From contig CAXNJO010000004.1 of the NCBI GenBank assembly GCA_964202905.1, positions 96,001 through 160,000 of the forward strand: a stretch of 64,000 bases of DNA, written 5' to 3'. How positions within the stretch are numbered: position 1 is the stretch's first letter; every line of letters begins with the position of its first letter. The notes under the pieces were generated by a model. The model was given only the letters and a program-made list of their open reading frames with translations, was not told the DNA's origin and ran no database searches. Shown one piece after another: positions 1 through 64,000 of this stretch. The stretch is from Polyangiales bacterium (GTDB taxonomy: Bacteria > Myxococcota_A > Polyangia > Polyangiales > JADJQN01). The position numbers and the translations under genes were made by a program.

Positions 1-1
1 C

Positions 2-391
2 GTGCGCGGAGGCGTCGAGCGCGGCGGCGAGGTTCGAAAGCTTCGGGTTCAGACCGTAGTTCGGGTCGGAAAGCACGAAGCGCACACGCCGCTCGGGGTA
101 CTGCTGCGCGAGCTCTTGGGCGGCGGCGAGGCCGGGGTCGTCGGCGTCCGCCGTCGCGAAGACGATCTCGAGTTCGCCCGGATAGTCCTGCGCGAAGAAC
201 GAGCGCAGGTTCGCGCGCAGGTCTTCTTCGTCGCCCTTGATCGGCTTGAGCAGCGAGAGGGCGGGCCAGGGGCCGTCCCACGCGCGCGGCGAGCGCGCGG
301 TGTGCCGCAGCGTCGCCCACACGCCGACCGCGAAGAAGATCAGCGCCGCGAAGGAGGCGCAGAGCAGCGACCACGCGGCGACGTCAAGCAC
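2..391 (-). CDS. Ceramide glucosyltransferase / HpnI-like glycosyltransferase (GT21), 5' part only, truncated by the window edge
   Basis: Not in the ORF track; translated by hand from GTG at 391. N-terminal TM helix, then PALSLLKPIKGDEEDLRANLRSFFAQDYPGELEIVFATADADDP...GLNPKLSNL, matching the LKP..G / QDYP / NPK..NL motifs of GT21/HpnI. Confidence 0.8.
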   Translation of the reverse strand, partial: MLDVAAWSLLCASFAALIFFAVGVWATLRHTARSPRAWDGPWPALSLLKPIKGDEEDLRANLRSFFAQDYPGELEIVFATADADDPGLAAAQELAQQYPERRVRFVLSDPNYGLNPKLSNLAAALDASAH

Positions 392-447
392 GGCGCGCGG
401 ACGATGTCACGGCGCACCGCAGCGACGCAACGGCGCGCCTGGCCGCG

Positions 448-657
448 TCAGCCGACGTCGTCGAGCGCGAGAGAGGCGAGCGCGAGCGCACGCGCCTCCA
501 CGAGCTCGGACTCCGACTCGGGGACGCGCGCGTACGCGGCTTCGTATTCAGCGATGCGCGCATCGCGCGAACGGGAAGTGGGCTGTGCGTGTACCTCAGG
601 CGCGGCTGCGACACCGCGGCGCGACGAAGCGTGGTTTCGGGGAGCGCGGGGCTTCAC
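448..657 (-). CDS. Small hypothetical protein (69 aa)
   Basis: GTG at 657 overlaps the stop of the upstream lipoprotein gene (GTGA). The C-terminal half looks helical and acidic (RIAEYEAAYARVPESESELVEARALALASL). Confidence 0.35.
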   Translation of the reverse strand: MKPRAPRNHASSRRGVAAAPEVHAQPTSRSRDARIAEYEAAYARVPESESELVEARALALASLALDDVG

Positions 658-1154
658 GGACACGCGTTCCTGCACGCGCGATGCTCAGCGTCGCAGGCGG
701 CGCGGCAGGGGGGCGGGTCGGCGTCGTCGCAGCGCGCGGCGCACGAGGCGAAGCGCGGGCCGCACACGGCGGCACAGCCCGTCGCGCCTTCGTCGCGCGG
801 TGCGGCGGGCGTCGCGGTATCGGTCGTCGATGCCTCGGGCGAGCCTTCTGCGTCGGAGGTGGGCGCGTCTGTGGCGAAGAGCGGCTCGGCGGGCGCGCCG
901 TCCGCACGCAGGCGGGCGCGGGCGTACTGCACGCGTTCGGGGGGCTGACCTTGCGTGTAATGCGCGAGCCACGCGTCCCAGCAGGCGCGGCGCTCCGCGG
1001 GGACGACGCGCGCGTCGAAGTCGGCGGCGTAGCAACGCTCGAAATACGCGCGGCTCCGGTGCACCATGCGCAGGCTCGGGGCGCACCCCGCGAGGCCTGC
1101 CATGAGCAGCCCCGCCGCGAGCATCCCGGACCCCCACCGCGCGAGGCGAACCAT
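654..1154 (-). CDS. Cys-rich putative lipoprotein
   Basis: Signal peptide with lipobox LAGC; C-terminal CxxxC repeats (CAAVC, CAARC, CRAAC, CRNAC); extended -10-like TGCTATCGT 8 nt upstream of ATG 1154. Confidence 0.7.
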   Translation of the reverse strand: MVRLARWGSGMLAAGLLMAGLAGCAPSLRMVHRSRAYFERCYAADFDARVVPAERRACWDAWLAHYTQGQPPERVQYARARLRADGAPAEPLFATDAPTSDAEGSPEASTTDTATPAAPRDEGATGCAAVCGPRFASCAARCDDADPPPCRAACDAEHRACRNACP

Positions 1155-1707
1155 GCGACGCGACGATAGCACCGACGACGCGCCCCTCGACGCGCCGCGC
1201 GTCCTCGGTCGCAGTGCGCTCCGCGTCGCGGGGCTCGGCACGATCGTCGTCGCGTGGAGCGCGCGCGGCGTGACGACGCTCGATCTCGTCGACGATGCGG
1301 ACGCGGCCGGCGCGGCCGACGCGCTGCCTGCGCAGCTTCGCGCGGTGCTCGAGGCGTACGTCGTCGGGGCGCCCGTCGATCCGGCGCGCGAGCTCGCGGT
1401 CGACCTCGTCGGCACGCCGTTTCAGCGCGCGGTGTGGCGCGCGCTCCGCACGATCCCGCGCGGGACGGTCCGCACCTACGCGTCGATCGCGCAGGACGTG
1501 GGCTCGCCGCGGGGCATGCGCGCCGTGGGCCTCGCGGCGGGTGCGAACCCCGTCGCCATCCTCGTGCCGTGCCACCGCGTCGTCGCGCACGGGCTCGAGC
1601 TCGGCGGCTTCCGCGCGGGGCTTGGGCGCAAGATCTGGCTGCTCGAGCGCGAGGGCGCGAGGGTGAGCGGCGGTCGCGTCGCGCCGGGGCAGCTCGGCCT
1701 GCTCTGA
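1153..1707 (+). CDS. ogt: Methylated-DNA--protein-cysteine methyltransferase
   Basis: GTPFQRAVW...IPRG...TY...RAVG.A...NP..ILVPCHRVV active-site motif; GAGG 6 nt before ATG 1153. Confidence 0.9.
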   Translation: MRRDDSTDDAPLDAPRVLGRSALRVAGLGTIVVAWSARGVTTLDLVDDADAAGAADALPAQLRAVLEAYVVGAPVDPARELAVDLVGTPFQRAVWRALRTIPRGTVRTYASIAQDVGSPRGMRAVGLAAGANPVAILVPCHRVVAHGLELGGFRAGLGRKIWLLEREGARVSGGRVAPGQLGLL

Positions 1708-1789
1708 GGGCTGCCGTGCGCGAATCATCCTGAAAATCAAGGACGCGCGGCCATCACGGTGCGCGCGCCCGAGTCGAGTGAATGGCGGT

Positions 1790-4597
1790 TCAGCCGAGCC
1801 GCTGCTGCGAGCGCACGAGCTGCTCGCGCTGCTCCGAGAGCTCCGCCCGGCGTGCCCGCTCCTTCGCGACGACGTCGGCGGGGGCGCGCGCGACGAAGCC
1901 CTCGTTGTCGAGCTTCTTCGCGATGGCGGCGAGCTCCTTGTCGAGCTTGCCGATCTCGCGGTCGAGGCGCGCGCGCTCCTTCGCGAGATCGACGACGCCG
2001 TGCACGAGCACGCGGCAGCCGGCGGCGACCGCGACGGCGGTGTCGACGGCCGCGTCGCGCGGCGCGCCCGGCGGGGTGACGGTGAGATCACCGTTCGTCA
2101 CCGCACCGGCGAGCGCGCCGAGCCCGGCGGCCCACGTGGCGTGCACCGCGGCGTCGGGCGGCTCGAGCGTCAGCGCGACGCGGCGCGCGGGCGAGACGTC
2201 GTTCTCCGCGCGCACCTGACGCACCGCGACGATGACCTGCTGCAGCGCCGTGAGCGCCTCTTCGGCGGCCTCGTCGCGCAGGCCCTCGCGCCCCGCGACG
2301 GGGTAGGGCGCGACGATGCACGCCGCGGCGTGCCCGGGCGCCTTCGGCAGGCGCGCCCAGAGCTCTTCGGTGACGAAGGGCATCATCGGGTGCAGCGCGC
2401 GCACCGAGCTCTCGAGCACGTGCACGAGCACCGCGCGCGTCTCCGCGACGAGGGCCGCGTCGTCCGACTGCAGCAGCGGCTTGCTCAGCTCGAGATACCA
2501 GTCGCAGAGCTCGTCCCAGACGAAGTGGTAGAGCGCGCCGGAGGCGTCGTCGAAGCGGTAGTCGGCGAGCCCCTGTTCGGCCGCCGCGAGGGCTGCGTCG
2601 AGGCGCGAGAGCACCCAGCGGTTCGGCAGCGCGGTCGCCGCGGGGCGCGTCCCGGTCGCGACGGCGCCGCTCCCCGCGAGGCGGCCGAGCGCGTAGCGCG
2701 TCGCGTTCCAGAGCTTGTTCGCGAAGTTGCGGTAGCCCTCGATGCGCTTGATCGAGAGCGCGATCTTGCGCTGGGCGGGCGCGTAGCTGAGCAGCGTCAT
2801 GCGGAGCGCGTCGGCGCCGTAGGCCGCGAAGCCCTCGGGATACGTCTTCCGCAGATAGTCGAGCCCGGCGGGCTTCGCGCCGCCCGCGGCGGCCTTCTCG
2901 AGGAGCGCGTCGAGCGTCGCGCCGCCGAGTACGTCGATCGGGTCGACGACGTTGCCCTTCACCTTCGACATCTTTTCGCCGCGCTCGTCGGTGACGAGCC
3001 CCGCGAGCAGCACGCGACGGAAGGGCACGTCCCCCATCACCTTCAGGCCCATCACGATCATCCGCGCGACCCAGAAGAAGAGGATGTCGAAGCCCGTCTC
3101 GAGGTCCGACGTCGGGTAGTAGCGGGCGAGATCGGGTGTCTGCTCGGGCCAGCCGAGCGTCGCGAACGGCCAGAGCGCGCTCGAGAACCACGTGTCGAGC
3201 ACGTCCGGGTCCTGCGTCAGCGCGGTGCCGCCGCACTTCGCGCACGCCGTGGGCGCCTCGCGCGCGACGTTCACGTGCTGGCATGCGTCGCAGTACCAGG
3301 CCGGGATGTCGTGGCCCCACCAGAGCTGCCGCGAGACGCACCAGTCCTGGATGTTCCGCATCCAGTGGAAGTACGTCTTCGTCCACTCCTCGGGCAGGAT
3401 CTGCACGCGGCCCTGCTCGACGGCCTCGATCGCGGGGCCCGCGAGCGGCTCCATCTTCACGAACCACTGCGTCGAGATCATCGGCTCGACGACGGTGCCC
3501 GAGCGCTGCGAGCGCGGCAGCGTCATCACGTGCGGCTTGCTGCCCCGCGCGAGGCCGACCTCGTCGAGGCGTGCCTTGACCTGCTTGCGCGCCGCGAAGC
3601 GATCGAGGCCCGTGAACTCGCCGCACACGTCGGTCATCTTCCCGTCGAGGCCGATCACGCCGAGCTCCTCGAGCCCGTGGCGCTTGCCCGTCGCGAAGTC
3701 GCGCGGATCGTGGGCCGGCGTGACCTTCACGACCCCGGTGCCGAAGGCCATGTCAACGAGCTCGCCATCGCAGATGATGGGGATGCGCCGGGTGACGAAC
3801 GGGTGCGTGACGAAGCGGCCGTGCAGGTGTGCGTAGCGGGCATCGTCCGGGTGGATCGCGACGGCGGTGTCGCCGAGCATCGTCTCCGGGCGCGTGGTCG
3901 CGACGACGACCTCGCCGCCGCCCTCGACCTCGTACGCGAACTCGAAGAGCTCGCCCTGCACGTTCTCCTCGGTCTCGACCTCGAGATCCGAGAGCACCGT
4001 GCGCGTCTCGACGTCCCAGTTCACGAGGCGCGTCGCGCGGTACATGAGCCCCTCTTCGTAGAGGCGCACGAAGACCTCGCGGACGGCGCGCGAGTAGCCC
4101 TCGTCCATCGTGAAGCGCGTGCGCTCCCAGTCGCACGAGGCGCCGAGCTTGCGCTGCTGCAGCAGGATGCGGTCGCCCGACTGCTGCTTCCACTGCCAGA
4201 CGCGCTCGAGGAAGCGCGCGCGGCCGAGGTCGTGGCGCGTCTTGCCCTCGGCCTTGAGCAGGCGCTCGACGACCACCTGCGTGGCGATGCCCGCGTGATC
4301 GATGCCGGGGATCCACAGCGTGTCGAAGCCGGACATGCGCTTGTGGCGGATGAGCACGTCCTCGAAGGTCACGCGGCACGCGTGGCCCATGTGCAGCGAG
4401 CCCGTGACGTTGGGCGGCGGGATCGCGACGACGTACGTGGGGCGCGGGTCGCCGGGCTTGCCCGTCGCGCGGAAGAGGCCGCTCTGCTCCCAGACGTCGT
4501 ACCAGCGCGGCTCGGTCTCGCGCGGGTCGTAGGCCTTCGGCATCTCGCCGGAGGTGTCGTCGGAAATAGGCTGGTTCGAGGTATCCGTCGTGCTCAT
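1790..4597 (-). CDS. valS: Valine--tRNA ligase
   Basis: PPPNVTGSLHMGH (HIGH), KMSKVKGN (KMSKS), DVLDTWFSS, C-terminal coiled-coil arm; 935 aa. Confidence 0.98.
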   Translation of the reverse strand: MSTTDTSNQPISDDTSGEMPKAYDPRETEPRWYDVWEQSGLFRATGKPGDPRPTYVVAIPPPNVTGSLHMGHACRVTFEDVLIRHKRMSGFDTLWIPGIDHAGIATQVVVERLLKAEGKTRHDLGRARFLERVWQWKQQSGDRILLQQRKLGASCDWERTRFTMDEGYSRAVREVFVRLYEEGLMYRATRLVNWDVETRTVLSDLEVETEENVQGELFEFAYEVEGGGEVVVATTRPETMLGDTAVAIHPDDARYAHLHGRFVTHPFVTRRIPIICDGELVDMAFGTGVVKVTPAHDPRDFATGKRHGLEELGVIGLDGKMTDVCGEFTGLDRFAARKQVKARLDEVGLARGSKPHVMTLPRSQRSGTVVEPMISTQWFVKMEPLAGPAIEAVEQGRVQILPEEWTKTYFHWMRNIQDWCVSRQLWWGHDIPAWYCDACQHVNVAREAPTACAKCGGTALTQDPDVLDTWFSSALWPFATLGWPEQTPDLARYYPTSDLETGFDILFFWVARMIVMGLKVMGDVPFRRVLLAGLVTDERGEKMSKVKGNVVDPIDVLGGATLDALLEKAAAGGAKPAGLDYLRKTYPEGFAAYGADALRMTLLSYAPAQRKIALSIKRIEGYRNFANKLWNATRYALGRLAGSGAVATGTRPAATALPNRWVLSRLDAALAAAEQGLADYRFDDASGALYHFVWDELCDWYLELSKPLLQSDDAALVAETRAVLVHVLESSVRALHPMMPFVTEELWARLPKAPGHAAACIVAPYPVAGREGLRDEAAEEALTALQQVIVAVRQVRAENDVSPARRVALTLEPPDAAVHATWAAGLGALAGAVTNGDLTVTPPGAPRDAAVDTAVAVAAGCRVLVHGVVDLAKERARLDREIGKLDKELAAIAKKLDNEGFVARAPADVVAKERARRAELSEQREQLVRSQQRLG

Positions 4598-4673
4598 GGG
4601 GGGCGCAGATGTAGCATGCGCCCGCGCTCGAACGACACCGCGCGGCGCCCCGCTGCGCGCGCTGCGGAGGGCT

Positions 4674-5648
4674 TCAGCCCGCGGCCGTGAGCCGCTTGAT
4701 CTCTTCGCGGATGATCGTCTCCGCGAGCTCCGGGACGACCTCCCAGACCACGCGCTCGACGACCTCGCGCGACAGCGCGAGCACGGCCTCGGCCTGCTGC
4801 GCCGTCAGCCCGAGCGCCGCCAGCTTGCCCGACATCGCTGCCGCAACGGCCGCCGAGGCGGGGCTCTCCTGCGGCGCGGGGGCTGCGGTGGCCGGGGGCG
4901 CTGCGTCCATCGGCGCTGCGACCATCGGCGCAGCGGCAGTCGGCGCAGCGGGCGCCGAGACGACGAGGGCCACCGGCGCGGGCACAGCGACGGAGCCCGA
5001 CGTGACGGTCTCGGTTGCCGGGGGCTGCGCGATGGCCGCGGGCACGGGTACGCGCGGCGCGGCCGGGGTCGACGGCGGCGTGATCGGCGGCGAGCCGAAC
5101 GCGACCGTCGTGCGCGGCACGCCCGCGCGCGGCGCGACGACGCCGGGGGGCGAAGGCGGGGTGAAGGGAGCGGCCTGCGTGAGGGGCACAGCCGCAGATG
5201 GCGCGACCGGCCGCGGACCGACGGACGACGCGTCGCGGTAGGGGTGCGGCGGCGCGACGCCGCTGACCGTGCTCGCCGCCGTGCTGCGCGGGGCGCCCGC
5301 GAGGCGGTGAATGCGGTCGATCACGCCCTGCGTGTCGAAGGGCTTCACGATGTGGTCGTCGACGCCGGCCTCGCGGCCCTTCGCCTCGTCGTACGGCGTG
5401 TGCTGGCTCGCCATCACGACGACCGCGGTGCCCGCGAGCCCCGACTTGATCGCGCGGGCGACCTCGTAGCCGTCCATCTCCATGGAGAGGTCCGCGATGA
5501 CCACGTCGGGGCGTAGATCGAGCGCCTTCTCGAGGGCCGCTGCGCCGCCGTCGACCGTGACGACGCGCGCGTCCTCGCCGGCGAAGGTCATCTCCAGGAT
5601 GCTGCGCATGGTCGCGCTGTCGTCGGCGACCAGGATCGTGACCGGCAC
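4674..5648 (-). CDS. romR: RomR-like polarity response regulator (receiver, Pro/Ala-rich linker, RomR C-terminal helix)
   Basis: Receiver domain (ILVADDS...IADL...KPF), low-complexity linker and C-terminal SREVVERVVWEVVPELAETIIREEIKRL; AGGAGG before GTG 5648; adjacent to valS as in Myxococcus. Confidence 0.85.
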   Translation of the reverse strand: MPVTILVADDSATMRSILEMTFAGEDARVVTVDGGAAALEKALDLRPDVVIADLSMEMDGYEVARAIKSGLAGTAVVVMASQHTPYDEAKGREAGVDDHIVKPFDTQGVIDRIHRLAGAPRSTAASTVSGVAPPHPYRDASSVGPRPVAPSAAVPLTQAAPFTPPSPPGVVAPRAGVPRTTVAFGSPPITPPSTPAAPRVPVPAAIAQPPATETVTSGSVAVPAPVALVVSAPAAPTAAAPMVAAPMDAAPPATAAPAPQESPASAAVAAAMSGKLAALGLTAQQAEAVLALSREVVERVVWEVVPELAETIIREEIKRLTAAG

Positions 5649-5685
5649 TCGAGGCCTCCTTGGTGGGGCGGGCGCGCCCCGGACG

Positions 5686-5714
5686 TGGATACGTGAGCGC
5701 GCCGCGAGGGTCAA
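5686..5714 (-). promoter_or_regulatory. Putative sigma70 promoter of romR
   Basis: On the minus strand, TTGACC-17 nt-TATCCA, about 40 nt upstream of the romR start. Confidence 0.55.
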
Positions 5715-5776
5715 GAATTTCAGCGCGTCGCGGCCGTGGCGGGGCACGCCCCCGGCGTGCTATCCGCGTCGGCCTG

Positions 5777-6421
5777 ATGTCGCCCGACACTCCGCCCGCG
5801 CGCACAACCCCTCCACCGATCCGCTACCAGGACATGGCCCCCGCGTTTCCCGAGGGGGAGATCGACCTGGGCGCGCTGCTGCCGGGCGACGGCCCGCTGG
5901 AGCTGGAGATCGGCTTCGGGCGCGGGGCCTTCCTCCTCGGGCGCGCGGTCGCGGCCCCGGGGTCGCGCGTCCTTGGCGTCGAGATCAAGAGCAAATGGGC
6001 GTATCTCGTGGAGCAGCGCCGCATCCGGCTCGGCCTCGGGAATGCGCGCGCGTTCGGTGCCGACATCCGCGAGGTGCTCCCGCGCCTCCGGCCTGACGCC
6101 TCGCTCGCGCGCGTCTTCGTGCACTTCCCGGACCCTTGGTGGAAGAAGCGCCACGCCAAGCGCCGCGTGCTCGAGGACACGCTGTTGACCGAGTGCGCGC
6201 GGCTCCTCGCGCCCGGTACCGGCGAGCTGTTCGTCCAGACCGACGTCGAGGACCGCGCCGCCGAGCTCGTCGCGCTGATCCGTGAGACGCCGTCGTTCCG
6301 GCTCGCAGGCGACGCGCAGGGGCTCGTCGCGGCGAATCCCTACGGCGCCCGGAGCAACCGCGAGGCGCGCGCCGCGCTCGACGGGCTGCCGGTATACCGG
6401 GTGCTCGCGGTGCGCGTGTAG
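5777..6421 (+). CDS. trmB: tRNA (guanine-N7)-methyltransferase
   Basis: LEIGFGRG SAM motif, GVEI, FPDPWWKKRHAKRR, QTDV. Confidence 0.92.
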   Translation: MSPDTPPARTTPPPIRYQDMAPAFPEGEIDLGALLPGDGPLELEIGFGRGAFLLGRAVAAPGSRVLGVEIKSKWAYLVEQRRIRLGLGNARAFGADIREVLPRLRPDASLARVFVHFPDPWWKKRHAKRRVLEDTLLTECARLLAPGTGELFVQTDVEDRAAELVALIRETPSFRLAGDAQGLVAANPYGARSNREARAALDGLPVYRVLAVRV

Positions 6422-6475
6422 CGCGGGCCCCGTGGCGCGCCTCCGCGCGCGCCGTGCGTCGTCACGCGCGCCGCG

Positions 6476-8269
6476 TCAGCCGAGGTGGATCGGCGTCAGC
6501 GAGCTCGGCGCCGGTCGGCCCTGCAGCTCCGCGAGGGCCTCGGCCGGGAGCGGAAACCAGCGGAGTCGCTCGAGGTCCGGCGCGAGCGGCGGCACCGGGA
6601 CGGCGGGCGGCGCGGCCTGGAAGTCGCGCACGGCGGCGTCGAGCACACGGCGCGCCTCCTCGAGGTAGCCCGCGAGCGCCCACTCGGGTTCGGTCACGTG
6701 GCGGGCGCGGTAGGTCATGCGGCCGCCGCGGTAGTGCACGTCGCCGAGGCTGAGCGCGGGGACGCTGCGTCGCGTCGCGTGCCGCCAGGTGCCCGTCGCG
6801 ACGTCGAAGACGTAGTGCGGCAGCAGCTTCCAACCTTCGTTGGCGACGAGGTGCACGGCGGCGAGGAGGTACTCGAAGACCGCCTCGCTGATGAAGTAGT
6901 TGAAGTTCACGCGCACCCAGCCGGGCTTGATCCCCTCCGAGCCCTCGACGATCGCGCACTCGAAGCTCTCCGACGTCGTGAGATCGATCCCGAGGAGACG
7001 ATGCCCGTAGGGGCCCGCGCAGCTGCAGCCGCCGCGCGCCTGGATCCCGAAGAGATCGTTGAGCAGCGCGACGACGAAGTTGTGGTGCAGCACGCCGTCG
7101 CCGTGCCGCACGACGAACGAGAGGATCGACAGGCGCCAGGCGTCCTGGTTGCCGAGGATGCGGAGGTTGGGGTTCGTGCGCCACGACGCGATCGCGCGCC
7201 GGATGAACGACTCCTCGCGGGCGCGGATGGTCTCGTGGCCCACGGCCTCCTTCAGCTGGAAGACGAGCCCCGCGCGGATCGACTCGAGGATCGCGGGGGT
7301 TCCGCCTTCCTCGCGGTGCGTGGGGTCCTCGAGGTAGCGGTGGTGGCGTGGTCCGACGTAGTGCACGGTGCCGCCGCCGGGCATCGTCGGCACCCGGTTG
7401 GCGAAGAGGCGACGCTTGGCGACGAGCACGCCGGGCGTGCCGGGGCCGCCGATGAACTTGTGCGGCGAGAGAAACACCGCGTCGAGCGCGAGGTCTGGCT
7501 CCCCCGGGGGGGTCACCTCGATCTTCACGTACGGTCCGGCCGCGGCGTAGTCCCAGAAGGCGAGCGCGCCGTGCGCGTGCAGGAGCCGTGTGACCGCGCG
7601 GATGTCGGAGCCGATGCCCGTGACGTTCGAGGCCGCCGAGAAACTGCCGATGCGGAGCGGGCGGTGCGCGTACGCGACCAGTTCGCGCTCGAGGAGCGCG
7701 AGGTCGATCATGCCGTCGGCATCTTCGTCGATGGTCACGACGTCGGCGATGGATTCGCGCCACGGGAGCTCGTTGGAGTGGTGCTCGTACGGGCCGATGA
7801 ACACCACCGGCCGCTCGTCCGCCGGGATCTGCGCGCGCAGGTCATAGCGGGCGTCGAGGTCCGCCGGGAGGCTCAGGTTGAGGACGTCGACGAGCTTGTG
7901 GATCGCGCTCGTCGCGCCCGAGCCCGTGAAGATCACGCAGTCCTCGTCGGTGCCGCCGACCGCGCCGCGGATCGTCGCGCGCGCCTCCTCGCGGAAGCGG
8001 CTCGTCTGCATGCCGGTGCCGCTCGTCTCGGTGTGCGTGTTCGCGTAGAGCGGCATCACCTCGCCGCGGATGAAGTCCTCGATGAACGAGAGCGAGCGTC
8101 CGGACGCCGTGTAGTCCGCGTACGTCACGCGACGCGGGCCGTAGGGCCCGTCGATGACGCGGTCGTCGCCGATGATCGACGCGCGGATCTCGTCGACGAG
8201 GCGCTGCGAGGTCGCGTCGTCGTCGCGGGTCGCGGCAGTCGGGGGCGTGTAGGGCGTCGGGGTGTTCAT
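6476..8269 (-). CDS. Class V PLP-dependent aminotransferase (cysteine desulfurase-like)
   Basis: YADYTASG, EHHSN, SNVTG, DYAA, SPHKFIGG (PLP Lys), GGTP, RGGCSCA. Confidence 0.9.
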   Translation of the reverse strand: MNTPTPYTPPTAATRDDDATSQRLVDEIRASIIGDDRVIDGPYGPRRVTYADYTASGRSLSFIEDFIRGEVMPLYANTHTETSGTGMQTSRFREEARATIRGAVGGTDEDCVIFTGSGATSAIHKLVDVLNLSLPADLDARYDLRAQIPADERPVVFIGPYEHHSNELPWRESIADVVTIDEDADGMIDLALLERELVAYAHRPLRIGSFSAASNVTGIGSDIRAVTRLLHAHGALAFWDYAAAGPYVKIEVTPPGEPDLALDAVFLSPHKFIGGPGTPGVLVAKRRLFANRVPTMPGGGTVHYVGPRHHRYLEDPTHREEGGTPAILESIRAGLVFQLKEAVGHETIRAREESFIRRAIASWRTNPNLRILGNQDAWRLSILSFVVRHGDGVLHHNFVVALLNDLFGIQARGGCSCAGPYGHRLLGIDLTTSESFECAIVEGSEGIKPGWVRVNFNYFISEAVFEYLLAAVHLVANEGWKLLPHYVFDVATGTWRHATRRSVPALSLGDVHYRGGRMTYRARHVTEPEWALAGYLEEARRVLDAAVRDFQAAPPAVPVPPLAPDLERLRWFPLPAEALAELQGRPAPSSLTPIHLG

Positions 8270-8273
8270 GGGC

Positions 8274-11096
8274 TCAACCGAGGTCCGCGAGGGTGCGCTC
8301 GACGCGTTCGGCGTCCGCCGTGAGCCCGATGCGCCGGAGGATCACGCGGGCTTCTCCGAGCCGGTCGCGGGCGCCCTCGAGGTCCGCGCGTTCGATGAGG
8401 TGGAAGCCGAGCTCCGCCATCGAGCGGGCCGACTCCTTCTCGCTGCCGATCTCGCGGAAGATGTCGATGGACGAGAGGAACGCCTCTTCGGCGCGCCGAT
8501 CGATCTGGCCCGACGCGTCGAAGAGCGTGCTCGCGCGCAGCTCGCCGAGCGCGCGGTACGCCATGCCGATGGCCTCGCGGCTGCCGTATTGCTCGGCGAG
8601 CGCGAGTGCGTGGGTGACCTGCGCCTCGGCGCCATCGTCGTTGCGACGCAGCAGGAGCACGCCGAGGTTGCGCTCGATCGCGGCGCGGGCGCGCAGATCC
8701 TCGAGTGTGGCGCAGAGCTCGCGGGCGGTCGTCAGCGGCTCGAGTGCCTCGTCGAGGCGCTTCTCCGAGAGCAGGGCCTCGCCGAGGTTGTTCAGCAGGA
8801 ACACCTGCGTTCGCACGTCGCCGATCTCGCGCGCCTGCGAGAGCCCGTCGCGCCAACACGTGAGGGCAACCTCTGCGTGGCCGCGCTCGAAGGCGAGGAT
8901 GCCGAGCGCGTTGAGGGACTGGACGATGCCTTCGAGGTCCCCGATCTGTTTGCGAATCTCGAGGGCCTGCCGGAAACAGCCTTCGGCGACCTCGAGCTGG
9001 CCGAGGGCGAGCTCGATGGCCCCGTACGTCGTCAGCGAGAGCGCCTCACCGCGCGCGTCGGCGTGCGCGCGGCGGATCTCGAGCGCCTCGGCGGCCGCCG
9101 TGCGCGCGGGGACCAACTCGCCGAGCAGCCGCATCACCTGCGCGAGATCGTCGAGCGTGCTCGCGACGCCGCGGACGTCGCCGGCGCTGCGGAACAGGCC
9201 GAGCGCGCGCTCGAGGAGCACCCGGGCGTTCGCGTCCGCGCCGCGCTGCCGCTCGATGCGCGCGAGCCGGTTGAGCGCGGCGCCGCCCTTGTTCGGGGCG
9301 CCGATCTGCCAGGCGAGCCGCAGCATCTCCGAGAAGGAGCGCTTGGCGTCGTCGTAGCGGCCGAGCGTCGTCAGCAGCGAGCCGTGCTGGAGCAGCGCCT
9401 CGACGCGCTTGGCGACGTCCTCCGTGTCGAGCAGCGGCAGCGCGCGCTCGACGCAGCGGAGCGCCGCGGCGGTGCGCAGCTTCTGCCGCTCGAAGATGGC
9501 CGACTCGAGGTACGCGCGGCCTGCGCGCGCCCCCATCCCGGCGCGCTCGAGGTGAGGCGCGATCATCGCGGCGACGCCCTCGCGCGACACCTCCGCCCGC
9601 AGCGTCAGAAAGCGCGCGACCGCCGCGTGCCGGGCGACGCGCGTCGCCTCGGGGAGTTCGCCGTAGAGGAGCGCGCGGGTGCCGGCATGCACGAACACGA
9701 ACTCGCGCGACCCGGGCAGGTCGCTCGTCGGTGTGAGTTCGATGAAGCCCAGGTATTCGAGACGCGCGATGTCGGCGTCGAGAGCGCGCTCGTCTCCGTC
9801 CTCGGGCCAGAGCGACGCGACATCGCCGAGGGTGCCCGGGGCCTCCCGCTCCGCGCGCATCTGCGCGAGCACCGCGCCGGACCAGAACACCTCGCCCACC
9901 ACCGCCGCGCGGTCGAGCGTCGCGCGCACGGAGGCGTCGACACGCGAGAGCCGCGCCCGAATCGCGTCCTCGGCCGTCACCGGCGAGCCCGGCTCGTCGA
10001 GCCGCGCGAGGTCGACCACCAGCCCGTCCTCCGTGGGTTGGAACAGCCCCGCGTCGGAGAGCGCGAGGACCAGCTCGCGGAGCGCGCTCGGGTTTCCCCG
10101 TGATCGATGCGTGATCGCCGCGACGAGCGGCTCCGGCGCCGCGCTCAGCGTCGGCAGCAGCGTGAGCAGCACGGTCGCGACGTCACCTTCGGTGAAGGGC
10201 GCGATCGCCGTCGCCGTCGTCCCGCCCGCGGCCTCGATCGCACGCGCGCGCTCGAGCACCGGCGCGTCGCCCGCGACCACCACCGCGAGGTGCGCGTCCG
10301 CGTGGAGGACCGCGTCGAGCAGATCCCACACCTCCGCCGCGGCCTCGTGCATGTTGTCGAGCAGCAGCAAGACGGGGCGCTTCTGGGCCTCCCCCTCGAG
10401 GAAGCGCGTGACCGCGAGGCGCGCGCGGCGGCGCAACTCCTCGGGCTGGCGCTTGAGCGGCGTGAGGAAGGGGCTGTCGGGGAAGGGCACCCCGGCGACG
10501 TGCCCGAGCAGGTGCGTCGTCTCCGCGACACGGATGGCGTCGCTCGCGCCGATCACCTCGCCGACGATCATGGCCATCTGCCCGCGCACGACCGCGGGGA
10601 ATGTCGAGGGGGTCACGCGGAAGCGCTCGAGCAGGAGCCGCGAGAAGGGCGCGTACGCGCCGTCGCCGCCCTCGCGACACGCGGCGTAGAGCACCAACAC
10701 CTCGGGCTCGATGCGCGCCGCGAACTCGCTCGCGTAGACGAGCAAACGCGTCTTGCCCGAGCCGCGTCCGCCCTCGAGCGCCACGAGCGTCGGCATCCCG
10801 ACGGTGAACGCGCGCTCGACGCTGGTCCGTATGGCCTCCGAGGCCTCGGCCTGCCCGATGAACGGCGCCTCCTGCTCGCCTGTGAGTTCGACCCCCGCGT
10901 CCGCGGCGGCCTCCTCGTCGGTCGCGTCGCCCGGCGTGCCCTCGTCCGGCTCGCGCGCCGCGACCGCGAGGCTCCCGGTGAACGTCGCGCGGCGTGTCCC
11001 TGCGGATCCGAGCGGCGCGCCGCAGCGGGCGCAGGCGCGCCAGATCTTCGGGTTCGAGAAGCTGCACGAGGCACAGGCCGAGAGCGCGGGATCCAT
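8274..11096 (-). CDS. Zinc-ribbon + AAA/STAND ATPase + TPR protein
   Basis: N-terminal CxxC...CxxC, Walker A GGRGSGKT, Walker B LLLLDNMH, GNP motif, long C-terminal TPR array. Start may be GTG 11165. Confidence 0.8.
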   Translation of the reverse strand: MDPALSACASCSFSNPKIWRACARCGAPLGSAGTRRATFTGSLAVAAREPDEGTPGDATDEEAAADAGVELTGEQEAPFIGQAEASEAIRTSVERAFTVGMPTLVALEGGRGSGKTRLLVYASEFAARIEPEVLVLYAACREGGDGAYAPFSRLLLERFRVTPSTFPAVVRGQMAMIVGEVIGASDAIRVAETTHLLGHVAGVPFPDSPFLTPLKRQPEELRRRARLAVTRFLEGEAQKRPVLLLLDNMHEAAAEVWDLLDAVLHADAHLAVVVAGDAPVLERARAIEAAGGTTATAIAPFTEGDVATVLLTLLPTLSAAPEPLVAAITHRSRGNPSALRELVLALSDAGLFQPTEDGLVVDLARLDEPGSPVTAEDAIRARLSRVDASVRATLDRAAVVGEVFWSGAVLAQMRAEREAPGTLGDVASLWPEDGDERALDADIARLEYLGFIELTPTSDLPGSREFVFVHAGTRALLYGELPEATRVARHAAVARFLTLRAEVSREGVAAMIAPHLERAGMGARAGRAYLESAIFERQKLRTAAALRCVERALPLLDTEDVAKRVEALLQHGSLLTTLGRYDDAKRSFSEMLRLAWQIGAPNKGGAALNRLARIERQRGADANARVLLERALGLFRSAGDVRGVASTLDDLAQVMRLLGELVPARTAAAEALEIRRAHADARGEALSLTTYGAIELALGQLEVAEGCFRQALEIRKQIGDLEGIVQSLNALGILAFERGHAEVALTCWRDGLSQAREIGDVRTQVFLLNNLGEALLSEKRLDEALEPLTTARELCATLEDLRARAAIERNLGVLLLRRNDDGAEAQVTHALALAEQYGSREAIGMAYRALGELRASTLFDASGQIDRRAEEAFLSSIDIFREIGSEKESARSMAELGFHLIERADLEGARDRLGEARVILRRIGLTADAERVERTLADLG

Positions 11097-11167
11097 GGCG
11101 CCGGTTGTCGCAGATGGTCGGGCCGTTGTCACCGCCCGCCCGGTCGCCGACACCACGCGCGGCACGA

Positions 11168-12250
11168 TCAGCGCGCGGCGTCGCTCCGGCAGCGTGTGCG
11201 CGCGCTCTCGCGGAGCCGCGCCTGCCTCTCCGCGAGCACCTCGGGCGGCAGCACCGCGGGCGGTGCCACCTCGCCGACATCGGCGCTGCCCCGCGGAACG
11301 TAGAACAGTGACACGTCGTCGACCACGTCGAAGAGCTCGTCGCCCGCCGCGAGCAGCGCGCAGTTCCGCGCCATCAGATCGTCGTGGATCAGCGTGAACG
11401 CCTCGACGCTCCACGCGTGCGTGTCGTGCAGCAGGATGATCCCGCCGCGCTCCCCCTCGTCGCGCTCGCGCCGTTCGAACACGCGGCGCCAGGTCTCGAG
11501 CACGTCCGCGGCGGAGCGGACCTGGAAGTCTCCGGTGCCCAGGTTCCACATCACGATCGTGTACCCGCGCCCGGCGACGAACTCGTCGTTGCGCCGCGCG
11601 TGCATGCCGAAGGGAGGCCGGAAGAGCCACGGCCTCGCGCCGAAGACCTCCTCGAAGATCCGCTCATTTTCCTCGATCTGGAAGCGCAGCGACTCCGAGC
11701 CGAGGGTCGGCAACGGGAGGTGGTCGACGGTGTGGCTCGCGACGACGTGCCCGCGGCGCACGACGTCCCGAGCGATCTCCTGCTGCTCACGCTGTCGCCG
11801 GTTCTCGCCGCGGATGCGATGCCCCGCCATGAAGAACACCGCGCGCGCGCCCGCCGCATCGAGTCGGTCGAGGAGTTTCGGGGTCGTCGAGCGCTCGGGG
11901 CCGTCGTCGAAGGTGAAGAGGATCAGGCGGTGCGGTGTCGCGCCCCCGATGGTGAGGCCCGCAGCCGTACGCTCGCCAAGCGGGTCGCCGGCGCGTGCGG
12001 CGTCGCGGGTGCGGCCGCCTTCGTGGAGCGGGTCGGGCGGAAACGCGGCGACGACCTCGATGGGGGCCGCCCGAGGCAGCGCCGCCGCGGCAGGAGCCGT
12101 TGCGCGGACCTGCGCGACCCGCTGCGGAACGCGGGCCTGGCCCGGGATTGTGCGCGTCGCGTGCGCCATCGCCGCACCGCCCGCGAGCGCGGCCGCACAG
12201 AGCACCCACCGGCTCAGCCAGCCAGCGCGCGGGGTCGTGGGCGGTCGCAT
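11168..12250 (-). CDS. Polysaccharide deacetylase (CE4/NodB family), exported
   Basis: Signal-like N-terminus; TFDDGP, SHTVDH, FRPPFG, ILLHD motifs. Confidence 0.9.
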   Translation of the reverse strand: MRPPTTPRAGWLSRWVLCAAALAGGAAMAHATRTIPGQARVPQRVAQVRATAPAAAALPRAAPIEVVAAFPPDPLHEGGRTRDAARAGDPLGERTAAGLTIGGATPHRLILFTFDDGPERSTTPKLLDRLDAAGARAVFFMAGHRIRGENRRQREQQEIARDVVRRGHVVASHTVDHLPLPTLGSESLRFQIEENERIFEEVFGARPWLFRPPFGMHARRNDEFVAGRGYTIVMWNLGTGDFQVRSAADVLETWRRVFERRERDEGERGGIILLHDTHAWSVEAFTLIHDDLMARNCALLAAGDELFDVVDDVSLFYVPRGSADVGEVAPPAVLPPEVLAERQARLRESARTRCRSDAAR

Positions 12251-12386
12251 GCGTCGACAGGGTAGGCAGCGCGTGCACGGCACCGCCAGAAAACGTGTAC
12301 CCCCGCACCGCCCCGCGACGGGCACGGCGCGCCGCGCACGTTCGCGCCTCACCGTCCTCGAGGGGCAGGTCGAGAGGGTCAGGGTG

Positions 12387-12409
12387 TGACGGGCAGCCCG
12401 TGCCCGTCA
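12387..12409 (-). terminator. Hairpin downstream of the lipoprotein gene (possible terminator)
   Basis: Perfect 9-bp inverted repeat TGACGGGCA-5 nt-TGCCCGTCA; no U-tract. Confidence 0.4.
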
Positions 12410-12435
12410 GTTCGTGACCGTCAATTCGTGACCGT
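12394..12435. repeat. 14-bp tandem repeat, 3 copies, spanning the lipoprotein stop codon
   Basis: CAGCCCGTGCCCGT / CAGTTCGTGACCGT / CAATTCGTGACCGT. Confidence 0.75.
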
Positions 12436-12804
12436 GAGGACCGTGCCGGCGCTGGAAATGTCGATGCCGCCGGTGTTCGAGAACAGCGCGTTGTGGTTGC
12501 AGTCCTCGAGCTTCACGTCCCAGACGCCGGTGCCGACCGTCCACATGTAGTTCGAGCCCGGCTGGATCACGTTGCTGCCGAGCTGGTCCGGGCCCCAGTT
12601 CGGGTCGCTGTGGGCCGAGATCATCGCGTAGCAGATGACCGTCGATGACTGGTTGTTGATCATGAACACGCCCGCGTTCGGGGCAGCGCCCATCGGGGCA
12701 TTGCCGCCCGTGTTGGTGCCGCCGGCGGCGACGATGCCGGGGCCGCAGGCGGTGAGGGACGCGAACGCGAGCACCATGGTGAGAGCGCGGAGAGAGAAGG
12801 TCAT
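12421..12804 (-). CDS. Small lipoprotein with a beta-rich domain
   Basis: Lipobox LTAC; NNQSSTVICYAMIS...WGPDQLGSNVIQPG...WDVKLEDC; strong GC3 codon bias. Confidence 0.8.
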   Translation of the reverse strand: MTFSLRALTMVLAFASLTACGPGIVAAGGTNTGGNAPMGAAPNAGVFMINNQSSTVICYAMISAHSDPNWGPDQLGSNVIQPGSNYMWTVGTGVWDVKLEDCNHNALFSNTGGIDISSAGTVLTVTN

Positions 12805-12858
12805 GGCGGCTGACGCTAGACGAAGCGTGCCGCATCCTGCAAGCCCCCTCAGACCGCC

Positions 12859-14295
12859 TCAATCGCTCGCGAAATCGAGCGGGACATCGAGGGCCAGTGA
12901 CTCCACACCGCCGGGGGGCGGGAAGCTCCAGCGGCGCGCTTGGTTCTCCACGCAGGTCGAGAGCCACGGCAGCGGCGTCGTCGCCGAGAGGGTCGCGCGC
13001 GTGACCCGGCCGCTCGGCGCGACCCAGGCGCGCAGCGTCATCTGGCCGGTGAGGTCCGGCCGTCGCAGGAGGGCGGTGCGGTAGCAACGCTGGAGTCCGT
13101 CCATCCCGCGGGCGACGACGGCGCGCACCGCCGACGGCGCGAGCACGCCGTGCGAGGGGGCTGCGTCGGGCTCGGGCGCGCCGGCGAGGGTCGGGTCGAG
13201 CGAGCTGCCCTCGGGCGACACCTCGAACTCGAAGCGCGTCGGTGCGCCGGACAGCGCGAACGACACACCCCGGTGTGTGCCGGGTGACGCGCGCATGGCG
13301 ATCGTGCCGGCGATGGGCAGCGCGAGCCCGTCGATCTCGAGGCCGCGGAGGCCCTCGAGGCGGGGCACACGCAGCGCGGGCCAGTCGCGCGCCTTCGCGT
13401 CGAGGCCGACCGGCGCGACGAGCACCGAGGGATGCACGGCGACGGTGTCGGGCGACGAGTTCCAACGCCCGGGCCCCGTGACGCTCGTGACGGTGCCCTC
13501 GGCGTCGCGCACGTCGACCGTGCCGTCGGCGACGCTGAGCGTCACGACACCCCCCGCCAGATGCGCGACGGCGAAGCGCGTCCCCCGCACGGTGAAGACC
13601 CAATCGCCGGCGCGCACCTCGTAGCGGGCTCCCGCATCGAGGGGAGCGACGCGGCTCGTCACGCGCCCCTGCTCGAGCGTGAGTTGCGTCGCTCGCTCGC
13701 GGCTGCGGGCGAGCGTGACGCGCGTCTCGTCGCCGAGGAGGAACCCAGTCCCGTCTGCGAGCCGGAGGTGCACCGTGCTCCGTGGGAACGTGGCGACCAG
13801 CGCGCCCTCGCGTACGGTCGCGTCGAGCGTCAGCGGGCGCTCGTCGGCCGTCGCGTGCCCGGCGACGAGCATGACCCGGGCCTCGCGCGGCGCACCCTCG
13901 CGTGCCGCCGCGAGCGCCGCGGCGTCCGGGCGCTCCGTCGGCGCCGCTTCCGCGGGCCAGAGCGCCCCGCCGGTGACGAGCGCGAGCACCGCCGCGGCCG
14001 CTGCGAACCCGCCCCACAGCGCGTGCCGTGCGCCGGCGCGCTCACGCCGGACGGCGCCCGCGACCTCGCGAGCCTCGCGTCGGAGCCGCGCCTCCATCGC
14101 CGCCCAGTCGGGCTCTCGCCACCGCTGCGCGGACGCCTCTCGGCGGAGCGTCTCGTAGGCGCGGATCGCGGCGAGCTCCGCGCGGCAAGCCTCGCAACCG
14201 GCGAGGTGCCGTGCGATTCGCGCGGCGCCGGCCGGCGAGAGCAGGTCCGCGTCGTAGGCGAGGAGCGCCGCCGTCTTCGGTGAATGGCGGTTCAT
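12859..14295 (-). CDS. Anti-sigma factor: zinc-binding ZAS + TM + FecR-like domain + C-terminal AgmX/PglI-type TonB_C domain
   Basis: HLAGCEAC (HxxxCxxC), TM helix, FecR-like LEQGRV...TVRGTRFAV...SVADGTV, C-terminal LQRCY...PDLTG...CV....RRWSFPPP; ATGA-coupled to the ECF sigma. Confidence 0.8.
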   Translation of the reverse strand: MNRHSPKTAALLAYDADLLSPAGAARIARHLAGCEACRAELAAIRAYETLRREASAQRWREPDWAAMEARLRREAREVAGAVRRERAGARHALWGGFAAAAAVLALVTGGALWPAEAAPTERPDAAALAAAREGAPREARVMLVAGHATADERPLTLDATVREGALVATFPRSTVHLRLADGTGFLLGDETRVTLARSRERATQLTLEQGRVTSRVAPLDAGARYEVRAGDWVFTVRGTRFAVAHLAGGVVTLSVADGTVDVRDAEGTVTSVTGPGRWNSSPDTVAVHPSVLVAPVGLDAKARDWPALRVPRLEGLRGLEIDGLALPIAGTIAMRASPGTHRGVSFALSGAPTRFEFEVSPEGSSLDPTLAGAPEPDAAPSHGVLAPSAVRAVVARGMDGLQRCYRTALLRRPDLTGQMTLRAWVAPSGRVTRATLSATTPLPWLSTCVENQARRWSFPPPGGVESLALDVPLDFASD

Positions 14296-15059
14296 CGCTC
14301 GCCTCCCGGCGGACGCTTCGCCGCCGCCGCAGGGGCCGGGCCGTCGGGCACGGCCGCGCCGAGCGCCGGGCGCCCGTGGACGTCGGGGCCGAGCTCGGAG
14401 AGCAGCGCCTTCAGCCGGGGCTCGCCGGCGATCGCCGCGTAGAGCTCTTTGCGTGCGTAGAAAAGCCGCGTTCGCACCGTGAGGACCGGCGCTCCGACGA
14501 GCTCGCCGATCTCCTTCGCAGGGCGCCCCTCGAGGTCGTGGAGGACGAGCACCGTGCGCTTCTTCTCGCCGATCCCCTCGAGCAACCGGTACAGCACCGC
14601 GAGCCGCTCGGAGCACTCCGCGCGCGCCTCGGGTGAGTCGCTCGGCGCGTCGGCCGTCGGGGCCTCGGGCACTTCGACGTCCGCAATCTGCGGACGCGAA
14701 CGACCACGGCGCAAGTGCATGCGCGTGACGTTCACGGCGAGGCGGTACAGCCAGGTCGTGAACTTCGAGTCGCCGCGGAAGGTCGGGAGCGAGCGGAAGA
14801 CGTGGATGAAGACATCCTGCACGACGTCGTCGACGTCGGGCGAGGGCCCCATCACGCGCTGCACCGTCCGCGTGACGTCACTCCGGTGACGCACGAAGAG
14901 CGCGTGAAAGGCTGCCTCGTCGCCTCCCTGCGCGCTGCGGATGAGTGGATCGGGCGCGTCCATCGTGGGCGTGGGCCTCGCGAGCGCGGCGGGAGCCGCG
15001 TGAAGCGTCGTGGAAGCGAGGTGAACCGCGAGGGCGGAGCTGGGGGAGGAGGCTACCAT
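14292..15059 (-). CDS. ECF RNA polymerase sigma factor
   Basis: Region 2 DDVVQDVF...FRGDSKFTTWLYRLAVN; region 4 KEIGELVGAPVLTVRTRLFYARK. Start could be ATG 14963. Confidence 0.9.
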   Translation of the reverse strand: MVASSPSSALAVHLASTTLHAAPAALARPTPTMDAPDPLIRSAQGGDEAAFHALFVRHRSDVTRTVQRVMGPSPDVDDVVQDVFIHVFRSLPTFRGDSKFTTWLYRLAVNVTRMHLRRGRSRPQIADVEVPEAPTADAPSDSPEARAECSERLAVLYRLLEGIGEKKRTVLVLHDLEGRPAKEIGELVGAPVLTVRTRLFYARKELYAAIAGEPRLKALLSELGPDVHGRPALGAAVPDGPAPAAAAKRPPGGER

Positions 15060-15156
15060 GGGGAGGGTCCGTTCGCGTCGGATCTCCGTTGCCCCGCGAC
15101 CTGCGCTGCGTTCAACCGCGTGCGCCGTATCGCTCCCACCGAGCCTGGGGAATGAA

Positions 15157-15237
15157 TCAGCGCAGCTTGCGGTTGGCGAGGCGGAAGACGTCGTCTGCGA
15201 GCAGGAGCCCGATGACCGTGGCGACGAAGAAGACCAT
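15157..15237 (-). CDS. Putative 26-aa small membrane peptide MVFFVATVIGLLLADDVFRLANRKLR
   Basis: Not in the ORF track; ATG 15237 to TGA 15157; 24 of 25 non-Met sense codons end in G/C; hydrophobic N-half and basic tail. Confidence 0.5.
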   Translation of the reverse strand: MVFFVATVIGLLLADDVFRLANRKLR

Positions 15238-15369
15238 GGGCCGTGTTTCGCCGAACGCGCGATCCCGGTCAAAAAAGCGTCACGGCGCGCGCCGCGACGT
15301 CGAGCGCGACCCGCACCCCGCGCGCGGCCGCGCTTGCGACGGGCACCCCGTTCGACTAGGACCGCCGCC

Positions 15370-16410
15370 GTGATCCACGTAGAACGACTGACCAAGCGCT
15401 ACGGCGACCGGATCGCGGTCCGCGACCTCTCCTTCTCCGTCAAGAAGGGTGAGGTCGTCGGCTTCCTCGGTCCCAACGGCGCCGGCAAGAGCACCACGCT
15501 GCGTATGCTCACGGGCTTCCTCGAGCCGAGCGCCGGGTCGATCCGCATCGGCGACGTGGACGCCCTCGCGCGGCCGATCGAGGCCCGTCGCCAGATCGGC
15601 TACATGCCCGAGGCCGTCCCGCTCTATCCGGAGATGCGCATCGACGAATACCTCGCGTACCGCGCGCGGCTGAAGGGCGTGCCGCGCCGCGACGTGAAGC
15701 GGAAGGTCGATGCGGCCCTCGAGAAGGCGCGCGTGACCGACGTGCGCACGCGGATCATCGGGCAGCTCTCGAAGGGCTACAAGCAGCGCGTCGGCCTCGC
15801 GGACGCGCTCGTCGCGGACCCGCCACTGCTCGTGCTCGACGAGCCCACCGCCGGCCTCGATCCCAACCAGATCCGGCAAGTGCGCGATCTCGTGCGCAGC
15901 CTCGCGGGCGAACACACCGTGCTGCTCTCGACGCACATCCTCCCCGAGGTCGAGGCGGCGTGCGGGCGGGTGCTCATCCTGCACAAGGGCGAGCTCAAGC
16001 TCGAGGGCGACACCTCGACCATCCGCCTCACGATGGGCGGGAACACCGCGCTGCTGCTCTCGCTCGTCGGGCGCGGCGAGCGTGCCGCGTTCGAGGCGGC
16101 GCTCGCGGGGACCCCGGGCGTGCGGCGCGTCACCGACGCGCACGACCTCGACGGCGGCCTCGTCCGCCTCCGGATCGAGGCCGATGGGCGACCCGAGATC
16201 GCCGAGGAGGTCTTCCGCGCGGTCGCGGCCGCGGGGCTCGTGCTGCGCGAGCTGCGGTCGGAGGCCATCTCGCTCGAGGACGTCTTCACGCAGATCACGA
16301 CGCACGACGCCGACGAGGGAACGCCAGAGTCCGAACCGCCCGCGCCCGCCGAGGCGGCAGGGGCCACCGACGAGGACCGCGGGGCCGCGGGGCCGGGAGG
16401 CGCGTCGTGA
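15370..16410 (+). CDS. ABC transporter ATP-binding protein (GldA-like)
   Basis: GPNGAGKST, LSKGYKQR, LVLDEPTAGLDP, STH. Confidence 0.92.
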   Translation: MIHVERLTKRYGDRIAVRDLSFSVKKGEVVGFLGPNGAGKSTTLRMLTGFLEPSAGSIRIGDVDALARPIEARRQIGYMPEAVPLYPEMRIDEYLAYRARLKGVPRRDVKRKVDAALEKARVTDVRTRIIGQLSKGYKQRVGLADALVADPPLLVLDEPTAGLDPNQIRQVRDLVRSLAGEHTVLLSTHILPEVEAACGRVLILHKGELKLEGDTSTIRLTMGGNTALLLSLVGRGERAAFEAALAGTPGVRRVTDAHDLDGGLVRLRIEADGRPEIAEEVFRAVAAAGLVLRELRSEAISLEDVFTQITTHDADEGTPESEPPAPAEAAGATDEDRGAAGPGGAS

Positions 16411-17159
16411 GCGCGTCCCTCATCATCGCGCGGCGCGAGATCTTCTCGTTCTTCGTGTCGCCGATCGCCTACGTGGTCCTCACCGCGTGGCTCCTCTGGT
16501 CAGGCGGCGTTTTCTGGGTGCTGATGAGCTTCGTCGCGGGGCAGGGCGTCGCCCAGTCCGCGTCGCAGAACCCCATCAGCCTCATCTTCGGGGGCACGAC
16601 GCTCTTCTACATCCCGCTCCTCGTGTTCGTGCCGATCATGACCATGCGGCTCGTCGCCGAGGAGCGCCGGACCGGGACGCTCGAGCTCCTGTTGACGGCG
16701 CCGGTGCGCGACGCGGAGGTCGTCGCCGGCAAGTACCTCGCGGCGCTCGTGTTCTGGCTCGCGATGTGGGTGCCGACGCTCATGTACGTGTGGCTCGTGA
16801 GCCGCTACGGTGACGTCGACCCGGGCGCCGTCGGCGCGAGCTACCTCGGCATCTTCGGCATCGGCGTCTACTACATGGCCGTCGGCGTGCTGATGAGCTC
16901 GCTCTCGCGGAACCAGATCGTCGCGGCGGTCCTCACCTTCCTGACGCTCGGCGGCCTCTTCATGCTCGGTGTCCTCGAGTTCGTGTTCCAGGACTCCGAG
17001 TACAAAGACCTCTTCTCGTATGCGTCCATCTGGGGGCACATGGAGGCCTTCTCGAAGGGCCTCGTGGACACGCGCTTCCTCGTGTTCGACGTGAGCATCG
17101 CGGCCATCGCGCTCTTCTTCGCCGTGCGGGCGGTCGCCTCGCGCCGGGGTGCCCAGTGA
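16407..17159 (+). CDS. ABC-2 type permease (GldF-like)
   Basis: REIFSFFVSPIAY, TMRLVAEERRTGTLELLLTAPV, GKY; about 6 TMs; GTGA overlap with the upstream gene. Confidence 0.9.
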   Translation: MSASLIIARREIFSFFVSPIAYVVLTAWLLWSGGVFWVLMSFVAGQGVAQSASQNPISLIFGGTTLFYIPLLVFVPIMTMRLVAEERRTGTLELLLTAPVRDAEVVAGKYLAALVFWLAMWVPTLMYVWLVSRYGDVDPGAVGASYLGIFGIGVYYMAVGVLMSSLSRNQIVAAVLTFLTLGGLFMLGVLEFVFQDSEYKDLFSYASIWGHMEAFSKGLVDTRFLVFDVSIAAIALFFAVRAVASRRGAQ

Positions 17160-18775
17160 GCGCCGCGCGCGAGCCGGACACCAGGGCTGCGGCACCGGAG
17201 AAGCCGGAGGGCGGCAAGCCCTCGTCGTCGGGCGGGCCCGAGACCGGGGGCGCGCGTGCGGGCGCCACGGTGAACGCCGTGGTGGTCTCGGTCCTCGTGC
17301 TGCTGCTCGCGGGCTTCGCGAACTACCTCGCGTTCCGCCACTACGAGCGCTTCGACTGGACGAGCCAGGGCGTCTACACGCTCTCGGAGCGCTCCCGCGT
17401 CGTGCTGCGCGGCCTCCGCGCAGACCTCGACGTCTACGTCTTCATGTCGCGCGGAGAGCCCGCGCGTGCGGACCTCGACGAGCTGCTCGAGCGCTACGGC
17501 GCGCTCACGCAACACCTCACGGTGCACTACGTCGACCCCGAGACGCAGCGCACGGAGTTCCAGGTGCTCGCCCAGCGTTTTGGCGTCGGCGGCCTGCAGA
17601 ACGTCGAGACGGGCGAGCTCTCGTCGGACGTCGACATCGTCGTCGCGGCCGGCGAAAAACACTGGAAGATCACGCGTGAAGACCTCGTCGAGCTCGACCT
17701 CTCGGGCCTCGGCGACGAGGACGACGGCGCCGACGTCGCGACGCAGGTGAAGAGCGAGCAGGCCCTCACGGGCGCCATCCTGCAGGTCACCACGGGCCGC
17801 GACACGAAAGTCTGCGTGACGACGGGTCACGGCGAGTGGGCTGCCGAGGGGCCCGGCGAGCGCTCGCTCGCCTCGCTCCAGCACGAACTCGAGCGGTCGA
17901 ACGTGGTGCTCGAGTCCTACGCGACGCTCGGGCAGTCCACGATCGCGCGGGGTTGCGACGCCGTCTTCGTGATCGGCCCGCAGACGGGCTTTCAAGCCGC
18001 GGAGGCCGCGGCGCTCGCGGCCTACGTGCGCGCCGGCGGGAACCTGCTCGTCACGCTCGATCCGCTCGTCGAGCGCGACGCCTTCCGCGCGACGGGGCTC
18101 GAGCCGATGCTGCGCGACCTCGGCGTGGCGCTCGACGACGACATCGTCATCGAGCGCGACCGCACGCTCCTCGCCGCGGGCGCGGGCGATCTCTTCTTCG
18201 TGAACGCCTACGGCGATCACCCGACGACCAGCGTGCTCAGGCGCCTGCGGCCGACGACCGCGCTCCGCCTCGCGCGGAGCGTGCGCCCGCTCGACGTCGG
18301 GAGCCGCGCGGTGAAGTTGCTCGAGACGAGCGCCGAGGGCTATGGCGAGACGAGCCTCGGCGAGCTCGGCGGCGAGGTGCCCCCCGCGAAGAACGGCGCC
18401 GATCTCGCCGGTCCGCTCTCGCTCGCCGTCGCGGTCGACACGCGCGCCCGCCGAACGGGCCCGGACGACGAGCCAGCACCCGCTGCGCCGGAGTCCCGTA
18501 CCGGGGGACGCGTCATCGTCGTCGGGACGAGCTCGTGGCTCGAGCCCGCCTTCGTCGACCGGCCCGAGGTCGCGAACTTCGACCTCACGAGCGCGTGGAC
18601 GGGCTGGCTCACGCAGCGCGAAGCCCTGATCGCGATCGCGCCGAAGCGCGTGCAGGCGCGGGCCGTCGTGATGGCGGAGGAGGACCTGAGCGCGCTCGCG
18701 TTCCGCGTGCTCTTCCTGATGCCCATGGCGGTGCTGCTGCTCGGCGTGGCCGTCTGGTGGACCCGCAGGCAGTGA
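17156..18775 (+). CDS. GldG-like ABC auxiliary component
   Basis: TM, FDWTSQGVYTLS, EQALTGAI, TTGHGE, C-terminal TM ending WWTRRQ. Confidence 0.88.
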   Translation: MSAAREPDTRAAAPEKPEGGKPSSSGGPETGGARAGATVNAVVVSVLVLLLAGFANYLAFRHYERFDWTSQGVYTLSERSRVVLRGLRADLDVYVFMSRGEPARADLDELLERYGALTQHLTVHYVDPETQRTEFQVLAQRFGVGGLQNVETGELSSDVDIVVAAGEKHWKITREDLVELDLSGLGDEDDGADVATQVKSEQALTGAILQVTTGRDTKVCVTTGHGEWAAEGPGERSLASLQHELERSNVVLESYATLGQSTIARGCDAVFVIGPQTGFQAAEAAALAAYVRAGGNLLVTLDPLVERDAFRATGLEPMLRDLGVALDDDIVIERDRTLLAAGAGDLFFVNAYGDHPTTSVLRRLRPTTALRLARSVRPLDVGSRAVKLLETSAEGYGETSLGELGGEVPPAKNGADLAGPLSLAVAVDTRARRTGPDDEPAPAAPESRTGGRVIVVGTSSWLEPAFVDRPEVANFDLTSAWTGWLTQREALIAIAPKRVQARAVVMAEEDLSALAFRVLFLMPMAVLLLGVAVWWTRRQ

Positions 18776-18786
18776 GGGGCCCGCGC

Positions 18787-21132
18787 ATGACCGCCCTCAA
18801 GCTCGTCCTCCGCCGCTACCGCACGACGCTCCTGCTCGGCGCGCTCTGCGCGCTCGCGGGCGCGTTCATCTGGTTCTACGAGCGGCAGACGCTGAGCACG
18901 GGCGAGCTCGAGGAGCGCCGCGGGCGGCTGCTCGAGCGCTTCGTGCGGGCCCGCTGCGAGAAGGTCGAGATCCAGCGCGGCGGCGCCGCGATCACGCTCG
19001 TTCGGGAGCGCGCGGACGGCGAGGAGGGCGAGCTCGGGGTCTGGCGCCTGCATGCCCCCGTCTCGGCCGCGGCGGACGACGATGCCGTGAGCGCGCTGCT
19101 CGGCGCGCTCGAGTGGATGGACGACCGCCGCGAGTTCCGCGGCATCACGGCGGCCGACCGCGCGCGGATGGGCCTCGACCGGCCCCGGCTTCGCGCGTGG
19201 CTCACGGTCGCCAACGAGCGGACGCCGCTCGTGTTCGGCGGCGAGGACGCGCGCAGCGAGGGCGTGTACGCGCAACTCGGTGACGCGGGCGTCGCGTGGG
19301 TGGTCGGCAAGGACGTCTTCGAGGCGCTCGACCACGACGCAGCGCACTTCCGCGACAAGGCGCTGTTCGTCGGCGAGACGTCGCCGCGTGTCGCCGACCG
19401 CCTGACGCTGCGCGTCGCCGGGCCCGCTGCGAGCGCCGGCGAGACGCGGCTCGAACGCGACGGGGCGCGGTGGTCCTTGCGCGCACCCGTGCTCGGCTTT
19501 GCCTCGCGGAGCGCGCTCGACGAGCTTCTCGCGGCCGTGGACGACCTGCGCGCGGAGCGCTTCGTCGACGAGCGCCCGACCGATCTCGCCCGCTACGGGC
19601 TCGCGTCGCCCGTTCTCGAGGTCGTCGCCGAGGCGCCGCCCCCGGCGGGTGCGGACGGCGGCGTACGCTCCGGGTTCCGGCTGCGCATCGGGACCGCGTG
19701 CGCGGGTCACACGGACGAGGTCCACGCGCTCGCGGGCGACGTCGGTCCAGTCGTGTGCGTGCGCGAGGCGGCGACGCAGGCCCTCGCGCGCGGCGCGGAG
19801 GAACTGCGCGAACGGCGCGTGCTGGCGGGCGAGGACGAGGTCGTCGAGTCGGTCACGCTGACCGCGCGCGGCAACGGATCGGGCCCAGAAGCCCGGCTCT
19901 CGGTCGCGCGGACCGAGGGCGGTTGGCGTCGCACGGATGGCGGTGGCGGCGCGGACGCCGACGCGGGCGCTGGGGCGACCGTCGACGCGGACTCCGTCGC
20001 GCGCTGGCTCGCGGCCCTCCGCGGGCTCGCACCGAGCGCGTTCGACACGCTCGTCGACGCGGGGGGGCACGACGATCCGGCGCGGCTGCGCGCGCACGGG
20101 CTCGACCGCCCGCGTGCGACGCTGGTCGTCGCGCTCGGGTCCGACCTCGAGGCGGAGACGCTCGCGCTCGGCGCCGTCGACGGGACGGGCGTATGGCTTC
20201 GCCGGGGCGCCGAGCCGGTGGCGCTCCGCGTCGACGCCTCGGCGACGGGCTGGTTCGAGGTGTCGCCGCTCCGCTTGCGCCCGCTCCGCGCGGTGGCGTT
20301 CGACGACGCCGCGGTGACGGCGCTGACCCTGGCGCGGGGGACCGGCGAGGAGCGCGTCGCCCGCGACGGACAAACCTGGCAGGTCACCGCGCCACTCCCA
20401 GTGCCTGCCGAGCGCGCACGGGTCCTCGGTTTGCTCCGCGCGCTCGCGACGCTGCGCGCCGACCGCTGGGTGTCGGAGCAGGTCCAGGCGGGGACGGGCC
20501 TCGAGGTGCCACGCGTGGTGGTGACGCTCGCGCTCGGCACCGGAGGTGCGCCGCACACGCTCCGTATCGGGAATGAGACGCCCGGTGGCGCCTACGCGCG
20601 CTTCGACGACGGCACGGTCTTCGTCGCGCCCGAGGCCGCCCTGCGCGAGATCGCCGCGCCGCTCGCCGCGCACGATCTGCTCGCGGTGCCGGTCGATGAC
20701 GTCGCCGCGCTCACGATCACGCGCGGCACCACGCGCCGTGCGCTGCGCCGCGAGGGGAACGTCTGGCGGGAGGGCGCGCGCGCGCTCGACGCCGCCGAGG
20801 TCGACGCGTTCGTGCGTCCGGTGCTCGACGCGCTCGCTGCGCTCCGCGCCGAGCCGATTCGATACGGCGTGCCTGGGGTCGCCTCCCCGCGTGCGCGTCT
20901 CGAGGTCGAGCGCCGTGGCGGCGAGCCGGCGCGCATCGTGCTGCTCGTCGGGGCCGCGATGCCGGGGGACGCATCCGCGGGCGTCGAGATCGCGCGCGAG
21001 GGGCTGGCCGCGACGTTCCGCGCCGACGCGGCGCTCGTCGCGCCGCTGCTCGGCGAGGCGCCGCCCCCGCTGCCGGTGGAGCCCGACACGCTCGGCCCCG
21101 CGCCCGACGACGACGCACGCCCGACGGAGTGA
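18787..21132 (+). CDS. Multi-DUF4340 domain protein
   Basis: N-terminal TM; repeated W...P....A...V..LL..L..L.A..F.....L..YGL..P units typical of DUF4340; follows gldG-like gene. Confidence 0.8.
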   Translation: MTALKLVLRRYRTTLLLGALCALAGAFIWFYERQTLSTGELEERRGRLLERFVRARCEKVEIQRGGAAITLVRERADGEEGELGVWRLHAPVSAAADDDAVSALLGALEWMDDRREFRGITAADRARMGLDRPRLRAWLTVANERTPLVFGGEDARSEGVYAQLGDAGVAWVVGKDVFEALDHDAAHFRDKALFVGETSPRVADRLTLRVAGPAASAGETRLERDGARWSLRAPVLGFASRSALDELLAAVDDLRAERFVDERPTDLARYGLASPVLEVVAEAPPPAGADGGVRSGFRLRIGTACAGHTDEVHALAGDVGPVVCVREAATQALARGAEELRERRVLAGEDEVVESVTLTARGNGSGPEARLSVARTEGGWRRTDGGGGADADAGAGATVDADSVARWLAALRGLAPSAFDTLVDAGGHDDPARLRAHGLDRPRATLVVALGSDLEAETLALGAVDGTGVWLRRGAEPVALRVDASATGWFEVSPLRLRPLRAVAFDDAAVTALTLARGTGEERVARDGQTWQVTAPLPVPAERARVLGLLRALATLRADRWVSEQVQAGTGLEVPRVVVTLALGTGGAPHTLRIGNETPGGAYARFDDGTVFVAPEAALREIAAPLAAHDLLAVPVDDVAALTITRGTTRRALRREGNVWREGARALDAAEVDAFVRPVLDALAALRAEPIRYGVPGVASPRARLEVERRGGEPARIVLLVGAAMPGDASAGVEIAREGLAATFRADAALVAPLLGEAPPPLPVEPDTLGPAPDDDARPTE

Positions 21133-21248
21133 CGCGCAGCGCTCCTTCGTGCGCCCGGGCGTGACGCGACGGTTGTGGTCGCTTTCGCGCGCGTGGTAGG
21201 GTCTCGCCGCCGCGCCCGGACGGGCCGGTCTCACGTACGGGGAGAGAC

Positions 21249-21914
21249 ATGGATCGAGGCTCTCGGCATCTCTGGACACACGCGGTCGCGGGGCTCCTGC
21301 TCGCTCTCACCGGGGCGACGCTCGGAGGCGCGATGATGGGCTGCTCGGAGGCGAAGCCCGCCGCCGACATCACGGTCGAGCGGCTGCCGGACGTGAACCC
21401 GAACCTGCCCGCCGTCCCGACGCTGCCGCCCCCGCCGCATCCCGTCCAGTACCCCGACCAGACCTACTCGGTCTACGGCGTGCGTCGGCGCATCCACCAA
21501 ACGATGGACACCGAAGTGTCGATCACCGGCTACGTCGTCGCGATGTACACGCCGCCCGAGTGCCCCGCGGACCGCATCTGCCCGCCGGCCCGCGTCCCGC
21601 ACCTCTTCCTCGCCGACGCGAAGGACGAGGCCGACGCAACCAAGCGCCTGACGCTCGTGCAGTACGCCGAGAACCAGACGCAGCTCGACGAGGCCGTCGA
21701 AGCCTTCCGGCGCGGTCGACCGCTGACCCGCGAGGAGGGCGACGATCGCCCGCCGATCCCGGGCGATTTCGGCGTCGGCGCCAAGATCAAGGTGCGCGGA
21801 CGTTTCACGCGCCAGTCGGGGACGGGGTTTTCGCAGGCGGACGGCGTGCTCGACTACGCGGGGCACGAGACGCTCGAGCCCGCGCCCGTCACCGAGCCCG
21901 CGCCGCGTCGCTGA
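21249..21914 (+). CDS. Hypothetical lipoprotein (possible OB-fold)
   Basis: Signal peptide ending MMGC; GGAG RBS; TGGTAGGGT extended -10 at 21194-21202; VSITGYVV and IKVRGRF strands. Confidence 0.75.
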   Translation: MDRGSRHLWTHAVAGLLLALTGATLGGAMMGCSEAKPAADITVERLPDVNPNLPAVPTLPPPPHPVQYPDQTYSVYGVRRRIHQTMDTEVSITGYVVAMYTPPECPADRICPPARVPHLFLADAKDEADATKRLTLVQYAENQTQLDEAVEAFRRGRPLTREEGDDRPPIPGDFGVGAKIKVRGRFTRQSGTGFSQADGVLDYAGHETLEPAPVTEPAPRR

Positions 21915-21956
21915 GCCGCGCCCCGCAGTGTCGCGACGCCCCGGGCGGGAGCGCGG

Positions 21957-23501
21957 ATGCTGCGCCTGATCCTGCGCCGGCTGCTCGTCGTCGTGCCCAC
22001 GCTCGTGGGCGTGACGCTCGTGAGTTTCGCGCTGCTCGTCCTCGCGCCGCCTCCCGGGGGCGGGCTCGCGTCGGAGGCGTCACGCTCGCTCTTCCTCGAC
22101 TTGCCCACCTTCGTCAGCGCGGACCCGCGCGACCTCGCGCGTGACGTCGACGCGGCGCTGGGGGCGACCGCGCGCGGGCTGCCGGCTCCGGACCTCGGTG
22201 TGCGCGGCGCGGTCCTCGTCCCGCTGCTCGCCCCGCGGCTCGCGGCGCTTCCCGCGCCCGCACAGCGCTGGGCCCTCAAGCAGCTCGGCCCGTCGGCGGG
22301 CAGACTGGCGACGGAGGCCGAGCTGGTCGGCGCGGGGGACGATCTCGAGTTCTGGGTGGAACTCTACGAGTCGCGACGGCTCGACTTCCGACCGAGCCAC
22401 GTGCGACGCCTCGTTCGGCGGCTCCGCGCCGGGCGCAGCCGGCACGCCGCAGAGCAACTCCGCGTGCTCGGCACGTACGCGTTGCCGGAGCTCGTCGCTG
22501 CGCTCGACGAGGAAGATGGCGCCGACGCGCGGCAGCGGGTTCTGACGGTGCTCACGGACCTGAGCCCGGACGCGCCGCCCGCGCGGCTCGGCGTGCTCGA
22601 CGCGCGCGCGCCGGAGGCCTGGCGCGAGTGGTGGTTCGTGCATCGCCCGGATTTCGTGGTCTTCGGGCCCATCGAGCGTTCCCTCTCCGCGGTGACCGAG
22701 ACCCGCTACGGCAAGTGGATCGCCCGCCTGCTGACGCTGCGCCTCGGCACGTCGGCCGTCGACGGGGAGGCGGTCGCCGGCAAACTCGTGTCCCGCGGCG
22801 CCGTCACGGTCGCGCTCGCGACGCTCGCTGCCGCGCTCGCCTTCGTGCTTGCCGTACCGCTCGGGACGCTCACCGCCGTGCGCCGCGACGGCTTCGCGGA
22901 TCGGCTCGTCGGGGCGCTCGGCTTCGTCCTGTACTCACTGCCGGTCGTGTGGGTCGGCACGCTCCTGCTGCGCGCGGTGTGCGGTGCCCCCGGCCTCGCG
23001 CTCTTCCCGGCGGGGGGGCTCTTCGACCCCGCGCTCGCGTCGGCGTCGCTGCCGACCCGTCTCGTCGACCTCGCGTGGCACCTCGCCATGCCCGTGTTGT
23101 CGCTCGCGTATCCGTCGCTGATCGTGCTGAGCCGCCACCAGCGCAGCGCGGTGCTCAACGTCATCCGCAGCGACTACGTGCGGACCGCCCGCGCGAAGGG
23201 CGTGCCGGAGCACCGCGTGCTGCGGGAGCACGTGCTGCGCAACGCACTCCCGCCCGTGGTCACACTGGCGGGGCTCGAGGTGCCTCTGCTCGTCGGCACC
23301 TCGGTGCTCGTCGAGGAGCTCTTCGCGATCCCCGGGCTCGGCCGCGAGACCGTCGCGGCAGTGGCGGCGCGCGATGTCGCCTGGCTCGTCGCGGTGACGG
23401 CGGCCGCCGCGATCGTGGGGGTGATCGGGCTCCTCTTCGGCGACCTGTTCGTCGCGCTCGTCGATCCTCGCACCCGCCGCGCCGGGGGAGGGCGGCGATG
23501 A
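21957..23501 (+). CDS. Peptide/nickel ABC permease (DppB/OppB family) with a large insertion
   Basis: MLRLILRRLL...PTLVGVTLVSF start; DYVRTARAKG...HVLRNAL EAA region; about 200 extra residues after TM1. Confidence 0.88.
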   Translation: MLRLILRRLLVVVPTLVGVTLVSFALLVLAPPPGGGLASEASRSLFLDLPTFVSADPRDLARDVDAALGATARGLPAPDLGVRGAVLVPLLAPRLAALPAPAQRWALKQLGPSAGRLATEAELVGAGDDLEFWVELYESRRLDFRPSHVRRLVRRLRAGRSRHAAEQLRVLGTYALPELVAALDEEDGADARQRVLTVLTDLSPDAPPARLGVLDARAPEAWREWWFVHRPDFVVFGPIERSLSAVTETRYGKWIARLLTLRLGTSAVDGEAVAGKLVSRGAVTVALATLAAALAFVLAVPLGTLTAVRRDGFADRLVGALGFVLYSLPVVWVGTLLLRAVCGAPGLALFPAGGLFDPALASASLPTRLVDLAWHLAMPVLSLAYPSLIVLSRHQRSAVLNVIRSDYVRTARAKGVPEHRVLREHVLRNALPPVVTLAGLEVPLLVGTSVLVEELFAIPGLGRETVAAVAARDVAWLVAVTAAAAIVGVIGLLFGDLFVALVDPRTRRAGGGRR

Positions 23502-24457
23502 GGCTCTCGGAGCGGCCGAGCCAGATCGCGGGCTTCGTTCGCGCCCGCATTCGGCAGCGCGCGGGCACGCTGCGCGTGCTCTGGCGTACGCGCCGCGCGC
23601 GCGTCGGGATCGCCGGGCTCGGGGTGCTGCTCGTGCTTGCGCTGCTCGCGGACGTCCTCGCCTCCCCCGCGCCGAGCTTGCGCGTGCTCGAGGCGCCGTC
23701 TCTCGCGCATTGGCTTGGGACCGACGGCCGCGGTCGCGACGTGCTCGCGTGTCTCGTCCACGGCACGCGCGCAGGGCTCTCCGTGGGGTTGGTCTCCGCG
23801 GCGCTCGTCGTGGGCGCGGGCGTGGCCCTCGGGGCCGTCTCCGGCTTCTACGGAGGGCGACTCGACACCTTCCTCACGCGCACCATCGAGGTCTTGCTGA
23901 GTGTCCCCACGATCCTCGCGGTCCTCGCGCTCCGCGGCATCACGGGGCAGAGCGGGCTCCTCGACGTCGCCGTCGTCTTCGGTGTGTTGCGCTGGACGGA
24001 CGTCGCGCGGATGACGCGGGCTGAGGTGTTGCGCGCCCGCAACAGCGACTTCGCGCTCGCCGCGCACGCGCTCGGGCTCACGCCCCGACAGGTCCTCTGG
24101 CGACACGTGCTCCCCGACGCGGTGTCGCCGGCGGTCGTCGCGGCGCCGATCGCGATGGGCGCCGCGATCGTCGTCGATGCGTCCCTCGCGATGCTCGGCG
24201 CGCCCGAACCGGCGGGCGTCGTCACGTGGGGGGCGCTGCTCGCGGGGGCGCGTCTGCACAAAGATGCCTGGTGGCTTGCCGTCTTTCCGGGGTTCGCGCT
24301 GTTCGCGTCGGTCGCGAGCTTCAACCTCGTCAGCGAGTCGCTGCGCGACGCGCTCGATCCTCACTTGCGGGCGATGGCCGTGCCCGGCACGGAGACACCG
24401 CGCTCCCGCGGCGTCGCCGGGCCGACGACGCGCAGCCAGGACCGCGTCGGCCGCTGA
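23498..24457 (+). CDS. Peptide/nickel ABC permease (DppC/OppC family)
   Basis: HWLGTDGRGRDVL, DFALAAHALG...RHVLP, WWLAVFPG, LRDALDP; ATGA overlap with the upstream gene. Confidence 0.9.
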   Translation: MRLSERPSQIAGFVRARIRQRAGTLRVLWRTRRARVGIAGLGVLLVLALLADVLASPAPSLRVLEAPSLAHWLGTDGRGRDVLACLVHGTRAGLSVGLVSAALVVGAGVALGAVSGFYGGRLDTFLTRTIEVLLSVPTILAVLALRGITGQSGLLDVAVVFGVLRWTDVARMTRAEVLRARNSDFALAAHALGLTPRQVLWRHVLPDAVSPAVVAAPIAMGAAIVVDASLAMLGAPEPAGVVTWGALLAGARLHKDAWWLAVFPGFALFASVASFNLVSESLRDALDPHLRAMAVPGTETPRSRGVAGPTTRSQDRVGR

Positions 24458-24463
24458 GCGCGC

Positions 24464-26962
24464 TCACGGCGCGGCAGCGCCCGGGGCCGCAGGGGGCGTC
24501 TCGCCGCAGGTGCGCGTCGGGCGTTCCCGGAGGCGTCGTGCCGCAGCGCGGAGGGCCTCCGAGGACGCGCTGCGCTCGGCCATCTGCCGCGCTTCGTCGC
24601 CGAGTGCCCCGCCGACCGTGACCGCCGTCTCGAGAGCGAGCGCCGCGAGCTCCGCGTCGGGCGCCCACGCGTCGTCGCGGAGGCCCCTTCGGAGGACCGC
24701 AATGACGGCCTCCCGCGCGTCCTGCGCGCAGCGCTCCCGCGCGAGGGCCAGGCCCGATTCGATCACGACCGGCCACTCGTCGTCGTCCTGCAGGCGGGCG
24801 GCCACCAGCGGCCAGGCCCCCCGATCGCCGGCCTGTGTGACCGCGCCGACGGCCGCGGCGCGCACGCTCTCCCGCGGGTCCGAGAGGGCCGCGCGGATCG
24901 CGGGCCGCGCCTCCGGGTGCTGCGCGAGCTGCCGAACGGCCTCGGCGCGAACGAGCGGCCACGCGTCATCGCGTGCCACGCGAGCGATGGCCTCGACGTC
25001 GACGCGTGACGCGCCGAGCGCGCGCACCGCGGCGACGCGCACGCGCGGGTAGGCGTCGGCGAGGGCGACACGCGCCAACGGCGCGAGGCGCGTCGATCCG
25101 CGCGCATGCAGCGCGCCGATCGCGGCCGCGCGCAGCATCCACTCGTCCGCGCCGCGCGCCGTCGCGTCGAGCCACGCGTCGGTGTCGGGCTCGGCGGGGA
25201 GTCGCGCGGACGCGAGCGTGAGCCGGTAGCGCTCCGGGAACGGCGCGCCCGGAGCGGGCGACGCCGCAGCGAGTCGCATCGCCGTGGGTACGCCCTCCGG
25301 GGCTGCCGCGAGGCCGAGCGCCAGGGCGGCGCGCACGCCGGGAGGGCGCGTCTCGGCGGCAAGCCAACCTTCGACGGCGTCCCGCGCAGCGGCTCCTCCG
25401 ACGCGGAGCGCGCGCGCGAGCGCGTCACGCAGCGCGGGGCGCTCCGTCCCGCCCGGTGCGCCCACGGCGGCGAGGATCGCGCCCACCGCGACGGTGCCGC
25501 CCTCCGCCAGACGGCGCGCCGCCACGTCGAGCCCGGCCCCGCCCGCGGCCGTGACCTGCGCCAACCCCGAAACGCCTGCATCGCCTGCCTGCGCGAGCGC
25601 TCCGAGCGCGGCCTCGCGCACTTCGGTGTCGGTGTCGCCGGCCGCGACGACGAGCGCCGCGACCGCAGCGTCGCGCGCGGGCAGCGGACCGGCGTCACGC
25701 GTCGCCGCGCGGGCGGACGTCGCCAACACGCGGACCGCGCGCTTCCGTCCCGCAGGGCTCATCCTCGGCCAGGCTTCGACGGTCGGCGCGACGGACGCGG
25801 CCCCCACGCGCGCGAGCGCATCCGCCGCCTGCCCGGCGTCCGGACCATCCCCCACGAGCACGCGCACGAGGCGCTCGAGCCCTCCCGGAAAGTCGAGGTC
25901 GGTGTACGCCTCGAGGCCGGCCAGCGCTGTGCGGGTCTCCGCGTCCGTCGTCCCCGCGGGGAGGTGCGCGTCATCGAGCACCACCGACAGACATCCCCAC
26001 GTCAGGGGCTCGCGCGGCACGATCCAATAGCGCCGACCCGGGTGCAGCGCAGCGTCCTCGGGGAGCGTGACGTGGAACCGCGCCCCCCCGTCCCCGACGA
26101 CCCACAGCGTTCGCGGGCGTCCGAGCCGCGCGGCGATCGGCGCCTCGGGGGAGGGCGTGATCGCCAGCGCGCGCACCGCAAGCCCCGCACGCTCGAGGCG
26201 GGCGCTCACGAACTCCCCGCGCCCCGACCCGCCGCGTCCCTCTGCCCAATAGCCCGCGCCCGGGCGCTCGAGCACGCGCGGGGCGGCGAGCGCGCTCGGA
26301 TCGTCCCCGTGTCCTTCGTGGCTCGACGCGCCGCCGACGCGCAGGAGTCCGAGGATCGGCGCCCCTTCGGGCCCCGGTGAGTCGATGGTGGCGACGATCT
26401 CCTCCGCGGCGCTGTTCCCCGAGAACCGCGCGATCGTCACCGGACGAAGCGTCTGCGTGCGTGGATCGAACGCCCGCGCGCCGAGGATCGTGCGCTCTGC
26501 GCCGCAGATGCGCGCCGCCTCCGCGATCGTGCCGACGACGATGTCCGCGATCCCGTCTCCGGTGCGGTCCGCGACTTCGATCCACCCAGCGGACCGCTCC
26601 CCCGGATCGCCGTGGAGATCCGTCCGCCCGCTCCACAGCAGTTCCGGGCGACCAGCTGGCCGCGCGATCAGCGCCGCGACGCGCCGTGGCCCGTCGCTGA
26701 TGCGTAGGACCGCCAGCACGCCACCTCCGGCCAGGTCGAGCTCCTCCACGGTCGCGTCGCTCGCCGTCGCGAGAGGGAGCGGCGCGTCGAGGGGGCCCAC
26801 ACGCAGTCGCACGACCCCGGCGAGCGCCTCGACCCGCAACGGCAGGGCGCGCGCAGGGCGTCCGAGGCGCACGCTCCGCGTCAACGGGAGGGACTCCGCC
26901 CGTGCGCTCGGCGCGACCGTGACCACGAGCAAGAGCAGGATCGCGCAGGACAGCGTTCGCAT
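24464..26962 (-). CDS. Exported HEAT-repeat protein with N-terminal beta domains
   Basis: Signal peptide (PSARA), DRTGDGIADIVVG Ca-binding-like motif, C-terminal HEAT repeats (LADAYPRVRVAAVRALG, LSDPRESVRAAAVGA). Confidence 0.75.
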   Translation of the reverse strand: MRTLSCAILLLLVVTVAPSARAESLPLTRSVRLGRPARALPLRVEALAGVVRLRVGPLDAPLPLATASDATVEELDLAGGGVLAVLRISDGPRRVAALIARPAGRPELLWSGRTDLHGDPGERSAGWIEVADRTGDGIADIVVGTIAEAARICGAERTILGARAFDPRTQTLRPVTIARFSGNSAAEEIVATIDSPGPEGAPILGLLRVGGASSHEGHGDDPSALAAPRVLERPGAGYWAEGRGGSGRGEFVSARLERAGLAVRALAITPSPEAPIAARLGRPRTLWVVGDGGARFHVTLPEDAALHPGRRYWIVPREPLTWGCLSVVLDDAHLPAGTTDAETRTALAGLEAYTDLDFPGGLERLVRVLVGDGPDAGQAADALARVGAASVAPTVEAWPRMSPAGRKRAVRVLATSARAATRDAGPLPARDAAVAALVVAAGDTDTEVREAALGALAQAGDAGVSGLAQVTAAGGAGLDVAARRLAEGGTVAVGAILAAVGAPGGTERPALRDALARALRVGGAAARDAVEGWLAAETRPPGVRAALALGLAAAPEGVPTAMRLAAASPAPGAPFPERYRLTLASARLPAEPDTDAWLDATARGADEWMLRAAAIGALHARGSTRLAPLARVALADAYPRVRVAAVRALGASRVDVEAIARVARDDAWPLVRAEAVRQLAQHPEARPAIRAALSDPRESVRAAAVGAVTQAGDRGAWPLVAARLQDDDEWPVVIESGLALARERCAQDAREAVIAVLRRGLRDDAWAPDAELAALALETAVTVGGALGDEARQMAERSASSEALRAAARRLRERPTRTCGETPPAAPGAAAP

Positions 26963-27144
26963 GCGGGCGGGAGCCTCGCACGCCCCCGCGCGCGCGACCA
27001 CGGCACTTGGGCGTTGCCGACGGGCAGGCCCCCCATCGACGCCGCCGGGCGGTGTCGCCTCCCACGCAATCGACTGCGAGGTTGGATTTCTGGACAGCGC
27101 GCCGCGACGATGTGACAGGTGCGCCGCCGTCCGGCTCGAAGGGG

Positions 27145-27173
27145 TTGACAATCCACGGGCATCGGCCGATACC
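27145..27173 (+). promoter_or_regulatory. Possible promoter of the sigma factor gene
   Basis: Perfect TTGACA-17 nt-GATACC (weak -10). Confidence 0.4.
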
Positions 27174-27400
27174 GCTCCCCCCTGTCGAGAACGGTCCAAG
27201 AACCCCATCATCAGGCCATGCATGTGCCGAAGGTCATCCGGGCGGCTGCCGCGAAGTCCAAGAAACCGAGCCCGCGCATGGTCGGTGCCGCGCCCGCCCC
27301 GCGCCATGCGACCAGCGGCACGCGTCGTGCTGACGCGACCACCGTGAAGAAGCCCCCAGCACGTCCGGCCGCCGGACGTACTTCCGCAGAGTCACCCCCG

Positions 27401-29179
27401 ATGCCCCCCGCCAACCCGAAGCCTGCGGCCCCCGGATCGAAGAACGCTCCTCGCGCGTCGCAGGGGCGGCCGCCTGCGGCCAGCACCGCGCCGGGGAAGG
27501 CCGCGCCGGGCAGCCCCGCGCCCGCGGCGAAACCAGCGCCCGCGGCGAAGACCGCGGCGGCTGCGAAGCCCCCCGCAAGCGCGGTGTCCGCGGCGGCCGC
27601 GAAGCACTCGCCCGCCGCGAAGCACTCGCCCGCTGCGAAGACCGCGCCCGTCGCCCCGGCCGCCCCCGCTCCGCCCTCTTTCGCCCGGAAGAGTTCGGGT
27701 CCCGCGCGCGCCCCGTCCCAGCGGCCGATCGTCGGGACGCGGAAGTCGCGCCCCGTCCGTCCGGTGACCGAGCCCGCGTCGACGGTCGCTGCGTCCCTCC
27801 GCGCCGGTGAAGCCATGAGCAAAAGCCCCGCCGCCGCCAAGGCGCTCGCCCCCCGACGTGCCGCCAAGCCCGAGACCGAGGAAAAAGAGGAGCGCGACGA
27901 GGACGCCGAGGATGGCTCCAACGAGAACGAGCCTTCGAAGGAAGACCTCGCCGAGGCGCAGGCCGAGGCCGAAAAGGCCCTCAAGGAGATGGAACGGCAG
28001 GGCGGTGGCGACTCCACCCTGAGCCGTTACTTCCGCGAGATGGCCGGGCACCGCGTGCTTCAACCGCACGAGGAGGTCGAGGCCGCGAAGGAGGTCGAGC
28101 GCCTGGAGATCGGCTACTGGGAGGCGCTTCTCTCCTACCCGCTCGCCCTCGAGACGGTCGCGCAGGTCCTCGACGAGCACCTCGAGGCCCCCATCGCGGA
28201 CATCGCCACGCTGCGCAAACTCGCCAAGCAGTTCAAGACCGCGGGCCCGAAGCCGCCGAAGGCGCTTCAGGAGCGCTGGGACGCCACCGTCAAGGTCGTG
28301 TCCACCCAGCTTCGGGTCGTCGATTCCGACCGCATCTTCGTCAACCAGAGCGACAAGGCCGTCCATCGGCTCGCCGGGCAGCGCTCCGAAGAGCGCGACA
28401 TCCTCGGCGAGGAGGTCCGCATGGTGCCGGCCTTCCGCAAGTTCCTCACCGAGGTCGAGAAGGCGCGCTTCGCCCAGCAGAAGTCCAAGAACCGCTTCGT
28501 CGCCGCGAACCTCCGCCTCGTCGTCAGCATCGCGCGCCGGTACAACCGCGGTCGCCTCCCGCTGATCGACCTCATCCAAGAAGGCAACATCGGCCTGATG
28601 AAGGCGGTCGAGCGCTTCGACCACAACCGCGGCTACCGGTTCTCGACGTACGCGTCCTGGTGGATCCGCCACGCGATCAGCCGCGCCCTCGCGGACAAGG
28701 GGCGCGCGGTCCGCATCCCCGTCCACATGCTCGACACGTACAACCGCGTCGCGCGCGCGACCCAGGCGATCGCCACGCGCACCGGCGCGGAGCCGTCTCC
28801 GGAGGAACTCGAGAAGGAGACCGGCATCGCCGCCGAGAAACTCGAGAAGATCAAGGGCTACTGGGCCGAGACCCCATTCTCCCTCGATCGCCCGGTCAAC
28901 GACGAAGACGGCCGCAAGTTCATCGACTTCCTCGAGCAGGAGGGCGTGCCGACGCCCTACGAGAACCTCGTCTCGCAGACTTGGAACGACGAAGTCCGCA
29001 GGCTCCTCGAGACCTTGTCCCCGATGGAGGCGCGCATCCTCCGGTGGCGTTTCGGCCTCGACGACGAGGACGAGCTCACGCTCAAGGAGATCGGCGACAA
29101 GTACAACCTCTCCCGCGAGCGCATCCGCCAGCTCCAAGAGCAGGCCCTCGCGAAGATCCGCCGTCAGATCAAGGAGTAG
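27401..29179 (+). CDS. RpoD/SigA-family (group 1/2-like) sigma factor with a long low-complexity N-terminus
   Basis: Region 1.2 LSRYFREM, region 2 [10 protein letters not shown]...[32 protein letters not shown], region 4 SRERIRQ. Start uncertain (27218, 27401 or later). Confidence 0.9.
27596..27649 (+). repeat. 18-bp coding tandem repeat ([18 protein letters not shown])
   Basis: GCCGCGAAGCACTCGCCC twice exactly, then GCTGCGAAGACCGCGCCC. Confidence 0.8.
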
Positions 29180-29233
29180 CGGCGCCGGTCGGCGGCGTGC
29201 GTCGGCGGCGTTCGTGGGACGCGAGCGTCGCCG

Positions 29234-30751
29234 TCAGTCCTCGCCCGCCTCGTCGTCCGCGGTGCCCGGCGGCCGATAGCCTGGATGGAGGTGGGCGACG
29301 AGCGCGCGAACGGTGTCATCGCAGAGCGCGCGCGCGGGCCCGTGGCGTCCACGCACACCGTTCGTGAGCACGCTGAACGCGAGCGCCTCGTCGCCCGGAC
29401 CGAGCACGTAGCCGGAGAGCGCGATCGCGTCACCGAGTGTGCCCGTCTTCGCCCGGACGACGCCGCGCGGCACGTCCCCCAAGCGTCGGGCGAGCGTGCC
29501 GTCGACGCCTGCGATCGCGAGATGCGCCAGATATTCGCTGCGCACCGCGGGGTCGCGGTAGACGTGCGCGAGGAGCTTCGTGAAGTGCGACGCAGCGACG
29601 AGGTTTCCGTCGAAGAGCCCGGAACCGTTCACGACGGTCGCGGCGCCGTGTGGGACGCCGGCCTGCTCGAGCAGCGCGCGTGCGGCGGCGGCACCCTCGG
29701 CGGTGCGGCCGGGTCGGGTCCGCTCGGCGCCGACGACCTTCAGGACCATCTCCGCGACGAAGTTGTCGGAGTCCTTCCCGAGGGCGGCGAGGATCTGCGC
29801 GAGCGGCGGGGAGCGTCGGGCGGTGAGGAGCGGCACGTCGCCGGGGGTGGGCGCGACGCGCACACGCACCGGGGCCCGGATCCCCAAGCGGCGCAGCGCC
29901 TCGACGAAGGCGTGCCCCGCGAAGGGCACGGGGTTCTCGACGCGGCGCCGGTAGGAGACGCCGCGCACGCCGAGCGGCACCGTGCCGCGCACCCGGAGCA
30001 CGAGCCGTTCGCCGCTGCCGCGCTGGTCGGCCAGCACGCGCGGCTCGCCGCCCGCCGAGGTGGTGATCTCGTTGGTGACGTCGAAGTAGCCGCTCGCGTC
30101 GAGCCGCACCACCGCGGGCGCGCCCACCGTCGGACCGGGCAAGACCCTCAGTTCGTAAGCGTTTCCATCCACGGCGAGCGCGGAGACAGGCGCGCGGAAG
30201 GCGGCGACCTCGCCGGGCTGCTGCTCGAAGGCAGGCGGGAGGAAGCGGTCGTCGAAGTACGTGCCGTCGACGACGACCTCGTCGACGCGCCGCACGCCGC
30301 GGTCCACCAGCGCCTCGCCGAGCTCGACGAGGTCCGCGATGCGGAGGGTCGGGTCCCCGCCCCCCTTGAGGAACAGCCCACCGACCACGGCGTCGCCCTC
30401 GATGCGGCCGTAAACACCCGTGAGCATTCGGAAATCGCCGCCGAGCGTCCTGAGCGCCGTCGCCGCGGTGACGAGCTTCTCGTTGGAAGCCGGGTTCAGC
30501 GGGACGTCGGCCTGGTGCGCGAAGAGCACGCGGCCGGTTCGGGCATCGCTGACGGAGACGCCGGTGCGCTCGCCGAGGTCGGCCCGCGCGACGAGTCCGG
30601 CGAGCGTGCGCGCGAGTGCGCCCGTGTCGGGCCCCCCACCGGGCGCGTCCTGCGCCGAGGACATCGAGGAGAGCGCGACCGCGACCATGCCGAGGGCGGT
30701 GAGCAGGAGGGCGGCGCGGCGGTGCGGGGCTCGGTGCGGAAAGGACGTCAT
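29234..30751 (-). CDS. dacB: D-alanyl-D-alanine carboxypeptidase/endopeptidase (PBP4)
   Basis: PASNEK (SxxK), SDN, GSGL, AKTGTL motifs; signal peptide. Confidence 0.93.
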   Translation of the reverse strand: MTSFPHRAPHRRAALLLTALGMVAVALSSMSSAQDAPGGGPDTGALARTLAGLVARADLGERTGVSVSDARTGRVLFAHQADVPLNPASNEKLVTAATALRTLGGDFRMLTGVYGRIEGDAVVGGLFLKGGGDPTLRIADLVELGEALVDRGVRRVDEVVVDGTYFDDRFLPPAFEQQPGEVAAFRAPVSALAVDGNAYELRVLPGPTVGAPAVVRLDASGYFDVTNEITTSAGGEPRVLADQRGSGERLVLRVRGTVPLGVRGVSYRRRVENPVPFAGHAFVEALRRLGIRAPVRVRVAPTPGDVPLLTARRSPPLAQILAALGKDSDNFVAEMVLKVVGAERTRPGRTAEGAAAARALLEQAGVPHGAATVVNGSGLFDGNLVAASHFTKLLAHVYRDPAVRSEYLAHLAIAGVDGTLARRLGDVPRGVVRAKTGTLGDAIALSGYVLGPGDEALAFSVLTNGVRGRHGPARALCDDTVRALVAHLHPGYRPPGTADDEAGED

Positions 30752-32326
30752 CGCGGGCCTGACGCTATCACGCGGCTGCGGGGCGCCATCGGGCTGCTCG
30801 GGGCGCTCCTCTCCGCCGCGCTCGCCGCGCCCGGATGCGCGCGGGGGGAGGGGGACGCGCAGGCGGCGGATGACGGGGCCCTGGTCGTCGTGCTTCCGCA
30901 GGACGTCGAGCAGCTCGACCCGCGCAAGGTCGGTGACGCCTACGGGCTCAAGGTCTCCCGCCTCGTGTTCGCGTCGCTCGTGACGGTCGATCCGCGGACG
31001 CTCGAGGTCGTGCCCGACCTCGCCGACCGCGTCGAGGTCGAGTCACCGCTCCGCTACCGCGTCACGCTGCGCGCGGGGCTGCGCTTCTCCGATGGGAGCG
31101 TGCTCGACGCCGAGGACGTGCGCGCGACCTTCCGCAGCATCGTCGATCCGGCGCTCGGCAGCCGCTTTGCGCGCAGCTACCGGCGCATCGTGCGTCTCGA
31201 GGTGCCCGACGCGCGCACGGTCATCTTCGAACTCGAGGCGCCGCATGCGACGTTCCTGACGGACCTCGAGATCCCGATCCTGCGCGCCGAGGACGCGGGC
31301 CACGTCGTCGGCGTTCTGGGCGGCGCCGAGCCGATCGGCGCGGGGCCGTTCCGCCTCGTCCGGCGCAGCCCCGGGCACCTCGAACTCGCCGCCAACCCGC
31401 GCTGGCACCGCGGCGCGCCTCGATTCCCGCGCGTGCGGATGGTCGTGGTGCGCGACGACAACACGCGCGCCCTGCGCCTGCTCGCGGGCCGTGCCGACCT
31501 CGCGCTCAACGCGGTGCCGCCGTTGCTCGTGCCGATGTTCGAGGGCGACGGCCGTTTCCGTGTGCGGACGGCCCCGGGCGTCGGAACCACCTACCTCGGC
31601 ACGAACCTCGAGGCACCTGCGCTTCGCGACGTGCGCGTGCGTCGTGCCCTCGCCCTCGCGATTGACCGTGCGCGCATCGTCCGCGCCAAACTGGGCGGGC
31701 GCGCGCGGCTCGCGAGCGGCTTCGTGCCGCCGGGCCACTGGGCGTCCGTGCCGGGGCTGCCGTCGTGGGATTTCGACCCGGTCCGCGCCCGCGCGCTGCT
31801 CGACGAAGCCGGGCTCCGCGACCCCGACGGGAGCGGCCCCGCGCCCCGGCTGCGCCTCACGCTGCGCACGAGCACGGACCGGTTCCGCCAGTCGATCGCG
31901 CGGGCAATCGCCGCGATGCTCGGTGACGTGGGCGTCGAGGTCGAGGTGCGACCGAGCGAGCTCGCGACGCTGCTCGCCGACCTCGACGCGGGGCGCTTCG
32001 AGCTCGCGACCTTGCAGGTGCCGGAGGTCTTCGAGCCCCACGTCCTCACGTGGTTCTTCGGCAGCGAGCACGTGCCCGGCGGCGGGCGCGAGGGGGCCAA
32101 CCGCTGGCGCATGCGGGACGCGGCGCTCGATGCTGCGCTCGAGCGCGGACGCGCGACGCCGGACCGCGCCGCGCGCATCGCCGCGTACGGGGACGCCCAG
32201 CGCGTCCTCGCGGCGCAACTCCCGGTGATCCCGCTCTGGCATGAGGACGTGGTCGCCGTCACGGGCGCGCGCGCGGCCGCGTTCGACGTGCCGCGCGACG
32301 GGCGTTTCGCGACGCTGGCGGACTGA
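30722..32326 (+). CDS. Peptide ABC transporter substrate-binding lipoprotein (family 5)
   Basis: LDP...LV...PDLA...LRAGLRFSDG...AEDV, PIGAGPF, DVRVRRALALAIDR; lipobox APGC. Start uncertain; GTG 30722 has AGGAGG 11 nt upstream. Confidence 0.88.
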   Translation: MRGSVRKGRHRGPDAITRLRGAIGLLGALLSAALAAPGCARGEGDAQAADDGALVVVLPQDVEQLDPRKVGDAYGLKVSRLVFASLVTVDPRTLEVVPDLADRVEVESPLRYRVTLRAGLRFSDGSVLDAEDVRATFRSIVDPALGSRFARSYRRIVRLEVPDARTVIFELEAPHATFLTDLEIPILRAEDAGHVVGVLGGAEPIGAGPFRLVRRSPGHLELAANPRWHRGAPRFPRVRMVVVRDDNTRALRLLAGRADLALNAVPPLLVPMFEGDGRFRVRTAPGVGTTYLGTNLEAPALRDVRVRRALALAIDRARIVRAKLGGRARLASGFVPPGHWASVPGLPSWDFDPVRARALLDEAGLRDPDGSGPAPRLRLTLRTSTDRFRQSIARAIAAMLGDVGVEVEVRPSELATLLADLDAGRFELATLQVPEVFEPHVLTWFFGSEHVPGGGREGANRWRMRDAALDAALERGRATPDRAARIAAYGDAQRVLAAQLPVIPLWHEDVVAVTGARAAAFDVPRDGRFATLAD

Positions 32327-32443
32327 TCGCCGCGCACCGGGCGCCGCGCGCGGCTCTCGTCGTGCCGCGCTCCGGGCGACGGACGCGAAGGAGGCGCCGC
32401 GACGACATCGGGCGCCTCCGGAAGTGCGCGGGCCTGTCTGTAC

Positions 32444-33040
32444 TCAGACGCGCGACGAGACGACGTCCCAGTCGACGTTCGCGAAGAAATCGTCGAGGTA
32501 CTTCGCGCGCTCGGTGGGCTTGAGGTAGACGCTCCAGGCGTGCTCCCAGAGGTCGAGCACGAGCACCGGGCGCCCGCCCGCGGGGTGTCCCACGTCGTGG
32601 CGATCGATCCAGTAGTTGTCGAACTGCTGCCGCGACGCGTCGAAGTACGTGATGGCCCAGCCCACGCCCGGCGCCTTGGCCGTGCCGAGCAGGTCCGCCT
32701 TCCACGTGTCGAAGTCACCGAACTGCCGGCTCACGGCCTCTGCGAACTTCGACTCCTTGCCGACGCCGCGGCCACCGGGCGCGAGGTTATCGAAGTACAA
32801 CTCGTGCAGCAGCACGCCGTTGTGCTCCCAGCCGGCCCGACGCTTCAACTCCTGGTACTCGGCCGTGCCGGACTTGCCATCGGCGAGCATCGCCGCGACC
32901 GTCTCATTGAGCTTGTTCGAGCGGTTCACGTAGCCGTTGTAGAGGGTGAGATGCACCGACATCTGGTCGTCGGTGATCGCCTGAAGGCCCTTCAACGCCG
33001 AGTAGTCCTTCGCCACGTACTTCGTCGGGGTCCACGTCAT
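32444..33040 (-). CDS. Fe/Mn superoxide dismutase family protein
   Basis: His/His/Asp/His ligand pattern: VHLTLYNGYV, LLHELYF, DLWEHAW; GGAGG RBS; TGCTAGCTT extended -10 at 33078-33086. Confidence 0.9.
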   Translation of the reverse strand: MTWTPTKYVAKDYSALKGLQAITDDQMSVHLTLYNGYVNRSNKLNETVAAMLADGKSGTAEYQELKRRAGWEHNGVLLHELYFDNLAPGGRGVGKESKFAEAVSRQFGDFDTWKADLLGTAKAPGVGWAITYFDASRQQFDNYWIDRHDVGHPAGGRPVLVLDLWEHAWSVYLKPTERAKYLDDFFANVDWDVVSSRV

Positions 33041-33135
33041 CTTCTTCGTCCTCCGCTGCTGCGCTGCTGGGGTCGCGAAGCTAGCACGGGAAGTCCCCGG
33101 GCAGCCCCGCGCGCGGGCTGCTACGGTCCGCCGCG

Positions 33136-34443
33136 ATGATCCTCCGGGACCCCGTGCACGGGCTCGTTGCCTTCGAGGGGCTCGCCGAGCCCATCGTCAC
33201 CGCGCTGCTCGACACGCGCGAGGTGCAGCGTTTGCGCCGCGTCCGCCAGCTCGGGCTCACCTCGGTCGTCTTTCCGGGGGCCGAGCACTCGCGTTTCGCG
33301 CACGCCGTCGGCGCCGCGCACGTGATGGTGCGGCTCCTCGCGCGGCTCGCCGAGGTCGCGCACGACCTCCCCGCCGACGAGCGGATCGACGACGAGGCCG
33401 CCCGCGACGCGCTCGCCGCTGCGCTGCTGCACGACCTCGGCCACGGCCCGTTCTCGCACCTCTTCGAAGAGGTCATGCCGGGGGCGCGGCACCACGAGGC
33501 GTGGACGGTCGACGTCGTGCGCGATTCTGCGACCGACGTGCACCGCGCCCTCGCCGGGTTCGATCCCGCGATGCCCGAGCGCGTCGCCGGGCTCCTCGAG
33601 GGCCACTACCGCCTCGGTTATCTCGCGCGCGCCGTCAGCGGCACGCTCGACGTCGACCGCTGCGACTACCTGCTGCGCGACAGCCACATGACCGGCGTCC
33701 GCTACGGCATCTACGACCTCGACTGGCTGCTCCGCGCGTTGGCCTTCGGTACGGCGCCGTGCGGCGAGCGCGTGATCGCGATCGAGGGGCGCAAGGGCCT
33801 GCCGCCGATCGAGGGGTTCTTCCTTGCGCGGCATTTCATGTTTCAGCAGGTCTATCACCACAAGGCCACGCGCGGCGCCGAGGCGCTCATCCGCGGATTG
33901 TTTCTCCGGCTGGGCGAGCTCGTCCGCGACGGCGCTGCACCCGAGGGCACCCCGCTCGCGATGGCGTGCGCCGCACGCGGCGAGCCGATGTCGCTCGGCG
34001 ACTACCTCGCGCTCGACGACTCGGTCCTGCTGCACGGGTTCTCTTGTTGGGCCGAGTCCGACGACCCGACGCTGCGTGAGCTCGCGCGCGCGGTGGTGGT
34101 TCGCCGCCTCCCGAAGACGCTCCCTCTCCCCGAGGACGAGGGCGCAGCGCCCCGCTGGGCCGAGGCGCTCGAGCGGGCCCGCGGGATTGCGCGTCGACAC
34201 GGCCTCCGCCCGGAGTTGAGCGTCTTCCTCGACGTCCCGCGCGACACGCCTTACGAGGAGCCGAGCGACGACTCCGCCGATGGGCTCTGGGTGTTGCTCC
34301 GGCACCAACCGATCCGCAGGCTCGGCGACGTATCCTTCCTTCTTGGGCAACTGCGCAACGCGCACGCGATCCGGCCCCGTCTCGTCTTCCCCGCGGCGCT
34401 CCGTGACGAGGTCGTGGCGGCCGTCGGCGAGGTACTGGTATGA
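33136..34443 (+). CDS. HD-domain phosphohydrolase (SAMHD1/dNTPase-like family)
   Basis: RDPVHG, QRLRRVRQLG, HSRFAH, LLHDLGHGPFSH, DVDRCDYLLRDS, VYHHK. Confidence 0.9.
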   Translation: MILRDPVHGLVAFEGLAEPIVTALLDTREVQRLRRVRQLGLTSVVFPGAEHSRFAHAVGAAHVMVRLLARLAEVAHDLPADERIDDEAARDALAAALLHDLGHGPFSHLFEEVMPGARHHEAWTVDVVRDSATDVHRALAGFDPAMPERVAGLLEGHYRLGYLARAVSGTLDVDRCDYLLRDSHMTGVRYGIYDLDWLLRALAFGTAPCGERVIAIEGRKGLPPIEGFFLARHFMFQQVYHHKATRGAEALIRGLFLRLGELVRDGAAPEGTPLAMACAARGEPMSLGDYLALDDSVLLHGFSCWAESDDPTLRELARAVVVRRLPKTLPLPEDEGAAPRWAEALERARGIARRHGLRPELSVFLDVPRDTPYEEPSDDSADGLWVLLRHQPIRRLGDVSFLLGQLRNAHAIRPRLVFPAALRDEVVAAVGEVLV

Positions 34444-35477
34444 GCCCACTCGCACGCAGCGCGCTCTTTGCCGGCCTCGCGGCGACGGCGGCCGCGCTCA
34501 TCGCCCCGGCAGTGGCCCGCGCCCAGCGGCGTCCGCGCGGCATGCCGCTCGAGGCGACGCCGGGTGTCGTCGCGGCGTTGACCCCGTGGACCCCCGCGGA
34601 TCCGCCGGGCGATCCGCGCTACCTTCGCGTCCTGACGCTGCGCACGACCACCTGGACGGACGCGGAGGTCGTGGCCGACCGTCGGCTGCTCCGATTCGAT
34701 GTGAGCGACCCGGCGTCCCCGCGCGCGAGACCGCTTCCCTGCGTGCACCCGGCCGCGCCGCGCTTTCGGCCCGATTCGCCGCGCGTGCGTGCGCTCGGCG
34801 GTGCGGCCTCCTACCGCGAGTGGATCGATCTCCGCATGTATTGCAGCGGTCGAGCCCTCGACCGCCTCGAGCGCGGTGGCCGCGCCGTGGCGCGTTACGG
34901 CCATGCGCGCGGGCCGCGTCGCGCGTGGGTCGCGCGGCCGCGCGGCGGTGCGGCCGATGTGGCGGTCGCGACCTTGGCCGCGGGCGAGATCGTCTTGTCG
35001 GCGCGGACCGCGCCCACGAACGCGGCGCCCGCACCCGAGGCGCGCGTGACGCTCGCGTCCGTCACCCGCGCGACCGGAGACGTGCTCGCGCTCGAGGTCG
35101 GCGTGCGTGCGACGTCGGGCGCGCGCGTCGTCTACCTCCGCCACGACTTCGCGCGGTTCCGCGTACGCGGGCCGCTCGGCGCGCTCGAGTGCGGTCTCGA
35201 GCCGACGCCTCTTGCGCCGATCGTCGATCTCTTCCGCCCGGTCTCGGCGCGTGCGGCCGCGACGATTCGCGTCGATGCGCGACAGGCGTGCCGCGGCGCC
35301 TTCCCGATCGCGGGCATTTACGAAGTCACCCCCGTCGTCGCGCTCCCGTGGGCGTTTCCGGGGGATGCCGCGCGCGCGATCACCGGGGAGTACGTGGGCG
35401 AGCCCGCCGTCGTCCGCATCACCGAGGGGGACCGCGGCTACGTCGAGCACATCCCCGACGGAGCGTCCGCGCCATGA
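34440..35477 (+). CDS. Exported hypothetical protein with an internal duplication
   Basis: Signal peptide (AVARA); ATGA overlaps at both ends; two similar halves, each with two Cys. Confidence 0.7.
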   Translation: MSPLARSALFAGLAATAAALIAPAVARAQRRPRGMPLEATPGVVAALTPWTPADPPGDPRYLRVLTLRTTTWTDAEVVADRRLLRFDVSDPASPRARPLPCVHPAAPRFRPDSPRVRALGGAASYREWIDLRMYCSGRALDRLERGGRAVARYGHARGPRRAWVARPRGGAADVAVATLAAGEIVLSARTAPTNAAPAPEARVTLASVTRATGDVLALEVGVRATSGARVVYLRHDFARFRVRGPLGALECGLEPTPLAPIVDLFRPVSARAAATIRVDARQACRGAFPIAGIYEVTPVVALPWAFPGDAARAITGEYVGEPAVVRITEGDRGYVEHIPDGASAP

Positions 35478-35701
35478 ACGATCGCGTCGCACGTCTGCTC
35501 GCGGGGGCGGCTCTCGCCGTCGCCCTGGTCGCGCTGGTCGTGGCGTCGTACGCGGTGTCGATCGCCTCGCAGGGGCGCGAGGATGTGCGTCGCCTCGGGG
35601 AGTCCTTGTCACGCGCGCTCGAGATCGGTGCGCCCGGTCGCTCCGCGCTCGAACTCCCGCTGCGTGCGCCGCGCCCACAGCTCGATCCCGACGATCGCTG
35701 A
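35474..35701 (+). CDS. Small single-TM protein (75 aa)
   Basis: ATGA overlap; MNDRVARLLAGAALAVALVALVVASYAV TM helix. Confidence 0.65.
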   Translation: MNDRVARLLAGAALAVALVALVVASYAVSIASQGREDVRRLGESLSRALEIGAPGRSALELPLRAPRPQLDPDDR

Positions 35702-35743
35702 CCGCCGCGTTCGCCGCCCATCACCCGCTGAACCCCAAGGAAA

Positions 35744-37102
35744 ATGGCACGAATCCTCGTCGTCGACGATCAACGCAACATGAGGACCACGCTCGCCATG
35801 ATGTTGCGAGGCGCGGGCCACGAGGTGGAGGAGGCGGCCGACGGAGACGCCGCGATCGCGCGCCTCGGCGCGGAGGTCATCGACCTCGTCCTCACGGACC
35901 TCAAGATGGGCGCGCGGGACGGCATGGACGTCCTCCGCCACGCGCGCGACGTCGCGCCGCTCACCGAGGTCATCGTGATGACGGCGTACGGCACGATCGA
36001 GAGCGCCGTCGAGGCGATGCGCATCGGCGCGTACGACTACATCCAGAAGCCGTTCACCGAGGAGGAACTCCTCGTGAAGGTCCAGCGGGCCGTCGAGAAG
36101 CGGAACCTCGCGGGGCAGGTGAGCGCGATGGCGACCGAGTTCCGCGAGCGCTTCCGCTTCGAGAACATCATCGGCCGCAGCAGCGCGGTGCGCGACGTGC
36201 TCGGGCGCATCGTGCGCATCGCGCCCACCGACGCGACCGTCCTCATCACGGGCGAGAGCGGCACGGGCAAGGAACTCATCGCGCGTGCCGTGCACGCCAA
36301 TTCTGCGCGCGCCGATCGCCCCTTCATCACCGTCAACTGCGCGGCGATCACCGAGACGCTCCTCGAGAGCGAGCTCTTCGGCCACGCGCGCGGCGCGTTC
36401 ACCGGCGCCGTCGCCGCGCGCAAAGGCCTCTTCGAAGAGGCCAACGGCGGCACGTTCTTCTTCGACGAGGTCGGCGAGACGACCATCTCCTTTCAGGCGA
36501 AGCTGCTCCGCGCGATCCAGGAGGGCGAGATCCGCAGGCTCGGTGAGAACAAGCCGGTCCGTGTCGACGTGCGGATCATCGCCGCCACCAACCAGGATCT
36601 ACAGGCGGCGATCAGCGAGAAGCGTTTCCGCCAGGACCTCTATTACCGAATCAACGTCGCGCGCTTCATCCTGCCGCCGCTGCGCGAGCGCCGCGAAGAC
36701 CTCCCACTCCTCGTCGACTACTTCCTCGAGAAATACGGGCGCAAGATGAGGCGTACCGTGCGGATGGGGGAGGGCGTCCTCGACTACCTCCTGCAGTACG
36801 ACTACCCCGGCAACATCCGCGAACTCGAGAACATGATCGAGCAGGGCGTCGCGCTCACGGTCGACGGCGTGATGCGTCGCGACGACATCATCCCGCCCGA
36901 CCTCGTCGCGCCGCGCACGACCGGCGCGATGGCCGACACGGGGCGCTCGCTGCAAGACGCCGTCGACCGCGCTGAGCGCGCGGCGATCGAGGCGGTCCTG
37001 CATGACGTCGAGGGCAACAAAGAGCGCGCGGCCGAGCTGCTGGGCCTCAGCGCCACGACGCTCTGGCGAAAGATGAAGCGCCTGAACGTCGTCTGGCCCT
37101 GA
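35744..37102 (+). CDS. Sigma-54-dependent response regulator (NtrC family)
   Basis: Receiver domain, GESGTGKE, GAFTGA, Fis-type HTH; AAGGA RBS. Confidence 0.95.
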   Translation: MARILVVDDQRNMRTTLAMMLRGAGHEVEEAADGDAAIARLGAEVIDLVLTDLKMGARDGMDVLRHARDVAPLTEVIVMTAYGTIESAVEAMRIGAYDYIQKPFTEEELLVKVQRAVEKRNLAGQVSAMATEFRERFRFENIIGRSSAVRDVLGRIVRIAPTDATVLITGESGTGKELIARAVHANSARADRPFITVNCAAITETLLESELFGHARGAFTGAVAARKGLFEEANGGTFFFDEVGETTISFQAKLLRAIQEGEIRRLGENKPVRVDVRIIAATNQDLQAAISEKRFRQDLYYRINVARFILPPLRERREDLPLLVDYFLEKYGRKMRRTVRMGEGVLDYLLQYDYPGNIRELENMIEQGVALTVDGVMRRDDIIPPDLVAPRTTGAMADTGRSLQDAVDRAERAAIEAVLHDVEGNKERAAELLGLSATTLWRKMKRLNVVWP

Positions 37103-37183
37103 CCGCATCGAGCGGCTGCCGCGTTCGTGCGGCGCGGGACCGTCCGCGCCCGGCGCCCGCGACGTCGTGCTGGCGCCGCGGCG

Positions 37184-38596
<1,413 letters not shown>

Positions 38597-38609
38597 GGCT
38601 CGGCCTGCT

Positions 38610-39200
38610 TCATGGTTGGGTCACGCGGGCGGCCCCGGGGGCGCGCGGCGCGAGGGGCACTCGGAATTCGCCGCGCACCGTGACGGGCACGCCATCCCGT
38701 ATTGTCGTCTGCGTGAACGTCCCCGAGATCGCGCCGGCGCCGACATCCGGCGGCGAGAAGGCTGTGACGCGCACCTCGCCGCGTCCGCCGCTCAGTACGG
38801 TGCCGTCCGCGAGGCGCGTCTCGACTTGCGCGCCGGGGCACCGCGTCGCGTCGAGGGAGAGCGTGCCCGCTTCACGCACGGCGAGCGTCAGCGCGACCTC
38901 GCGAACGGCCCCCCGCGTCTGGCGCGCGGTCGCCCGGACGCGGAGCGCGCGCGAACAGTCGCCGCGGAGCGCGTCGCCGCCGTCGAGCAGCGCGACGTCG
39001 CGGGAAGAGATCGGCAGGAACGCCCGCCCTGAAAGGCCCCCCTGCGCCTCGATCGCCGTGTATTCGACGCGTACACCGCTGCGCGCGCTCTGCGCATGAA
39101 CGCCCCAGTCGTGCGCGAGGAAGAGGGCGACGACGAGCATGGAGACGAGCGCGCGGAGCGCGGACTGACGCGAGGCCGCGGCGTCGACGAGTCCGCTCAC
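38610..39200 (-). CDS. Hypothetical exported beta-rich protein
   Basis: GTGA overlap with the lysC stop; hydrophobic signal segment; C-terminal ISGTF...VTVRGEF strands. Confidence 0.6.
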
Positions 39201-40381
39201 GCGCGCCCCCCGGGAGAGGTGACGAGCGCCGCGTGCAGGGCGCGCACCGTGTCGTCGGCCTCCTGCTCGGCGACCAGGAAGGCGATCCGCCACGGCGTCG
39301 TCACGGTGCGCTGCGCCGCGACGCGGGCGTCCGAGAGCGCAGCGCACGCGCGCCTGAGCGCGTCGGCGTTCCGGCCCACCGCGTCGCCCACCACCGACAC
39401 CATCGCAAATCCCTCGTCGATGCGCGCCCCAGTTCCGCAGGCCTGCGCGATCGCGTGACGTCCTGCGCTCCAGTCGGGCGTCGCGCCGATCTGCACCAGG
39501 AATTGGGCGCCTTCCGTGGCCGCCTCCACATCGCGCGGGTCGACCTGTGAGCCGATGCAGGCCGAGAGCGCGCGGTCCAGCGCCCCCGCGCTCCCGTCGA
39601 TCGATACGCGCGCGAGCCCCCTCTGCGCGGTGATCGTGCGGGACGCGGAGTGGTCCGCCGTGACGATGCTCTCCCGCCCCACATCGAAGGTCGAGCGCGC
39701 GTGGATGGCGATCTTCGCGCGCCTCGCGAACTCGACGGCCGTCGCGTTGAGCACCTTCGCCCCCGCCTCGGCCATCTCCTGCATCTCCTCGTAGGACAGC
39801 CGCGCGAGGTGCTGCGCGTCGGGCACCACGCGCGGGTCGGCCGTGTAAATGCCGTCCACATCGCTGTAGATCTCCGCGCGCTCGGCGCCGAGCGCTGCTG
39901 CCAGCGCGATCGCCGTCGTGTCGCTGCCGCCCCGGCCGAGCGTCGTGATCTCGCGCCGGTAGCTCATGCCCTGATAGCCCGCGACGATCACGACCCGGCC
40001 CCGCGCAAGCTCATCCTCGATGCGGTGCGGGCGCACCTCGAGGATGCGCGCGTCGAAGTGCCGGTCGTTCGTGATGATCCCGCTCTGCGAGCCTGTGAAC
40101 GAGATCGCGGGCGCGCCGCGCTTCTGGATGGCCATCGAGAGGAGCGCCATCGACACGCGCTCGCCGGTGCTGAGAAGCATGTCGAGCTCTCGACGCGGAG
40201 GGCTCTCGTCGACCTGCTTCGCCAGTGCGAGGAGTTGATCCGTCGACTTCCCCATCGCGGAGACCACGACGACCACGTCGTCCCCCGCGCTTCGCGCTGC
40301 GACGACCTTGTCCGCGACGCGCCCGAGTTTCTCGACGTCGGCGACGGAACTACCTCCGTACTTCTGCACCACGATGGCCAT
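39197..40381 (-). CDS. lysC: Aspartate kinase
   Basis: [41 protein letters not shown]-terminal ACT-like region. Confidence 0.95.
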
Positions 40382-40462
40382 GTCCCGAGCCTCCCACCGA
40401 TGCGGGCCATCCCGGCCCTCGCCTCTGCGTCAGCGCTCACCGGACGCGCGCCCTCATCCAAC

Positions 40463-41872
40463 TCACTCGGCTGCGCTGGAAGCCGCCGCCGCAGGTGCCG
40501 CGCTGCGGGCCGGAGCCTGCTCGTCCAATTGTGTGCGTGCTAGTCGCGCGCGCGCCGCGTACGTGGGCGAGCGTTCGGCTCGCGCCAGCCAGGAGCGCGC
40601 CCGCGTGGGATCCCCAACCCGTCGGTAGAGTTCGGCAAGCTCGAGCATCGCCTCCGGGGCTCGGTCGTACGAGGGGTGCCCCGACAACAGGGCCTCGTAG
40701 CCCGCGATGGCCGGCCGAATCGCGCCCGCGCGAGATTGACCTCGCGCTGCTGCGTGGAGCGCCGCCGGCGTCGTCGTGGACGGTGCAGGCGCTGCGGCCG
40801 GAACGGGCGCCGACGGGCTTGCCGATGTCGCGCTCGGCATCGCGCCGACGCCAGAGGGCGCAAGACGCGCCGGCGACACCGCGCGCCGCGAGGCCACCTC
40901 GGTGTCGAGCCGGGCCATCGGTGCCGCCGCCTCGCGGTCGAGGGCGGGCGTGGTCTGAGCGACGGGAGACGGGGCCGGGATGCCCGCCGAAGCGGAGTCG
41001 CTTGCCCGCGTGCGTACACCGCCGACCCCTTCGGTCGCGTCGGCGCGCTCCTCAGCCGCCGCGAGCGCCCCGGCGCCCCCCCCGCCGAGGGCGTCGGGGA
41101 GGGAGGGCTCCGCGCGCAGCGAGACCACAGAACGTGAGGCCTCCTGCGCGAGCGCGGCGGTCAGCTCGTCGTTGGCGTCCGGCGGGGGCAGGGCCGGAGC
41201 CGCCGTCACCGCGCCCGGGATGAGTGCCACCGCCGGTGGAGCCGCCGGGAGCAGCGCGGCGAGCGTATCTTCGACGGCCATTGCGCCGGTCGAAGCGGGC
41301 CGCGCCGGCGTTCTCTCCGGCATGACCTCGGCGGCGGGCTGGAGCCGATTCGTCCGGGCATCGATCCGCAAATCAAGCGGTGCCGCGGGCTCGAGCGCCG
41401 CTGACGGTCCTGCCTCATCCCCCGGATCCGCGTTCACGATCGCCCCGCCCGGCACCTGCGGGGACTGTCGAATCCCCGGCAGATAATAGAGGCCCACCCC
41501 GACCATCAACATCAGCACCATGGCCATGGCCACCTGTGGCCCGAGCACGAAGCCGGAGAGCCAGGCCATGAAGCGCGAGAACCCGTTCGACGCCTCGGCC
41601 CCCGGCGCCTGCGTGCCACCCACCGCGCCGACCTGCCGCGCCGCAGGCGCTCGGCCCGCGCGGACCCGAGCCATCACCGCGTCATGCACGTGTCGAGGCA
41701 CCGCCTCGACGGGCAACGCCTTTGCGAGCCGCATCCCGCCACTGATCCGCGCTGCCTGGGCGCGGCACGCTGCGCAGCCATCGACGTGCGCGCGCAGCGG
41801 GGCCGCGGCGTCCGCTTGCAGCGAACCACCGACCAGATCGAGGAGCTGGGACTGGACGATCTCGCAGTTCAT
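40463..41872 (-). CDS. ZAS anti-sigma factor with TM, disordered linker and C-terminal TPR
   Basis: MNC...HVDGCAAC zinc motif, TM, Pro/Ala-rich linker, TPR (AIAGYEALLSGHPSYDRAPEAMLELAELY); follows the ECF sigma gene. Confidence 0.78.
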   Translation of the reverse strand: MNCEIVQSQLLDLVGGSLQADAAAPLRAHVDGCAACRAQAARISGGMRLAKALPVEAVPRHVHDAVMARVRAGRAPAARQVGAVGGTQAPGAEASNGFSRFMAWLSGFVLGPQVAMAMVLMLMVGVGLYYLPGIRQSPQVPGGAIVNADPGDEAGPSAALEPAAPLDLRIDARTNRLQPAAEVMPERTPARPASTGAMAVEDTLAALLPAAPPAVALIPGAVTAAPALPPPDANDELTAALAQEASRSVVSLRAEPSLPDALGGGGAGALAAAEERADATEGVGGVRTRASDSASAGIPAPSPVAQTTPALDREAAAPMARLDTEVASRRAVSPARLAPSGVGAMPSATSASPSAPVPAAAPAPSTTTPAALHAAARGQSRAGAIRPAIAGYEALLSGHPSYDRAPEAMLELAELYRRVGDPTRARSWLARAERSPTYAARARLARTQLDEQAPARSAAPAAAASSAAE

Positions 41873-41923
41873 GACGACTTCTCACGGCCTGCGGCGGAAA
41901 GGCTGCCGCGACGCCATCGACCT

Positions 41924-42541
41924 CTATTCTTCCAGCTCAGCGACATAGTCCGCGTACTCGGCGAGCGCCTCCTGGAGACGCTCGAGCGCATACCGCATGC
42001 GACTCTTCACGGTGTTCTCCGGCACGCCCACGATCACGGCGATCTCCTTGAAGGGCATATGCTGCAACTCCCGCAGCAGGAACACCTCCCGCTGCTCGTC
42101 GGGCAAGGCCTCGACCGCCGCCGCGATGCGCGGTCGCAACTCCAGCGCGATCGTCGACCGGTCGGCCCCCGCGACGTGCCCCTCGGTGCGCTCGACCAGA
42201 GACGGGCCCTCGCCGTCCTCCCCGACCGTCGTCGCGTCGAGCGATTTGTGCCGTCGGAAGACCATCTTGCGGCTCTCGTCGATGCAGAGATTCCGCGCGA
42301 TGGTGTAGAGCCAGGTCGAGAACTTCGACTCTCCCTTGAACTCCCCGGCCCGCTCGACGACACGCAGGAAGGCATCCTGCAGCAACTCCTCCGACCGTGT
42401 CCGCTCGCCCACCTGACGCAGGATGAAGTTGAAAAGAGGCCGCTCGTAGCGGCTGAGCAACATCTCGAAGGCCTCCGCGTCCCCGGAACCGAACTGCCGC
42501 AGAAGCGTCTCGTCGGGCAGGTCGGATGCGCCCCGAGCCAC
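41924..42541 (-). CDS. ECF RNA polymerase sigma factor
   Basis: EELLQDAFLRV...SKFSTWLYTIARNLCID; LPDEQREVFLLRE..MPFKEIA..VGVPENTVKSRMRYA. Confidence 0.93.
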   Translation of the reverse strand: MARGASDLPDETLLRQFGSGDAEAFEMLLSRYERPLFNFILRQVGERTRSEELLQDAFLRVVERAGEFKGESKFSTWLYTIARNLCIDESRKMVFRRHKSLDATTVGEDGEGPSLVERTEGHVAGADRSTIALELRPRIAAAVEALPDEQREVFLLRELQHMPFKEIAVIVGVPENTVKSRMRYALERLQEALAEYADYVAELEE

Positions 42542-42760
42542 GTTCACGCCTCCCGGTAGCGCGGAACGCAATGTCCGACGCGAGGCAGAGAACCGATGCG
42601 GCGAGGTGCACGGGCGGTTCGACGCGCGACGGGGGACGTCGATCTGATGCGCTGCCTCCTCGGACGCATGGACCGCGCGAGTCTACCGGAACCGGTGTCG
42701 ACTGTCCCCGATTCCGATGGGACGCGCAGCGTCTCGTTCCCGCACCCCGGACGGCATGCG

Positions 42761-42789
42761 TTGACCGTCGCGGAGCGCCTTGCTATACC
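42761..42789 (+). promoter_or_regulatory. Putative sigma70 promoter of the Glt-like operon
   Basis: TTGACC-17 nt-TATACC with extended -10 TG. Confidence 0.65.
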
Positions 42790-42906
42790 CGGCGGCGATT
42801 CCAGTCGGGCGTGGGTCGGGCCCGCAGTCGCGGCCCTCGTCCATCAGGGGCCTCCCTGCCGGACACCCAGCCCTCAGCAGCCAAATCGTTCGGAAGGGGA
42901 GACTCC

Positions 42907-43671
42907 ATGCGCAGGGTGATGGCGCTGTCGTTGACGGTCGCGCTCATGACAGTCGCCGCGGGCAGTGCCGCGGCGCAGGATTTAAGGCCCGACACGACCA
43001 CCGGTCCGGTCACTGGAACGACGGAGACCTCCCCCCCCGCACCGGGTTCGTCCCCCGCGGCGGAGGCCGCGGCGACTCCGATGGACGCCGGGACGTACGC
43101 CGTCCGACTGCGTGATCTCGAGCAGCGAATCAACGAGTTGAAGGAGCAGATCTTCCGCTCGAAAGCTCGCTTGTCGTTGCTCGCCGAGACGGTGCTCAGC
43201 GGCACGATCGCCGGCGCTCAAGCGACCCTCGTCCACGAGAACCGCATGTCGTCGTCGTACAAGCTCGTGAAGGCGGTGTACGCCCTCGACGGCGCGCCAA
43301 TCTTCAACAAGGCCGACGAAAACGGCGAGCTTGGCGAGCGCGAGACCTTCGACATCTACAACGGTGCGATCGTCCCCGGCGAGCACACGCTCACCGTGAA
43401 CCTCGAGTACCGCGGCCACGGCTACGGAATCTTCTCGTATCTTCAAGGCTACCGTTTCAAGGTCCGCTCCAACTACAGCTTCACGGCCCCTGAGGGGCGC
43501 GGCGTCACGATTCGCGTGGTCGGGTACGAGAAGGGTGGCCCCACGGCTCCCCTCGAGGAGCGTCCCGCCATTCGCTACATCGAGCGCGTCGTGAACCGGG
43601 GTGCAGCGGCAGACAGCGAGGGGGCCGCCTCTCCGAGCACGCCTCCCGCGAGCGGCGGGGGCAACCCGTGA
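42907..43671 (+). CDS. Exported coiled-coil + Ig-like beta-domain protein, first gene of the Glt-like operon
   Basis: Signal peptide, coiled coil LRDLEQRINELKEQIFRSKARL, beta domain (IVPGEHTLTVNLEYRGHG); GGAG RBS. Confidence 0.8.
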   Translation: MRRVMALSLTVALMTVAAGSAAAQDLRPDTTTGPVTGTTETSPPAPGSSPAAEAAATPMDAGTYAVRLRDLEQRINELKEQIFRSKARLSLLAETVLSGTIAGAQATLVHENRMSSSYKLVKAVYALDGAPIFNKADENGELGERETFDIYNGAIVPGEHTLTVNLEYRGHGYGIFSYLQGYRFKVRSNYSFTAPEGRGVTIRVVGYEKGGPTAPLEERPAIRYIERVVNRGAAADSEGAASPSTPPASGGGNP

Positions 43672-46088
43672 TTCGGCCGCAGCAGCCACGCAAGCGGCTG
43701 CTCTCGACTGGGCTCACCGCGCTCCTCGCCACCCACACCGCTCTCGCGGGCGCGGTGTCGGGCGCAAGCCCGGCGCGAGCGCAGGACCTGGCAGCGATCA
43801 CCCGCCAGGTCACCCAGCTCGAAGCAGACGCACGCAATCTCTCCGCGATGCCCGTGCGGCGTAGCAGCCTGCGCGGGCCGACCTACGTCGAGGAGCGCCT
43901 CACCGACGGTGAGCTTTTCTACCGGCTCCACGACTACACGCGCGCCGCCATCATCTTCACCGACATCGTCGACAGCCACCCGCGACATCGGGCCTTTCCC
44001 GATGCGCTGTTCCTGCTCGCCGACTCGCTCTTTCGCGCCGGGGACGTCCTCGGCGCGAGGACGCGCTTCCGTCAGATCATCGACCGCGCTGACCAGCAGC
44101 CATTTCGTCCGTACGTCCAGCGAGCGCTCGGTCGCCTCATCGAAGTCGCCATCCAGACCCGGGACTTCGAGGGTGTGGAAGAACTCTTCCAGCGGATGAG
44201 TCGACTGCCCCCCTCGGAAATCGAGGCGGCGACGCAGTACTTCCGGGCCAAGTACCTCTACAACCGAGCCGTCCCCACGGACGAGGTGATGCGCGATGTG
44301 GCGGGCGCGACGAGCGTGCCGCAGGTCGATCAATCCGTTTTGGACGAAGCCCGGCAGGCCTTCGAGGCCGTTCAGGAGCGCAGCCCCTACTACCTTCAGG
44401 CGCGTTACTTCGTCGGCGTCATCTACACGCTCAAGGGTGAGTACCCTCAAGCGATTGACGCCTTCCGGAGGGTCCTTCGCGGCGCCGCGACGACACCCGA
44501 GCAGGAGGAGATCGTCGTCCTCACGCACGTCGCGCTCGGGCGACTCTTCTACGAAACCGATCGACTCGAGCAAGCCGTCGAGTCCTATCAGCAGGTTCCC
44601 CGCTCCTCGCCCCATTTCGACGTCGCGCTCTACGAGATCGCGTGGGTGCACATCCGGCAGGGCGATTCGACGCAAGCCGAACGCGCGCTCGAGGTCCTCA
44701 CCGTCGCGGCCCCTGACAGCCGCTTCATCCCTGACGGGAAGATCCTCCGGGGAAACCTCTTGCTTCGCAACGGACGCTTTGCCGACGCCAATACGGTGTT
44801 CCGCGAGGTCGCCCAGCAGTTTGGTCCCGTCCGACGTGAACTCGACGCGATGATCGCCACGCACGACGACCCGCGTGAACATTTCCGCGACCTCGTTCGC
44901 CGGAACATGGACAACTTCGACGCCAACGCGTTCCTTCCGCCCCTCGCCATCCGCTGGGCGCGGACCGAGGGCGACATGGACCGCGCGCTGGCGGTGCTCT
45001 CCGACCTCGGCGAGTGCCGCGCGCTCGTGCGCGATACGACCGCCCTGATCGGGCGACTGAACGCCGTGCTCAATTCGCCGAACCGCATCAGCGCGTTCGC
45101 CGACTTGACCGAGCAGCGACAATTGTCGATCTCCCAGCGCAACAAGGTCGCGCGCATTCGCCGTCAACTCATCGCGGCCGATGCGGTCGGCTCGGCCTCC
45201 GGGGAACTTGCCGAGGTGCGCGCCGAACGTCGGCGCGTCGAGGCACTCCTCGAGAACCTGCCGACGTCGGGCGAGGATTTCGAAGCCCGAAGCGAGCGCC
45301 TACTCAATCGCTACCGCGATCTCGACCGCGAGGCGCGCAACCTCGAGGTCGAACTCATGGGCATGGAAGCGCGGATTACCGCCACGATGCGCTATACGGC
45401 GGACACCGCGTCGGCCCGCGGTGACGCTGCGGGCGCGCAGGCTCTCGCGACTGAGCTACGCACGCAGCAGGAGGCGGTGACGGCGTATCGGGCCCAACTC
45501 GGTGAGGTGCACACGTTGATCGAGCGCGCGCGCCTCCAGGTCGGCATCGGGGACGAGCGGTACGCCCGCGATGGTCGCACCCGCGACGACTACGCCCGCC
45601 TTGTCGCCCGCGAGCGTGAGTTGCTGCGCCAGTCGGGAGCGGGAAACCGCGTGGCTCAAACCGAAGGGGTGTTTGCGAGGCTTGCGCGCATCGACGAAGT
45701 GCTCGACGGGAAGGACCGCGTGATCGATGACGTGGTCGACGAGCGCACCGCGGAGATCCGCGCCGTGATCGACGAGGAAACCCTCAAGGTCGACGGCTAC
45801 CGGAACCAGATGGCGGCCCTCGAGGGCGAGACCGTGGATGTGGTCGGCGAAGTGACGCTGGCCAACTTCACGCAGGTTCGGCAGCGGTTCTACGACCTGG
45901 TCCTGCGAGCGGACGTGGGACGCGTCGACATTGCCTGGGCGCAGCGTGAAGAGCACCGCGCTCGGATCGAGATGCTGACGCGTGAGCGCACGCGTGACAT
46001 GCAAGCGCTCGACGACGAGTTCCGCGACATCATGGACGAGGGGGGCACGTCCGCCGACGATGCTGCTCCGGCAGGGGGAGCACAGTGA
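43668..46088 (+). CDS. Exported TPR + coiled-coil protein (GltC-like)
   Basis: Signal peptide, many TPRs, long C-terminal coiled coil ending ADVGRVDIAW; GTGA-coupled. Confidence 0.75.
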   Translation: MIRPQQPRKRLLSTGLTALLATHTALAGAVSGASPARAQDLAAITRQVTQLEADARNLSAMPVRRSSLRGPTYVEERLTDGELFYRLHDYTRAAIIFTDIVDSHPRHRAFPDALFLLADSLFRAGDVLGARTRFRQIIDRADQQPFRPYVQRALGRLIEVAIQTRDFEGVEELFQRMSRLPPSEIEAATQYFRAKYLYNRAVPTDEVMRDVAGATSVPQVDQSVLDEARQAFEAVQERSPYYLQARYFVGVIYTLKGEYPQAIDAFRRVLRGAATTPEQEEIVVLTHVALGRLFYETDRLEQAVESYQQVPRSSPHFDVALYEIAWVHIRQGDSTQAERALEVLTVAAPDSRFIPDGKILRGNLLLRNGRFADANTVFREVAQQFGPVRRELDAMIATHDDPREHFRDLVRRNMDNFDANAFLPPLAIRWARTEGDMDRALAVLSDLGECRALVRDTTALIGRLNAVLNSPNRISAFADLTEQRQLSISQRNKVARIRRQLIAADAVGSASGELAEVRAERRRVEALLENLPTSGEDFEARSERLLNRYRDLDREARNLEVELMGMEARITATMRYTADTASARGDAAGAQALATELRTQQEAVTAYRAQLGEVHTLIERARLQVGIGDERYARDGRTRDDYARLVARERELLRQSGAGNRVAQTEGVFARLARIDEVLDGKDRVIDDVVDERTAEIRAVIDEETLKVDGYRNQMAALEGETVDVVGEVTLANFTQVRQRFYDLVLRADVGRVDIAWAQREEHRARIEMLTRERTRDMQALDDEFRDIMDEGGTSADDAAPAGGAQ

Positions 46089-49000
46089 ACGTGCTTGGAA
46101 CGCGAGCATCGCGGTCTGTCGCGCTGGGCGCGTGCGTCTGGCTTCTGGCCTCCGCGGCGCGTCCAGTACTCGCTCAAGACGTCGCGGACGCCGGTCCGGC
46201 AACGGTTCCAACCGCCTCGCAAGACTCCGCGGGCCTCGACGCTTCGACCGGCACAGACGGCGACGGTGCGGTGGAGGACGGCGGTCAGGTTCCTTGGGCC
46301 GCAGCATCGGACGTACCCGGCGCGCTTCCGGAGTTCCTGAACACGACCGACCGTCGCATTCAAGACGACCGGCCGGCACCCACTGCGGAGCAGGTCAACG
46401 CTCTCCGCGAGATGGAAGCCGAGGTTGGCCGTTTCGGCCTCGCCGGAACCGCTTACCGCGACGCCGTGGTCTCGATCGTTCGGCGTGAATACCTGCGGCA
46501 GCGTCGCGCTCGCGACGACGGCTACGCGCGCCAGATCCGGGAAGAGGAGCGACTCCAAAACGAGGCCCGCGACCGCGCGATCCGCCTGTTCGAGCGGTTC
46601 ATCGCCAACTACCCCGACGACCCGACCTACACGCCGGACGCCATGTTCCGGCTCGGCGAGCTCTACTACGAGCGCAGTGCGCTTCAGTTCCAGGCGGCGG
46701 TCGAAGCCGCCAACGCGCAGCGGGATGCTGCGCAGGCCTCCGGAGCCTCAGGGGACGAGATACCCGACCCCTCCAAGGATTTCAGCCCCACGATCGACCT
46801 CTATCGTCGTTTGGCGTCCAATTTCCCCGTCTACCGACGTATTGACGGCGTCTACTACCTGATTGGCTACTGCTTGGGCGAGATGAACCAGCCTGAGGAA
46901 GCGCGCCGCGCCTTCCTCGCGCTGGCCTGCTCGAATCACTTCTCCTTCTCTGGAGCGCCCTCGAGCCATGGGGCATCCGTGGAGGAGGAGGTCGATGGCG
47001 GCGCGCGTCATCCCTCCGAGACGCTCGATCGGGTCCCCGAACCCGCTGCCGACGAGGGGCCCTACGTCGATCCGTACGCCGGCTGCACGCCCATCTCCCC
47101 CCAGACGGAATTCCTCGGCGAAGTGTGGCTCCGCGTCGGGGAATATCACTTCGACAACGACTTCGGGCAGCACGGCCTCGATCGCGCAATCAGCGCGTAT
47201 TCGTACGTGCTCCGGTTGCCGGAAGACCGGAATTACAACCTCGCGCTCTACAAGATGGCGTGGTCGTTTTACCGGGCGAGCCGCTACCCTGAAGCGCTCA
47301 AGAACTTCGCCGACCTCGTGCAGTGGTCGGACGATGAGCAAGCCCGGACCGGGCGCGCGGGAACCGAGCTCCGCGGAGAGGCGATCCAGTACATCGCGAT
47401 CACGTTTGCGTATGACGACTGGAACGAGAACCAGACGCCCGACCCCACGGAGGGCCAGCCTACGGGCTTCATGCGCGTCCAGGATCCGCAACTCCTCCCG
47501 CAAGACCGGCCCTGGACTGAAGATGTGTTCTTCCAGCTCGGTCAGGTTTACTTCGACGAGGCCAAGTATCTGCAGGCCATCGAAGTTTGGAAGCATCTGC
47601 TCCTGAAGTGGCCGCGCAGCGCACGGGCTCCCGAGGTCACCAACCTGATCGCGCGCGCCTACGCGCGGAACAATGACCAAGAGCGCGAGCGTGAAATGCT
47701 TCGCCAGCTCGTCAACTACGGCGTAGGTACCGACTGGTACAACAGCAACACCGAGCACCCCGCGGAGCAGCGCCAGGCGGAGCAATTGGCCGAGTTCGCC
47801 GTCATTCGCGCGGCGCTGCAGGACCACGCTGAAGCGCAGCGGCTTCGTTCGCAGTGCGTGACGAACCGTGATCCGGCGTTGTGTCGCGCCGCGCAAGAGA
47901 AGTACAGACTCGCGGCGGCAGGCTACCGTGCCTACATCGAGCGATACCCGAACAATCCGCAGGCCTACGAGCTCAATTACAACCTCGCGGACACCCTCTA
48001 TTGGTCGGAGGACTACGAGAGCGCTGCGCGTGAGTACGCGACGGTCCGGGATTCGAACCTCGACGACACGCATTTGTCGGAGGCCGCGCGCCGCGTCGTC
48101 GAATCGCTCAAGCGGCTCCTCGATGCTGCCGAAGCCAACCGGCAGGTCGAATTGCGGACCGAGCCTCCCGCACCTGCGGGTGCCCCGCCGGTGGTAACTC
48201 CCACCGCGATGCCTCCCCTCGTTCAGCGGCTCGCGCAAGCCCGCGAGATCTATCTTGCGCGAATCGACCCCCGCGCTGATCGCGAGCAGGTCCGCGACTC
48301 GTACGACTACAACAACACACTCTTGTTGTATGCCTACGGGTACTGGCCGCAGGCCCGCGAGCGGTTCACGCGCATCTTCGAAGAGCGCTGCGCCGGCCCC
48401 AACGCGAACGAGACCGGGCGCGTGTCGTGGATCAACCTCCGCAATATGGCCGTTGCACTTCAACAACCCGAGGAAGCGGAGCGGTTGTCCCAACTCCTGC
48501 TTGAGCGGCGCTGTACGTTCGCGTCGGACGGGACAGCCCCGGCCGCCAATGCCAACCTCGATTGCGCCCAGGCAGAGAACCGCGACGACCCGGTGTGCAT
48601 CGCGCAGGGTACCCTGCAGGCTGGGCAGTACCGCGTCGCCGTCAGCACCTTCAACCAGGCGCAGGGGGCCGCGGCCGGGGCTGAGCAGACGGCGCTGTAC
48701 GAACGCGCGGCGTCTCTCTTCGTCCGCGCGGTGAACAATGCGCCGAATGACCCGCAAGCCCCCATCGCGCTGGAGCAGGCCGCCATCGCCCTCCAGCGGA
48801 CGAACCGCTTTGAGAGCGCGGGGCGCATCTACCAGCGGATCATCGACGAGGTCGCAGCGCGACGCGGCGAGACCCCAGACGAGCAGGCTCGACTCGACCG
48901 AATCGTCTCCAATGCGTATTTCCAACTCGCGTACAGCGCGGGCCGGAACTTCGACTACGACCGCGCCATCACGAACTACCGTGTGCTCGCCGACTCCCCA

Positions 49001-50068
49001 CGCTTCGCCGCCAACACCGAGGCGAGCATGGTCGAGCGGCGTGAGAGCGCGTTGGTCAACGTCGCGAACATCCTCGAGTTCCAGCAGCAGTACTCGCAGG
49101 CCGCGGCTTACTGGCGACGGGTCGCGGACACGTCGCGGGACCCGCAGACCCAGCTCAATGCGGCGTACCGCGTCGCGGAGATGAGCTACAAGCAGCGGAA
49201 CTGGGCCAACACGACCCGTGACATGCGCGCGTTCATGGACCGCTTCCGGTCGAATAGCGCTGCGGGCGAGCTCAACGTCCAAGCAGCATGGCGCATCGTC
49301 GAAGCGCGGCGCGCGCAGAATAACGCTCGCGAGGTCCGCTCGGCGCTCGAGGTGGTGGTCGACACGTTTGCGCGGTCGGGGCAACAACCGGGTTCGCTCG
49401 CCGCGGAGTACGCGGCTCAGGCGAAGTTCGAGCTGGTCGACGGGGGTATTGCCTCCTTCGAGTCGTTCGCGATCGTTCCGGGCCGTCCGGCCACGCTCGC
49501 CGCCTACGTCAGCAGTCTCGTCGAACAGATTGCCGTGGGTTCCCGTCAGGCGACCAGCCTTGCGGCCGGCTACAACCCGGTGCCGGGCTACGGCCGCCCC
49601 GTGTGGACCATCGCGGCCCAGGTTCGCCAGGGCCGCCTCTATGAACTCCTTGCGCGCGCGGTTCAGGCCGCGGCGACGAACTTCGTTACCCCTGACGATC
49701 TTCAACGTCAGACGCGGGGGATGTCGGAAGAGCAGCGCGACAGCGTCCGCGCGACGGTGTCCGACCGGATTCGGCAAACCCTCGACGCGCAGACTCTGCC
49801 CATCGAATGCCTTGCCGTGCAGCGTTACGCGCTGGCCGCGCGCGCGGCACGGCTATCCAACACGGACAACGACTTCACGAGGCTCGCCATCGATCGACTG
49901 AACGCGTACGGCGACGAACGCATCGTGGAGTGCGTCGCGCAGGAGAACGCGACTGATCCGAGCTTCGCGCTCGCCACCCCGAACGAGTTCGCGCGTGCGC
50001 CACGCGGACAAAATCTCGATGTCCGTCCGGACATCGCCCCGCCCTCGCTCGCTCCGGAGGACCAGTGA
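46085..50068 (+). CDS. Large exported TPR protein (GltD/AgmU-like)
   Basis: 1327 aa, signal peptide, TPRs (TPDAMFRLGELYYE, ALYKMAWSFY, ELRGEAIQY); position before GltE/F/G-like genes. Confidence 0.78.
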   Translation: MNVLGTRASRSVALGACVWLLASAARPVLAQDVADAGPATVPTASQDSAGLDASTGTDGDGAVEDGGQVPWAAASDVPGALPEFLNTTDRRIQDDRPAPTAEQVNALREMEAEVGRFGLAGTAYRDAVVSIVRREYLRQRRARDDGYARQIREEERLQNEARDRAIRLFERFIANYPDDPTYTPDAMFRLGELYYERSALQFQAAVEAANAQRDAAQASGASGDEIPDPSKDFSPTIDLYRRLASNFPVYRRIDGVYYLIGYCLGEMNQPEEARRAFLALACSNHFSFSGAPSSHGASVEEEVDGGARHPSETLDRVPEPAADEGPYVDPYAGCTPISPQTEFLGEVWLRVGEYHFDNDFGQHGLDRAISAYSYVLRLPEDRNYNLALYKMAWSFYRASRYPEALKNFADLVQWSDDEQARTGRAGTELRGEAIQYIAITFAYDDWNENQTPDPTEGQPTGFMRVQDPQLLPQDRPWTEDVFFQLGQVYFDEAKYLQAIEVWKHLLLKWPRSARAPEVTNLIARAYARNNDQEREREMLRQLVNYGVGTDWYNSNTEHPAEQRQAEQLAEFAVIRAALQDHAEAQRLRSQCVTNRDPALCRAAQEKYRLAAAGYRAYIERYPNNPQAYELNYNLADTLYWSEDYESAAREYATVRDSNLDDTHLSEAARRVVESLKRLLDAAEANRQVELRTEPPAPAGAPPVVTPTAMPPLVQRLAQAREIYLARIDPRADREQVRDSYDYNNTLLLYAYGYWPQARERFTRIFEERCAGPNANETGRVSWINLRNMAVALQQPEEAERLSQLLLERRCTFASDGTAPAANANLDCAQAENRDDPVCIAQGTLQAGQYRVAVSTFNQAQGAAAGAEQTALYERAASLFVRAVNNAPNDPQAPIALEQAAIALQRTNRFESAGRIYQRIIDEVAARRGETPDEQARLDRIVSNAYFQLAYSAGRNFDYDRAITNYRVLADSPRFAANTEASMVERRESALVNVANILEFQQQYSQAAAYWRRVADTSRDPQTQLNAAYRVAEMSYKQRNWANTTRDMRAFMDRFRSNSAAGELNVQAAWRIVEARRAQNNAREVRSALEVVVDTFARSGQQPGSLAAEYAAQAKFELVDGGIASFESFAIVPGRPATLAAYVSSLVEQIAVGSRQATSLAAGYNPVPGYGRPVWTIAAQVRQGRLYELLARAVQAAATNFVTPDDLQRQTRGMSEEQRDSVRATVSDRIRQTLDAQTLPIECLAVQRYALAARAARLSNTDNDFTRLAIDRLNAYGDERIVECVAQENATDPSFALATPNEFARAPRGQNLDVRPDIAPPSLAPEDQ

Positions 50069-51645
50069 CCATGCGCTCGCGCTCCGCCGCCATCCTCGGG
50101 ATGCTCGGCTGCATCCTGGCGTTGCTTGGCGTGCCGGTCTTCGTGGGCGCCGGGCTCGCGGGTTGTGGCGAGGACGCCACGGCTGAAGGGGAGGGGACGA
50201 CGCAGGTTTCGGGGGAGTCGACCGCCGGAGGTGAATCGGCTGACGGGGTCGTTGGTACGGGCGGAAGCCCGTCAGGCGGCGGCGCGGGAGCGACCGGTCC
50301 ATCCGCTCCGCCCCCGGGTGATCTCGAGGACGACGATGGCGCGCCACCGCCGTCGGGCGGCGCCACCGCACAATCGGCCGTCGACGGCGGAGTCGCCGCC
50401 ACACCGGCGAACGACGACCCGGGCTGGGGGTCGCCCGATGCTGACACGGGAACTCCGCTCCCCGCGCGTCGCGCCATGGGGACTGCTGCACGTGCGGCCT
50501 ACCGGAATGGCTTGGCCGCTTCAGCGTCCGGCAACGACGCGGCCGCCCGTCAGGCGTTCGAGGCGGCGCTGAGCGCCGACCCGGGTGCGTTCAAGGCGGC
50601 GTACAACCTGGGTGTCATCGCGGACCGCGCCGGGAACGAGAACCGCGCACTCGAGTACTATCGGCAATCTCTTCGGCTGCAGGCGGATTACGAGCGCGCG
50701 GCAGAGGGAATCATGGCGATCTACGTCCGGCGCGGTGCCGTTCCCGACGCATTGGCGTTCATCGAACCGCTGGCGCGGCAGTGGGGCCGCAACATCGCGT
50801 TGCAGGCCCTCTACGCCGAGATTCTCGTGGCCTCCGAGCGGCACGATGACGCCATCACCGCGGCGCGGGCGGCGCTTCGACGCGACGAGCGGTTCGTGCC
50901 GGCCATGATCGCCATCGTCAAAGCAAGCCTCAAGCGTCAACCGCCGCGGACGGAGCTCGCAGAGAGCGTGCTCGATCAAGCGCTCGCCATCGATGACAAC
51001 AATGCCGAAGTCCACTTCCTGAAGGGGCGCATGCTCCAGACGGCGAGTCGGCTGGGTGAAGCCCTCTCGGAGTATCGTCGAGCCGTGGATCTGCGTCCCG
51101 ATTTCGCGGAGGCGCGGGTCGCGTTGGGGCTCCAGTTCATCGCCTCGGGCAATTACGCCGAGGCGGAGCTAGCGTTCGAGGTCGCGTCGCGCTTGCTTCC
51201 GGGCAGCGTCGAGGTCGCTCTGAATCTCGCCGACTCGTACCGCGCGAGCAAGCAGTGGACGAAGGCGAAGTCGGCCTTCGACAGGGCGCTCGGGATGCGG
51301 GAGCGCTTGCCTCAGGCTCACTTCAACCTGGGCCTCATGTACATGGCTGCGGGTGATCAATATCCCGGCATGGACAAACTCACGGCTTTGCAGCGCGCAA
51401 CCCAAGAGATGAACTTGTATCGGGACCAAATGGGCCCGAGCATGCCCCGCACCGATCCCTCGGGGGATGTCCTCGCGGACCTTGCGAAGCAGATCGAGCG
51501 CGAGCAGAAGCGGCTCGAGCGTGAGAAGGTGCGGCTCGAGCGTGAGGCGGCGAAGAAGGCGCGTGATGCTGCCCGCGCCGCGTCGTCGGGCGCTCCCGAC
51601 GCCGGCGCTTCCGCAGCGCCTGTCCCGGCACCGTCCACCCCCTGA
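50065..51645 (+). CDS. TPR lipoprotein (GltE/AglT-like)
   Basis: Lipobox LAGC, disordered linker, TPR array, charged C-terminal coiled coil. Confidence 0.78.
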   Translation: MTMRSRSAAILGMLGCILALLGVPVFVGAGLAGCGEDATAEGEGTTQVSGESTAGGESADGVVGTGGSPSGGGAGATGPSAPPPGDLEDDDGAPPPSGGATAQSAVDGGVAATPANDDPGWGSPDADTGTPLPARRAMGTAARAAYRNGLAASASGNDAAARQAFEAALSADPGAFKAAYNLGVIADRAGNENRALEYYRQSLRLQADYERAAEGIMAIYVRRGAVPDALAFIEPLARQWGRNIALQALYAEILVASERHDDAITAARAALRRDERFVPAMIAIVKASLKRQPPRTELAESVLDQALAIDDNNAEVHFLKGRMLQTASRLGEALSEYRRAVDLRPDFAEARVALGLQFIASGNYAEAELAFEVASRLLPGSVEVALNLADSYRASKQWTKAKSAFDRALGMRERLPQAHFNLGLMYMAAGDQYPGMDKLTALQRATQEMNLYRDQMGPSMPRTDPSGDVLADLAKQIEREQKRLEREKVRLEREAAKKARDAARAASSGAPDAGASAAPVPAPSTP

Positions 51646-51664
51646 CCGCCTTGAGGTCGATGCC

Positions 51665-51928
51665 ATGAAACTCTTCGCATTCTTTCCGGCCGCTCTCGTG
51701 TTCACGCTTGCTTGGGTCGGCCAAGCGCCCGCGGCGGCAGCTCAGGCGAGGCCCGCCCGACGTGGTCCGCGTGTGATCCAACTCGAGGAGATTCGGATCG
51801 AGGGCCGCGTGCAGAAGCCCAACGCCTTCTACATCCTCAACCGCTCGAACCTCGGATACGAGGTCCTCGACCTGCGGACCAGTTTTCTCCGTGAGGTTGT
51901 TCGTACCGTTCAACGCGAACCCTTCTGA
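51665..51928 (+). CDS. Small exported GltF/CglF-like protein
   Basis: 87 aa, signal peptide, VIQLEEIRIEGRVQKP...FL.EVV motif resembling the GltF family; GAGG RBS. Confidence 0.78.
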   Translation: MKLFAFFPAALVFTLAWVGQAPAAAAQARPARRGPRVIQLEEIRIEGRVQKPNAFYILNRSNLGYEVLDLRTSFLREVVRTVQREPF

Positions 51929-51945
51929 GAAGCGGGGCGCCCGAC

Positions 51946-52581
51946 TTGTTTCTTGCCGCGCAGATTGCGGTCGCCGTCGCCGCATCTGCGGTCGTGGTGA
52001 AGCACGTCAGGGTGTTGTTTTTCGTTGCACCGCTCGAGGCGGTCCCCTTCTTACGAGCGCTCCAGCGCTGCCTCGACGTCGGTGACCTCCGCGGCGCGCG
52101 GGCGCTCGCCGAGGCTGGCGGGCCCGGTTGGATTGCACACGCGGCCGCCGCCAGCCTGGCCGCGTGGCCCGATCCAGGTGCAGTGGGGCAGCGCCTCGAA
52201 GAGGTCCTCGCCGATCGGCGTGACGACGCGCGCGCTGCAACTCGTCCGTTGCGGGCGGTTGCAAGCCTTTCATCGAGCCTTGGGATGTTGTTCGCGATCT
52301 TGAGTTTGAACGGGGTCGGTGGGGCTTCCGGTGGGCTGCTCGCGCTCGAGGCCGGGCTCGAGCAGTCGCTCGCGGTCGGGCGTGCGGTCGCGTGTGTCGC
52401 GACGGGCGGCGCCACTTCACTCATCGTGCTCGCGGCAACGGGCGCGCTTCGGCGGCAATCGCGACGACTCCTTGAGGACCTGTCCCGTTTGTCGTCGGCG
52501 CTTTCAGTGCATGTCTCGGGCCTCTCCTCCTACCCTCCTGTGATCGCGCGAGCGCAGTCCGCCTCGCAATCTTCCGGGTGA
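51946..52581 (+). CDS. Degenerate MotA/TolQ/ExbB (AglR-like) membrane protein
   Basis: TTG start; 3-TM layout with F...LQ..L..GDL..A..L loop and LEEVL....R....LRAVASLSSSLGMLFAI; channel motifs eroded. Confidence 0.55.
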   Translation: MFLAAQIAVAVAASAVVVKHVRVLFFVAPLEAVPFLRALQRCLDVGDLRGARALAEAGGPGWIAHAAAASLAAWPDPGAVGQRLEEVLADRRDDARAATRPLRAVASLSSSLGMLFAILSLNGVGGASGGLLALEAGLEQSLAVGRAVACVATGGATSLIVLAATGALRRQSRRLLEDLSRLSSALSVHVSGLSSYPPVIARAQSASQSSG

Positions 52582-52586
52582 GCGTC

Positions 52587-52616
52587 TAGACCGGTGCCGC
52601 GCGAGGGTGCTAGTGT
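52587..52616 (+). promoter_or_regulatory. Possible internal promoter for the gltG-like gene
   Basis: TAGACC-18 nt-TAGTGT with extended TG. Confidence 0.4.
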
Positions 52617-52755
52617 CCCGCCGCCTCGCGATGCTGAACGCTCGGGGGGAACTTTTCACGGAACGGGGCGTCTCTGGTGAGGTTGGTGCTGACGAGCGAC
52701 GCACCGACTCCAACCCGGATGGCTCCCACCCACACGACGAAGAGGTAGACGACCG

Positions 52756-54249
52756 ATGACCACGGGCAATCAGCCTCCGCAGCAGGGACAAGGGCAGCCG
52801 CAGCGCGGACGTCCTGGGGCGATGACGATGGCCATGCAGGCCGTCAACGTGCCGACATCCGGCCCGAAGGTCCTGCGGATCGGTGTCATCCAGGGCGGGA
52901 AGATCGTCGAGGAGCGGATCATCCGCCGCCGCGAGACGGTGTCCGTCGGCAGCTCCGAGCGGAACCACTTCATCGTCCAGACAGAGAAGCTCCCGGCACG
53001 CTTCGAGCTCTTCCAGTTGGTCGGCTCCGACTACATCCTCAATTTCACTGAGGATATGCGCGGTCGCGTCGGCCTTCCCGCTGGCGTGCAGGACCTCGGC
53101 CAGCTCCGCGCGTCGGGCGCGGCGCGCAACGCCGGTGCGTATTGGCAGGTCAAGCTCAACGACAATTCGCGCGGCAAGGTCACGCTCGGCGACACGACGC
53201 TGCTCTTCCAGTTTGTGAGTCCTCCCCCCGTCCAGCCCCGTCCACAACTACCGGCCGCCGCGCGTGGTGGGTTCGTGAAGGGGATCGACTGGGTCTTCAC
53301 GGCGTTCATCACGTTCTCCTTCATGATGCACTTCGGGTTCATCATCTATTTGGAGAACGCCGACTGGCCTCTCGAGTCTGGGATCGGCGAGTTGCCGCCG
53401 GAGTTGGCCCGCATGATTCTGGACGAGCCTCCTCCCCCGCCCGTCGAGGAGACGCCGACCGAGGAGGTCACGGACGCCCCGGTGGAGGAGGCCGTCGCCG
53501 AGACCCCGCAGCCGACGCGCGCGCCGGCCCAAAACCAAGCTTCGAATGCGAACGCGCAAAACTCCGGGGCGGACCAAGCCAGTGCCGCCGAGGCCACTGC
53601 GCGCGTGGCGGAAGAAGCCGCCGCGGCTGCCGAGATGCTCCTCGTGGGTGCTCTTGGCGAAGGCGCAGACAGCGCGTTTCGTGACGTCCTGGCAGGCGGC
53701 GCCGTCACGGGCAACGCCAGCGATGTCCTCGCGCAGGCGAATGGCGTGGGCGTAGCCTCCGGCGCCGCCGGCGGCGCTTTGCGCACGCGCACTGGCGGCG
53801 GCAACGGTTCGGGTGAGGGCGGCGATCTTGGCGGTCTCGCGGCTGCGGGCGGAGCGGGCGCGACGGTGCAACAGGCCGAGGGGCAACAGGTGGTCGAGGT
53901 GCGTGTGCGCGGGAACCTCCGTCTCGACGATGGCGAGGCCATCGGGGGCGACGGTGATTTCGATGCGCGGCAGGTCGTCTCCCTCATCCGTCAGCGCCTG
54001 TCGGCCATCCGCGCCTGCTACGAGCGGGAGCTTCGACGCAACCCGCAGCTCTCGGGCAAGGTGACCGTCGACTTCACCATCCAGACGACCGGCTCTGTAT
54101 CGAACGTGCGAGCCTCGGAGAACACGACGGGAGACGATGCGGTCGCCTCGTGCGTGACCGGTGTCGTGCAGCGCTTCCGCTGGAACCCGGGTCCGGAGGG
54201 CGGCTCAGTCACGTTCTCCTATCCGTTCGTGTTCGCCCCGCAGAACTAG
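52756..54249 (+). CDS. GltG/PglI-like protein (FHA-like domain, TM, linker, TonB_C)
   Basis: LRIGVIQGGKIVEE N-terminal beta domain, TM with SxxxH (SFMMH), Pro/Glu/Gly linker, IRACYERELRRNPQLSGKV...CV...SYPFVF C-terminus. Confidence 0.85.
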   Translation: MTTGNQPPQQGQGQPQRGRPGAMTMAMQAVNVPTSGPKVLRIGVIQGGKIVEERIIRRRETVSVGSSERNHFIVQTEKLPARFELFQLVGSDYILNFTEDMRGRVGLPAGVQDLGQLRASGAARNAGAYWQVKLNDNSRGKVTLGDTTLLFQFVSPPPVQPRPQLPAAARGGFVKGIDWVFTAFITFSFMMHFGFIIYLENADWPLESGIGELPPELARMILDEPPPPPVEETPTEEVTDAPVEEAVAETPQPTRAPAQNQASNANAQNSGADQASAAEATARVAEEAAAAAEMLLVGALGEGADSAFRDVLAGGAVTGNASDVLAQANGVGVASGAAGGALRTRTGGGNGSGEGGDLGGLAAAGGAGATVQQAEGQQVVEVRVRGNLRLDDGEAIGGDGDFDARQVVSLIRQRLSAIRACYERELRRNPQLSGKVTVDFTIQTTGSVSNVRASENTTGDDAVASCVTGVVQRFRWNPGPEGGSVTFSYPFVFAPQN

Positions 54250-54280
54250 GCACGGCGAGGACACGGTCTCCCGCACGACG

Positions 54281-54309
54281 ACGGCGCCCCTCGGGGCGCC
54301 GTTTTCGTT
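54281..54309 (+). terminator. Rho-independent terminator
   Basis: ACGGCGCCC-CTCG-GGGCGCCGT stem-loop followed by TTTCGTT, about 30 nt after the gltG-like stop. Confidence 0.75.
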
Positions 54310-54357
54310 GGTGCCGCGCTTGCGTCGCAAGGACACTCAGTCCAACGTTCCGCCGCC

Positions 54358-55317
54358 ATGATCGAAGGAAAGCGCATTTTCGTCACCGGTGGCGCCGGGT
54401 TCATCGGCTCCACGCTCATCGGTCGGCTCATCGCGCGCAACGAGATCGTCGCCTTCGACAACCTCGCACGCAATACGCTTCAGCATCAGGCGTTCGCCGC
54501 GCACCCGAATTTGCGGCTCGTCGAAGGGGACGTCCTCGACACGCGCGCCCTCGCCGAAGCGATGGGTGACGCGCAGATCGTGGTGCATTGCGCAGCGATC
54601 GCGGGCATCGACACGGTGATCAAGAGCCCGGTCATGACCATGCGGGTCAACATGGTCGGCTCCGCCAACGTCCTCGAGGCCGCGTCGCGCCTCTCGGCAT
54701 GCGAGCGAGTGGTCTGTTTTTCCACCAGCGAGGTTTTCGGCTCGCATGCCTTCCGGTCGAGCGAGACGGACAAACCTGTCATGGGAGTCGTCGGCGAGGC
54801 GAGATGGACGTATGCCGTTTCGAAGCTCGCGGAGGAGCATCTCGCGATGGCGTACTGGAGCGAGCGGAGCTTGCCCTGCGCCGTCGTTCGCCCCTTCAAC
54901 GTCTACGGACCGGGCCAAGTGGGAGAAGGCGCGCTGCGCACGTTCGTCCAGCGGGCGCTCCGTGACGAACCGATCGAGATTCACGGGGACGGGACGCAGA
55001 TTCGCGCCTGGTGCTACGTCGACGACATGGTCGATGCCACGATGCTGGCGATGGAGCACCCCGCGGCGATCGGTCAGTCGTTCAACGTCGGCAATCAGCG
55101 CGCCGTGGTCACCATCTACGGCCTTGCAAACGCGGTCGTGCGTGTTCTCGGGAGCAAGTCGGAGATCCGCTTCATCCGCAAGGATTACGCGGACGTCGAA
55201 TTGCGTGTACCCCACGTCGCAAAAGCTCGCGATCTCCTGGGTTTCGAGGCGAAGGTCGACCTCGAGGAGGGGCTGCGACGTACGGCGGACTACTACCGCC
55301 TCCATCTTTCACGCTGA
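54358..55317 (+). CDS. NAD-dependent nucleotide-sugar epimerase/dehydratase
   Basis: [35 protein letters not shown]. Confidence 0.92.
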
Positions 55318-55345
55318 AGCTGCCGCTCTCCGGGAGGCCCGTCGC

Positions 55346-55966
55346 ATGTCCGCTGCCGCGTCCGGCGAACGCAACTCCGGGCAAGACCCGAGCGTGACGG
55401 TCCACCCGACCGCCGTCATCGACGCCGACGTCGCGATCGGCCAGGGAACGCGCGTGTGGCACTTTGTCCACGTGTCTTCGGGCGCGCGAATCGGCGCGCG
55501 GTGCTCGCTTGGGCAGAACGTGTTTGTCGCCCGCGGTGTCCCGATCGGCGACGGCGTGAAGATCCAGAACAACGTGAGTTTGTTCGAAGGGGTCGAGATC
55601 TCGGACGACGTCTTTCTCGGTCCGAGCTGCGTCTTCACGAACGTGAACAACCCGCGTGCCTTCGTGGAGCGCAAGAGCGAGTTTCGCAGGACGCTCGTCG
55701 AGCGGGGCGCCAGCATCGGCGCCAACGCGGTGATCGTGTGCGGTCACACCATCGGCGCCTACGCCTTCGTCGGTGCTGGGGCCGTCGTGACGCGTGACGT
55801 ACCGGCGTATGCGGTGGTGGTGGGCAACCCGGCCCGTCGAATTGGTTGGATGTGTCGCTGCGGGCAGCGACTCCCTGCGCGTGACACATCGCGGTGCGAC
55901 GCGTGCGGGCTCGCCTACGTCGTCTCCGAAGGTCAGTGTCGCGAGAGCGAGGACGGTGCCTCGTGA
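55346..55966 (+). CDS. Hexapeptide-repeat N-acetyltransferase (WbpD/WlbB-like)
   Basis: IGQGTRVWHFVHV...GQNV...VKIQNNVS...GPSCVFTNVNNPR...GNPARRIGWMCRCG. Confidence 0.9.
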   Translation: MSAAASGERNSGQDPSVTVHPTAVIDADVAIGQGTRVWHFVHVSSGARIGARCSLGQNVFVARGVPIGDGVKIQNNVSLFEGVEISDDVFLGPSCVFTNVNNPRAFVERKSEFRRTLVERGASIGANAVIVCGHTIGAYAFVGAGAVVTRDVPAYAVVVGNPARRIGWMCRCGQRLPARDTSRCDACGLAYVVSEGQCRESEDGAS

Positions 55967-57090
55967 CCCGCGCCGTGCCGATCCCCTTGCTCGATCTCGC
56001 TGCGCAGAATCACCCTCTGCTTCCTGCGTTCCGCGAGGCGTTCGACCGCGTAGCAACTCGGGGGCAGTTCATCCTCGGACCCGAGGTCGAGGCATTCGAG
56101 CAAGCCATCGCGGCTTATCTCGGCGTCAAACACGCGGTCGGGGTCTCCAGCGGCACCGACGCGGTCCTCGTCGCCCTGATGGCGCTCGGGATTGGGCCCG
56201 GCGACGAGGTGATCACGACGCCGTTCAGCTTCTTCGCGACCGCTGGGTGTGTGGCCCGGGTCGGTGCGGTGCCGGTCTTTGTCGATGTCGACCCTGACAC
56301 CTTCAACCTCGATGTGTCACGCGTTGCGCAGGCGATCACCGTCCGTACCCGCGCGATCATGCCGGTGCACCTCTTCGGGCAACCGTGCGCGATGGCCCGC
56401 TTGCAGGCGGTGGCCTGTGAGCACGGTCTGCCGATCATCGAGGATGCGGCACAGGCGATCGGGGCGCGGACGGCGATCGGACCGGTGGGCGGTCTGGGGG
56501 CGCTCGGCGCGTTCAGCTTCTTCCCTTCGAAGAACCTGGGCGCGTTCGGCGATGCGGGGCTGGTCACTTCGAACGACGAGGCGCTCGCGGCGCGTGTTCG
56601 TCTGCTCCGCTCGCACGGCGCGGAACCGAAGTACTACAACAGCGCGATCGGCGGCAATTTCCGCCTCGATGCTCTTCAGGCGGCGATCCTCGCCGTAAAA
56701 CTGCCGCATCTCGAAGTCTGGGCGAAGGGGAGAGCGGAGAACGCCGCGCGCTACACCGAGGCGTTCTCGGCTGCGGGACTGAGAGCGGAGCAGCTGACGC
56801 TGCCTCGTGCGGTCGAGCCCGGCCACGTCTGGAACCAATACACGATCCGCTCGTCCCGTCGCGATGCCCTGCGTGCGCATCTCACGTCCGCTGGGATCGG
56901 CCACGAGATCTACTACCCCGTGCCACTCCACCGGCAGACCTGCTTTCGCACGCTCGGTATCGACGAGGGCCGCTTCCCTGAAGCGGAGCGCTGCGCACGC
57001 GAGGCCCTGTCGCTCCCGCTCTTCCCCGAACTCGGGGATGTGCGGCGCGCGCGCGTCGTCGCAGAAGTTCTGGCAGGTCTCGCGGGCTGA
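55963..57090 (+). CDS. DegT/DnrJ/StrS aminotransferase (WbpE-like)
   Basis: SSGTDA, PVHLFGQ, EDAAQA, SFFPSKNLGAFGDAG, NFRLDALQAA. Confidence 0.92.
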   Translation: MTRAVPIPLLDLAAQNHPLLPAFREAFDRVATRGQFILGPEVEAFEQAIAAYLGVKHAVGVSSGTDAVLVALMALGIGPGDEVITTPFSFFATAGCVARVGAVPVFVDVDPDTFNLDVSRVAQAITVRTRAIMPVHLFGQPCAMARLQAVACEHGLPIIEDAAQAIGARTAIGPVGGLGALGAFSFFPSKNLGAFGDAGLVTSNDEALAARVRLLRSHGAEPKYYNSAIGGNFRLDALQAAILAVKLPHLEVWAKGRAENAARYTEAFSAAGLRAEQLTLPRAVEPGHVWNQYTIRSSRRDALRAHLTSAGIGHEIYYPVPLHRQTCFRTLGIDEGRFPEAERCAREALSLPLFPELGDVRRARVVAEVLAGLAG

Positions 57091-57163
57091 CCGCGACGTC
57101 GAACGAGCAGCGGACCTTCGCGCAACAGACCCACACACCGTTCACCCGTGTCCGGGGCCGTCG

Positions 57164-57191
57164 TTGACACCCCGTACCCGATCGATATACT
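57164..57191 (+). promoter_or_regulatory. Near-consensus sigma70 promoter
   Basis: TTGACA-16 nt-TATACT, then GGGAGG RBS before ATG 57215. Confidence 0.75.
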
Positions 57192-57214
57192 CCGACCGCC
57201 TCACGGGAGGGTCC

Positions 57215-57832
57215 ATGTTCGCTTCGCGCTTTCAGACGGTGGTCCGCCAACTCGGCGGTACCCGATACGCGGTCACTCTCGCGCTCGCTGCGCTTCTTGC
57301 GGGTGGTGGGATTGCGCTCGCGCAGGACCGCAGCGGGTCTTCGCCAGAGGACGATGCGTCCGCGGACGTGGAGCGCCGCGCCAACCTCACCGGTCCCGAG
57401 CAGCTCGCCGAAGCCGAGCGGATCGAAACGCGCGCCAACCAGATCAGCCGACGCGTTCAGCAGATGCTCGACGAGGCGCGACGCGAGCGAGATATCCTAC
57501 GCGTGACCTGCCTCAACGACAAACTCACCCAAATCAACGCCAACGCGCGCACGACGAGCACGCGCGGCGATGCCCTCCGCGAGGCCGTTCAGATGAATGA
57601 CGACGCGCGGCGGGATCACGAGTTCACCGTGCTCACGGTGCTCGGCCAGAAGTTCCGGACCCTCGAGCAGGAAGCCAACCAGTGTGTGGGCCAGGACATC
57701 TTTGAGACGGGGACCACCCGGGTCGAGACGAGCATCGATCCGGCGACCCCGGACGAGGATACCTCCGCGGTGCTTTCTTACCCGGAGGTTCCCGTACCCT
57801 TCATTCCTCCGCCTGCCAGCGTGTCGATGTAG
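57215..57832 (+). CDS. Exported alpha-helical coiled-coil protein
   Basis: Signal peptide (IALA-Q); LDEARRERDILRVTCLNDKL...HEF...LEQEANQCVG with two Cys; acidic/Pro tail. Confidence 0.8.
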   Translation: MFASRFQTVVRQLGGTRYAVTLALAALLAGGGIALAQDRSGSSPEDDASADVERRANLTGPEQLAEAERIETRANQISRRVQQMLDEARRERDILRVTCLNDKLTQINANARTTSTRGDALREAVQMNDDARRDHEFTVLTVLGQKFRTLEQEANQCVGQDIFETGTTRVETSIDPATPDEDTSAVLSYPEVPVPFIPPPASVSM

Positions 57833-57916
57833 CCGTTCACTACTCTCATCGTCATTGAAAGCAGCGTTCAGGATGGGGCGAAGTCGGGTCCCCAACACTT
57901 CGGAGATCCCCGGGAC

Positions 57917-59293
57917 ATGCGCTTGAGCAACGTTCGCGTGCTGGCTGGACTGGCCGCCGCCATCACCAGCCTGACGGTCGTCCAGTCCGTAACCGCCCAA
58001 GATTGGCTCGCTGACCGGAAGCGGTCGGAGGGGGCCGGAATCCGCGTGGGTGATTTCGAACTTCATCCCGGGGTCGGGGTGGAGGTGGGTTACGACTCCA
58101 ACGTCTTTTTCTCGGACGGGAGTGCGACGAGCGCGGTGCCGGTGGCGTCTCCAATCTTGCGTGTGACCCCACACTTGAGTTTCTCGACGCTTTCCGCCAC
58201 CCGCGAGGCCGAGGGCGAGGCGCGAGAAGGGGCTGGTGCGGGTGCGCCCACAGTGCAGTTCCGAGGCGGAATCTCTGCGTCGTACTACGCGTTTTTCGCG
58301 GACGAGGCACGGAACAACGTCGGGCTCGACGGCGACCTCAATCTCGTGATTCTCCCGGATCGGCCTTTTTCCATCACGCTTCACGAGCGCTTCACGCGCG
58401 TCGTCCGGCCCTTCACGGAGCAGCGCAGCATCGGCGGTTCCGATAGGCGCCTCGATTTCGGCCGAAATGAGAACGATGCGGGCGTGGACTTTTCCTTCGG
58501 AACGCCGGGCCGTGTGCTCGCTGGAACAGCGGGTTACTCCCTCGCGGTCGGCTTCTTCGACGGGGAAGACTTCCAGTTCGCGAATAGCGTGACTCACAAC
58601 TTCCGCGCCGGTGCCAGCTTCCGATTCCTCCCGCAAACCGCCCTCGTGTACGACTTCGAGGGCCAGTACCGGGTCTACCCGTCCTTCGCGCCCGGGACAT
58701 CGCCGACGCTCTTGTCGAACGGGTTCAACCTTCGGACGCGCGTCGGAATCAACGGTGCCATCACGACCCGCCTTTCGCTCAGCGCGATGGTCGGTTACGG
58801 CGCTGGTTGGTTCGATGCTCGGGACGACTTTGACTCGGTGGTCGGTCAGGCGGAGCTCCGCTGGCAAGCGACTTCGAATTTCCGCCTCTCTCTGGGCTAC
58901 GACCGCAACTTCCGGCCGTCCTACGTGGGGAATTTCATGCGTGCCGACCGCGCCTACGCCAGCGCCCAACTTCTGCTTGCCGGCTCGTTCATGCTGGGCG
59001 CGGAGGCCTCCCTCTCCCTCCTCGACTTCGGTGTGCCCGTGCTTGGGAGCGACGTGCGTACCGCGCTGGGTTCGAATCCCGATGGTTCCGTGTCGCGGTC
59101 CGATGTCCGGCTCTCCGGGTCGATTTTTGCGGAGTATCGGTTCACGAACTGGCTTGGCGTCAACGCGACCCTCCGCTACACCGGCGACTACACAGACTAT
59201 CGCTACATCATCACGGACGCCGCTGGAACCGTGCTCGACCCGGCCGGATACAGCAAGTTCGAGGGCTGGTTGGGCGTGCGGGCATTCTACTGA
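57917..59293 (+). CDS. Outer-membrane beta-barrel, putative polysaccharide secretion porin (EpsX/ExoB/Wzp-like)
   Basis: Signal peptide, GIRVGDFELHPGV.VEVGYDSNV start, amphipathic beta strands, C-terminal aromatic (GVRAFY); immediately upstream of the OPX gene. Confidence 0.8.
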   Translation: MRLSNVRVLAGLAAAITSLTVVQSVTAQDWLADRKRSEGAGIRVGDFELHPGVGVEVGYDSNVFFSDGSATSAVPVASPILRVTPHLSFSTLSATREAEGEAREGAGAGAPTVQFRGGISASYYAFFADEARNNVGLDGDLNLVILPDRPFSITLHERFTRVVRPFTEQRSIGGSDRRLDFGRNENDAGVDFSFGTPGRVLAGTAGYSLAVGFFDGEDFQFANSVTHNFRAGASFRFLPQTALVYDFEGQYRVYPSFAPGTSPTLLSNGFNLRTRVGINGAITTRLSLSAMVGYGAGWFDARDDFDSVVGQAELRWQATSNFRLSLGYDRNFRPSYVGNFMRADRAYASAQLLLAGSFMLGAEASLSLLDFGVPVLGSDVRTALGSNPDGSVSRSDVRLSGSIFAEYRFTNWLGVNATLRYTGDYTDYRYIITDAAGTVLDPAGYSKFEGWLGVRAFY

Positions 59294-59322
59294 CCGAACG
59301 CGTTCGTTGGTTCGCGCATCCC

Positions 59323-60006
59323 ATGGCCATGCGAGAATGCGCGTTCTCTAACGCCCCGCGACGCGGGTTCCCGGGCCCGAGGCGTCTCCCTCGCGCCGTC
59401 CATGTCGGCGCTCCGCGGATCGTGGTCGCGGTGTATGCGTTGGTGTGGTTAGTGGTGCTGGTGGGCTGCGCCGGTAGCGCGAGGCCACTCCGGCCGCCTC
59501 CCAACAACGGCAACGACACCTCTCTCGGCTCGGGGGACGTGTTCGACGTTCGGATTTTCGGGGAGCAGGAGCTCTCCGCGAGTTACCGGGTCGCTGAGGA
59601 CGGGACCATCGACTTCCCGCTCATCGGTCGCATCGAGGTCGTGGGCCTCGAGCCGCCGGCGACCGCGGACCTCTTGCGCGACCGGCTGCGCGATGGGCGT
59701 TTTATGCTCGATCCGCAGGTCTCGGTTTTCGTCCGCGAGTACAACTCGAAGCGAGTGAGCGTGATGGGCGCGGTCTCGCGACCGGGGACGTTCCCCATGT
59801 CGAGTGGTTTGACTGTGGTGCAGGCGATCAGTCTGGCGGGCGGGTTCACGCCACTGGCGATGCGCAGCGGGCCGACGATCACACGCCAGGAGAATGGGCA
59901 TGCGCGCAGCTTCCGCGTGCCGGTCGACGAGATCGTGCAGGGGCGGGCTGAAGACGTACTCCTTCAGGCCGGCGACATCGTCTACGTTCCGGAGCGGGTG
60001 TTCTGA
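59323..60006 (+). CDS. Short OPX (Wza-like) polysaccharide export lipoprotein
   Basis: Lipobox LVGC, Poly_export LGSGDVFDV...DGTIDFPLIG, one SLBB domain, ends GDIVYVPERVF with no OM helix. True start probably downstream. Confidence 0.9.
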   Translation: MAMRECAFSNAPRRGFPGPRRLPRAVHVGAPRIVVAVYALVWLVVLVGCAGSARPLRPPPNNGNDTSLGSGDVFDVRIFGEQELSASYRVAEDGTIDFPLIGRIEVVGLEPPATADLLRDRLRDGRFMLDPQVSVFVREYNSKRVSVMGAVSRPGTFPMSSGLTVVQAISLAGGFTPLAMRSGPTITRQENGHARSFRVPVDEIVQGRAEDVLLQAGDIVYVPERVF

Positions 60007-60008
60007 GG

Positions 60009-60965
60009 ATGGTGGGGGCGCTTTCGAATGCAGATCGGGTTTATGTCGCGGGGCACACCGGGCTGGTGGGGTCGGCGATCGTTCGTGCGCTGCGCGCGCG
60101 CGGGCACACGGACCTCGTGCTCCGTACCAGCCGAGAGGCCGACCTCCGGGAGCGCGCAGCCGTAGACGGCCTCTTCGCCGCCGAACGACCCACGGTCGTG
60201 ATCGTCGCAGCGGCGAAGGTGGGCGGGATCCTCGCGAACACCGAGCGGCCCGCGGAGTTTCTCTACGACAACCTCCTGATCGCGAGCCACGTGATCGACG
60301 CGGCGTACCGTGCCGGCGTGCGTCGGTTGTTGTTTCTCGGCAGCTCGTGCATCTATCCGAAGTTTGCCGAGCAGCCGATCCGCGAAGAAGCGCTGCTCGA
60401 AGGAGCGCTGGAGCCGACGAACGAGTGGTATGCGATCGCGAAGATCGCCGGGCTCAAGCTGTGCGCGGCGTACCGTCGTCAGTACGGTTTCGACGCCATC
60501 TCGGCAATGCCCACGAACCTCTACGGTCAAGGCGACAACTTCGACCTCCACAACTCGCACGTCCTGCCTGCGCTCATCCGAAAGTTCCACGAGGCGAAGC
60601 GCGACGGCCGGAGGCATGTCGAGGTTTGGGGGACGGGAGCCCCGCGGCGCGAGTTCCTGCACGCGGATGACCTGGCGGATGCGTGTCTGTTCCTGCTCGA
60701 CCGCTACGACGGGGAGCTCCCGATCAACGTGGGCACCGGTCGCGACCTGACGATCGGCGAGCTCGCCGCGCTGGTCGCGCGCGTGGTGGGATTTGCCGGG
60801 GAGGTCGTGTTCGACCGGAGCAAACCGGACGGGACCCCCCGCAAGCTCTTGGATGTGTCGCGGCTGCATGCCCTCGGTTGGGAGAGTCGGGTCACGCTCG
60901 AAGAGGGGATTCGCGCCACGTACCGCTGGTATTGCGACCAACTCGCGGAGTCCGGGCAGGCCTGA
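60009..60965 (+). CDS. fcl: GDP-L-fucose synthase
   Basis: VAGHTGLVGSA, AAKVGGI, LGSSCIYPK, YAIAK, SHVLPALIRK, WGTG.PRREFLH. Confidence 0.95.
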   Translation: MVGALSNADRVYVAGHTGLVGSAIVRALRARGHTDLVLRTSREADLRERAAVDGLFAAERPTVVIVAAAKVGGILANTERPAEFLYDNLLIASHVIDAAYRAGVRRLLFLGSSCIYPKFAEQPIREEALLEGALEPTNEWYAIAKIAGLKLCAAYRRQYGFDAISAMPTNLYGQGDNFDLHNSHVLPALIRKFHEAKRDGRRHVEVWGTGAPRREFLHADDLADACLFLLDRYDGELPINVGTGRDLTIGELAALVARVVGFAGEVVFDRSKPDGTPRKLLDVSRLHALGWESRVTLEEGIRATYRWYCDQLAESGQA

Positions 60966-61070
60966 ACGCGCCCGTTGGCTTTGCACACGTGGTGACTTTG
61001 GCGCGCGTGATTCCGTCGATCAGGGCTACCCCGTGCCTGCGCGGTTCCATTGCAGCACGACTGTCGCCGT

Positions 61071-61910
61071 TCAGGTCGACGTCTGCGCGTTGCGCTCGCG
61101 CTTGAGGTCGTGCTTGGCTGCCACGATCATCTGCTGATACGTGGAGCGCATCGCGCAGAACGTGAGCCCATCCTGTCCGTCGAGAAACCCTCGACGCCAA
61201 ACGTAGGCATACCCGAAGTACAACAGTGACCGCCCCGGTGCGCGCGTCGCGAAACGCTTCAGGGCCGCGCGCCGCACGAGCGGATCCTCGCTCACGAGCT
61301 CGCGTGGGGCGATCCCGAGCGCCTCTTGCTTCAGTTCGTATTCGGCTTCCTTCCGCGCGTAGCGAGCCTGTCGTTCGAACCAGTCCTGAAGTCCTTTGTG
61401 GTTCTCGTCGATGAGATCGTGCGCGAGCGCACCGAGCTCCCCCTCGAGATGCTGCGTCTCGGCGTGTCCGCGGTTTTCGTAGCGGAGCCTCCCGACCCGG
61501 AACAGGCGCACGACCCAGGTCGGGTACAAGGAGCTGTGTTGCAGCCACCGTCCCCACATGTAGAAGCGACGCTTCAGGCGGAAGGCCGCGAATCGCTCGT
61601 CCGCGCCGGGTAGACGCTGCGCGAACTCGGCGGCGAGTTCAGGCGGTACCCGCTCGTCGGCGTCGAGGACGAGCACCCACGGATGCCGCGGCGCCGTGTG
61701 GTCGAGTGCCCAGTTGCGCTGAGAGCCAAATCCCTCGAACGCGTGCTGGAAGAATCGGGCTCCCGCCACGCGAGCGAGGGATTCCGTGCCGTCGGTGCTG
61801 AAGGAGTCGATGACGATGATGTCATCGCACCACCCGAGTGATGCGAGGCAGCCCGGGAGATTGGCCTCTTCGTTGAGCGTAAACACCATCACGGATACGG
61901 GCGGAGTCAC
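61071..61910 (-). CDS. Glycosyltransferase family 2
   Basis: TLNEE, DSFSTDGT, QRNWAL, LDADE, GFLDG. Confidence 0.92.
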   Translation of the reverse strand: MTPPVSVMVFTLNEEANLPGCLASLGWCDDIIVIDSFSTDGTESLARVAGARFFQHAFEGFGSQRNWALDHTAPRHPWVLVLDADERVPPELAAEFAQRLPGADERFAAFRLKRRFYMWGRWLQHSSLYPTWVVRLFRVGRLRYENRGHAETQHLEGELGALAHDLIDENHKGLQDWFERQARYARKEAEYELKQEALGIAPRELVSEDPLVRRAALKRFATRAPGRSLLYFGYAYVWRRGFLDGQDGLTFCAMRSTYQQMIVAAKHDLKRERNAQTST

Positions 61911-61931
61911 GAGACACGGTCCTTTCCGGAA

Positions 61932-63038
61932 TCACGGCTTCGAACAGGTGGCTTCACGAAGCCAGCGCCGGGACACGCCTTCCCAAGAAAAATTGCGTTC
62001 CATCCAGCTTCGCCCACGCGCGCCCATCGCGGCTCGGGGGAGCGTGCGCATGCGGGTGAGGGCGTCATGCAGGGACTGCGGGTCGTCGTGGACCCAGAGC
62101 CCGCACGTGTGGGTTTCCACGGCCGCCCATGGCGTGCCCCGGGACGCGATCACGGGGACTCCGGCGGCGAGGGCTTCGGCGATCGATTGTCCGAAATTCT
62201 CGCTGGTCGACGCACATACGTACACGTCTGCCGTCGAGAGCAGACGGTCGCATTCCTCGCGCGTGAGATGTCCTGCGAAGGTGATTCGGTCCATGAGCCC
62301 CAGAGAGCGGACCAGCGCGCGCAGCGTGTCGGCGTAGGGGAGGGGCCCGTCGCCGGCGATCGTGCAACGCCATGGGCCCGCGAGCATGGCGAGCGCCCGA
62401 ATCAGGCGGTCGATCCCCTTGATGGGATGGAGTCGGCTGATGCTCACGACGTGCAACTCTGCGGAATCCACGTGTGTGGCGCTGCACTCGGGCAGTCTGA
62501 CTCCGTTCGGCACGACGAAGGTCGGCAGTGCCGGAAACCACGCATCGAGCGCGTTGGCTTCTTCCTGCGAGGTGCAGTGCGCGATGGTGTTGTGCGGGAG
62601 CAGCGCCCGCATCGTGCGCAGCCAGAGCGTCTTTTTCGGAGGTGGCACCGCACCGAGCGCGAGCACGGCGCCACGAGGTGCCCAGACGAGACGCTTGCCG
62701 AGGCGTCGCGCAGCGCCGATGGTGGGGAACGTGGTGAAGTTGAACGTCGCGTTGAGGACGATCACGTCCGCATCCCGGCCGCAGCGCGCCAAATCCAGAA
62801 GCAGGGACGGCGCAGTCGCTTCTCGCATCCAGCGTCTTCGGTAGATGACCTCCGAGTGCCGACCGAGCGGCACACGGTCGGGAACATTCAAGGTCGCCGC
62901 CCCGTTGGCGTTCGTCGTGAGGACCTGCACCCGGCATCCAATGGCATCGAGACCACGGGCAAAACCCCAAGCCGATTCGGTGGTGCCGCCGTACACCATC
63001 GCCGGGTAGAACCCCGGTGTCACGTAGAGAACGTTCAC
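61932..63038 (-). CDS. Glycosyltransferase family 4
   Basis: YGG, VVPNGV, SRLHPIKG, SENFGQSIAEALAAGVPVIAS. Confidence 0.92.
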   Translation of the reverse strand: MNVLYVTPGFYPAMVYGGTTESAWGFARGLDAIGCRVQVLTTNANGAATLNVPDRVPLGRHSEVIYRRRWMREATAPSLLLDLARCGRDADVIVLNATFNFTTFPTIGAARRLGKRLVWAPRGAVLALGAVPPPKKTLWLRTMRALLPHNTIAHCTSQEEANALDAWFPALPTFVVPNGVRLPECSATHVDSAELHVVSISRLHPIKGIDRLIRALAMLAGPWRCTIAGDGPLPYADTLRALVRSLGLMDRITFAGHLTREECDRLLSTADVYVCASTSENFGQSIAEALAAGVPVIASRGTPWAAVETHTCGLWVHDDPQSLHDALTRMRTLPRAAMGARGRSWMERNFSWEGVSRRWLREATCSKP

Positions 63039-63658
63039 GGAGTCGAGCGAGCGACGACGATCATCGATTTCCACAAATACGGGAGGCGACCGGCTCCGCG
63101 GATGTCATCGACGCGAAATCCCGCGTCGACGACGAGCGGCGCGAGCGTGGATGGGGAGAAGAACTTGATGTGCGCGCCATCGCTGCTCGAGGTGAAGTGA
63201 CGGTCCCACTTGCCGGTGAGCGAGAGGGCCAGGTTCTTCAGATACCCATGGTAGGGAGTCGAGAGGATGAGTGCGCCGCCCGGCTTGAGCACCTTGTGCG
63301 CGAGGGTGAGGAGTTTGCGCGGATGGTAGAGGTGCTCGATCACTTCGCAGGAAATCACCGTGTCGGCGCGCGGGAGTTCCAGGTCGTCGTAGACCGAGCC
63401 GAGGACGAAACGTGCCGCCGGGTGAGCGCGACGGGCTTGCTCGATTCCGTCGATCGCGGCGTCGGTCCCCGTCACGTCGTACCCGAGTCGAGCCAGTCGA
63501 CCGGCGAGATAACCGTTGCCACAGCCCAGGTCGACGACCACGCCCGCGCGAGGCGTGAGGCGGTTGACGAGTCCGAGGACCGGGGCCTCGAGGTAGTCGT
63601 TCGCGCAGGTCGGGGCGTCGCTCGTCCAGCCGTATCGCGTCTCAGTCGAGTCAGTCAT
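63035..63658 (-). CDS. Class I SAM-dependent methyltransferase
   Basis: DLGCGNG, SCEVIEHL, LKPGG, STPYHGYLKNL; GTGA-coupled to the GT4 gene. Confidence 0.9.
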   Translation of the reverse strand: MTDSTETRYGWTSDAPTCANDYLEAPVLGLVNRLTPRAGVVVDLGCGNGYLAGRLARLGYDVTGTDAAIDGIEQARRAHPAARFVLGSVYDDLELPRADTVISCEVIEHLYHPRKLLTLAHKVLKPGGALILSTPYHGYLKNLALSLTGKWDRHFTSSSDGAHIKFFSPSTLAPLVVDAGFRVDDIRGAGRLPYLWKSMIVVARSTP

Positions 63659-63781
63659 GGTGTTTGCCGCTTCGAGGGATGGAGTCGCCGTGCGGGCCGG
63701 ATGAGGTCTGCATGACGGTGGCGATGCCAGCGCGGTGCGGGGGGCAAACGCCGTGGGCCTCCCGGGCTTCACGGCGCGCGC

Positions 63782-64000
63782 TCAGCCGACGACGGGCAGC
63801 CGGAGCCGCGTGCCGGTGGCGCCGTCGGCCCAGGCGCCGCGCCAACGGGGACGCTCCGCGACGGGGCCCGAGGGGGCGTCGCCGCGCCAGTGAGGCTTGC
63901 CGAAGTGCGCGAGGCAGCCGTTGCAGGGGAACGCGTCCCACGCATCGCCTGGGCCGGCCGCGATCGCAGCGAGTCGGGCCGCCTGCGTGTCGTGGATGAT
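63782..64000 (-). CDS. 3' end of an unidentified protein (window edge)
   Basis: Open frame IIHDTQAARL...FPCNGCLAHFGKPHW...LRLPVVG*; the CxxC could belong to a SPASM-like Fe-S domain. Confidence 0.5.
   Translation of the reverse strand: MIHDTQAARLAAIAAGPGDAWDAFPCNGCLAHFGKPHWRGDAPSGPVAERPRWRGAWADGATGTRLRLPVVG

Follow-up and report, generated by a model that had tools for sequence, protein, structure and literature searches.

The closest described relative of the locus considered here is G4 (MXAN_1919-1923) of Myxococcus xanthus, an uncharacterised Glt paralogue cluster according to Luciano 2011 (PMC3169522). In that study a polar MXAN_1922 insertion, for which soft-agar insets are given, is reported to have had no appreciable effect on motility, and neither had deletion of MXAN_3004 in the orphan motor M2 (MXAN_3003-3005); G4 is also reported to be unable to replace Glt in M. 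xanthus. MXAN_3003 of M2 interacted with neither GltG nor NfsG (PMC3858216). In the Glt model, GltC docks on barrels and takes up GltB through strands, and the FHA-TM part of GltG is predicted to contact AglR (PMC11761067). The genes wzpB and wzaB encode the barrel and the OPX of the biosurfactant-polysaccharide (BPS) pathway, and the available portions of the papers that describe them (PMC9603273, PMC12819527) contain no mention of cc2 (MXAN_1917 type) or of the G4 neighbourhood. WzaB binds WzpB directly, the export model published in PMC12819527 has no motor, and deletion of wzpB is reported to cause a severe swarming defect.

The reading tentatively favoured here, at somewhat less than an even chance, is that the G4-type Glt paralogue is an M2-powered accessory machine acting on exported polymer and not a gliding driver. 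Nfs, as a Glt paralogue that moves polysaccharide, provides a precedent that counts for it.

Gene Content of the Locus

The window, meaning the whole stretch of 64,000 nucleotides analysed (contig CAXNJO010000004.1 of a Polyangiales bacterium, genome G000), contains the orthologue of M. xanthus G4 (MXAN_1919-1924) together with those of MXAN_1917, wzpB and wzaB (Table 1). Every gene listed by a first-pass annotation of the sequence was found in its place and the cluster is real, although the start that it gave, position 40463, belongs to a minus-strand anti-sigma/ECF pair that it did not describe. Such a pair flanks the cluster in several other loci of the same gene order.

Table 1. Features of the G4-type cluster and its flanks (positions in the window)
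Feature	Position	Strand	Basis or remark
Anti-sigma factor, zf-HC2 + one TM + C-terminal TPR	40463..41872	-	Neighbour outside conserved core
ECF sigma factor	41924..42571	-	Divergent from cluster; NF009166 227 bits, cut-off 206
Promoter-like site TTGACC-17-TATACC, 5' of G4 operon	42761..42789	+	Sequence reading
ccIg, exported coiled-coil + beta-rich protein, MXAN_1924 counterpart	42907..43671	+	
GltC', MXAN_1923 type, TPR + long helices	43668..46088	+	NF033756, model, trees
GltD', MXAN_1922 type, large periplasmic TPR protein	46085..50068	+	TPR matches + trees
GltE', MXAN_1921 type, TPR lipoprotein	50065..51645	+	NF033758; lipobox LAGC by sequence reading
GltF', MXAN_1920 type, 87 aa	51665..51928	+	NF033764 + conserved position
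Degenerate TolQ/AglR-like remnant	51946..52581	+	Position of motor triad of other lineages
GltG', MXAN_1919 type, one FHA-like domain + TM helix + TonB C-terminal domain	52756..54249	+	
Terminator-like hairpin 3' of gltG'	54280..54309	+	10-pair stem
NAD-dependent epimerase/dehydratase	54358..55317	+	Local insertion
Hexapeptide N-acetyltransferase	55346..55966	+	Local insertion
DegT-family aminotransferase	55963..57090	+	Local insertion
Sigma-70-type promoter TTGACA-16-TATACT of cc2-barrel-OPX unit	57164..57191	+	11/12 consensus matches
cc2, MXAN_1917 type, exported three-helix bundle, two conserved cysteines	57215..57832	+	
Outer-membrane beta-barrel, WzpB orthologue by synteny	57917..59293	+	BBP2_2 E 8e-9
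Class-3 (short) OPX lipoprotein, WzaB orthologue	59323..60006	+	Poly_export+SLBB
GDP-fucose synthase (fcl)	60009..60965	+	Local addition; 497 bits vs cut-off 500

The three GTGA overlaps noticed in the first pass are present at ccIg/GltC' (43668), GltC'/GltD' (46085) and GltD'/GltE' (50065); at the last of these an ATG lies 2 bases past the GltD' stop and may be the real GltE' start. GltC' matches NF033756 (E 3e-30, about 106 bits, cut-off 450), GltE' matches NF033758 (E 2e-28, 99 bits, cut-off 225), GltF', whose position is conserved among homologous loci, matches NF033764 (E 0.003, 18 bits, cut-off 90) and GltG' matches NF033760 (E 3e-47, 162 bits, cut-off 650) as well as TonB_C. For GltD', family searches give TPR only and the homology to GltD is placed by trees. 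None of the NCBIfam equivalog cut-offs for GltC/E/F/G is reached by the window proteins, and these cut-offs do not discriminate, the genome's own gliding-type cluster also falling below them (GltG 454/650, GltC 273/450), so that the non-gliding assignment of the window rests on trees.

GltG' covers only positions 179-647 of the NF033760 profile, and its alignment with gliding GltG spans residues 207-640 of the latter (E 7.5e-37); the N-terminal FHA is missing and the FHA-TM part predicted for AglR contact is retained, which counts for a motor-driven accessory role. Unlike GltC of Glt, with its strand-mediated uptake of GltB, GltC' is predicted to be all-helical (pLDDT 86, without beta strands), and this counts against such a role. 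ccIg is the leading gene in 20 of 20 loci, and in locus L132 its position and length agree with MXAN_1924. Pfam, NCBIfam, PDB sequences and the ESM Atlas gave no family for ccIg, the only relatives being unnamed Myxococcota clusters; its Ig-like label is putative and the protein is called here only coiled-coil and beta-rich.

Phylogenetic Position

In trees of GltC+D+E+G, the window, all barrel-linked clusters and Myxococcaceae G4 form one clade (27 of 54 rows, FastTree support 100; 17 of 35 rows, IQ-TREE SH-aLRT 100), the DK1622 G4 being represented by Myxococcus sp. Y35, Corallococcus and Archangium loci identified by order and length. The phylogeny proposed in the first pass therefore groups the window with G4, neither with canonical gliding Glt nor with Nfs (G3): it does not branch with NfsC-G and there are no NfsA/B/H barrels. 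The C-D-E-F-G order is shared with the canonical cluster of the genome, but there is hardly any chance that the window holds that canonical gliding cluster. Higher scores are reached by the gliding-type cluster at C4:467-476 kb (GltG 454 vs 162 bits; GltC 273 vs about 107), which also carries the complete FHA, has gltA/B-like genes nearby (TIGR04565 matches at C4:483-485 kb; others are on C6) and branches with G1, and the idea is refuted because the trees separate the window from G1. The absence of GltA/B-type proteins from the window, claimed in the first pass, agrees with the TIGR04565 search, which finds none there; such genes do exist elsewhere, but beside the gliding-type cluster.

GC3 in the window cluster is 0.71-0.87, the median of the genome being 0.94. 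Horizontal transfer as the source of this low GC was set aside because low values also occur in the gliding-type cluster (0.83-0.88) and the two clusters share their nearest relatives.

Motor Genes

The gene first read as TolQ-like has a remote TolQ resemblance and the right position, but it is a decayed remnant. It has no Pfam or NCBIfam match (PF01618 included), reaches only 9.5 bits against TolQ of homologous clusters, gives a profile match (P 42%, E 2.6e-4) that indicates remote homology only, and does not retain the GLLGT and TTAFG motifs conserved in TM2/TM3. Of the 45 clusters mapped, 27 contain a TolQ-ExbD-ExbD motor of their own. These in-cluster motors, a minus-strand triad outside the window (G000:C12:99285-101176) and M2 form one group (support 97/99) that stands apart from AglRQS (support 100/100); the genome also carries a separate Agl-type motor. 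Strict co-occurrence of G4 with a second motor was considered and fails in families f26 and f18: a single AglR-like TolQ was found in all three f26 genomes searched, yet their G4 has no internal motor, a point against the favoured reading.

Five of the ten genomes searched (G006, G024, G014, G071, G128) hold their sole AglR-like TolQ (threshold E<1e-40) in a G4-type cluster while also holding other Glt clusters, which would fit a view of G4 as a second, or the ancestral, machine for surface motility or adhesion, one that tracks along secreted polymer and whose motor in some lineages also drives the gliding-type cluster. That G4 is such a machine is nonetheless very improbable, as it is no substitute for Glt in M. 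xanthus, has no GltA/B/H, adhesin or N-terminal FHA, and here coexists with a separate gliding-type cluster and Agl-type motor.

Barrel, OPX and cc2

The OPX is the only one in the genome by profile search. It has 227 aa with an invariant Cys49, and as a lipoprotein with Poly_export and SLBB that stops at the SLBB domain without a pore-forming tail it belongs to Class 3; its best PDB match is 9N9A, WzaB (E 1e-46). No solved close relative of the barrel was found. The profile of the barrel family finds, at about 190-210 bits, a gene of 421 aa beside Myxococcus wzaB, the same length as MXAN_1916 (WzpB). cc2 moves together with the barrel across loci. Its fold search yielded nothing more specific than three-helix bundles of a generic kind (best Z 11.6, rmsd 2.9, 108 aligned, 6% identity), and a complex prediction of cc2, barrel and GltC' residues 1-400 (score 0.02, mark 0.32) has no bearing either way.

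No other outer-membrane barrel occurs within the mapped G4 clusters, a point in favour of an accessory machine at the pore. The barrel has no OPX after it at 13 of the 41 linked loci, one further locus ending at a contig edge, and several of these genomes carry a strong OPX elsewhere; the barrel thus remains beside G4 where the OPX has moved, and this also counts for the favoured reading. That the barrel might serve G4 without any OPX was rejected, an OPX being present in all 36 genomes tested.

Conservation Across Myxococcota

G4 lies upstream of the barrel in 97 of the 116 barrel-bearing genomes of a phylum sample drawn by class and order, from outside Myxococcaceae, and at 45 of the 49 informative named Myxococcales loci. 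In Myxococcus sp. Y35, the order and lengths (447, 1112 and 809 aa; barrel 421; OPX 204) agree with MXAN_1919/1922/1923 (447, 1111, 809), WzpB and WzaB. The synteny survey proposed in the first pass thus finds the barrel link conserved phylum-wide and in Myxococcus. The link between G4 and a polysaccharide pore is undescribed in the literature searched; a 2015 Nature Reviews Microbiology opinion piece, reportedly concerned with capsule biogenesis and motility, may mention it.

The modules are apart in 16 of the 116 genomes. Twelve of these belong to family f18, for which loss of G4 was rejected: all 8 of those mapped retain ccIg-C'-D'-E'-F' at a distance from the barrel; the block includes neither GltG' nor a motor, and the genomes have only one AglR-like TolQ. 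The junction between G4 and barrel accepts insertions of 3 to 12 kb, and these insertions and the 16 unlinked genomes speak for the two being conserved neighbours only, with G4 and M2 doing another job in the envelope and cc2-wzpB-wzaB independent since the phylum ancestor. This is a real possibility, if a less probable one, and the published lack of a motility phenotype in G4 and M2 mutants agrees with it; outer-membrane upkeep, import or protein handling would be examples of such a job. Against mere neighbourhood, the adjacency persists in about 30 family-level groups and outlasts the departures of motor, OPX and Wzc, each of which has moved away in several lineages, and G4 has no barrel of its own.

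Transcription Units and Polymer

The plus-strand run comprises at least two predicted transcription units. A single operon was rejected on account of the hairpin after gltG' (z -3.6 for an 81-base stretch) and the conserved sigma-70-type promoter before cc2-barrel-OPX, for which 44 of 55 loci have at least 9 of 12 matches 5' of cc2, compared with 4 of 60 control windows; this separation also favours the conserved-neighbours alternative. The hairpin is not in the list of the terminator scan, nor is the site before the G4 operon in that of the promoter scan. Four supplements of PMC8844925 hold no transcription-start data. MXAN_1916 falls in a developmental expression group different from that of MXAN_1917 and 1919, which counts against a common machine.

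The first pass had linked amino-sugar genes to the cluster. The families are present, but the epimerase, acetyltransferase (presumably WbpD-like) and aminotransferase (presumably WbpE-like), for which searches give families only, are a local insertion and not conserved core. The gmd gene lies beyond the window, Wzc-type (C4:182476) and initiating-transferase genes lie 20-30 kb downstream, and the Wzx and Wzy candidates (C4:169285, C4:177284) have no Pfam match at 1e-5. The sugar genes suggest amino-uronic acid and fucose, and the polymer need not be BPS.

Proposed Function

Orthology, phylum-wide adjacency, the loss of the N-terminal FHA and of GltA/B/H and the grouping of the motors with M2 are directly supported; the physical or functional link of G4 with the pore is proposed from gene adjacency, which suggests that the cluster likely acts on exported polymer. 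In the accessory machine preferred here, the M2-type triad would stand in for the degenerate motor of the cluster and engage GltG' at its FHA-like domain and TM helix. GltG' in turn would exert a pull on a GltD'/E'/F'/C' scaffold, as modelled for Glt, and ccIg and cc2 would substitute for GltA/B/H by joining the scaffold to the barrel. The inserted sugar genes, together with the 30 kb that follow the window, would provide for a Wzx/Wzy-type polymer, and the proton-driven machine would position, gate or release it once exported. Export itself is probably independent of the machine. Tight coupling is doubted because 16 genomes are unlinked and G4 and M2 mutants are motile while the wzpB deletion is not normal.

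The first pass had offered surface-polymer positioning or energised export. The former is kept and the latter is weakened because the published G4 and M2 mutants show wild-type-like motility. The barrel may, as that pass also suggested, serve as outer-membrane anchor. That G4 and its motor energise export by opening the barrel or pulling the polymer in a TonB-like manner, and are required for secretion, is improbable: the TonB C-terminal domain of GltG' and the self-contained clusters running from motor through barrel and OPX to Wzc in several lineages (L015-L017, L036, L059, L060) would suit it, but these mutants are reported to swarm normally and the direct WzaB-WzpB binding is modelled free of a motor.

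A broader proposal, which we consider doubtful, is that G4, M2, MXAN_1917 and WzpB/WzaB form one proton-driven porin-gripping machine, a third Agl-Glt specialisation and the nearest to a self-contained ancestor, from which the gliding and spore-coat machines would have departed by swapping the polysaccharide porin for GltA/B/H. In any case, G4 and M2, both orphan loci in M. xanthus, gain one shared and cheaply testable hypothesis, and the unstudied MXAN_1917 and MXAN_1924 become candidate connectors. Contact between the machine and the porin, if real, would give Wzx/Wzy polysaccharide export a motor-driven accessory missing from current models, and would supply a living intermediate for the proposal that gliding arose from a machine handling polysaccharides; otherwise the locus is one more ordinary copy of known genes in a deeply conserved neighbourhood.

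Comparison With Known Systems

M. xanthus G4 with MXAN_1924 and MXAN_1917 resembles the window in order, similar lengths, clade, wzpB-wzaB adjacency and the lack of GltA/B/H and of the N-terminal FHA. Unlike it, the window has a TolQ remnant between gltF' and gltG', an ECF/anti-sigma pair at its flank and, at the MXAN_1918 position, three sugar genes in place of the one small gene of Myxococcus. The WzpB/WzaB translocon, whose class is also marked by an 18-stranded barrel with a cationic lumen, likewise has a barrel and then a short OPX lipoprotein with an aromatic final residue, and Sandaracinus is reported to have Wzc-type and initiating-transferase genes downstream, like the window. The M2 motor falls in one group with the triad of this genome and the in-cluster motors. 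Agl-Glt and Agl-Nfs differ from the window in clade and motor clade and in possessing GltA/B/H, K, I, J and the N-terminal FHA, while the window adds ccIg; they share with it homologous C, D, E, F and G, the TonB C-terminal domain and the motor family.

Architecture and identity of the locus

Here primed names (GltC' to GltG') denote the window-type paralogues of the gliding Glt proteins, G4 the M. xanthus MXAN_1919-1923 cluster, ccIg an exported coiled-coil/beta-rich protein (the MXAN_1924 counterpart), cc2 an exported three-helix bundle of MXAN_1917 type, and barrel and OPX the WzpB and WzaB orthologues. The Glt-like, barrel, OPX and sugar genes reported by the first-pass annotation are present on the plus strand (see table), and the three GTGA overlaps were confirmed in the sequence. 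Sequence and hydropathy served to assign signal peptides, two lipoboxes (GltE' and OPX) and one TM helix in GltG'.

Features of the window and of other loci discussed in the text (C4, C12 and C1, contigs of the source genome, the window being C4:96001-160000; L-numbers, loci of other genomes unless stated)
Feature	Position	Strand
Two convergent response regulators, sigma-54-type by eye	window 35744-38596	
Aspartokinase-like gene, after the response regulator pair	window 39197-40381	
ECF sigma and anti-sigma pair	window 42571 to 40463	opposite to G4 run
G4/porin run: ccIg-GltC'-GltD'-GltE'-GltF'-TolQ-like-GltG'-epimerase-acetyltransferase-aminotransferase-cc2-barrel-short OPX-fcl	window 42907 to 60965	+
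Near-consensus promoter upstream of cc2	window 57164-57191	
GT2, GT4, methyltransferase, facing fcl; part of larger polysaccharide region	window 61071-63772	-
Second gltC-D-E-F-G cluster (gliding type)	C4:467-476 kb	
Short ORF right after gliding-type gltG; by eye resembles part of a group II intron reverse transcriptase	C4:465857-466414	
Third GltG-like gene, alone, without C, D or E neighbours	C1:55993-57486	
M2-type and Agl-type triads back to back (L229, source genome)	C12:99285-104118	
Inverted Agl-type triad and second GltG-like gene, interrupting a G4-type cluster between gltE' and gltF'	L054:7700-14000	
~150-aa gene between gltG' and cc2 (Myxococcaceae; also L062, L128)	L132:5061-5550	

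The locus is G4 plus wzpB-wzaB, and the arrangement is real and deeply conserved. The closest solved structure to the OPX is 9N9A, that is WzaB (E 1e-46), and cc2 has relatives named Sandaracinus or Sandaracinaceae (54-60% identity). G4 is given as MXAN_1919-1923 with lengths of 447, 490, 1111 and 809 aa (Luciano supplement, PMC3169522), and MXAN_1915-1917, 1919 and 1921-1924 lie on one strand in that order (eLife table; supplement rows PMC6791715). The M. xanthus locus (L094) stops just upstream of the barrel, and Myxococcus sp. Y35 stands in for DK1622, with the order ccIg (234 aa)-C' (809)-D' (1112)-E'-F'-G' (447)-small gene-cc2 (203)-barrel (421)-OPX (204). The small Myxococcaceae gene occupies the MXAN_1918 position and looks cyclic-nucleotide-binding-like by eye. 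Additionally, GC falls from ~73% to 66% at window 42000-64000, with a similar dip around the gliding-type cluster (C4:460-480 kb).

Relationship to the gliding cluster

The source genome carries a second gltC-D-E-F-G cluster, with gltA/B-like genes 7 kb away, and this cluster scores higher against the gliding models than the window does (GltG, 454 vs 162 bits; GltC, 273 vs 107 bits). In concatenated GltC+D+E+G trees, both rooted on G5 and both flagged for uneven amino-acid composition, this second cluster joins the Agl-Glt gliding cluster G1. The window, all barrel-linked clusters and the Myxococcaceae G4 form one group in the FastTree run (27 of 54 rows, support 100) and again with IQ-TREE (17 of 35 rows, SH-aLRT 100; 19 rows of the larger set left out). 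A phylogeny of the kind proposed in the first-pass annotation thus places the window proteins with G4, not with the gliding cluster.

Conservation of the linkage

Linkage was counted by hand as GltD' or GltG' no more than 16 kb upstream of the barrel and in the same orientation. Among 150 sampled genomes of the phylum, 97 match the window barrel and 19 more do so by strong profile match (E<1e-50), giving 116; another 19, whose matches were weaker, and the 15 that gave none are not in this count. The linkage is kept in 97 of these 116, sampled genomes being kin and the counts not independent trials; 16 are unlinked (12 of family f18, plus G011, G096, G114 and G149), two meet a contig end and one is a weak match. 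A motif from 9N9A retrieved 68 named loci, one of them a chance match without OPX; GltG' is present in 45 of the 49 with at least 3.5 kb upstream, and of the four without it, one proves linked once a ~12-kb insert is crossed. The synteny survey proposed at first pass finds the linkage conserved. cc2 remains beside the barrel even where G4 is separated. Of 41 linked loci, 13 lack an OPX after the barrel. Several of the genomes concerned carry a strong OPX at another site, and each of the 36 genomes tested has at least one. In family f18 (L207-L214, L153) G4 is split, with ccIg-C'-D'-E'-F' lacking GltG' and two tandem ~600-aa GltG-like genes elsewhere. Local duplications affect ccIg (L009), TolQ (L059), gltF'-gltG' (L234) and cc2, which flanks the barrel on both sides in L238.

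Transcription units and sugar genes

A hairpin follows gltG', and a promoter match of at least 9/12 lies upstream of cc2 in 44 of 55 loci vs 4 of 60 coding windows, coding DNA being a lenient control; the G4 genes and cc2-barrel-OPX are thus probably two units. The amino-sugar genes linked to this run at first pass are present in the window, but epimerase, WbpD and WbpE were absent between gltG' and cc2 in all 45 mapped loci, so they are a local insertion. In 7 of 10 closer relatives gltG' and cc2 are directly adjacent; among the remainder, one carries 9 kb of inserted DNA that includes epimerases, another has no G4 over 12 kb, and in a genome of the same genus WbpD-WbpE precede cc2 and gltG' falls beyond the contig end. 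Genes of these types lie downstream of the barrel in five loci of other lineages. The polysaccharide cluster extends 30 kb past the window (oxidoreductase, gmd, Wzc-type, glycosyltransferases, initiating transferase, two UDP-sugar dehydrogenases). The sugar genes, which we take to be a di-amino uronic acid pathway, could instead serve O-antigen.

The motor

Of 45 mapped linked loci, 27 carry a TolQ-ExbD-ExbD triad with gltF' on one side and gltG' on the other. The TolQ-like window gene at this place, with 9.5 bits against the TolQs of homologous clusters, a profile probability of 42% and the channel motifs not kept, is a remnant; similarly divergent genes occupy this place in same-order genomes. 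Myxococcaceae and the source genome each carry two AglR-like triads, one fitting AglRQS in length (245, 163 aa) and the other M2, the MXAN_3003-3005 motor (173, 193 aa). The M2 type, including that on the C12 minus strand, joins the in-cluster motors (support 88/96 with TolQ alone, 97/99 with the whole triad), apart from the Agl motors (100/100). Families f18 (12/12) and f26 (3/3) are exceptions, with a single AglR-like TolQ. On C12 of the source genome the two triad types sit back to back, and seven same-order genomes likewise have a pair of AglR-like genes in opposite orientation within ~2 kb of each other. In G006, G024, G014, G071 and G128 the G4-type cluster holds the genome's sole AglR-like TolQ at E<1e-40; other Glt clusters are present, and one motor may serve several machines there. 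GltG' aligns with residues 207-640 of gliding GltG, retaining the central FHA and TM helix, without the GltI-binding FHA; according to PMC11761067, the former are predicted to touch AglR and another FHA binds GltI.

Previous reports and proposed function

Among the literature searched (subscription journals lay outside the search), Luciano 2011 (PMC3169522) was the only paper whose main text names MXAN_1922. MXAN_1917, 1918, 1919, 1921 and 1923 had no main-text mention, nor had MXAN_1920 and 1924, and MXAN_3003-3005 appear in two papers. A concept search for a G4-porin link within the same scope found nothing, four supplements of PMC8844925 gave no match, and neither WzpB paper mentions 'Glt'. 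Two papers call wzaB orphan-like or outside a polysaccharide cluster. The parts are known already; the papers searched, including the available portions of PMC3169522, PMC7484181, PMC12819527, PMC3858216, PMC9603273, PMC11761067, PMC7310880 and bioRxiv 2026.09.26.754727, describe neither the unit nor its M2-type motor assignment.

By analogy, G4 could quite possibly be an accessory machine acting on exported polymer, the leading reading but one held tentatively. We infer each step from motor to polymer: as in the Glt model, an M2-type motor would rotate against GltG'. The periplasmic arm of GltG' would wrap GltD', and GltF' would connect GltC' with the TonB domain. Since GltC' would need an outer-membrane partner and WzpB is the only barrel nearby, WzpB would be that partner, perhaps via ccIg or cc2. 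Against this chain, wzpB deletion causes a severe swarming defect, whereas a polar MXAN_1922 insertion and an MXAN_3004 deletion left motility unchanged (soft-agar insets, PMC3169522); GltC binds GltB through beta strands (PMC11761067), and the GltC' structure model lacks them. These phenotypes, the 16 genomes with the modules apart and the strand-less model give G4 its accessory rank. The main rival is mere conserved adjacency of G4 and barrel, which we find somewhat less likely. The G4-porin mechanism is directly testable; as an accessory machine, G4 would act on the polymer once exported, much as Nfs moves spore-coat polymer after its secretion.
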